The position numbers were made by a program, and so were the translations under genes. A stretch of DNA of 47,136 nt, the filler included, from Catajapyx aquilonaris (Eukaryota): NCBI GenBank assembly GCA_000934665.2. It is 2 parts of 2 records of this genome, joined end to end, with 100 filler letters (N's around TTAATTAATTAA, not from the genome) between each part and the next. Parts side by side here need not be neighbours in the genome. Positions count along the whole stretch, not along the records: positions 23,635 to 47,136 come from JYFJ02005667.1; 1 more part is not named here. One strand, given 5' to 3'. Each line of letters opens with the position of its first letter. Within the stretch, counting starts at the first letter, position 1. Below, one piece after another: positions 1 to 47,136 of the stretch. The notes below the pieces were generated by a model, which had not been told where the DNA came from, did no database searches, and worked only from the letters and a program-made list of their open reading frames with translations.

Positions 1-240
1 GTGTCATCCGGAGTGGGAGGTGACTGTGGGTGGGGGACAGTCATCCCCATCCCTTTTCCACTCTTTTGTCGCTGAAAATGCTGGCGAAAACGAAGAAAAA
101 AGACCCCGAAAGATTAATCACACACGGTTCCCACTGTTATCCTGGGATTGCCACAACCAGTGCCACACCCATGCATGTGAAATTGCAACCCACGGACTGG
201 TCTAAAGGCAACATTACAAAAATAAGCAGCTTACACCAAA

Positions 241-915
241 TTTAATAACTAACAATTGAAGCTAATAAAGCCAATAACTATTATAACTAATGAAACCAAT
301 AAAACTATTGACCGTAAATAAAATTATTAGCAATAACACTAACAGCTGTCGTAACTAAAGGCCATTTCACAAAAAAATGTCGCGCTGCAAACGGCGCGAC
401 TTGCGGCAAATTTTGTATTTATATTTATTGTTGCCAACAATTGGCAACAATAAAATAATATAAATACGAAATTTGCCGCAAGTCGCGCCGTTTGCAGCGC
501 GACATTTTTTTGTGAAATGGCCTTAATACCTACAATAACTAATAGAAGTCATAATAACTAATAGTTGTTGTAACTAATACCTACAATAACTAATAGATGT
601 CATAACTAATACCTACAATAACTAATAGTTGTAACGAATACTTACAATAACTAAGTCGTCGTAACTAATAGTAGTTATCATAACTAATACCTACAATAAC
701 TAATAAATCATCATAACTAATACCTACAATAACTAATAAATTGTCATAACTAATAAACTATTATAACTAATAAGCTATCATAACTAATAAATTGTCATAA
801 CTAATAAACTATTATAACTAATAAGCGATCATAACTAATAAACTATTATAACTAATAAGCGATCATAACTAATAAACTATTATAACTAATAATTATAACT
901 AATAACTGCTAAATA
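241..915. repeat. AT-rich degenerate minisatellite (core ATAACTAATA, units about 15-20 bp)
   Basis: Dozens of tandem variants of ataactaata(aactatt/cctaca/agcgatc) read directly; interrupted by the MITE at 359-523. Confidence 0.9.
359..523. mobile_element. 165-bp foldback MITE, PIF/Harbinger (Tourist)-like
   Basis: Nearly the whole element is an inverted repeat (AGGCCATTTCACAAAAAAATGTCGCGCTGCAAACGGCGCGACTTGCGGCAAATTT... and its reverse complement); TAA target-site duplication at 356-358 and 524-526. Confidence 0.88.
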
Positions 916-1203
916 ACAAGACTTTGTGCAGCCTGACCATTCAGATGTTGTTTCTGGACATTTACCTGTCAGTTTGGATGACCATATTTCTGGCGTTTTC
1001 CTGGCTGGTGATTGGCCGTTTTTTGAGGAGTTGAGATAAGATTGGTCCGGTGACTTGAGAGATTGAAAGCAGTAGCATCTGGGAGGAGTGAAAAAGAAGA
1101 GTCTGTCGGCGCAAAACACGTCGAGTGCATTCCCCGTCAGACACGCCAAGGCGCGTTTCAACAGATTTAGAATATAAAGCCAAGAATCCTGGTAGTCTTC
1201 CAG

Positions 1204-1204
<1 letters not shown>

Positions 1205-1263
<59 letters not shown>

Positions 1264-1264
1264 C
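1205..1264. repeat. poly-C plus (CT)n microsatellite
   Basis: Direct reading. Confidence 0.95.
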
Positions 1265-4200
1265 ATTCTAACCCTTCCACCTTTTCACATTAAAAATGGA
1301 ATGCAGCAGGCGCGAGGGACTTTTTCTTTGGCAGATGAGAACATTGCTGAAATGACTGGCTTCTTCTTCCCTACCCACCACCCACCCCCCACCCTTTACA
1401 CCCCTTTTTTCCCTGCGTCTGGCGAGCTCTCCTAATGCTCTCGCCAAAGTATGCCGACGCCCCCCTTCAAGAAAAGAAGAAGAAGACGAAGAAAAAAAAA
1501 ATATCCAAGAGGGCAAAGAAAACCATTAAAATGACTTATTTACATCATAATGAAACTAAATCAAGGCAAAGGCTTTTAGTCTGTGGGGTGATGCCACATG
1601 TGCACAGATTTATCATATTTTTACCGAATAAAGTTTAAGGTTTCGAGAGGGGGGATCCTTCGTGGGAAAATCTTGGGAATGCCATTAAGAAGGTAAGAAA
1701 AAGAAGACATGTAAGCTAGGATCTTAAGAAAATATGACGTGCGCTTCCTCCTTTAGGGTTAGCTATTTCAAAGATGAAAGGATTGAAAATTACAGCAGAC
1801 AGTTGTTTCCGTCCTAATGCACATTATTTCGCCCCCGCAGCTGCTGCCACCATTAGCCCTCCCTTAAGTTTGAAAAAAAAATGCTATAATGGGGAGCTCC
1901 TTTCTTTCAAATGCCTATTAAAAAGGACAAAATTGGTATTTGAGCCGCTCACAAGCAAAAAATATGACGTTTCGTCTGTGTGTTTTTTACGCTCCGGATT
2001 TTAGGGAGAGAAGGGTGGGAGAGATCCAGTTGAGATGTTTTAGACTCGCATATGGACCAAATGGGGCATATCCGTTTCCTTCACAACTGCCAGGCTAAAT
2101 CTGTGTGAGAGACACAACCAACAGCATATAAGTTGAACAGAGACAAATTAATATGTTCTTGGCCGACACGTTTATCGCAACCCAAAATATGGAGGGAAAA
2201 AGACATATATAGTATAACACGGGAAGCATACTTGATAATAATAATGAGCAGCCTCTTGTTGTTTTGGTCGCGCAGAAAAGAGGAAGGAGACAAACGACGT
2301 GGGAATAATTGTTCTGATTAATTTCTCCTCCACAGTTTTTATCTAGTCTGGAGGGAAGTCCCCTCTCTAATGAAGCCACCAATATTTCATTTCGACGTTG
2401 CCACGAAATAGATTAGACACCGCACTGTTGTTGGGAAGTCCTCTATTTCGGGAGCAGCCTTCCTCTGAAGAATTGTGCAGACAGTAATGATCAATGTGGT
2501 AGGTAAGATGGCATGTTTTGGAGTCTGGAATTGTTGACGTAATTAATCGACGCTGTACTTTGAGCTAATGAAAACTCCTGTCCCGATTGATGCCCGGTTG
2601 GACATAAACGAGCGTCGTGAAATTTTTTGGAGGAGGGACACTTTACATTATGCACATGATAGGCATGAGGTCTATAATCACTGTACCACATGGCCCCCAC
2701 CAATAAACAACCTCCAAAACGACTCGAGCTAATTTTATGTGGCTGTGATTTATATATTTTTATCTAGCAGTTATTCATGTATAATTGGGTTTGAGCAACT
2801 ACGCGGCAGGTGGCAGAAGCGTGGCTCAAAATCCAAACATCGTCAAGGGTTGATGGATAGGAAATTGCGGTAGCCACCATGTCAACTAATGCCATCTGAC
2901 GAAAGTGGTTACCTGGTAAGACTACTAAGTACAGCACTCTAAAATATTTTAAAAGTTTCAAGGCTGTACAACATTACGCACGAAGTAAAAATTTGCACTT
3001 ATTACGAATTAATTACGCCTGGGTGAAATTTCCAGTTGACCGTGGATTGCGCTCATAAATTACAACCGAAGAAAAGAAGGATGTGCGGTTGTATAGCTTA
3101 GGCCCAAATATTTTCTTCGCGTGTCCTTTTTACTGCATAGCTCCCGGTGCTGACTTTATTCCTCACGAACATGCAAGAAAGCTGAAAAGCTGGAAGCCAT
3201 CCCCCGTTTTACTAATTTTCCCTGCCAGTCTCACTTGTTTTTGCCCTCATAACCATTTTTTCCTCCCTTCCAACATTCTAATGTCCAGCTTATTATCAGT
3301 GAGCGATTGACCTTTTTTTTGGTCAGCAGTTAGCTTGATAATAATGATATTGAGGCTCCTTTCTGGCCGTTTTAGTGGGTCGGGACCTGATGTGTTTTTT
3401 TTGCCTTGGACTAAGAATTGTCTCATGCAAACAATATTTCAATAACATTGCCTCGGAAGCCGTTGCCCAGCAACACGGGCATTGCTAATGCGGTGTTTCC
3501 AACCCCCCCGGGTTCTCTTGGTCGTGTTGCATTAGCGACATATTTCAAGTGCGTTCCGCTAGCAACAGATTAGCAAGGAATGCATTTTATTTACCAGGAG
3601 GTTGAGTAGGTAGGGTGTTATATAGGATCGAAATCTGCAGCAGGCCGTACAGAATTGGGTATAATGTCGCTGCATTATGAAGCTCCCCTTCCCCATAAAT
3701 ACTTTTTCTTGTTTGGAAGGTGGAATTGCAAAAATGTAGAAATTGGCTCGCGTACTTGGCAGCTTTTGTCGCTAGGGTGCTCGGGATTCGACAAGCTCTG
3801 ACGGTTTTATTACAAAATACACGAAGGCCTGCAAAGTAGGCGACATATCTTCGCTGCTGGGCAAAACTCTTCCTGAATCTGAGCCACGAGGTTTTATATG
3901 CATGCACCCCCCTTTGTAATATTTACGAGGTGCACGACACACTCGCGTGTGCTGTAAATGATTCAAATATTGCGTACTTGGGCCAATGAGCTCGTTAGTT
4001 TTCGGTGGGTCGCATCAATATTTTGGTTGGTAATTTGCATTAGGAAAGTAAGTTAAGACCGTGGCGATGGTAGGACAAACACGACAGATGTCGTCTCTTC
4101 AGACATACTCGTTACCACTAGGTCAAACCATGAGTTACGTTACGACCGACACCAACAGGACCATATTTTGTTGACTGAACGACCTTCTCGACACACTCTG

Positions 4201-7200
4201 CAAGTTTTGTCACATTTGTCGCCTCTGCCTACACCCTACTCGGAATACCAAATTGAAGCAAGTGCCGTTTTTGGCAATTCAAGGGTGCGGTACCGCCATT
4301 GAGTGAATCAGTTCAACACACACGTTATAAATATCCGTATAGAGACAACGATCCATTCTTGTGGCCCCCGCACAGATATTCTTATCTCAGAACAAGCCGA
4401 AAAAAACGAGATCGCCATAATTGGTCCGTATATCTTCTGACCTTGTTGCTTATATCAATTTCCTTATTGCTTCGCCTTATATTTTTTTTCCAAAGCTTAC
4501 CAAAAAGATCAACTCCTAGGTCCGTGACCTCACCGAAGCAAAACCATGTCCTATTCACGACTGCATGAGCAATTAATCAAACAGTGGGCGTAATTTCAGA
4601 AAGAAAAAATAATAATAACCATGGCTCTAATTTCCCCTGTGCTCTTTTTCATGATCGGAATGGCTTGGGCGAGGCAAAAGAGTGTGCAACCTTTTGTTCC
4701 CGGACCTCCGATTGAAAGAAATGAAAATGGAAGGTAGGGGGGGGGGGNAGGGGGGGGGGGTGGTTTACGTTGAAGGAAAAAGGATTCCTCAGGAGAACAG
4801 CCTTGGGAATCCGGGTTGGGAGTAGTCCTCTTGTTCCACCAAAAGGGGGCGGGTATCCTCCACATATCCTCACCATTCACCTTCCTTTTTTTCCATATTC
4901 AACTTCTTCGCCGCCCCGTCATTCACCCATCTTCGCATTGTTCTCCTCATGGCACTTTTTTGGACCCCTTTTGGATTCCTCACATACCAAGGACAGGTAA
5001 AAAAAAGGGCGGACCATTTTTTTAAAGATATCAAATCTGGTGTACATATATGGTCAGATAACCGTAAACATTGTCGCAAATTATATCGTCACGAAAGAGA
5101 AAATTATCGACTCGCCAACTCCGCCTTTATAAAATGCAATCGAAAAAAGGGTTACGCGATATGAGCAGATAAGTTCCCATTAGTTCCTCTATATTCCTGG
5201 CCTTGGACTGGAAAAACCAATGCCAAGTCTCTCCTGATAACTGGTGTTATACCACGCTCTTTTACCTATGTTGTTGGGGGGTAATTGTTTGTACTTGGCG
5301 AAAGCCCGCGATAGGGTCGGATTTTTAGTGGGGAGTTGATTGATAGGGTGTAAAATTATTGATTCAGACTTGTTTGAAAAGAAGTGCGTCTTATCAGACT
5401 CTCGTGCGGCCTCGAAATGCTGATTTGTTCCAGTTAGCACGACTCCTAAATCTACACCATGGGGCATGAGTAGGCAAAAATTGCGGACTCAATTTTTTTA
5501 AAGCTGAATTGGAAGTGACGTTGCTGAATTTTACTTGGTTCCTACAATAAATTATCAAACAATTAAACTATTCTAAAAGCTTTGTCGGCAATGGGATGTC
5601 AGGTTATATCAGATAAGATATTAGAAATTTTTTGACACACACAAATTTCACGCTTCGATATTCCACGTCCTCACCTGCCACAGCTCGAGAATAAGCGAAT
5701 GCAATAAAATTACGGACAATTACTATAAATTCCGGAATCAAGCTCGACTAATGTGATTGGCAATTACCCGGAGCAATCCAGGGGCATATCTGGGGTAAAA
5801 ATCAAGCCGAAGCGGTTGGCTACCGCAATTCCCCAAAGCCAGTCGTGCTTGACAACACACGCCGCATTTTTCTACACGACTGGAACTAATTTTCCCTTCT
5901 TTTGACGATTGTATCACAGCCTGTTTTTGCATGTTTCTCAGGGGCTGTCAATTTACCTGGACAGCCCAAAGAGTGTGGAGAGGATGAGAGCTTTTCATCA
6001 CACATTTTACTGCTGGACGCCGTCACACCTCGGGTCCAGGTGAGAAAAAAGGCATAATCAGATCAAGCTCTGACATGTACATATTTTTTTGTTCTGGTTA
6101 CAATTGCACTGGGAGATAATTAGAGAAAATGGTCCGTGTTGTGCCAGAGGGAAACAAAATTAGGCGATGACTGAGATCTTTTTGGCGAAGCGTACAAAAG
6201 AGCAAGTTCAAGGACTATAGGACTGTTTTGGAGTGTGATAAACGGACTCACCCTGTTAAAAGAGTGTCGGTCGATTCTTGCACTATTATTACTGGAACTT
6301 GTAATTAATTGACAACAAAGTGGTCGGGGGAAAGAGACAAAGCGGAGCCATCCATTTCATGGGGAGCGCTTTGCCTTTCCTCAGCACATCTTGGAGAACA
6401 GCTTTGTTTATTGGACACCATTGTCTGGCTTGATGAAACTGGGGAGCCAGGAATATTTTTGTGGGTTGTATCGATCTAGATGTCCGATTCTGGAGCGACC
6501 CAGCTCTGTTGGATATAAATTGAATGCTTTGGAAGCACGGAAATGATATGCAGTAATACTAATCAGCGTACAAAAAGGCATTGCGGTACAATTTTTGAAA
6601 ATAATTATCTTTCGTTACAACGTATACAGTGCGACATTTTATCTGTAATCATTAAGGTGGAGGAGTCAGCTATTTCTTTTTACAATTAATTACATTAAAG
6701 CACTAAACCGCATATTTCGTAACACGTGTATGGGAACATAATTATGGTGTTATGTAGTTATTAAATATCATAATAATGTCTTGTGACATCCTACAATAAA
6801 TTAATATCTACTGCATATTGCATGGAACTATTTTTAGTCGAGGTCCTATTTCGACTTCGTCTATGAACAGCGGGGATTTCGGAACTGTAATTATTCTGTC
6901 GTTATTAAACATAGCAGGCATCGTTTGGTATTATGAAAATTTTCAAACTTCCGGAAGGAAGGAAGAAGTAGTCTACGAGTAAATCAATAAGTAATGAAAA
7001 TCTACCCGAGGTCAGAATATAAATACCTGCAGATTGAAGATCTCTTACAAGACCAAAAATGGCCTTCAGATCAGTCGAAAATGACCAATTTTTTTCAATA
7101 TATTGTTCAAGCTCACTCTATACGTGGAATTGGTGCCAATTTTGTAAACACATTTTATGTAAATATTGATATTATACCATGGCCAGTAAATTGAGCCAGG

Positions 7201-9071
7201 TCGCCGACCAATAAGAACCCTTTCATCATACGCTGCAATACTGTACTTTTCATTCTGACGGCTTTATGCTAGAAATGTAGATAGCGAAAATAAGCAAATA
7301 ACAGGGCACGTGTTCCAAGGCCACTTTGCAGATACCGATCACATCGCTACGTTATTTATCCTATCAGCTGATCATGACCACCACTTACATCACGTCTTTC
7401 AATTACTAATCCTATATTTTTGGTCAAACTGCATGACCTGGGGGCAGACCTGTTGGCTCATTCTTGCCAGTTGCTGGGGGGTACATTGTTGAAAGTGAAA
7501 GGAAGAGAAATCCAAATAATTTTTGGGCTTAGGCGATTGGCTCAAATGTGACGACCCCCTATCCAGTCTTTTGTCGCACTGTGACCTCCAACCGTGTCAA
7601 ATGCAAGACAGAAAAATCGAAGTTTGCCCCCCACAACACACACTTTTTCTCCACTCCCACCTCATTTTTACCCTTCATTTTCTGGCCAGACTTTTTCACT
7701 CTCCCAAGTAATTTGGGGAGAGCGTGCCAGGCAAGAAAACAATATCATTTCCGTAGCAACCTGTGCCGAGTTTATCTGTTTTGCTGAATATAATGCCAGG
7801 TTGCCCCGGCGACGTGTGGACAATATTCATAAAAAGAAAGATCTTATTGAGCTAACAGGATTTTTACCCCCCTCATGCCCTCCCACCTTCTGCGCCGGAA
7901 AGATAAGAATTTATAGATCTAGACTTTGGGCGTACCGTTTTTCTTTACAGGCCGCTCTTCAAAAGGGGCCTCTTTTATTGTTATTTTTTTAAAACCCCCT
8001 CTCGGCCTGAAAGGAGAGTCTGCTAATAATGTTGATTAAGGATATCATGGCCGACGTTTCGGATGTTTATGATCCCACTTGAGGAAAAAAAAGGTTGAAA
8101 AAATAGAGTACTATTTTGGATCTGGCAAAGGAAAAATCTATGACTATTGGTCAGTATTACGTGTCGTGGGGCAGTAAAAACCTGAGGAGATGTTATCGAA
8201 GAAATAAACCCAATTTCCAAAGGGGGGGAGTGTAGTGTTAGGCAACGTGACGCATGTAATCAACTTAAGGGCTTTTTTTTTAAAGGCTGAGTATAGTGAA
8301 GAGTTTTTGATGCGACGATGGTGCAAAGTTTTCTTTTTTCTTCTTTTTTTTAGAAGGCAAAAACGTACAAATGTTCCCCCACCTTATCGATTAGGTCATT
8401 GCACCATGGTGACGGAGAGTTATTAAGCTAAGAATCGATAACCTAATAACAGGAAAAAATGGGAAGGGGAAGGTGGGGGAAGTACGGCGTCTTTTGAATT
8501 TTTTGTTGTTGTTTCCAGGTGAGTGTCATACATGGGGGTGTTATAATTTAGTCAGGGTCAAACTAGAGATAAGTGCAGATATCTGTGTCTGAAAATGTCT
8601 TCTCACGACCTTCATTATGTAGGAAAACATGGCTGATCTGATTAAGACAATTTGATGGACGTAATAAGTCTGATTGATCTCGACGCTTCTCATCGTTCTA
8701 AGGTTTGTTTTTTAGTTTGTTGGCTCATTCACATGTTCAATATTTATTATTTTATCAAATACATTAAAGACGTTAATAGTGCTGTGTACTGAGGCAAATA
8801 ATTTTTAATAGCTTTATATGTCACCGATGCGTTTTTATTGCCAGAGTGACATTATAGAGTTGAATAGTAACCTACTGTACTGGTGTGTGTCCACAACATT
8901 ACGGACATGGATTATTCAAGTAGTCCGAATGACCAATACATGTTGCGTCCAAACTTTTTCCAACTCGCACCTGCCGGTAATTTTGGCACCAAAACAAGGA
9001 AATGGTCCCATGTCGCCTGTCGAGTATAAATAATGCAGTGCTGGTGATGGGGGCGGAGTTTCCCAGAAGCT

Positions 9072-9089
9072 NNNNNNNNNNNNNNNNNN
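9072..9089. other. Assembly gap (18 N) next to a poly-C tract
   Basis: N run. Confidence 0.95.
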
Positions 9090-12000
9090 CCCCCCCCCCC
9101 CTCTCTCTACATTATGAAGCCGACGCTCTTTGGTAATAAGCGCGAAACAACTTGATTGACGAAATCTACAAGCGTAATTAGGGAAGAAGTGCAACTTTGG
9201 TCACTAGTAACCAGTTTTCTGTTTGAAGCGTTGCTACCGGGCAGGTTCTCTTCAACAGCCTTGTATCCTCAACTTAAGAGGAATTTCTCCTCTACTTTTT
9301 TTTTTCTTGTTGGATTCATCTCTTCTCCATGACTTTCCTCCTTGTCAGAGCATTTTCACACCAGCATGAAATAGGAGCGTGCACCTGATTAGCAACTTGT
9401 TTCCCTCTTGCAAATTATATAGGTTTCGCTTCATAAAACCAGTGTTGGCTTTTTGGCTCGTTGATGGTCAGCTTCTGTAGGCCTCTTGTTTTCCTAGGGT
9501 TTTCTTTTTTTAATACGTCTATGGTGGAAACTAGTTTTGAGCCAGGTTTGCTAATTTTATTCCCTTGCCTATTTTTCTACAACGCATGCTTCTGTTCTAC
9601 GTAGAATATATATATATTTTTTTCCAACTCGTCATTCCTGAAACGTAATTGCAACTTTAGTTGTACAGGTCTAGCGTATATCTGGACTGTTGTGGAGGCA
9701 TAAAAAATAGGTTAAAAAGACAAGTGTGTAAATTATTCATGCAGCAGGATCTGTGGATGTGTAGAACACGCGTTTACAATGAAAGTAATGTTCGAATGCA
9801 TAATGGCGCAACGTGGAAGTAGCCAAATGGAGAATAATGTGCTGTCGTTATTTATTCATCTCGAGCACAACAACATAGCCTAATAAAACGGGAGTTAATT
9901 CAGGAAACTGTAAACTTCAATTAGTCTCATTAACGTAACTGTCTGGGATTAAAATAATATAAGCAGAATTGCTGTGTACACTGTAATAATCTTGGAATTA
10001 TTTTGTTAATAACATTACTAATATTAATACTTTTAATGACACATGTTACGTACTTAAATATTGATCAACAAACACTAAACTATGGACTCTTGTCAAAATA
10101 ATTAGAAAATCAATCAATTAATCGACACACCAAAATATGCACAAAATGCACCCCCCCCACCCAAAAAAAACAACAACAATACATTTCTGTACCTTTTGTT
10201 GTACAGTACTGCACAGTGTAGACTACTTCAGTACTTGAACTTCATGATAATAAACTTTATGGTGATGGTACCGGTAACGTGCTTCACTACTGATCGACAA
10301 AAGTGTCACAAAATTTGGCATTCATTATATGCAAGGTCATATTTACGTTTGCAATTTCGACTAATTATTATGCACCATGCATGACGGAAGATTCCGGTTC
10401 ACTTTCCCAATTTGGATAATACATCGAATTGACACCAAAAACACAATACACGCCTGCCAACCCACACAATCCCCATAAATTGGAGCAACCCCATCCAGAT
10501 CAAAATCAGCAATATAAAGGGTCGGCGAAAAACAAAAGCCTTAATTACTGTTAAGGGAACTTCTTACTTACGGTTTTTGGAACCATTTCCTTTTCACTCC
10601 ATCGGAATACACAATCGGTCTTTTTCCCTAATTGAATATTTTCTCGAGCAGAAACCCACCTTTTTTGGTCTGGATTTCGAACTCCGGACCGTCTTTTTTA
10701 ATGACTCCTACTTGACAAGCCCGTTTTTCATGCAATACAAGGTTGTCGCCCTGAAGGTAATTTAAACCCCGACACTTTTATAACTGCTGGAGGTGCGGAC
10801 TTCTTCTGTTTTATGGACGAAGGACGGAGCGAAAAATTTATTACTAAATAAATTAAAGGTTATTTTTACGAGGTAATGATCATTGCTAGGAGGAGAGAGA
10901 GAGAGAGTCCAGAAGTGCGATGGAAATGCTTGCCAAATGCCACGGATAGAAGAAAAGGATGGGAGGTAGAGCTATTTTTGTGTAATAAAGAAACGCCATT
11001 TGCAAAGCTCGCACTTGTTACACTAGTTTGCTTGGCGATAAGGTTTACCTTTGTGCGAACTCCAGGAGGAATCTCAAGACTCTTGATGGATTCCCATCCT
11101 GGCCGGAAGAAGCTGAAAAAGAAACGGGCTATTTTGGAACACCATAACCTATAGGACTTGTAGTGCCGGCCAGCAATTCTGCAAATTGCATTGCTGTGAG
11201 GTCTGCCATACTAGCTCGCAAACAGCTCGGATCACATGAGAAGAGTGTTCCTGTGAAGTCAACAGGGTTGAGTCATTCACTGATTCAATTGAACTGTGTA
11301 CAGTACATACACTTGAAACATCTGCAAGTCTGGCCAGCTTTGTCGGATAGAAAGGCTGCTGTCGATATTAGAGTGCACAATAATGGCTGTGTCAGCAGTG
11401 CTTCAACCCTGTCTGAATCCAGTCTTAAGGCGATGCCCGTGTCGTAATATCGACTTAGCAATTTCAGGTCTAATGCTTAATGGAACCGTGCACGTGGCTC
11501 ACTACAACAAACCCTGTGATTTGCAACCTGAGTGTTTTTCGACTTGTGTCACGAACCGCATGCAGAGTTTCACAAAACTACAAAAAAATCAAACTCGGTC
11601 TGTCAAGTGATTGTGGCCCATTGGAATAGAAATTGGCATCTTCATTTCTAGCCAGATATAAATGTGTGTGGTTTTCCCGTTAGATTTTGAAGGGCTTTTC
11701 TATGCACCATTCTCATTCCCTGCTTATTGATTCGATGGGCGTTAGCCATGTACGTATATTTATTTCCATTTCTATAAGGCACGGTGAAAGCAGCATGGAC
11801 TCCAGACCTGTCATTGGCGAAATGAAAAAGAAAATTGCGAATCATGAATAAAGCATCGATACTTCACAAGGGGGGAAAGGCTTGAAAAACTTTTTTTTTG
11901 AGGGGAAAAGAGGTTACGTGTTTTTCGCGTGCAACTTTTTTGAGTTAAATTGTGCACATTTTAACGTCAACGAGATTCGCTCATGCGGAAGATTCAACGT

Positions 12001-15000
12001 CGAATAACAGTGTTCGAGATCGGTTTTCCATCACGCTTGAAGACTAGTTTTTGATGCCTACAATTCCCCCAGGGAATTTACTGCCGACGATTATAGGGCT
12101 TCATTCACGGTCTTAAAAAGTTAATAATTCACTTTTAAAAAAATACGGTCGAAACATGCACCTTACGAGCACCAATATTTCTTCCGACCGGAGAGAGTTT
12201 CGGAAATTCGCTTTCTCTTATCTTTTGTCAATATTGATCGCATGTTGCGGTTTTTGCAGCATAGTCACACCATCAAGGTCTGGACTACACCTGAGACGTT
12301 TCATGAAGGTCGTACCGTACACAATGATAATTCTATCGCTTCTGGCACAAGTCCGAATAATTTCCTCGTTTTTTTTGCGCATCAAACTATTGTTTTTTTC
12401 ACATAACAGTTATCACCTGTCAACAGTATAGCTGGCGGTGATTTTTTTTATACGTTCGAGTACATAAGGTGTAAATATAACGCACCTTGTGATAATGCAT
12501 AGCCTTCACTAAGATATTATATAATAACGCCATTGCTCATAAGGAGAAACTTATACAGATTGTTTACTCCAGAATGTGCATGGAATTCTGATATTTTTTG
12601 TACAAGGTGCTGAAGTGAATCTGTGAGAAACATTGTATAGTAACTATTTCATCGCCTGATCGTGGCTCTGAACACATCTTGCCTAATTGAATGCTCACCA
12701 AAAAAAAAACCTATTATATCCCAGTGTTTTTACGACCCCGGCATGAATATGTAAGCGTAAAAAGAGCGAAAAACACGAACTCCTCTCGAATCCAAGCGCA
12801 ATTAGAATCAATCTAGCCCTATAAAATATCCCCATTTCTGTAAACACAAGCCGAGAGCGGATTGGTGGGAGGCCTAACTGCATAATAACTTGATGAAAGT
12901 GCTATTAGCGACTAGGGGCGGGAATTCCTTGATGCAACGTGTGTGGGCGGCAAGGTAACACCTGCTGGAGGCCCACGACCACACCCGAAGATCTAGGGGG
13001 TTCAAAATACCCTTTTTTTACCCAGCTTCGATAATAATTTTCATATGTGAGATTAATGATCTGGGATTAAATAAGGTTAAAAGACGCAGCTAATTAACAT
13101 TTTAAACAGTTTAGTCAAAAAATGTGGGGATGTAATAATGGGCAAACGCGTTTTCAGACTGATGATTGACAATTATTGATTGCCTTGGAAAAACTTGCTT
13201 GAAAAGGTCAAAAATGGAATTTGGAAAGGGTGAAAAAAAGTGGGCAACGGTTTTGCGCATGGGTTTTAATCAATGGGATATAGATAGATAAACTTGGCTG
13301 GTGGCTCGTACTTCTAATGATTTCTAGGCGGCTTGCATGGTATCAGGAAGATTGATCTGGTCAAACCTTCGAAAAGAGGGCATCAACAATCGTTCAAAAT
13401 ATAATTGGGTGCCAAGACAAAAGACAACAGGAACCTTAGTTGGTGCTGGGAGGGGGAAAAAAGGCTTAAGAGAACGGCAGAACTACTTTGCAAGCGTTTA
13501 CTTTAGACTTCACTATCAGGCTTTGCTATCTAAATTATCCCATGATGACTTGTTTAGGTGGTACAAGCAGCTAGGTTTTTGTAAGAGGAGATGGTCGAAC
13601 CCTGATCAATTCAAACCTTATGTAATTTACCGCAAATTTTTTGCATTAAAATTTTTTACATGAGCAAATGATGGTACTGTCACGAGATGGCAGTACATAT
13701 GCTGGTGTCGATTATCCCCGCAAGGTCAGAGAATCCCCGAGGCTGTTACGACATCCCCCCAAAAACGAGTCATCGTAAGCGCGTAGGCAGCAGCACCGAC
13801 TGAATGACCACGGAGGTCACTGGGTAAATAAAACTAGGCTACCGTTTAGCACGACGGAAAGAGAAAGGGGGGTGAATGGTCCGAGCATAACAGCAAGAGG
13901 TACAGATATATACACACACGTGGTTTGCTGGGTCAAGAGCCCAGGCCACCACCAGGCCACACCCTGACCATCTTGATTGATTGACCGATTGATTGATCGG
14001 TTTCAAATCGCTCTGCCATAAGTTGTCCCTGCGAGGTGGTGGAAGAGAGAGGTGAAAAAAAATTTGGAGGGAAAATTAATTTACAAGTATCCAAATAAGG
14101 AAAACTAAGGATTTACAAGCTCGTATGGGTGTGGTGCCCTTGGCGTAATTTGTCGGTATGGAACTGGATTGATTTGTTGTGTATAGGATCAAACGAGCAC
14201 CACGATTGTTAAGCACGTTGCAGAAATTTGGTATGGTAGCAACGAGTTGATGCAATTATTGCAGAATCCTCAGTCTTTCAGTTACTGCTGGTTTTAGCAC
14301 AACTAATCGTCTGTCATAAAAATAGCAATATTGCTATATAGTTTTTAAAAAAGAGGTCCTGACCGCACTTATTGCATTTGGAAGCGTATGAAATTTCCTA
14401 TTCGCTTTTTCTAAACTTAACGGACCTCACCTGCTGCATTTTGGTACCTTTTGCAGGTGCTGCGCCCTATTCTGGCCGTTCCAAAGCGCAGCAGGTATAT
14501 GACGCAGCATACTGAACACAATGCTGAGAAGTGGGAGGGGGCAAAAAAAAGTGGGGAGTAAAAAAAGGAGCAAAACCTGACATAAATGGCAATCCATAAT
14601 GCGGGACAAGTGCGGGCGGGGGGTAGCAGGTATAAAATAAGGAAATGGCCGGCTGGCTTTTCGAATGGAGGACGAAAACGTCGGAGATTAAGTGGCCCTG
14701 CTGTGATGTAAATTTGGACGGCTGCACTTCATTTGTTGGGTGTATCTGCGGGTGTAACAAACAAAAAAAAATTGGAGAGAGAAGAGGACAGTGGTCGTGA
14801 CTTCAAAATTGCAGAGATCATGTCTTTTTATGAGCTACTGTTTGTCGGGGAAAAGGAAATATTGTTGGTTCGAGACTCCTGCTGGGTAGGACCTGATGAA
14901 GTTTCTAAGTTCTAATTATGGGACTCACATATGCAACAAAAAAATGTGTAATATATTGGGAAAAATTCTAGATGACAGACAATATGGGTTATTAATTTCT

Positions 15001-18000
15001 TGAAGGCAAAGATGGTATTTTTCGTATACTTTCGAACTTAATAACTTGCAATTTTATCGGAGAGCAATATCGCAAAATTGAGCTTCCAGGAATTTTTTTC
15101 CTCCCTCTTGTTTACTGTCACTGAAAATATCTGCTTAATTGAACACTGTAATGAGGTTTAGTACAGTGATGTCTTTGAAGTTGAAACACAAAGACTACAA
15201 AAAAATTGGGAGGAAAAAAATGGAGGAGTGGAATACACGTCCGCACGTGCGGAGTCTGTCCATCCCGATACCTTTATCCCTGACAGCACAAAGGCACGTC
15301 GTGGAAATACTTAAAGTGAGAAAATGATGATGATGGATTCCCTACTCGTGATGAATGCTCCTGGAGTTGGAATTTCCTCGTTTAAAGAATGACAAGCCCC
15401 TTTCTTACCTGCCGGACTCGTGCGAGGAGTAAATAATCCCATTTCGTCCTGTCTAGGGGCGTGTATTATCTCATAATTTTTAAAAGCTGGGTTTGGAAAA
15501 AAAATTACGAATATGATACCCCCGTATTAAGCTTCTATATAACAATCCTGGTGCAATGTTCGATAATAAAATATTTGAATTAAAAAAAAACACCTGGACG
15601 TTTGGCATCAGTCCCTTGAATTTTGATTGCCGCTCTGTCACTTTTTATTAATAGGCTCGTAAAATGGCTTTTGCATTGCAATCAAGGAGTCGACAGCAGG
15701 AATTAGTTAGGTTGGTAGACAAGGGGGCTCGAGCTAGGAAGGAATCCGGGTAGATCACCTCAGCCAGGTTGACGGGAGGACCTCCTTTAAAAAAACTCAT
15801 ATTGGAAGATATATGGATCTGCCGCCCACATTTTTTTTGCGCGTCTTACCTGGGCTGAAAAAAAATTTCAATAGATATCTGGCAAGGACAGCTACACCCC
15901 AAATTAAAGCAACGCCTAATTTTAGACTTTGGAATTGCCAAAATTAATCGTCTCCTCACTTGCACAGGTTATCTGGCTTTGGAGGAGAACTCACGGGAAG
16001 AATATCAATCATGCAAGGCTTGAATGAAGTGCTGCCATTCTTTTTTTTTTCTGGCAACTGGCGTAATGCTGATCGCCGGTGCCGAATCCCCGACAGGGCT
16101 TCATGCCCAAGTTTCTTTTGTCTGGGACGTCAAAGTCTACCTCCTGGCCTCCGCTCTGACAGCGGGACGCCTCCGAGAAGAAATGGACTTGAGAATTCCA
16201 ACCAATGTAGACAACAACAGATATAAAACCTCATCCGTCTTTAAAGATTCTCCGGATATTTTTTTTTTGTTTTTGCTTCTCTTGCAGCCTGCTGTTAATC
16301 ATAACCAATGGTCGGGGTGGAAAGAAGGAGAAGGATTAGAACCGGACTCTAAAGTTAATCATCGTCTTTGTCCTTTCACAAGATCAATAGATCGCTGCAA
16401 TGTGTGTTGGGTGTGCGAGGATTTTTTTAAAAGAAGGGTTCAACGTACTTTGTTGCCAAGGTGTGCCTGGAAGTACTGTGCACATTTTTAGGTACAGAAT
16501 CCGGCATTGTTGGAACACCTTGTAATACTTACGTCGCAACTGACTAACCTTCATTCTAAACATACCAACTCAAACCGAGCCAAGATAAATATTAGCACAC
16601 TTAATATAATTTGGGGACTTCCCTTGCATACCTTACGTCATACTTCAGCCTTGCAGTACGTGGTCAAGAATATTGTATAGTAGCAGTAATACGAGTAAAT
16701 TTTTGAAGCATTACATTTTCAGTTTGACAGGTGCATATAGTGTGCATTATCTCGAGGACTTCCATAAGCAGCAGTGGGCAGATGGGGGTAGAAGAAGGCA
16801 GGTAGGACCACCGCTGCGAACTCTTTACAACCTCGAGATCATTCGAGGAGAAGGAAAAATTGGCAGCGGAGTTACAAGACTGAAGGCTTGAAGCAATTTC
16901 GGGGCCTGTCACGACTAGCACGCGGCCAGTGCCAATCAAAGCAGCGTCTCCAAAAAGCTTAATTACTCATCTCTCAAGTACAATCCGTTTTTTAAAAATG
17001 TATTCGAGTCAAGGTTTCGCAGTCACCAAGCTACACCCTTACAAAAATTGAATATCACTGCGGAATGATTTCCCTCGCTTCATTGCAGCAGTTGTGAATA
17101 ATTCACCACCGAGTTACTGTTTGTTTTGATTTGCACTTGCCAACTAGTCTGCGGATACACACCGTTTCGACTCTTTTTTAGTATGTGTATACCACACTCC
17201 GTGTTAGATAATGGAACGACGTACCTGAAGATTGGCATCGACCTACTTGGCGGTTCGGCTTAATTGTGGACCTTTACGACCATCTATGGTATCCACTGCC
17301 TATCTCGCTCACTCATCTGGTGTATAGTGGGGTGGGAGGGGCCAAAAAATTCTTTTCGACACTTTTTTTTGGCGTAACGACGTCGAGACCAGCGGGGGTT
17401 GCTATTGTGCACATTTTAGTTACGACTACCGTGATTGCAAATATGAACCCTTTCGGGTCAACTTTGGTTTACGGCCTGTACTTTCTCCACCTGGATTTGT
17501 TGACACCCAGGTCACTCTTAATGAGGTTTGGGAAATGGTGGTATAATTGCTCATAATTTTCATATAAACTGAGTCTTCCGTGGGAGTGTGTTGGATGATG
17601 AAGTGTTCATAAAGAGTAAACAAAGTTGTGTGTCAGGTGACAAGAGCTGCAGTTTTTCAGCATTGAATCCATTGAATATATGTCTACTGATTGGAGGTGG
17701 GTGGAGAGGGAGGCGTTACGCAATAGCTCAATAAGAAATGAAGTGATTTATCACCAGCAAAGTGCATAATAAATTCACTCGAACCACGTTATCAGCAATC
17801 TGAATATGAAGGTGATTGGAAAAATATATTTTTTGACCTCTCACTTTTCTCAGCGGTATGTAAGTAGTGATTGTAGGACATACACCTTCGCACTATTTGG
17901 ATTTAGTAACGGTCGGTCAGGTGTTGTAATAGTCATTTTTTCTGAAAACAGCTGAAAATTTTAATTTCAAATTGACTAGTGGTTCAATGAAGGTATACTT

Positions 18001-21000
18001 AAATCAGATCAATATTCCACACAATTCAAACAATATTCCCACTATTACTGTGACATAAAATGTGCTGTACTGTACGCAATTAAAATGAAGCAAAAAACAC
18101 CTTCGGGACTTCCGTTATTTTCATGGCGATCTGCATACAGATTGTTTGATTTTAGTTTTAATTGTCATGTTCATGCTGGGATATGCTGTTACGATCTTAC
18201 GAACAATACTTTATTATTCAAGCATGTCTTCAAGACCAGTTTGAAGCTCGTAAATGCTCAGTTTTAATATTTTATTAGATGAACTGCTAATTACGGAAGC
18301 GAATAACAGAGCCTTGAGCTTTTGATTGTGAAAAATCTCAGATAAAGATTCAGCCATAGTGTCATGAAAAGTACTGTATAACAAAATGGCTGATAACCTT
18401 GGCTTTTATGTGGCCAATAGTCCTAATAGTCACGTAACCGATGACAGTTATTAGTTACTATAGAGTCCCGAATATCTTCCAACATTATTTGACCCTAGCG
18501 TGACACGTGAATCTGTGATTAAAGCGAGCTCATTAGCTTTGTCGGATTTGGGGCGCAAGAACCCATCGTCACCAATCAGGGACTGAAGAATTGATTACCC
18601 GCTCAATGATTGTGTAGGCTTCGGCACCAATACAACCGAGCAACATTTGGAGCCCAGTTCCCATATTGGGGGGCGTCTTTTAGATTCTGCCACCGCTGCA
18701 CAATAGCCCCTTGAAATTTATGGGGCCGTAACTCCTCGGGGACTCGCAAGAGCGTGTGGCGCCCAACACATACAGGTTATCGGTACAATGATAAAAAGGT
18801 GTGTGTGTATATACACAATGCAGGGGGTGAAAAATAAATATCTGGAAAAATAAGAAATTTTTTAGCTGTGTTTTTTTGTTGCTACGGTGCTGTAAGTGAG
18901 TGGTTTAAAATTGTAGGCGAATCGTGTGGTTTAGAGCTGTGGTCGACTGGGGAAATAAACCTTTCAGCCAGTGGCAATGATGCTGGGGTAAGCATTTCTG
19001 TTGGCCGATTTGGACCACTGCGGGAGACCAGGGGGGTCGAAAAATGTTTGTTTTCACAGATTTTATCTCCACCTGCACAGATCGCTAAATGGAGAAAATA
19101 AGTGCCAAACGCTGTGGAAAGCATTCGGGTTATGATCAGGTTGCAGAAAATGAAATGAACGAACAATATTGGCCAGGAGTAAATTTTCCTGTCCTGCAGA
19201 CAATACCACAGTATTGTTGATCTGAGAGTTTTAGATTTTAATGGAATTTAGGCTGCAAATGGGACCCAATCCTAGACAATGGAACGACCTTTCGACCTGT
19301 TATCTGAAGCCAAAATTTATTGGAAAAGCCTGTCCCATTCTGTATGTCAACTGGATTCAAATCAAGTCCTGTAATCGCCTAATGAAGTCGTCATGTCTCA
19401 TTACCTGGGTGATATGAAACTCACGTTTTTTTGGTGTTTTCCAAAAGCCTCGTGTGTGATTAAGGCATCTGTACACCCTAACTGACGCTAACGAATGTAA
19501 TGAACGCTACCAAATACAACCATATTTTCAAACAGGGTGCAAGTCCTGCCGCCTCAATCTTACGCTGATGGGAATCACTTCGGAGTATATGCTTAAAAAA
19601 AAAAGAACGCGAATAAGAATCCGGACGTTACGGACTCGTTTTATGGCCCGATTCCTGTCGGATTGGATTTTAATTAGAGAGGCAAAAGCCCGAACTGTTG
19701 AACTCTGAGTACTATTCATCCGAGCCTAAGCGCGTTTTTCAGCGCCCGATGCAATTTCAAGTCGACGACATGGCAGCATCAGAGACACTTAATTTCGCTT
19801 ACAGGTAGTTATCGGCAATTAAGAGGCACCCGGCAATCTCCGGCTGCCCTTGTGGTTACTTTTATACCCATCCGACGTCGTTAAATGGGAAACTAATATG
19901 GCGTGTCCTTCTGGCGGAGTCGGAGGGACCGGTTCATAAATTCATATAAATGGAAGGCTGCTGTTGGCCGCCTGCAATCCAGACTTTTCAAAAAAGATGA
20001 GGAGTGATACTTTTATGTGGTGGAGATGAAGAAGAAAAAAAAGTGAACTTCTTGATGAGGTGTGTGGTAGGAGTTAGAGTTTGAACTGATCTTGTGCAGA
20101 TCCTTGTCAGCTGGAGCAAGCCACGAAGTGCTTTTTTTCTAATTGCCTCCATAAAGGTCCAATACTTTAAATTATGCTAATAACTAGTACGGACAAGTTT
20201 GAAGAAAAACCCACAGGCTGCCCTTTGGGGCTTGTAAATTTTTACGATCCAACCTCAGGGTAGGAAACCTTTAATTTCCCACAGTTATGCAGGAAATAGC
20301 AACAATAGCAAAAAATTGTATGCAAAGAGTTGACATGTCATGTGGCGTCCTCCGCCTTCAGAAGAAGTATAGTTCGTTCCCAAAAAATTCTTGTCGTGTT
20401 TGGACCTGTTACTACTTGTTCTGGTCTCGAAATTCAAGCCTCTCGTTTACGCATTTTTCGTGAGGAATGTATCTTCTTCGTATAACCTCCCCCTCCTTAT
20501 AACTCCGAACAGTGCCAGCAAGTGGAGGAAAAGGGGAACCGTGGGAACGTCTGGTCTCTGAGGTCAATCGGAGGATGACTTTGGAGTTTTTTACCCCAAG
20601 AAGAATTTTTTTTCGAGACATGTGGAAGGTTGAAGGGGGGAGGCTGAAGCTTTTCATCATTACTTTTTTCAACTTTTTTTCCCCCTACTGGTTGCCAAGT
20701 GTTACTGAACCTGGAACACAGCGATTCAACAAGGGCTCTTGATTCAATTAATTCAAACCGTCCACATATGATTAGACCAGACTGGCAGAATACAATCATT
20801 TATTTAAGAGCACAAGTGATGGAGACATGTTTCACCCAGTAGGTTCTGTGGGGGCTGGAGGTTATAAATAAAATAAAATAAAATAAATAGCGGTCTATTC
20901 AGTGTATAGGAAATCTAATCCAAGATTTTAGCAGAAGTGTGGGCGTTGCTTTGGCAACCAATTACAAAGAGGATTACAATAATTTACTAAACATCCGTCT

Positions 21001-23534
21001 CATTATATTGATATTCAATCAAGGTTATTAATTAATGCTATATCAGCTCTTCCATCAAGATGGATTATGTTGAATTGCAACATCTATTAAATAATTGTAG
21101 ACATACGAGCGTATATATGTGACGTTTCTAGGCGTGCAAAGATAGGTTGCAACCATAGACGTAATTATATTGTACCTCGTTATCCCAACTGTATCTAACC
21201 GGAATTAGTACCTTCTCACATCAGCAAGAGTTACGACACACATTTGAGAACGAATCAGATACAACGTCCGTCAGTGTAAATCTTCCGCCCATCTGTTTTC
21301 TTGCATATGTAAATTGGATTTTTATTGTTTAATTTTTTTTGTGTGTGTGCACGTTAAAACAAAACAGGTGTATGCCATGCGATCATACAATGTTTTTCCT
21401 GTTTTGAAGCCCAAAGGAAGGAGAAGATTACCTCAGGGGGCCAAAGGTGATCGACACGTGCGCTTTTATACAAACTTCACCTGGCCCATTACGCACATGA
21501 GCACACACACACATGCTGCCACATATTATGCGGAGCTTCTCGGTTACGAAATGGATTCTCTCTAACCCGCCGAGAAAACGAGCCTCACTGCTTTATGACC
21601 TATTGTCATATTTAGAAGACTTATCAAAGTGGGAGACCCGGAGGTTTTTTCGAGACTTAACACCGTCTGCACAATAACTTTTTTAAGAGGGCTGGGTGAT
21701 TGTGGAATAATAAAAGAGCAGAAAAAAGAGAAGGAAGAACCCAGAGATGGGTCGAATGGTAGAGGAGGAAGGAAAAAAAGGGGCCAAAATGGAGAGCTGG
21801 GATGCGATTACAGAGGCAGGAAAAAGATAGCTTTGTCAAAGAAATGGTGGAGTCGGGAAGGAACTGATTGCAGGAAAGGCATGTGGAAGTCTACGGTTTT
21901 TTTTATATAGAGGGAAGCTTCCACTTTGGTCATTCTTCAAGAAATACTTTTTATTTTCCTCTTATTAATTCAAAGCAGGTTGCAGAACAAGGATTTGGGA
22001 ATGAGTAGGCGCTTCTCAGGGAGGTCGGAGCAAATTACAGACTGTTTTTGGGTCCTCCTCTTTGTCTACGAAGATGTTTGAATTATGCATGAATTTTACA
22101 AAGATTCTCGAGTACTCCGAAAAGTGTAATATCAATGTTTAATGAGAAAACAACCATAAAATTACCGGTCATCATCCCAGTGACTAGCCCTTCGCGAGTC
22201 ATAAGTGTGGCTAGGATATAAAGATTCATAATGTTATTACCCCCGTGAGAGCAAATAGTTGTAGTATTCGGCTTCAAAATTATTGCAAACTCTCAGCCAA
22301 TGGCAGTGCTGCATTTTTTTGTTTGATGCAAGACTGTCGCAACAATATAAATTTTACTGCAGGTAATACGGTGATTATTCGCCTCTGATTCGTCTTAAAT
22401 AACATAAAAATAAATTCCTCTTGTATTAAGGCCTTTGGGGTAAATAAATAAATAAATAAATATGAGACAATGTTACAATTAATTTTGTCATGTAGCTGTT
22501 TGCTTCTACTCACCTGCGACTGACTATTATAAACCTAGTATTCCGGTCAACTTGATTGGCATCTTAGTGCATTAGTAGAACTATCGCCATCCACATATCA
22601 TACCCTAGATGGCCCCTATCCATTTGTGCTACACGCTCGAGTGGCTTCGACAATAAGACGCGGCCCCATTTGCGAGATACGACCAAAGTCTCAAGAGCCA
22701 GGTGTGTATCCTAGTACACAAAGGGCGCACAATATATATTCTAGGACATTTGAGGGCAAAAGCAACGCCTTTTTTGAGCAACGGAAAAAAGGGGTTGACG
22801 GTTAGCGAAAAAAAAAGAAAAGTGTTTGCCAGCAGGAGCCTTATTCCCTTACAGGAAGTTATCTATCTGGATGCCAAGTTGTACCAGAGTGCATGGAAAA
22901 AGCCGAAGCATGTGAAAAAGACAGGCAGGAAACATGCGAGCAAGTGCGTAAAGGCCAACTGTGAAACACACACATGGAGATTTACCTTGTCAAAAATTGG
23001 AGGGTGTATGGGCCTAGAAATAGTTTTTCGGTAAGTCATTTATCCGGTGGATGATCCTTGAACGATTAATTTTCAAGGCGGTACAGGTATTCAAACATTC
23101 CATGATGGAGGTAAAGGACTTTCCTTTTAAAAAGAGCAGCAGGGAGGCGGGCTGGGTTTGAATTAAGAATAATTAGACTTTTGGACAAAAAGACTCGGGC
23201 CTCAAAAATTCCAGGGCGTAGATTGAGTCTGACCTCTCACCTGCTTCTCATCAATAAAAGGGGAGGGTGCCACGTGCATAAAAAAATATATGTATCGGAT
23301 GTGTGGAGTGTACACAAAAAAAAGTTTTTGTTGGTAAAAATAACCTGTGACGTGTGCGAATGAAGGAATACAGGCGGTTTTAGGGGGAACTTGAAAGGAA
23401 GTGGCTAATGGTAGGGTGGTTTTTGCCGTCAAAAAAATTTTTTTATAGAAAGGGAACCGCCAAAGAGACTGTCAATTTATGCGCATTTCAATAGTGGGAA
23501 GAGTGGCCCCTAGAGGGCATTTTCTGTGGACTAG

Positions 23535-23634
23535 NNNNNNNNNNNNNNNNNNNNNNNNNNNNNNNNNNNNNNNNNNNNTTAATTAATTAANNNNNNNNNN
23601 NNNNNNNNNNNNNNNNNNNNNNNNNNNNNNNNNN
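23535..23634. other. Artificial contig linker (44 N + TTAATTAATTAA + 44 N)
   Basis: Exactly 100 bp, symmetric; the central 12-mer gives stop codons in all six frames. Confidence 0.95.
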
Positions 23635-23705
23635 GGGCCAATGGGAAGAGGTGGCGGCAATAATACGGGGGCGGACCAATCGGAGGGCTCGGCGGCCGTC
23701 CGCAA
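23635..23705 (+). promoter_or_regulatory. Candidate Pol II promoter: two CCAAT boxes with a GC box between them
   Basis: GGCCAATGG (CCAAT 23638-23642), GGGGCGG (23668-23674), GACCAATCG (CCAAT 23676-23680), CpG-rich context. Direction of transcription is assumed. Confidence 0.45.
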
Positions 23706-23714
23706 GCATTTTAA

Positions 23715-23798
23715 TATTATAGATATATATATGTATATATATGTATGTATATATGTATATGTATATATATGTGTGTATATATATGTATATATATATGT

Positions 23799-23830
<32 letters not shown>

Positions 23831-23845
23831 GTGTATATATATATA
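23715..23845. repeat. (TA)n/(TATG)n microsatellite
   Basis: Direct reading. Confidence 0.95.
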
Positions 23846-23889
23846 CCCTGCCCTGTACACAGAAGGCACACAATCATTGAGTTAGTATT

Positions 23890-24292
23890 CGTTGTCTGTA
23901 CAGGTCCGATCGTATGATGAAGGGACCGGATATCTCGCTGTTGTCGAAGCTGGTATCTTGGTCCGTCACAAAGAAGCTGACCAGGTAAAGGGACTCCAAT
24001 TTTTGGCTGGCTTCCCTCACTGCTTGAAGCAGGCTGTTCGTGTCTCATGTCGGCCATTTTTCTTTAGCTCCAACCGCCTCATGCCGAGCAGCCATTCGGC
24101 GGCCTGGCTGCTGCTCAGCCCTGAGGCCTCACCGTCGAGCGGCGTGACGTGCTTCCACAGCGACGAATCCTTGGCCAGTTCTTCAAAGTATTTTCATACG
24201 AGCTCAACCTTTGTCATCAGATCTGCTTCTGCCAGATAGGAGAACACCCGTAGTATCATTTCCCAAGGCAGCCGCGAAAAGGTACCTAGGTC
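23890..24292 (-). pseudogene. F-box/LRR protein exon, disrupted
   Basis: After acceptor tttttttttcag: DLGTFSRLPWEMILRVFSYLAEADLMTKVELV*KYFEELAKDSSLWKH (F-box; TGA at 24194-24196 where Cys is usual), then frameshifted LRR-like [17 protein letters not shown]. Confidence 0.8.
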
Positions 24293-24315
24293 CTGAAAAA
24301 AAAAGAAGCTTATAG

Positions 24316-24720
24316 CTAGTGAACACCACGATGTGAGTCGAAGTTGCAAGTGCTAAGAAGATCCTTCGAACTCTCGCTGGCAGGCAAGTTGTTCCAAAAC
24401 ATCCTGCGGTTTACTGGCATTTTAGGGACCAATAGCTTGACAATGTCATCTTTCTTCCTTTTTGCGATTCCGCGTGGTGCTGTAACTGTTGATTGTGGAA
24501 TGACAAGTCCCGCCTTTTTCTTGATGAAGAGAACTTCTGCGTGGGCGTCCTCTGTGAATTTTTTTGTCTTGTACTGCATTCGCCAATTGAAGTCATTGAC
24601 TGGGTACAGATGTGGCTACAACAGATTTTTTTGTGTTGCAATGGGATGCATTATTTTGTGTACATTTTCGCTTTCCTTCGAGAAATTGGTGGTTGTGGAG
24701 GGCCATCATAGTGTCCTAGA
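24316..24720 (-). mobile_element. Sola-like (DUF7869-type) transposase C-terminal fragment
   Basis: PRGIAKRKKDDIVKLLVPKMPVNRRMFWNNLP resembles the K-K-x-D-I/L...P...F-W/Y-x-x-L C-terminus of this family. Confidence 0.55.
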
Positions 24721-26362
24721 ATCTGTGTTTGGACATTAAGGTACCATACCACGGCTGGTAACACATGGGGTCCTTTTTCCAAAAGTCGGCTATGTCCGTC
24801 TTCGGATTGTGGGCCGTGCTGATAACCTCCTCCAGTGTTTATTTCTCCACCAAAATCTGTTGTTGGAATATATGGAGAAGAGAACGATTAATGAGAGTGA
24901 AGGCGGGAGACATGAGACGCATTACCGGCACGTGAGGTCCCTGGGACGTCTTCTGCGTCGCTGACGTCATCCATCTGAGGGTCCCTGATTGTTGGGTTGT
25001 TCTGCTGCAGGCCCATTGAAGCGCTCCTTGGAGGCAGCTTTAACATGGTAAAATCATGAGAAAAGGTCATAAAAATATGACAATGACAAAATTACAGGTG
25101 GTTAAGACATCCACAAACGTGTCCTGTGGTGGTATAGCAGTAGAAGCAGCTGGGAGGGCTAAACAAGTTGGATTGTTTCTTCCATTGTGTGTCAATTAAG
25201 CAACTCACAATATTGCCCAATATGTGTTGCCAAACACAAATTTCACGTAATTATGGCACTTACCGGAAAGCCAAAATTGTTACTGATCAGTCTAACGATA
25301 TCTTCGCCCATCTATGTGATCAAACCCAATACAATATGACTTTTATATTGCGAGTAATAAAAAGTCACTTGAAATCATTTCATGAAAAGTTCGTCACACT
25401 TGATTTTACGGAATAACTTTAAAAAAAAAAACCCATGAACTCTTCAATCAATTTGAGCATTCAAAATGAGTAACATTTCCCTCCTCACACTTAATCGATG
25501 CTACTCTAAATTACTATCGATGGTATTTGAGCGAAGTAGCGTAAGAATGCTGTGTTCAAGCATCCGGTCATGAGGTGTCCCAGAAATTCCTAATGCAGAA
25601 AATCCCGAAAAAGGTATGAAAATATACATATCCCTCTCCCACCACCGCACCGGAAGGAAGTGACGCTTCTAAACCTGAGGGTTTTCCTGGATAAGTCGTT
25701 GCTTAACAGAGGTTATACAGTATAACAGGTCATCAGAGAGCAACGAACCCTATAACCCCCAGGACATCTCATTACTTCAACAATAAACTAAACCAACCAA
25801 CCCACCCATCCTATATCCTCCTCGGATTGGGGCTTTATATATACTAGACAAGAAGATTTGCAAGCACCTGTCAGCCTGCTTCGCTTCCATTTCAACTTGA
25901 CGGTGGTACCGTCCAGCTGGGGCGTTGCGTGAATGGTGCCAATGAACAGCGCCCCAACTGGGTCTCGCTGCACCTGGACTACGGTTTTGCCAAAGATGCT
26001 ATCCAACACCATTAGCTCTTCGGCTTGTAGACCTTTGTTGCCTGTCAAAGGAGGGTCAGCGACCTAAGGCTGCGAAGGAGTTGGTCAATGGTTTCGCAAT
26101 GTTTTTTTGCTTCTGGGACACTACTATAGGCATACACAGTATAACACTTACGCACTGTTCTCCCATATTCACAACCACAGTCACGTTAACTGCACCACTC
26201 TGATCTAAACTCAGTTTCCAAATACCAGTGAAGGAATGTGGTGATGCATTAAAGGGAAAGAGGGTAGGAGAGGATGGGGCACCTTGAGTCGGGTTTTGTC
26301 TTTTATTTTTTTAAATACAGAAATGCAAATATATTTTGCAGCTTGTTTATTTCCCATGATCC

Positions 26363-26483
26363 TGGTTATACTTTGGGAAGTACCCACTTCAAAAAGGCAT
26401 TATACTTCTTGGCAAAAGGGGTCTCGGAGGGAGTTGTACATAGATTCAGCAGCAACAGTCCTCTCCTAGCCAATGATTAGTAA
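26363..26483 (-). repeat. Diverged copy of part of the hAT fragment at 27193-27317
   Basis: Direct alignment: tggttatactttgggaagtacccacttcaaaaaggca...ctagccaatga shared. Confidence 0.9.
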
Positions 26484-26859
26484 GCCAATGGGTAGGTGCA
26501 TTCAGGTGAAACTCTACAAGACAGCTTGGCCAAAGGATGGAGACTGTTGCCACTTGAAGTCTCCACATACAAATGTCACTTGTAGAACCACCCTGTAGCA
26601 TCCAGATTTGTGACATTATTGCAATAAGCTTCAAGTGTGGTCAGCCAAATCCAGTTATCAGTTGCTCTGCTCGCTGTCATTACTCGTAGCATCCACTCGG
26701 GTTTGGCAGCTCATATCTGCACAACCTGTCAAAGACAAAAAGGACAACATTAAGATCCGGTGTCACGCAATTACCCAAGACAGGACAGAGTTAATTCATT
26801 AGAAACAGTATGGGAGAAAAGTAAGCTATGAATCGACACATCAGGTCCAAAAGACACGC

Positions 26860-27545
26860 ACGTACCTGCTGTGTAGGAACTCGTCGGTGAAATCGAACCG
26901 TTTCTGGATCCCTTTGCAAATGTTTATGAGGAAGGAAAGGCACTTTGTGTGGAAGTCGTCAGGAAAGATCGCGTCTAGCCATGACCTCGGGTACCTTCTT
27001 GAGCTCCGCGACTCCCACATCCTTTTATGTTTTCTACCCGTGTGAAATATTCTGAGCGATCTGGCTGAATGGCATTCAAGGGCGCTTTTGACACATAATC
27101 TTATGTCATATAGCAATTGAGGAGGTCCCTGAATCTTGTTTCCATAGGATCAGTAATGACGACTCGTTCTGCCTGAATGAGCGGATTCATCTTGGTTATA
27201 CTTTGGGAAGTACCCACTTCAAAAAGGCACAATACATCTTGGCAAAAGGGTCTCGGAGGGAGTTGTATAGTGCAGATTCAGCAGCAACAGTCCTCTCTCC
27301 TAGCCAATGATCAGTAAAGAACTGAAGCAGTGTGTCCCACTGCTCTATGGTTCTGTCAACGACAGCACATAGGGAGAGCCATCTGGTTTGTGAGGACTGA
27401 AGCATTCTGTGCACATCTACCTCATAAAACATTTGAAATTTCACAAACTGCATCTGCCGCTTGCAGCAGCTGCTAAAGTAACTGAAAATGTTGCGTGCGA
27501 GGTCTTCAATGTGCCTGGGCAAAGAAGCTTTGCATGCCTCCGCCT
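26860..27545 (-). mobile_element. hAT transposase fragment (degraded)
   Basis: EACK..LPRHIEDLARNIFSYFSSCCKRQ..MLQSSQTRWLSL..VVDRTIEQWDTLLQFF..FLKWVLPKV, continuing with frameshifts to KCLSFLINICKGIQKRFDF; TRW motif. Confidence 0.88.
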
Positions 27546-27833
27546 GATGTGCCTTGGCACTTGATCATTCACCTCATGTGGTCCATGTGGAGGAGTTCTC
27601 TGCCTAATGTTGAGAGGAATCCCCTCCTCTTCATGGCCCACCCATTAGCGTTACTGTAAATGATGTATGCGTTGTTCGCCGTCACATTCATGGTGTGATA
27701 GAAGATCACCATTGGCCAGCGCTGGGTCCGTCCCCCTACCTTCCAGTGCTGGCAGATCAGATTGTTGTTGTTTTTTCCTTCAAAATGACGAACAAGTTAT
27801 AAAAGTTCAAAAACTTTTAAAAAATACATTTCA

Positions 27834-28245
27834 TTACTTGCAATTTTCGCAAATGAAAGATATGCTGTTTTCATCAAGTCCAGTACAGAGTTCGTGGGCC
27901 CACAAGAAACACATTTGGCACTGGATCCATTGTTCTTCTGATCCTGAAGCTGAAAAACTTTCGTTGCAGTAGATGCACTGTACGTCTTCTTGTTCATCAT
28001 CATCATCATCAAATAACACTCTTCTTGGGTTAATTTTCCTGTGCTTGGTGTTTTTCTTTCTACCATTGTTTCCCTTCTCTTCTGCTGCTTTTCGTTTTTC
28101 AGCTGCTTTTCTCTCTTTTACTTCTTTTTCATCCTTTGCAGCCTCAAGTCCATTTTTATATGGACTTGCTGTCAATATCTCTGCAGAGCCTTTCTTTCGG
28201 CTATTCTGCGTTTTCTTGCTGTTAGGTCTATACGAGGCACAGGAA
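27834..28245 (-). mobile_element. pogo/Tigger-like (DDE_1) transposase C-terminus with PHD finger
   Basis: SAEILTASPYK, charged linker, then CIYC..WIQCQMCFLWAHELC..FICENCK* (C4HC3 PHD). Confidence 0.8.
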
Positions 28246-28369
28246 CAATGTCATTTGGGCTCGCTGAAAAAGAAGATCCCGGTTGTAGGTCTGTGACCGG
28301 TGTCGGCAGCAGCCGGAGGGGCAACTACAGCAGCGGGGACAGGTACAACAGCAGCATTCATCTGGGTCT

Positions 28370-28572
28370 CTAGATAAGATGATGCAAGTAACTGGCTTCC
28401 CTGAGGAAATCAATGTGGCTTGCCATCTGAGCATGGGTAAACCTCTCCTGTAGACGACGGATTTGCAAGTCCTGCCGATTCCAAGTGCGGGACCTGGGCC
28501 TCCGCTGCCGAATACCGTCTCTGGCACGTTGATAGTCCAGGGACTGCGTCTCCTCGGTGGTCCGAAGTCGCC
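28370..28572 (-). mobile_element. MULE-like transposase terminal exon
   Basis: Acceptor ttatttccag then RLRTTEETQSLDYQRARDGIRQRRPRSRTWNRQDLQIRRLQERFTHAQMASHIDFLREASYL*, resembling the C-terminus of animal MULE transposases. Confidence 0.6.
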
Positions 28573-28817
28573 CTGGAAATAACATATAATATCATATTGC
28601 CACTTTATTTCGAGGCATTATTCTCTATACGTGGGAAAAATTAACTGGATGTATAACGATGTACTTGTCCAGAGTACAACAACCCAGTGATGTGCAAGGG
28701 AGGGGCCATGTTTAACCTAATATAAATTTTTTTAAACTGTACTCAACTGACCCAGGAAAGTCTACAGGTTTGGGTGACTGTTGATCATGTTCCTTGAAAG
28801 GGTTGCATGGAACTTAT

Positions 28818-28889
28818 AAGTAACTGGCTTCCCTGAGAGGAAATCGATGTGGCTTGCCATCTGACCATTGGTAAACCTCTCCTGTAGAC
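28818..28889 (-). repeat. Diverged copy of 28386-28455 (MULE C-terminus)
   Basis: Direct alignment aagtaactggcttccctga...cctctcctgtagac. Confidence 0.9.
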
Positions 28890-29353
28890 CGTAGATCTAC
28901 GAAGATGGCACAGTTGTCGGTTGCTGCAGCCTCAGAAGTCAAGCGCATGTCCACTCGCTCAATGCTGCGCCCATACCGGCAGATGAAGAAATCCTGCAAA
29001 TGTTAACATGGGATTAGCCAAGGTTTTTGAAACCACAAGCTGACTTGTGTGTCTATATATTTATGCAGCTACAAGTTCACAATTCTCACACTACCAGTTA
29101 GTTCACTAGAAACACGGTGTATGTGTATCAACAGGTGAGCAGATGTCATACAATTGAGTAATGAAAAATCTTCAGGAGTAGTGGTACTGGGGTTGTTGTT
29201 TATGGATGCAGCAGCCATGATTAGGTCATTTTTGACAGAAGTAGCCTTACTCCCACAGTCCCAAACCTTATTTATCTGGATCCATCGCAAAAATAAGACA
29301 CCTTCTCCTTAACATCCTGTATTGATCCAAATTTCCTTTTATTAACAGTGTGG

Positions 29354-29392
29354 TCCGACGTTTCGTCCGCTGCTGCACGGACTCGTCAGGGA
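29354..29392 (-). ncRNA. Minimal type I hammerhead ribozyme (Penelope-like element type)
   Basis: Minus strand: UCC-CUGACGA-GUCCG-ugcagcag-CGGAC-GAAA-CG-UC-GGA. Core boxes intact, 5-bp stem II, 3-bp stem I, palindromic ACGU in place of stem III. Confidence 0.8.
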
Positions 29393-29805
29393 AGTACGGA
29401 TGAGTTGAAAATGTCACGGCCTTGGTTGAGGTCACGGCTCACGGGCCTTGCCAAGGCCTATCACTACATGGTGGCAGCGGTGGGATTCCAATAATTGGTC
29501 CGCCCCGATGTCTTCCAGGACGTCGTCTAGGGGATGTCTTGTGTCCAAGTCTTCAAAGGCTGGCACGTAGTACATCTCTTGACTCTCCAGACGTCCCCGC
29601 CTCTGGAGATGACGTTTGAAGCCAGGCCGGGGACTGTCCGGGACTGTATGGAAGGTTCCTGTTCCTCCTCTGCCTCCTCAGGTTGGTCCTCTGTGTCCTT
29701 GACAGGGGCGCTTCTCGGGGGGCTCCCGTGGATGTTCCCGTGGATGCTCCCGTGGATGTTCAACATGTAAATGCTTACATATGGCTTCCATCTGGTTGAT
29801 TCAGA

Positions 29806-30100
29806 TTAACGAAGATCCTGCAACGCAGGATATTTTGTCACAAGGGCCGTTGCTACTTGAGCGTATCGAAAAGGACTTGGTACACTGCAAAAGAAACACA
29901 TGTCGTACGTGTTTTCAAACAGGTGTTTTAGATGGACCTTCATTGGTTTTACCACTAGTATGCTTAGTTCAAAAGATTCCCTCATTCCAAACATAAATTT
30001 ACATACGAAGTGTAGTTCAACATCGTCGCAGAGAGGCTGTGAATAATTAATTTCCTTCCGTATGGCTGGAGGCACTGGAAATGATCCTGCTGCTGGATCC
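29806..30100 (-). mobile_element. SAMD3-like accessory ORF fragment of CACTA/EnSpm-type elements
   Basis: PSPFRYAQVATALVTKYPALQD resembles the P..Y..VA.ALV.K.P.L.D motif of these proteins. Confidence 0.55.
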
Positions 30101-30129
30101 ACCTGATTGATTTCGGCCAGATATTTCTG

Positions 30130-30310
30130 GACATCCGCCCTGAATGATGGCAGATGAATTTGTAGTGGCCATGTTTTGGGTGCTGGATGGGATGGTAGTT
30201 GTCCCTCTCCAGGGCTGCCAGTGCTTCTACGTGGTTCTCCAGGAACTCCTCTCCCAATGCCATCCTGTTTCGTATTTGTTCGGACACTTCAATCGAGATA
30301 TTGCTGGCAC
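30130..30310 (-). mobile_element. Possible MULE N-terminal domain fragment
   Basis: Acceptor (T)n-cag at 30311-30330; YKFICHHSGR resembles the Y.CHRSG motif. Confidence 0.35.
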
Positions 30311-30462
30311 CTGAAAAAAAAAAAAAAAAATCTTCAGCCTTTGTTTGTCCTTAATTTTTTATACTAAGCACTTCCAGATGGAGCTGATGGAAGGGTAAGT
30401 GCTGACTGCTGTTTCGGGGGTTGATGTCCTGGGCTGCAGTTGCACGAACATATGCAGGATTG

Positions 30463-30592
30463 AAAAAGACACTTGCCTTGACCTGCATACCACTGCTGGT
30501 GATGCTGTAGCGCACGGAGGAGAGGCCCCTTACACCATCCAGCACATTTGTGGTTAGACTGGGTTCCCCGGATGCAAATTGAACAATAATGG
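30463..30592 (-). mobile_element. Second, diverged Polinton PolB fragment
   Basis: HYCSICIRGTQSNHKCAGWCKG/SPPCATASPAVVCRS aligns at DNA and protein level to 42343-42462 (HYCSICMQGTNSDHKCAGWCKGCYASPPCDTKSPGVVCGS). Confidence 0.85.
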
Positions 30593-31549
30593 GTCTTCCC
30601 CTTCCCTCTACCTATTTTCTACCAGACTCCCTATTTCTGCCTATTTCTCCCAGACTCCCTAATAACTACCACATTTCTACCAGTGTGCACAGTTTGGCGA
30701 CGACGCCGACGCCGACGGCGAGCTGGGGGGATTGGCGCCTCGTTTCGTATATAAATAGACCGTCGGGACCGGGCGGTGTTGGGAGGGGGAAATAACAGTG
30801 ACGATAGATGATGCGGATGACGGCGAAGAAGATTGTTTATTCAGCCCACTTGGCCTCGTGTTATAGCCTTCTCGGATTTCACATGTATTAAAATGGTACA
30901 TTATTGGGTCGTGGCGCTTCCCAGCTCCCAACAGCTACCGAGGAGCATATCCTCTCCGCTCATCCCCCCCTGGCTGTAGCGATAGAATCTGTCGCGGCGT
31001 TCCGACTCCACACGTCCATTCCAGATGTCCATCAGGAACTTCGGAAGTTCCAGGGAGGAGACGACCACCACCACCAGTCTCCTTGCCAGTTTGCGCCGGT
31101 CCTCCAGCGCCGCCTGTTGCTCGGGCGTCAGCTGCCTCGGCGGCGGGCGAGGAGCGGGCGGAGACGGAGGCGGGACGCTGGGCTCGCCATGGCGGTCGCT
31201 CAAACCTACTAATGCAGCAACCTTATTTCACAATACATTGGCAATCCTACCCTATCCATGACTTTTACTTGTCTAGTGAAATTACTCTAAAAATTCCGGA
31301 CGAGTCAGAAAAATTAGAGACGCCCGTTTTCAATTTTTGATAGTTCGTCTTGCCATCTGTTTTCACCCTCCTGTGGTTATCGTCAGAGTTCTTGCCCCCT
31401 TGCTGCACCCTACCGGTTAATTTGTACACTATTTCTCTCACGCTACAATACTGACCAACAACAAGGGCCACAATATTGGTATATACTTTGATGCCTTCCT
31501 TTGCATGTCTTCCTGCCCAGGCACTGGCCAGCACATTGCAGAAAAGATC

Positions 31550-32190
31550 ATCAATATATCAGGGGTGGAGTAGACAGACATCGAATAATATTTAGCTGTC
31601 TTGATTTCCTCTATAATAGTGCTCAATACGTCTTTCCCCATAATAGCTATGAGCTGGTCATATGTATTGGAAGACTTACGAGACAGGTAAGAAACTGACC
31701 CTTCCCCTTGTTGCCGTACTTTTCCAAGTGAGCAGCTAAAAGGGGGTCAAACTGGGAAAGCAACTCCAGTGTGCCTAAGAAGTTGCCATTGTTTGGTGAC
31801 CCAATCACCTGGTCATTACCTCGATAGGCTAAACCTCTTTCAGCTAAGGTTTTGAAAGTAGCAACTACTCTTTCCAGTACAGCAGCGGCATAAACACGCT
31901 CGGCTTGGTACTGCTCTATCAACAGTGAATTCAGGTGGCCAGATTCTTTTGCTCTTCGGCCCAAGGTCATGGTAGCATCCCTGTGGGCTTTACTGCTCTC
32001 ATGAGTCGCCATTCGCTGCGTGGCATTTTTCCAGTCGCAGAAGCCACTTCTGGAGAAAACAGCTCGCATTGAAAGCAAAAAGCTTTGCCTGTACGCGGGG
32101 AATAACAGAGGCAGTTTCTCCTCTTCTTCTCTCCATTTGGCAGAGAACATAAAAACTTGGACTTGCAAAAATATCTTTTTTGTTTTCCAT
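31550..32190 (-). mobile_element. hAT transposase fragment, ZMYM1-like (TTF zinc finger + DUF4371)
   Basis: KAFCFQCELF / GFCDWKNATQRMATHESSKAH..LAERGLAYRG..NNGNFLGTLELLSQFDPLLAAHL / IIEEIKTAKYYSMSVYSTPDI, with frameshifts. Confidence 0.9.
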
Positions 32191-32219
32191 CTATTTATGA
32201 TGATTGTGAGCTATACCTG

Positions 32220-32410
32220 CACAGTGTGACGATTCACCTTCCTCACAAAATATGCAGCAGAGAATGTCCTGCGAAGCATTCCTGGTTTGGTGTTATGCAC
32301 AGGACTTTAACTGAGTAAGATCTGGCATGGAAATCTCTAGCATCCTCAAGGGTGACAGAACCACAGGATAATTTCTTTTCTCGATGGTTACATGTCACAA
32401 GAGTGTGCTC
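32220..32410 (-). mobile_element. Sola-like transposase N-terminal fragment
   Basis: CNHREKKLSCGSVTLEDARDFHARSYS resembles the region at 34846-35034. Confidence 0.45.
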
Positions 32411-32469
32411 ACCTCTCGCAGTCGTGCATCTGTTCAAAGAAATGAGAATGAGTATCACTTCTTGTATTG

Positions 32470-32945
32470 CAAGGTATCGCCGTTGACAGTGACACCGTTT
32501 TCAATTTGCATGATTAAGCTCTCGTAAGAAATCAGACAAAGTCCTCTAAAGGCATAGGTTTCGATTCTCCACAGAACAAACCAAGCACTAATGGAACGTT
32601 GTCAAGCTCATGAACCATGCACGAAATCGGCCAGAAGCTCAAATTTCTCGCTGTTAAATATGGGCAAGCCATCAATGTTGAACGAGAGAGTCAACACCTT
32701 TGGAGAAAGAGTGGCATTTCTCAATTTTACATTGAAGCACTGCTCTAGTCCAAGGTGGTAATATTCTCCTTTATCTAATTCACGTGTCAGAGTTGCACGA
32801 GGAGTTTTCAGAATTGTTCTAGCATCTTGTGGCAGATCAGAAAGGCAAGGCTGCAGAATGTTTAGTAAACTGCATCTTGTGCATTATGTTTAACGCCGTA
32901 CTGCACAGCCCATTCCCTGAGTTGACAATCAAGCCCACCCTTTTC
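32470..32945 (-). mobile_element. CACTA/EnSpm transposase N-terminal fragment
   Basis: LREWAVQYGVKHNA / LPQDARTILKTPR..GEYYHLGLE..LSFNIDGLPIFNS (first catalytic D motif), frameshifted. Confidence 0.88.
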
Positions 32946-33458
32946 AGCTAGCTCTGCAACATTATGCGATGAATGGTCAAGGACTGGTTCCTCATCCGAA
33001 TCTGATGAGAAATCGGCAAAAATCGAATGGCCGAGCATGAGGAGAGCAGCAGGCGCTGCAGCAGCTGCGCCTGAACTGCTAGTCCCAGGAACTGAATCAG
33101 ACAAATTCTTACTGTCATCTGCACTAATACCTGCAGTTAGATTCTTATCAAAATTATTTGTTTCATGTGTGACACACTGTGAGGAACACCGATTTTGATG
33201 AAATTTGGTACAGTTGTAGGTCTCAGAGTTATATTGCTAGGCCGAATGTCACCCTAATCGCTCACCCTGTGCGGGGTGAAAGGTCATGGAATTGGCGACG
33301 TTCGGGGAGAGCACGTCGCGTTTTTTCCCACATTTTTTGTGATATGTACCACATGACAATACATATTGTGTCCTACTCCACTGCCAAAAATGAAGCTGGG
33401 CCACCCAGAGGCTACTGAGAAAATCTTTTTAAAAGAATGATGCATTAAAATGCTCAAC

Positions 33459-34115
33459 CTTATCCATCTCTTTCTCCTTCCTGGCCAGGTCCTTCAATTG
33501 AATATGCCTCGTGTAATCCTTCTGATTGACTTGGCCTACATTGTATGAGCAGCAGATATGACATTGGTCCTTCTTGGGTAGAAAAAGGCTCAATTTTTTG
33601 TCACGGAAACATTCCTTGAAGACTGCTAAGCACGACTTCTCCTTCTGGCCATCCCTGCACCAGATCGAGTAGGCCTACTTCCGATACAAAGCGTTCTGAC
33701 TTTGTCGAGAAATTCCATCACGCTGTCTCGCATCTCACGTGACTTTCTCTCGCGTGGTGACTTTTGCGTTCTTATTTCACGAGGTTCCCTGGAGGTACCA
33801 AGGTACGCACAGTCCATTCACCCATGTCCAGGGTGTTCAGGAACAGGGTTTTACAAACCTTCACGCGCTCACCATTCAATGGAAGATGGTAAAACAAGGA
33901 AGCCTTAAGGCGTTCTGGGTTCGAATCTCCTTCTTTTGACTTGCACGCAGTCAACGTGACCGTTGATGTAAACCCGTCTCTCCTTCCATGTTGACAATTT
34001 CCAATGTTGTTGGAAAATGACTTCCCGTGCTGTTTCGGTGACTGCTTTGCAATCTCGCCTGCTCTTCTTCTGTGAATGCGAACACGTGCATGGTGGCTTA
34101 TATTTTCTCCCATTC
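33459..34115 (-). mobile_element. Sola-like (DUF7869-type) transposase fragment
   Basis: PPCTC..REVIFQQHWKLSTWKERRVYI / YHLPLNGERVKVCKTLFLNTLDMGEWTVRT / LSLFLPKKDQCHICCSY, with frameshifts. Confidence 0.8.
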
Positions 34116-34584
34116 ATCATCTGCAATTCTTCATCTACAGCTGATGATCTTCCCAACGATGCTGCCGCCACCAGTTTAATTGTGCCTTCCAAGGATAATA
34201 TGTGAACCTCCAAGAAGTCATCCGTCCAATGTGCAAGTCGCTAGCGGGTCGCCGGCGGACCGGCGGCGAAAGTCGCGCCGATTTAGCCGCTATATGTCAC
34301 TCGACCCAGCAGCTACATAGCCGCGAAAATCGCGCTGCCGTAGCCCGGACTCCGCTCACCTTCCGGGGCACTACTTTTTCACAGATCCCCCCCCCCCCCN
34401 CCCCCCCCCCACTCTTCCTGGAACTGACTCGTCGGGGAATCAAGCCAAATAATAATAAGTCAGCAACCTGCTGCATTCATTCCAAATACTGACCATTTTT
34501 ATTAAATATTAAATGCAAAATAGCATCACACTATACACAGATGACAATTTGGCAGAAAGGTTTTTGAAACTATGCTACTAAATT

Positions 34585-35628
34585 GAGGGGTATAGAATCA
34601 AAAGGTACCACGTAACATTTTTCACGTTTCGAGATAAATGAGGAAAGCGTGTATCATGGAAACCATTAGGGGTACAACACTGAGTTTTGGCACATGGTTG
34701 GACACTAGCAGAATGCATTGAAAGGTAAGTAGATTGAAAATCAAGGAGACATGGACAGTGTGTTTAAACCCTAATATTGTTGCACGTGGTACGTTTTGAT
34801 AGTGAATACATAAGGCTGTAGGTAAATTTCTTGAATGATCCTGCTTTATGGCAACATGCCCGCCCAATACTGCCGATGACGGACAAAGTAGTGGATAGTT
34901 GTTGTTTTCTTGGGGGCAGTTGGTGTACCAGTTCGCCTGCGGATGCAGTCATTCACACTCGTGTACTTCAATATGAAAGCATCCTCTTTTTCCTTCAGTG
35001 GAGCTGCATAAAAGCAGCGATTGAACTCATGCACATCCTCTGCAGTTAGCTTCCCACATTCAAAAGCATTCGATTTGTAGGGATGTGAACACGTCGGTAG
35101 TCGAGGCGGCTTCCCAGAATGTCTGAAGAGCGTTCAGTATCACCACACAAGTAATTGAGCAATACTCATTGAGATGACGGAAATTAATGTCATTAATATG
35201 CACCTCTTCACTGTTGCTTTTGCTGCTGCCCATTCCTTGGGTGAAGTAGTCTTCTTCCTGGCAGCCTTCCTGCCTACTTCTTTGGGACATTGGGTGCTCA
35301 TTGTGCTCACCGAGTTCGTGGACATGTCTGCACACGCTCACCTTGCAAACAGACTGACACTCTGTACAAAGAATGCAGCATTGCCAGATGGTACCACAAA
35401 GCCATCGCACATGGTACCTTTTGATTCTCCCATCGCGTAATTTTTGCTCCCACATGGTACCTTCTGATGCCAACCTCCAACTTTTCCCCCTTTTTTCAAT
35501 GGCACATGGTCACATTTTGGAAATCAGTTTGTTGCCACGTGGTACGTCTTGATTCCAACTATGCGATGCCGTCCTTAACTCAATTTATGAAATTTTGTTA
35601 CGTGGTACCTTTTGATTCTATACCCCTC
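34585..35628 (-). mobile_element. Internally deleted Sola2-like DNA transposon with both TIRs
   Basis: Perfect 33-bp TIRs GAGGGGTATAGAATCAAAAGGTACCACGTAACA (34585-34617, 35596-35628); flanks AATT/AAAT; subterminal CAC(A/G)TGGTAC repeats; transposase N-terminal remnant (FYAAPLKEKEDAFILKY) on the minus strand. Confidence 0.85.
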
Positions 35629-35839
35629 AAATACATATGTAGGCCTAAATACGTAAATACGTATGTCACGTCTTAAATACTTAATCTATTAGAAATTGCA
35701 ATTCCACTGAATGGCAATAGCAGTGACAAACAACCAGCAAACTTAAAGTTGCACCTTTGAGTAACAGTATCATACACACATCCTAAATGTATGTACATTT
35801 ACAATTTCAATTATTGTAGCAAAACATATTCAGACACAA

Positions 35840-36500
35840 TCATGACAAAGTGGCAAAAAAATTCTTTCACTTGCGCCATCCCCACTGGATGGCAGAGCTA
35901 CACCTTTGCATTTCAATAATTTCGTGGAATATCTCTTCAATTGTGTTTGATGAAGTGGCTCAAACTGTATCAGGGTGATACCCAACCTTGATGCTTTGCA
36001 AGGGTCTTGTCTTTGTTTGCATTCAGAAGCCACCATGTAAGTATCACTGTCATGTTTTTTCAAAATGCTGCACTTGCCGTATTCTACCATAGTTCAAAGC
36101 ACAAAAGCTATCTTTACGGAATTTACATTTAATAGTGTAGTTACTACACTGGAACGTGTACACTACATTTTCATCACAATTATCAGGAACACGCTTTGTG
36201 GTTGAAGAAAGGGGTGCAATTCTACTTAGATTGTGCTCATGAATTCTCTTCACTATTTGTTGATGGGTGGCCCTTTGCATTCTTTGATCTGGTGCAAATT
36301 GGTTTCAAAGGGGAATGCGCTGAAGTTGTCCAGGGAACCAAACTTCTTTACATCATCAGCTAGGTGAATTAAATTGTGTACGTTGTAGACCATTACTGTC
36401 TTTCCATAAAGTGTGGCACCATTTTTAACAAATGTAACTAACAGTTCATTTGCATATATGCAATGTTGGGTAATTTGACTGCAAGACCTGAAATGCAGAA
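35840..36500 (-). mobile_element. CACTA/EnSpm transposase C-terminal fragment
   Basis: YANELLVTFVKNGATLYGKTVMVYNVHNLIHLADDVKKFGSLDNFSAFPFETNL / QQIVKRIHE. Confidence 0.9.
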
Positions 36501-36777
36501 CAATCAGTCGCATTGGACTGCTGATTGTATAATGGAGGAAGACGGTTTGAAGATTGCAATGTACCAATATTTTCAATAATTCCATAGGTTACTGAATTTT
36601 TCCATCTTAAAACTGGATGGTCAGAAATTCGGACTAATTACGTATATAGTTGAAGGACTTGTACATTACTGCCCTACTTCGGAGGAGCGGGGCGTGCAAC
36701 ATTCATAACTCAATTTCAACCTAAACGTGACTGATAGTTCTGCAGCACATGAGGTTTTCACTTAGCCATCATCTTAC

Positions 36778-36899
36778 CTTTGCTTTTTCCGACTTCTTAT
36801 TTCTTTTACCTTTCCCCTGTTTCTCCACATCGGTGGTTTCATAGTTGTCACCTCCATATGCAGCATGTTTGAGCTTGGCTCGGGCCTTATCATATTTAT
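36778..36899 (-). mobile_element. Isolated 122-nt exon, probably a CACTA accessory (DUF4806-associated) gene
   Basis: Acceptor ttccttacag and donor GTAAGA flank the open frame KYDKARAKLKHAAYGGDNYETTDVEKQGKGKRNKKSEKAK. Confidence 0.5.
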
Positions 36900-37507
36900 C
36901 TGTAAGGAATACATATAGGTAGGCTGTATATCAATATCACAAAATTGTAACACAGTAGGTGTAGAGGTAAATCCCATACCCCTTAAGTAGTGTCATGGAT
37001 CTGAGCAACGTAACTCGTGTCATGGGACCTTTTTTGACCCCAGGTGGAAATTTAATCTCCAGTTCATGTCATTAGATTTTTTTATGACATATGCAGTGAG
37101 AACCAGGACTTATGCCATTATTGGTACATGGCTGTCGGTGGAGATCGGATTCACCCTGTATATAATTATTAGGTAATTATATGGACAGTTTTATAATACC
37201 GTATTACGTACGGTACGTACACTATACCGTCCTAATAATATTACTGTATGTTGAAGAAAAAAAACATGAACAACTTTACCGGTACTAAATAAAAACCAAT
37301 GGGCAAACCATACATAATGTTGAAAAGTGTTCCATGGTACACGATAATACAACCCTCTCCGCTCTCCCGGCTACTACAGTATGCCATGGCTGTGGGGTTG
37401 AATCATCAATTTCATTCCAGTTTTAAAGGGCATGGCTACCCGCTATAGCAGACTACTCGGCAGTATTCACCGCAGTTGCTGGCACTTCCTCCTCCACCTT
37501 CGTCTCC

Positions 37508-37945
37508 TCACCCTCCTCTCCTCACCCTCCTCTTGGACCCCTGGACCCCTGGACCCCCAGGCCCAGTTGCCACATCTGACACATCATAGGCATTTGGGCC
37601 CAAAGGATCCACCAAGGCCAAGGTCTCCACTTTAATCGTTTGTGTCTCCGGTGCATTTACGTCAACCGCTAGTTCTTCTTCTTCTGCAGCTGCAGTCACT
37701 GGCGCTTGCCCAGCCTCCCTTTCCTTCTCCTTCTCCTTCTTCTCCTGCGTCCTCTTCTCCAGGTCCAGGGGGCTGTGGCAGAAGCTGTGGATCAGGAGCT
37801 TCAGATGCGTTGGAAATTGCTGGAGGCAGCAGCGACATGTGTGTACTACTGCTGGGTTCGGGTCCTCACGAGTATGGGCCGTGGACATGCTGCTGGGCAT
37901 GGACAACACCAGATTCAGATCACCGAGCCCCCTTTTTCCAACCAA
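37508..37945 (-). pseudogene. Fragment of a C2H2 zinc-finger / acidic low-complexity protein
   Basis: HTCRCCLQQFPTHLKLLIHSFCH fits C-x2-C-x3-F-x5-L-x2-H-x3-H. Confidence 0.55.
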
Positions 37946-39138
37946 CTGACCAAGAAGAAGAAGAAGAAGAAGAGGTGGTCCCTTACCTTACTGACAACTC
38001 CTTGGTCTGTGTGGTGCTTTCCTTTCCCGCTTTGGCTTTGCTTTGTGTGTGGAATGTGGTGCTTTATGGGAGCGGCAGTTCCTTTTCCTGCCAACAGAGG
38101 ATGGTTTTGGTGTTGGCTGCCAGTTGCCGGCAAATGTTGGAACTCGTGGTCGAATTTGAGTCCAAAGCTCCAGCTTGCCAGTTGCCAGCTTAGAAAATTA
38201 ACGGCACTCGATGTATCGATGGTTACTTGTGAAATATCGATATGTATCACCACGTGCACCACTTCCACATTATTGTAACGACAGTATCGGATCTCGATGG
38301 CTCAAATTCGATATTACTGTAATTTCGGCTACGTACCGTACCGTAAAAAATTGGTACTATAATTCACTTGATTGATTCAAAGTCCGTTCCACACTGGCTG
38401 CCGAGTTTCTCCGATTGGGATATTAGGCATTAATTTTCCGGACGAGAAATAAATTAGGCTATTATCGTGGTATGGGGGGAATTCAGAACTTAATCGCAAT
38501 TACCCCCTGAAAACCAAGAAGTTGTGGTGATGCGCAGGAATTTGTCGGAAAAATAGTCAGTCACTGTAGTTTTATAGCAAAAGCAAATTATTATTCATAA
38601 AGGTTGGTTACATTCGTTACGGAATTTACATTAAAAATTGTGTGTGGTTGCTCTTGGTCCTGGCTTACTCTTTGCGCTGTTTTAATGATGGGTCGCCTCC
38701 ATCAGAGTAAGTTCGGAGCCGTGCGGAGTGTTCATCCTGGTGGTTTCTGGCGGTCAGAATAAGCTCGGCTGGCCTCCTTCCTTCTGCCCCAGTCCAATCC
38801 TCTTCCGTCGGTTGTCCAGAGCGCAAACTGCCGGCATCTTCTTCCAGTTGCACGTCACTTTTTCTAACAGTCCGCACAATTTGGAGGGATCACTAAACAT
38901 CACTCCACTCACGCCTGGCTATCACACTTCCAAGCCGGTTGCTTCACAATTACTCTCCACAAAGCACAAGCTCTCAGTATTCACACAATGTGCAGCACAA
39001 GGAAGGCAAAGTCTCATCCTTCCTTCTCTGCATCATTGCTGACTGGTTACCGTTCCAAAAACTCCACGTGAGCCTAATATCGCAAGCTCAGTTAGAAAAA
39101 AAATGATTCCGCCATTCAAAATTTCTGGCCCAAATGTC

Positions 39139-39490
39139 AGACCATGACACTCTTTCCATAAAGTGTGGCACCATTTTTAACAAATGTAACTAACAGTTCA
39201 TTTGCATATATGCGCATGGCTTCGGGCACCGTGGGCTGAAGAAGTATGCGACAGGCCACACTTAAAAGCATAAATGATCATAAAGAGGACCAGGCAAGAT
39301 TCCCTTCAATGCCACAGGTCCAACATAAAGCAAAAAAAAAGGTGCAACTCAGTTCCCTTCCACCTATCAAGCACTGGCAAACCACAGGACTTACGGGAAA
39401 ATTCACATGGTATGTGTTTGTGGCCCAGTTGCTTGGCAAGCTGCAGGTAGGGTGCTCTCATTGGCAATTATTTGTGCTTCAGTATTCGGT
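39139..39490 (-). mobile_element. CACTA/EnSpm transposase middle fragment
   Basis: IPCEFSRKSCGLPVLDRWK.TEL / LYVGPVALKGILPGPLYDH / LSVACRILLQP..IYANELLVTFVKNGATLYGK; 39139-39213 duplicates 36387-36461. Confidence 0.88.
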
Positions 39491-39883
39491 AATATAACGG
39501 TTATCAAGGGCGGGTACGACTCTAACTGAAATCTGTCTAGTCCATGTTATGTGTGTATCAAACCTTTTGATGCGCAGGTAAATGCTTGTTCAACTGGTTG
39601 CGGCTCACTCGCTGCTCAGTTAAGTTGATGCGCATTTTCGCATGTTACATGCCCGAGATGCTGCTCTGTAAGCTGCGCACCTTTCCGAACCGCCTCGAAG
39701 CGGCGTCATGTAACGTGCCTCAATAGAATATTATTTCATATGTCACCTCATAGTGATGCGATGAGAAAATACATTATTTTCTGCATTTTCCTAAAATGGC
39801 ACTTACTACCTTTTTACTGTAGGTCTTCAAATATCTGTCACTGAATTAAACTTGTTTATAATTATCTCGTGTAAGCCTACGTT

Positions 39884-40446
39884 TCAAAGTGGCAAGGGAA
39901 GCTGCAGGCCCCTTTGTAGATAGCGGCACTTCCTTTCCACCCACTCATCGAAGTCTTCATCGGGGTCAACGACACGGATCGGCGTGTTGATTTGTATTAA
40001 ATTTGGCAGGGAGAGGAGAAGCTCGTGAAATTCTGGGGCGGCATCGCCCATTTCCAAAACCTTCAAACATTTAAGATTGGGGCACGATTGTATGTGGACC
40101 CAATCGTTCCCCCCCATGAAGTTCACCTCCAACCTTTCCAACTGGTTTCCAACTGCTTCCAACATCTTCAAGTTATCTGGGTCGGTAAGATTGTCCAAGA
40201 CCAGCCCCTTGTTCCTTCGTCCTAAATCGGCGGCCACATCTGCCCACTTAGTGCAAACTTTTGGCACGACGAGGATCCTCTCCTTCGGGTCGAGGAAGGA
40301 AAAAATGTGCTGTTGGCAGTCTTCCACCAAAATCCCATTGAACAAGTCTGCTCCTGTTGCAGGCGGTTCAATAGGGACTGCAGCCATCTCGATGGTGGTG
40401 GTGGTGGTGGTGCTGCTGCTGCTGCTGCTGCCGCCTTCCTCACAAC
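39884..40446 (-). CDS. F-box + LRR-like protein, uninterrupted terminal exon
   Basis: Acceptor cgtactttcag at 40447; open frame with LVEDCQQHIFSFLDPKERILVVPKVCTKWADVA (F-box) and LERLEV, CPNLKCLKV, LPNL (LRR-like). Confidence 0.7.
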
Positions 40447-40617
40447 CTGAAAGTACGAAATACAAACAAGGAAATAAGTTAGGCTAAGAGAGTATAGCCT
40501 ATACTGTATGTCGTTTTGTTTTCAGTCACACCCAGGAATAATAATAATAATCATCATCATCATCATCATAATCAGACCTGTCAAATTCATGTATGTAAGT
40601 TTATACAACTTCACAGT

Positions 40618-40877
40618 GTGGGCTGAAGAAGTATGCGACAAGCCACACTTAAAAGCATAAATGATCATAAAGAGGACCAGGCAAGATTCCCTTCAATGCC
40701 ACAGGTCCAACATAAAGCAAAAAAAAAGGTGCAACTCAGTTTCCTTCCACCTATCAAGCACTGGCAAACCACGGGACTTACGGAAAAATTCACATGGTAT
40801 GTGTTTGTGGCCCGGTTGCTTCGCAAGCTGCAGGTAGGGTACTCTCATTGGCAATTCTTTGTGCTTCAGTATTCGGT
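40618..40877 (-). repeat. 260-bp direct duplicate of 39231-39490 (CACTA transposase piece)
   Basis: About 8 substitutions by eye in 260 bp. Confidence 0.95.
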
Positions 40878-41439
40878 TCTTGGTGTCGTTGAAAGAACTT
40901 TCTACACGAGCGCTACTAGCCGTACATGCACCATATTGAAATATAGGCACCATAATTGCTGACCACAATGGTAAAAAGCTCATCAATTTCACAATGCAGG
41001 GGACTAATTCTGGAAGATACTGTTGATTCCCATGGTCCCCATTACAGGATGCCTTTCCCTTGCTGACTTGGGTTTTTATTGAAATTGAAAAAAAAAAACT
41101 TTCTAATGGTAAAACAAAAAAGCCTTAATAATTTAACCGAGTAGGAAATTAAATACATTTTGTTGCAGAAGTCCTTCATGAACAGAAGTCGCAAACAAAA
41201 ATATCACTTGAACACCAACGACGTGTACTCTCTTCCGTTGCATTCAATCCGCTGCTACAAGGTAGTTGTATCAATAAAAATAAAACAGTGGAATTGCCTG
41301 GATGTGGATGTGTATTTGATCATATTGTACGTTGAATGTAATGTGTTTGCAGAGGTAACCAGAAACCAAATGCAACGAGTTTCAAAAGTTATCAGTAATC
41401 CAGACATCACTGTACAGATCAAGTCCCCTTTCCCCTTGA

Positions 41440-41670
41440 CAGTTTTATTGTAACATCAAAATTGTTGAGAGCGCCAAAGAAATCCACAAGGTATGCCAGT
41501 GAAAGTGCCGACCAATTCTTCTTTATTTTGACTCTGAAGAAACGTTTCCACTTCACTCTTGAGCTCGTACAGGCGGCTCAGCATATTTCCCTTCGACAGC
41601 CAGCGGACTTCGGTGTGAAACACAAGTGTCTTATGATCAGCTCCCAAGTCTCCACACATACATTTCTCGG
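41440..41670 (-). mobile_element. hAT (Buster/Charlie-type) transposase fragment
   Basis: CGDLGADHKTLVFHTEVRWLSKGNMLSRLYELKSEVETFL / LAYLVDFFGALN. Confidence 0.9.
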
Positions 41671-41903
41671 TCAATTAACTCAGTGACAATCATTACCAAC
41701 AAGTTGCCCAGTTATTTTAGAATTGGTCCCACTGTGAGCTGGAGGGAGAGTCTGATGGTGGAGACACGACGCACAGTGGAGCTTTTCAACGGAAATGTTA
41801 GCCCAAAGATTATCTGGTTGTTGTCGAAAGATTATGCACTGAGGGAAGACATGAAGTAATTTATAAGTTGAATCATAGTAAACATTTAACAAATGTGGTC
41901 TCA

Positions 41904-42845
41904 TCACAAGGGAATTAATACATTTACTAGATTAACTTCATGCACCCATGTCTTCGGGCTGGCTGGATGTTGACGATCCTGAGTCGTTTCCACGTCGAAG
42001 AAGATAATAATGAAATTGTATCTGGTCTTGTCCAACCTCTTCTTCTTTTTCTGCGGTTCCTCACTTTCAGACTCTTTGAGATGTTCAGGCACGTACTCCG
42101 CAAGATGGTCAGGAGTCTTGTAAGGTTGAATGTAGCAGAGGTGTCCTGGCATTACCAAAGCCTTGCACGTTCGACAATACCGTTCCCCACAACGATGTGC
42201 GGCATCCTTCCCCCTTTTCCGGAGATCCACCAACGTGGAGCACTTTTTGCAAACATACAGGGACTGGCAAAGCATGGGGCTGGACGTGGAGGGTGTTAGG
42301 TGACGTGCCATACACGCGTCACCGTAAAACAGTCTTTTACAAGACCCGCATACCACTCCTGGTGATTTTGTATCACACGGAGGAGAGGCGTAACACCCTT
42401 TGCACCATCCAGCACATTTGTGGTCGGAGTTGGTTCCCTGCATACAAATCGAGCAATAATGGTGAGCTAAGAAAAGAGCGGCTGGAGAAAAACTGGGGCA
42501 AAAATGTCTCGCTTTGAGAGACCCGTAGATGTACAAGGGAATGCGAGGCTCGGATGGTGTCGATTGTGGCCCCCTGTACACCCACTGGTCGTTCTCATGA
42601 CAGAAAATACATAGTCTGTACATATGAAGGTGGTTTTGGAACAGTTTCACCTCCTCCAATCCGCACCCTCCCTCGACTTTCTCCACACTTGCCTCACGCA
42701 TAAGCCTCAGGGCAGCATCTTTATGATTGGACGGTCTTGTAATGTTTTTGAATTCCTTACGAGACATTTTCTTCCCCTGTCCAGCCATTGCAACAACCAG
42801 GGCTCATGGGAGGCACAAGTTGTCCTTCTTATTGTCCATCGAAAT
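41904..42845 (-). mobile_element. Polinton/Maverick (adintovirus-like) protein-primed DNA polymerase B, N-terminal fragment
   Basis: DNLCLP*ALVVAMA (stop 42804-42806), CGLEEVKLFQNHL, Cys/His-rich region, HLCYIQP, Exo I motif FFDVETTQ and HEVNLV; truncated thereafter. Confidence 0.9.
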
Positions 42846-42979
42846 TACTGATCTGAGCTTATTACAGCGTTGTTCAAAAGACATATTGCGGAAGGCGCTG
42901 TAGTTCTCCCGTCCAGCACCTCTCATTTATGTGTATAGGGAAATCCTCGCTCCGCTCGCCTGTTCCTAGGGCGCAGCCG

Positions 42980-43028
42980 CGCAGGCCTAGAAAACCACTC
43001 GCTTCGCTCGCTGTTTTCTAGGCCTGCG
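42980..43028. repeat. Perfect 16-bp-stem hairpin
   Basis: CGCAGGCCTAGAAAAC-17 nt loop-GTTTTCTAGGCCTGCG. Confidence 0.9.
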
Positions 43029-43779
43029 GTGTAGGCCATGTTCTTAATGATGCTCACCCAACAATTATCCTCATCATACTCCCCTCCCCCTGACCTCCCC
43101 CCTCCTTATATTAAACCTTTGACGGCTAATACATCATAATATTACGATGTCCTGATGGTTTGTGAATTTAGCCCTCGAGGATGTGCATAGAGAAGGCGAA
43201 CTTTTCAGTGCCAAACCCGGTTCAATATGCTCCTGCCATCTCTTGGATTGTGACTCAAGTACCATGGCAACTCCAGATCCCCCCCTCCCCCCTGTTCCCG
43301 CCAAGTTGAGTCGTATATGCCAAGGTCACGTGGGGCGGCTCTTTAGGGGGGGGGGGGGAGTTCATCACTACGATTATATGTTAATGTAATAAAAATATGT
43401 ATTGTCTAGTGCTTACACTGCAGGAGAAAAAATAACAATTTCCGTCTTGGACTTGGCAACTTCTGGCTTGCAGAAATTTAAATGTTAATTTTTAAAACAC
43501 TAAAATAATATCTCCTGAATTAATTTTAGTCCCTTGATTATAGGCCTGGATGTGATGACAATAATCTGCAAAAATATGTATATAATAAGAAACTATTGCC
43601 CAGTATTAGGATTTTGTGCTTCATGCAAACTGACGGTTTCTTTTTCTGATATGACAACCAAATGTTCATAGTTGACCTACTCCTCTTGTGTTACATTATT
43701 CTTGTATGCGTAGACGTCAAAAGGTTCGCAGGATGTTGCTTTCATACAACTGTGCAACAATAAATAAATGTTCATGTTA

Positions 43780-44282
43780 TTAACAGACACTTCCTGTCTG
43801 GTCATAACAGATATGCAGTCACTGTCACTGAGAGTATCCAGCACAGGAAGATGTACTCCTGCTTTTGATGACATCTGAACTAATTTTTGTGTCTTGAACC
43901 GAGTCCCATTCTGTGCAAATTCAGGAACTGGATTGTGATACTTAACGTTACTGCACAATTCACCCTTCACAAAATGTACGTCGCTGAACAAGAGTGGTTC
44001 ATCAGATACAGGTTTTTTAACATGCCATGCTTGCAACACGACTGTACAGGTTTTCGCAGAAGGCAGTTTATCAACATCTGAGTGGCATACATCTAACTAA
44101 AAGTATAGCAGAGCTACTACATGCTTGCATTTGCCGTCAATGCCTGCTGTACACGAACAATTTGCCCATTTAAGTGTTCCTTGTACTTGGAAGCAAGTTA
44201 TGACTTTGTAACAGCCGGTTTTCATGGAGGGCTTGCAGGTTGAGCGAACATATACATAGCTGCCCTGTGCACAACTCGACAC
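43780..44282 (-). mobile_element. SWIM zinc-finger protein fragment (N-terminus typical of YqaJ-nuclease-bearing transposon ORFs)
   Basis: VRSTCKPSMK..YKV..ANCSCTAGIDGKCKHVVALLYF* then in the same frame KTCTVVLQAWHV. Confidence 0.75.
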
Positions 44283-44286
44283 CTCC

Positions 44287-45290
44287 TAGATAGATGAGGG
44301 AGCAATGGCTGAACTGCTTATGGGCTATGAAAAGTGTGCCTGGGTCACTTTGGCGGTTACCTTTCACAATCTTTTCACAAGTATGACATCCATGTACAAA
44401 TATCACATACTTTTTGGCAATAAAACTGCAGAGGTAAGAAAACGCATTTTCTGAAGGTAGATCAGGTATGTCTCCTTTCAACGGCACATGCTGGGTTGAG
44501 AGATGCAGCCCATGCGCATTTTCCCTACTGCCTTGTACTTCTCTAGGTGAAGTTTTCTTCATGGCACGGGACATTTCTCCCACAAAAGCACTTAAGGAAA
44601 CAGCCATTGCATCCCCATCACCAGCACAGTTTGCACCAGGTGTTTGCTCTCTTGATTCGTCATAGAATTGAAGCAAGTTTTGCGAAATGCAGTTATGAAC
44701 TGGGAGGAAGTGGGCCGAAATGCATTTCCATTCTGCTTTCGAATGGTGCCAAAATAGTTCTGTAGCCCGTCTTGATTTAATCTGCTGCTGAAAACAAATG
44801 CAAAACCACCGACACCAAACAGTTCCTGGAGTAATCCAGTGAGTGCGGAGATGGACAGTTTCCAGCCGTAGATGCAGTGCAGTTTGGAACTGCAGTCATT
44901 CCCTTCTAAATTTAAAAACTGGAAAGAATCTTAACATTTTTGGTGCCCCTTGTAAAAAATCCCAATGAATGCTTTCTTTCCGCATGGCTGAACGGTAAGG
45001 CTTTCCTGCCATTATTAGCCTACTTGAGTTAAAACAATCAAAAAGGCGGTCAAAAAAAAATAAATACAAAACCGTGCTGTTCCCATGGCATGACGTGGGA
45101 GTGTTCCCAATTCGATAAATGTTTCTATTGCTGCAGCAACTGAAAACGACAACACCTGAGTGGCTTTCTTCACTTTCATAGCAGTAAATGGCGGCAAATA
45201 GATGTGCTCATAGGTCAGTTTAGGACATAACTTAAATGCCCGTTTGCAGTCCTCAAGATATAATAAATTCATTATTATTGGAGCAACACT
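44287..45290 (-). mobile_element. P-element/THAP9-like transposase fragment
   Basis: KLCPKLTYEHIYLPPFTAMKVKKATQVLSFSVA..GTARFC..FDRLFDCFNS / QDGLQNYFGTIRKQNGNAFRPTSSQFITAFRK / GANC..ENAFSYLCSFIAKK..CHTC. Confidence 0.92.
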
Positions 45291-45648
45291 GCAACAGGAA
45301 CCAACCTCGGTCAGATTATGCTCAATCGGGGCCATGGTACACCTTCCCGTGAATGTTACTGTGTTTTGGTCCCCCTTAAGAGAGCTATTGGTATCTCGAT
45401 AACGAAATTTAACCTCGTAAAACCGATTGCTCCAGAAAGTTCAATTGGATGCGGGTTTCACATCGTAATATTATTCCTTTTTTAAAAAATATCAAAGACC
45501 ATGACTGGACACCCTCTGCTTGAATTGAAATGGAACCAGCCTCCTAACAGATCGTTAGCACACGTTGAACGACCCATTAGGTAATACCAGATTCGGTTGG
45601 TGCAATCGGGCGTTGCCAAACGAAAATATGGTAGGCTACCATACCAGC

Positions 45649-46040
45649 CTATACCTTCAGAATCGCGACGACTTCACCATGTCCCTCTTTTTCTGCTAAG
45701 CCAGTGGGCGTCATTCCCTCATTGTCTGTGGCCGATTTGTTTGCCCCTTCGGAAAGGAGGAAACGAACCACTGCTGACTGCTTGTAAAATGCAGCGATGT
45801 GAAGAGGGGTTCGATTCTTCCATCCCTCTTCCTCCAGACCTGTCCCCTTCTGCAGGAGATATTCGACAACCCGTACATGGCCATCCCGACACGCGCAGTG
45901 AATGGGCCTGTTCCCAAACAAGTCCATTTTCTTCATAAGTTCCCCTCGCTCAATCAATGTCTGGCACGTGTTCAGATGTCCTTTCCATGCTGCCAGGAGC
46001 CAGGTGAAGGGGTGTTGAACCCAGAGAGTCTGTCTCGTTT
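45649..46040 (-). pseudogene. Ankyrin-repeat protein fragment (3-4 repeats)
   Basis: GSTPLHLA (frameshifted), GNRPIHCACRDGHVRVVEYLLQKG, NRTPLHIAAFYKQSAVVRFLLSEGAN, GMTPTGLAEKEGHGEVVAIL. Confidence 0.88.
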
Positions 46041-46539
46041 ACAGACCATCCTCTTCCGAGAAGGTACGCCACTGTGACGGTAATTTCCGTCGACTAAAGA
46101 TTCGGGGTGACCAAATCAGTAGTCCTTGAGTAGGCTAACTATTAAATATAGAGAGGGCAGCCCCACCCTGTGGTGATGGAATTGCGTGTATCGTCTCGAT
46201 TAAACGACCCTCTTCTGATAATTCTGAAATAATAAATTGCTTAATTGACCAGATAAATAGGCAAAATAAGAGACACCTTTCCCACCTTCCCAGACGTCTC
46301 TGGTTCTGTCTCCAGTGTACCAATTACAGTCCCAATATCTTGGCCCATGTCGTTGAATATCCTTACTGGAATTCCTCCCCCCACCTCACGCCCACTCTCT
46401 TTCATCTCTTCTACTCTTTGTAATGTCAGTCCAATTGGCACCCCCTGGGGCTGGGTAATCTGCCACAAGTACTGTATGGCCTTGGAGCCATCACGGGGCG
46501 GCTGCACCTGGAAGTGGAGGTGGTCAAAGTCCAGTACCC

Positions 46540-46752
46540 CCAAAAATCCTCTGCCCTGTCCACTTCTTCTGCAGTCGCCAGAGGAAGTACTGGCAGACTA
46601 CAGCCGTTTGCATCATCAGGCTCTTCAGCCCGATGATGCTGATCCTCAGAATACCGGGTACCCTGCTGACGATTCAGCTGATGGATGATATTGTCCAACC
46701 TGACCTCCAGGCTTGCGCGCATGTCTGCCACCGCCTTAAAGGGACACTCCAC
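46540..46752 (-). mobile_element. Possible DUF4806-type CACTA accessory ORF fragment
   Basis: Coiled-coil RLDNIIHQL followed by LPLATAEEVDRAE. Confidence 0.4.
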
Positions 46753-46859
46753 TCAAAAAACAATTTGACCTCTAAAAATCAGGCCAAAAATCCTGATTCC
46801 GGTGATACCATGGGTTTTTTTCTACGGCGAACGATAATCCGATAAATAAATGGCAAAGT

Positions 46860-47136
46860 AGGCCGGCTGCAAACCCCTGCCCCTCCACCCCCGGCGACAC
46901 CTACCCCGGGCACCTGGCGGCTGCTTCAGGAAGTAGGGGTCGTAGCCGCGCGGGTTTGAAATGCAGTTCGGTGGGATATTATTTTCTGGCTGCTGCCAAT
47001 ACCGTCACGGAGGTGTTACTTTCCAGACCTCGCCTTTGCCAGGGCCACCTAGAGACAAGGCCGGGGCGCGGGAACGGGTGGATCGCTGTGACGTCACGCT
47101 AGGGGGCTAGCTTCTCCATAAGCGGGCTATGGCGGG
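46860..47136. promoter_or_regulatory. CpG-rich region with palindromic CRE
   Basis: High GC/CpG; GTGACGTCAC at 47088-47097. Confidence 0.35.

What the first reader, a model, noticed from the sequence alone, without database searches (positions are those of the whole stretch)
23890..46752. 23-kb uni-directional mosaic of transposon, virus and gene snippets: candidate antisense piRNA 'memory' locus
Seen: more than 20 recognisable fragments from at least 8 unrelated families (3 hAT types, CACTA, MULE, pogo, Sola, P, SWIM/YqaJ-type, Polinton, Penelope ribozyme) are packed almost end to end. Nearly all lack TIRs and TSDs, and all are coded on the minus strand; I recognise none on plus. Random insertion would give mixed orientation (20 of 20 on one strand is about 2 in a million if independent). 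Known: uni-strand piRNA clusters such as Drosophila flamenco hold TE fragments antisense to the precursor. Inference: one plus-strand transcript would supply antisense guides against a whole DNA-transposon mobilome, like a eukaryotic spacer library of short snippets rather than nested full insertions.
Basis: partly seen in the sequence, partly recalled or inferred. Interest (0 to 1): 0.9.

Follow-up and report, generated by a model that had tools for sequence, protein, structure and literature searches.

The report
One-way array of transposon gene fragments
A 23-kb stretch of an arthropod genome is packed with broken pieces of jumping-gene and ordinary genes that all point the same way, the layout expected of a one-strand piRNA "memory" locus, but no RNA data were available to show that it works as one.

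Summary
The core observation holds. Every protein-homology hit in window 23890-46752 lies on the minus strand: 14 fragments, about 12 independent, and none on plus. The families are pPolB (Polinton type), ZMYM1-like hAT, a DUF4218/DUF4806 transposase-like family (4 pieces), P-element TNP-like, F-box (2) and ankyrin, plus weak piggyBac, PHD and FAM200 leads. Database-free measures agree: open-frame excess, purine skew, and 5 of 5 internal repeat pairs direct.

MULE, pogo, Sola and SWIM/YqaJ were not verified. Rfam found no hammerhead or Penelope ribozyme.

Contigs of public DNA runs show single-copy depth and exact contigs across several fragment junctions. The block is therefore not multi-copy cargo and not an obvious chimera. 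One 1,051-bp element with 35-nt terminal inverted repeats and an AAT duplication is present/absent in the sample, so it is a recent insertion.

The best reading is a unistrand, flamenco-like piRNA-cluster candidate (about 0.45). No RNA holder was listed, so precursor strand and small RNAs remain untested. It differs from Drosophila flam-like loci: no LTR/ERV content, DNA-transposon snippets, and co-oriented host-type gene bits.

This scan noted a similar one-way array on another piece of the same genome (e1-7506408, not checked here).

The parts
23890..46752 (-). Whole one-way array; coding sense of all recognised fragments is on the minus strand. True ends unknown: a scaffold gap lies at 23535-23634 on the left, and on the right the window ends at 47136.
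24146..24280 (-). F-box-like fragment with one in-frame stop; host-gene-type pseudogene piece.
   Evidence: Pfam PF12937, E 6.5e-8 in read-through; E 6.9e-4 for the ORF alone.
26328..26487 (-). Shorter direct duplicate (90% over 130 nt) of the 27.2-kb hAT-like piece.
27199..27564 (-). 122-aa ORF; lead to the FAM200/GTF2IRD2-like (hAT-derived) helical domain.
   Evidence: ESM Atlas feature scores 0.92-0.93 to PF27046 clusters. This is a lead only; no Pfam hit.
27665..27775 (-). Weak match to the C-terminal end of a piggyBac-type DDE domain.
   Evidence: Pfam PF13843, E 0.0087, below the curated cutoff.
27840..27977 (-). PHD-type zinc finger (weak).
   Evidence: Pfam PHD_2, PHD and C1_1, E 0.0015-0.0027, below cutoffs.
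30463..30592 (-). Second, short pPolB-related piece; direct repeat of 42326-42462 at about 80-87% identity.
31504..32194 (-). ZMYM1-like hAT transposase fragment (DUF4371 region only).
   Evidence: the search for homologous proteins gave 20 hits, all with PF14291 and 10 of them also with PF05699, best E 7.6e-58 at 64% identity. tblastn best E 1.1e-65. Pfam DUF4371 E 0.016.
32523..33020 (-). DUF4218/DUF4806 transposase-like family, N-terminal part (about residues 120-233 of proteins of about 680 aa).
   Evidence: 1902 library proteins at E<=1e-3. Of 16 long hits scanned, 4 carry DUF4218 and 3 carry DUF4806. One source names a member 'Transposase domain-containing protein'. tblastn E 1.8e-23.
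34584..35634 (.). 1,051-bp element with 35-nt perfect terminal inverted repeats and a 3-bp AAT duplication. It is present/absent in the sequenced sample and has about 5 related copies in the genome.
   Evidence: TIRs. A joint 34583 to 35635 at depth 13-19, against about 30 for flanking unique contigs, and depth 150-170 inside the element.
36259..36579 (-). DUF4218/DUF4806 family, C-terminal part (about residues 486-549).
   Evidence: tblastn E 9e-18; Pfam DUF4218 E 0.039.
39115..39443 (-). DUF4218/DUF4806 family piece. Contains direct copies of 36387-36461 (96%) and 40618-40877 (97%).
   Evidence: tblastn E 2.3e-12; repeats.
39887..40420 (-). Intact 178-aa ATG-to-stop ORF with an F-box domain; no relative found at similar length.
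   Evidence: Pfam PF00646, E 4.6e-5, above cutoff. No hit among 64 candidates. Exact single-copy contig 39730-40382.
40588..40806 (-). DUF4218/DUF4806 family piece; duplicate of the 39.2-kb piece.
   Evidence: tblastn E 3.9e-9.
41925..42959 (-). Protein-primed DNA polymerase B (Polinton/Maverick type), N-terminal third only; contains a 299-aa open frame. The PF03175 polymerase domain itself is absent.
   Evidence: 25 hits, 24 of them with PF03175, best E 6.9e-27 at 31% identity. tblastn covers residues 253-529 of a 1378-aa protein and stops at about 41925.
42980..43330 (.). High-copy short repeat (contig depth in the thousands); family and orientation not determined.
   Evidence: tables 2 and 7.
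44682..45275 (-). P-element/THAP9-type transposase fragment. The GTP-binding insertion domain is followed by the RNase H C-terminal domain, colinear on minus.
   Evidence: Pfam PF21788 E 4.6e-7 and PF21789 E 4.4e-6, both above cutoffs.
45652..46038 (-). Ankyrin-repeat gene fragment (about 3 repeats, 129-aa open frame).
   Evidence: Pfam Ank_2 E 5.3e-27.

Best explanation
The block is a single-copy 'graveyard' of short internal pieces of DNA-transposon and Polinton genes, plus a few host-type gene pieces. It has been filtered so that only one orientation survives.

The most likely filter is a long transcription unit that reads the plus strand. Every fragment would then be antisense in the RNA. 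That makes the block a unistrand (flamenco-like) piRNA source locus whose transcript is cut into guides against the matching transposon mRNAs.

Shown: the one-way layout, single-copy state, many families, relatives of several fragments elsewhere in the genome, and one recent polymorphic insertion.

Inferred, not shown: transcription, its direction, processing into piRNAs, and silencing.
For: (1) 14 homology-supported fragments lie on minus and 0 on plus, by methods applied equally to both strands. The left 23.5 kb is empty by the same methods.

(2) Database-free agreement. Minus-strand ORF content is about 10 sd above shuffles, against about 3 sd for plus. The six longest plus ORFs all overlap long minus ORFs. 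All 5 internal repeat pairs are direct.

(3) At least 7 unrelated protein families are present, each only as a short internal piece. Examples are 277 of 1378 residues of pPolB and only the DUF4371 part of the hAT. This is what clusters built by insertion and erosion look like.

(4) The block is single copy. Exact contigs at depth 27-35 cover 27495-28336, 30541-32223, 33187-34399, 39730-40382, 40842-42976, 43337-44324 and 45794-46526, bridging junctions of unrelated fragments.

(5) Several pieces have relatives elsewhere at 88-99% identity. Depth is 100-170 at 32.1-33.4, 34.8-36.1 and 36.8-37.4 kb, and 756 contigs were laid in run X1. The locus therefore matches families still present in the genome.

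(6) A 1,051-bp TIR element is present/absent in the sample, so the locus is still receiving insertions.

(7) CpG observed/expected is 0.64 with TpG+CpA 1.25 in the block, against 0.81 and 1.09 on the left. This fits germline methylation of the block, by inference.

(8) Unistrand clusters with TE fragments opposite to transcription are established in Drosophila (PMC10643416, passages read) and planarians (bioRxiv 10.64898/2026.01.28.702291, passages read). piRNAs are reported across arthropods including chelicerates (PMC11726155, passages read).

Against: - No RNA of any kind could be examined, so neither transcription nor its strand is known.
- Poly(A) signals are not depleted on the proposed precursor strand: AATAAA plus ATTAAA are 26 on plus against about 17 expected, and 16 on minus against about 19.
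- There is no strand asymmetry of TpG against CpA: 1.251 against 1.249.
- No LTR/ERV, reverse-transcriptase or integrase domain is present. In Drosophila flam-like loci the strand bias is carried only by Gypsy elements (PMC10643416).
- The host-type pieces (two F-box, one ankyrin) are co-oriented too. Selection for anti-transposon guides does not predict this.
- Some co-orientation comes from local duplication rather than independent capture: 39.1-39.5 kb against 36.4 and 40.6 kb, 26.3 against 27.2 kb, and 28.4 against 28.8 kb.
- Only about 23 kb is visible, next to a scaffold gap.
Confidence: 0.45

Rival explanations
1. Ordinary antisense bias inside a long intron or other plus-strand host transcription unit. 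Fragments carrying sense-strand splice, start or poly(A) signals were purged, leaving only minus-sense debris. There is no dedicated piRNA function.
For: This is the same one-way layout as the main reading. It would also explain why host-type gene pieces (F-box, ankyrin) are co-oriented. No piRNA-specific feature was demonstrated.
Against: No plus-strand exon-like Pfam match occurs anywhere in the 47-kb window. That is 0 of 24 plus pieces and 0 of 114 left-half ORFs, although short exons would be missed. By recall, known intronic orientation biases are modest and mainly concern retroelements, not a 14 to 0 ratio for DNA-transposon pieces.
Confidence: 0.15
2. The co-orientation is built in by the mechanism that assembled the block, not by selection. 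Pieces of mRNAs or DNA were strung together by template switching (reverse transcriptase or replication). Alternatively they were captured by one large mobile element (Helitron-like or Pack-type) that is now a single decayed copy.
For: - The fragments are short internal coding pieces that lack element ends.
- Host-type gene pieces share the orientation.
- Snippets are re-used in direct orientation inside the block. For example, 39139-39490 joins copies of 36387-36461 and 40618-40877.
Against: - No Rep/helicase, reverse-transcriptase or integrase domain was found in any ORF.
- The block is single copy, not a propagated element.
- No A-runs of 9 or more lie on the minus (sense) strand as poly(A) tails would; all 7 A/T runs of 9 nt or more in the block are A-runs on the plus strand.
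- The one datable event is a normal TIR insertion with a target duplication.
Confidence: 0.15
3. The block is transcribed on the minus strand, in the sense of the fragments. An example would be a pseudogene-like long RNA that is a target or 'spread'-type piRNA source rather than an antisense archive.
For: - In planarians, clusters enriched for sense hAT, Mariner and Polinton annotations exist beside the antisense seed clusters (bioRxiv 10.64898/2026.01.28.702291, passages read).
- Long open frames survive on minus: 299, 241 and 199 aa.
- Poly(A) signals are not enriched on minus.
Against: No RNA evidence either way. No promoter was identified. The right end of the block runs out of the window.
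Confidence: 0.1
4. Chance plus local duplication plus ascertainment. A few independent insertions happened to share a strand, and tandem or segmental duplication multiplied them.
For: Three of the five internal repeat pairs are close neighbours, 434 to 1387 bp apart. Four or five of the 14 fragments rest on weak matches.
Against: Counting only strongly supported, non-duplicate fragments still gives 9 of 9 on one strand, two-sided p of about 0.004 (my arithmetic). These are F-box 1, ZMYM1-hAT, three DUF4218-family sites, F-box 2, pPolB, P-type and ankyrin. The minus ORF excess is spread over the whole 23 kb.
Confidence: 0.1
5. Assembly artefact: unrelated reads or transcript-like pieces joined into a false mosaic.
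For: A scaffold gap (two 44-N runs) lies just left of the block, with single Ns at 34400 and elsewhere. No contig longer than 1.7 kb was laid on the block.
Against: Exact contigs at uniform depth of about 30 bridge junctions between unrelated fragments: 27495-28336, 30541-32223, 40842-41926 overlapping 41897-42976, 43337-44324 and 45794-46526. These are probably the same reads the assembly used, so long-range order is untested.
Confidence: 0.05

Closest known systems
flamenco and flam-like unistrand piRNA clusters of Drosophila (PMC10643416)
   Same: A dense array of truncated mobile-element pieces with a near-total bias to one strand. It is single copy, draws on many families, and receives new insertions.
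   Different: - The Drosophila loci are 227-1,085 kb and are defined by LTR/Gypsy (ERV) enrichment. Only Gypsy elements carry the strand bias there (passages read).
- Here no LTR, RT or integrase signal exists. The content is DNA-transposon and Polinton coding snippets plus host-type gene bits, and only about 23 kb is visible.
- piRNAs, promoter and soma/germline expression are unknown here.
Planarian unidirectional 'seed' and 'spread' piRNA clusters (bioRxiv 10.64898/2026.01.28.702291)
   Same: These are unidirectional loci. Some classes contain hAT and Polinton sequence and pseudogene-like short ORFs (passages read).
   Different: - Seed clusters are antisense to LTR elements.
- The classes rich in DNA transposons carry them mostly in sense.
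- The median cluster size is 1.9 kb.
- It is a different phylum, and function there was shown by small RNA data that are lacking here.
Mosquito EVE/TE piRNA clusters likened to CRISPR arrays (recalled: Whitfield et al. 2017, Palatini et al. 2017; not read here)
   Same: The idea of a heritable archive of co-oriented short foreign snippets that gives antisense piRNAs.
   Different: By recall, those snippets are RNA-virus fragments embedded in LTR-retrotransposon sequence. Here there are no viral RNA genes and no LTR context, and the only virus-like piece is a Polinton polymerase fragment.
Helitrons or Pack-type transposons carrying captured gene fragments
   Same: A mosaic of co-oriented fragments from unrelated genes without their own ends.
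   Different: There is no Rep/helicase domain and no terminal inverted repeats around the block. The block is single copy rather than a propagated family. Helitron termini were not searched.

Membership tests
Unistrand (flamenco-like) piRNA cluster | Most transposon fragments lie in one orientation. | tested here: met
   14 fragments on minus and 0 on plus; 5 of 5 internal repeat pairs direct.
Unistrand (flamenco-like) piRNA cluster | Abundant 24-32 nt, 1U-biased small RNAs from one genomic strand, antisense to the transposons. | not testable with these tools
   No RNA holder listed for the stretch. Only DNA-type contigs could be laid.
Unistrand (flamenco-like) piRNA cluster | A single promoter and a long precursor transcript running opposite to the fragments. 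| not testable with these tools
   No RNA data. The left edge abuts a scaffold gap. Poly(A) signals are not depleted on plus, which is weak and indirect.
Unistrand (flamenco-like) piRNA cluster | Enrichment of LTR/Gypsy (ERV) elements carrying the strand bias, the criterion used in PMC10643416. | tested here: not met
   No RVT, rve, gag or env Pfam match in 251 ORFs or in the six-frame read-through. The content is DNA-transposon and Polinton pieces.
Unistrand (flamenco-like) piRNA cluster | Size of tens to hundreds of kb, at a fixed syntenic position. | tested here: inconclusive
   About 23 kb is visible, bounded by a gap on the left and the window end on the right. No related genomes could be compared (one search found no look-alikes).
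Unistrand (flamenco-like) piRNA cluster | Fragments match transposon families present or active elsewhere in the genome. | tested here: met
   Related contigs at 88-99% identity and depth 100-170 over several pieces, plus a polymorphic TIR-element insertion. Other pieces are unique at 88% or more.
Helitron with captured gene fragments | Rep/helicase gene, or membership of a multi-copy family sharing the same cargo. | tested here: not met
   No Helitron_like_N or PIF1 match. Single-copy depth.
Helitron with captured gene fragments | 5' TC and 3' hairpin-CTRR termini, inserted between A and T. | not tested
   The ends of the block are not defined, so no search was made.
Polinton/Maverick element | pPolB together with integrase, packaging ATPase, protease and capsid genes between TIRs. 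| tested here: not met
   Only the N-terminal third of pPolB and a 130-nt second piece are present. No rve, ATPase or protease matches.
Penelope-like element (hammerhead ribozyme) | Hammerhead ribozyme motif, with RT and GIY-YIG domains. | tested here: not met
   No hammerhead family in Rfam at E<=1 over the whole window. No RT match.

The most novel reading that the evidence does not exclude
The block is a working unistrand piRNA source in a non-insect arthropod that is devoted to cut-and-paste transposons and Polintons rather than retroviruses. It is built from short coding snippets, host-gene pieces included. These snippets are acquired or re-copied in one orientation by a dedicated process, such as template switching or copy-paste within the locus, rather than by whole-element insertion followed by decay. 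That would make it a true 'spacer-array-like' archive.
Probability: 0.1. Interest if true: 0.8.

Novelty: new member of a known kind. Interest (0 to 1): 0.4.

Why it matters
If small RNAs confirm it, this would be a flamenco-type one-strand cluster outside insects that targets DNA transposons and Polintons. It would show that orientation-filtered archives are not tied to endogenous retroviruses.

It would also give a compact, uniquely mappable locus with a polymorphic new insertion, useful for studying how arthropod clusters gain content.

The co-oriented host-gene pieces and the internal direct re-use of snippets raise a testable question. Is the orientation imposed by selection after insertion, or by the way the pieces are added?

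Without RNA data it remains a well-documented candidate, and the second of its kind noted in this genome.

Tried and rejected
- No whole genome is held for this window, so copy number and parent genes could only be judged from run contigs.
- No RNA holder was listed for 36753-46752. Run X5 (other sample, kind unknown) gave one exact 154-nt contig at 30778-30931 at depth 2.8, and otherwise only repeat pieces. This cannot be read as expression.
- Rfam at E<=1 gave no hammerhead, only chance-level miRNA-like hits on the TA/TG microsatellite and on a hairpin at 367-515. No tRNA genes were found.
- The F-box ORF 39887-40420 has no relative of 97-312 aa, so I could not decide whether it is a host gene, a captured piece or a new gene.
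- The ESM Atlas gave no usable name for 40696-41124; there was only a 0.84 lead to a cluster with SWIM in 26% of members.
- The left half shows a plus-strand ORF excess over shuffles (2981 against 1217+-291). This suggested a mirror-image arm of a bidirectional cluster. Its ORFs do not look like proteins and gave 0 Pfam hits and 0 tblastn hits, so I dropped the idea.
- The TpG against CpA strand asymmetry, tried as a trace of transcription direction, showed nothing.
- The poly(A)-signal count showed no depletion on plus.
- The six-frame X-stop Pfam scan added only a better F-box score.
- Look-alike stretches in other scanned genomes: none.

Full report
WHAT THE WINDOW IS. The window is eukaryotic and no whole genome is held for it. 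Earlier notes of this scan call the genome an arthropod (unchecked). The nearest named relatives of one fragment come from chelicerates and Hydra. The window has two 44-N scaffold gaps at 23535-23634, just left of the finding. G+C is 0.41 left of the gap and 0.45 in the block.

CHECK OF THE OBSERVATION, BOTH STRANDS TREATED ALIKE.

Pfam on ORFs. I translated every stop-to-stop ORF of 50 aa or more from 23500 to the end, 251 ORFs. Of the 248 that start at or after 23890, 126 are plus and 122 minus. I also took every ORF of 60 aa or more in the left part, 114 ORFs. All were scanned against Pfam at E<=0.01.
- Eight ORFs hit, and all eight are on the minus strand of the block.
- The hits are F-box-like (24.2 kb), DUF6229 (probably spurious), the C-end of a piggyBac-type DDE domain, a PHD finger, F-box (40.3 kb), the GTP-binding insertion and RNase H C-terminal domains of P-element/THAP9-type transposases (44.7-45.3 kb, colinear), and three ankyrin repeats (E 5e-27).
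- The left half gave nothing.

Six-frame read-through. With stops read as X, 5 of 24 minus pieces and 0 of 24 plus pieces hit.

Relaxed threshold. At E<=1 on the 120 ORFs of 70 aa or more (59 plus, 61 minus), the extra minus hits bear transposon-type names: DUF4371 0.016, DUF4218 0.039 and FLYWCH 0.024. The nine plus ORFs with any hit bear unrelated names, none at 0.01 or better.

HOMOLOGY SEARCHES.
- The 299-aa frame 41907-42803(-) matches 25 longer proteins, 24 of them with PF03175, the protein-primed polymerase B of Polintons/Mavericks (best E 6.9e-27, 31% identity). tblastn shows that only residues 253-529 of a 1378-aa relative are present and that the match stops abruptly at 41925.
- 31650-32210(-) matches 20 proteins that all carry DUF4371. 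Ten of them also carry the hAT dimerisation domain, and several are named zinc finger MYM-type protein 1-like (best E 7.6e-58). tblastn finds one locus, 31504-32194(-).
- 32611-32883(-) has 1902 relatives at E<=1e-3 in the representative library. Of 16 long ones scanned, 4 carry DUF4218, 3 carry DUF4806 and 9 carry nothing. One source calls a member 'Transposase domain-containing protein'.
- Using the 46 hits of 500 aa or more as tblastn queries on the whole window gave four loci: 32523-33020, 36259-36579, 39115-39443 and 40588-40806. All are minus. I did not test that assignment.
- The ESM Atlas gives a FAM200/GTF2IRD2-like (hAT-derived) lead for 27199-27564(-) and nothing usable for 40696-41124(-).

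The total is 14 fragments, about 12 independent, from 7 to 9 protein families. All are on minus and none on plus.

DATABASE-FREE CHECKS.
- Residues in ORFs of 80 aa or more: minus 5610 against 1764+-372 in dinucleotide shuffles; plus 3905 against 2489+-462.
- The six longest plus ORFs all overlap long minus ORFs, as antisense shadows do.
- The minus strand is purine-rich throughout the block: plus-strand purine fraction is 0.478 there against 0.512 on the left.
- Self-comparison finds five repeat pairs and all are direct. The only inverted pair is the two ends of one element. Three of the five pairs are close neighbours, so local duplication contributes.

WHAT WAS NOT CONFIRMED. Rfam at E<=1 has no hammerhead family anywhere, so the 'Penelope ribozyme' is unsupported. 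MULE, pogo, Sola and YqaJ have no Pfam support. A SWIM-like CxC...CxH motif near 44.1-44.3 kb was seen only by eye.

IS IT REAL DNA, AND HOW MANY COPIES? Four DNA-type runs of one sample hold 88-90% of the sampled words of 36753-46752. A fifth run, of another sample, holds 2%. I laid contigs of X1, X2 and X5 on 26753-46752.
- Long exact contigs at depth 27-35 cover 27495-28336, 30541-32223, 33187-34399, 39730-40382, 40842-41926, 41897-42976, 43337-44324 and 45794-46526.
- They bridge hAT-like/piggyBac/PHD, pPolB-piece/ZMYM1-hAT, hAT-like/pPolB, and ankyrin/next-fragment junctions. The mosaic therefore exists at read level and is single copy.
- These runs are probably the assembly's own data, so this is not independent, and long-range order is untested.
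- Very high depth marks short repeats at 42980-43330, 45478-45533 and 39557-39815.
- Depth of 100-170 with variant contigs at 88-99% identity marks 32.1-33.4, 34.8-36.1 and 36.8-37.4 kb. Several fragments therefore belong to families with other copies in the genome.

A RECENT INSERTION. Contigs at depth 13-19, about half the unique depth, join 34583 to 35635 and skip 1,051 bp. The skipped piece begins and ends with 35-nt perfect inverted repeats and is flanked by AAT on both sides. The joined form differs from a precise empty site by one base. This is a polymorphic insertion of a roughly 5-copy TIR element. It shows that at least some content arrives by ordinary transposition.

INTERPRETATION. 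Random insertion does not give 12 of 12 on one strand (about 5e-4, my arithmetic). Something either filters orientation or builds it in. The best-known filter is a unistrand piRNA cluster. In Drosophila flam and flam-like loci most fragments lie opposite to cluster transcription (PMC10643416, passages read). Planarian seed clusters are unidirectional and antisense to LTR elements (bioRxiv 10.64898/2026.01.28.702291, passages read). piRNAs are reported across arthropods including chelicerates (PMC11726155, passages read).

The block also has the other expected traits. It is single copy, draws on many families, contains only eroded internal pieces, has relatives elsewhere, and carries a new polymorphic insertion. 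It shows stronger CpG depletion than the flank (0.64 against 0.81). I therefore rank the plus-strand precursor / antisense archive reading first, at about 0.45.

AGAINST IT, OR OPEN.
- No RNA could be examined.
- Poly(A) signals are not depleted on plus: 26 against about 17 expected.
- There is no TpG/CpA asymmetry.
- There is no LTR/ERV content, which is the defining content of flam-like loci.
- The three host-type pieces share the orientation, which guide selection does not predict.
- Snippets are re-used in direct orientation inside the block.

These points keep alive an intron-type filter (0.15), a built-in mechanism such as template switching or capture by one decayed element (0.15), minus-strand sense transcription as in planarian spread clusters (0.10), chance plus duplication (0.10) and misassembly (0.05).

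COMPARISON AND NOVELTY. It works, if at all, like flamenco. Membership in the flam-like class as defined in Drosophila fails on LTR/Gypsy content and is untestable on small RNAs and promoter. It is not a Polinton, a Helitron or a Penelope element by their defining features (see membership table). The idea of a co-oriented snippet archive likened to CRISPR is already in print for mosquito EVE clusters; this is recalled, not read here. I rate it a new member of a known kind, of moderate interest. The same scan has noted a similar array elsewhere in this genome (e1-7506408), which I did not check.

Noticed in passing
window 358-524: Near-perfect hairpin: 68-nt arms, 99% complementary, 31-nt loop. 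It gives chance-level MIR444-like Rfam hits on both strands and is followed by a 17-nt tandem repeat at 535-904. Probably a small foldback or MITE-like element.
   Followed up: no
window 39887-40420 (-): Intact 178-aa ATG-to-stop ORF with an F-box domain inside the array. It lies on an exact single-copy contig and has no relative of similar length among 5.8 billion proteins. It could be a young gene, a captured gene piece or a chance survivor.
   Followed up: partly
window 34584-35634: 1,051-bp element with 35-nt perfect TIRs, internal sub-terminal repeats of the TIR motif and an AAT target duplication. It is heterozygous or polymorphic in the sequenced sample and has about 5 related copies. 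The superfamily is not determined.
   Followed up: partly
window 23890-46752: All seven homopolymer runs of 9 nt or more in the block are A-runs on the plus strand, the longest being 17 A at 30314-30330. There are no T-runs, although plus is T-rich overall. The left half has 7 A-runs and 5 T-runs. Unexplained.
   Followed up: no
window 23704-23850: A TA/TG microsatellite sits directly between the scaffold gap (23535-23634) and the array. It produces spurious miRNA-family hits in Rfam.
   Followed up: no
window 30778-30931: One exact 154-nt contig (depth 2.8) from a run of another sample of the same species label, kind of library unknown. It lies on a unique, CpG-rich part of the array (CpG o/e about 0.9 at 30.5-31.5 kb).
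   Followed up: no
window 42980-43330 and 45478-45533: Two very high-copy short repeats (contig depths of thousands to about 17,000) are embedded in the array. They are likely SINE or MITE families. Their orientation relative to the family was not determined.
   Followed up: no
window 37500-38300: Low-complexity G+C-rich stretch (Glu, Pro, Gly and Ser runs) with long open frames on both strands and no family match. It may be a decayed acidic or proline-rich coding piece.
   Followed up: no
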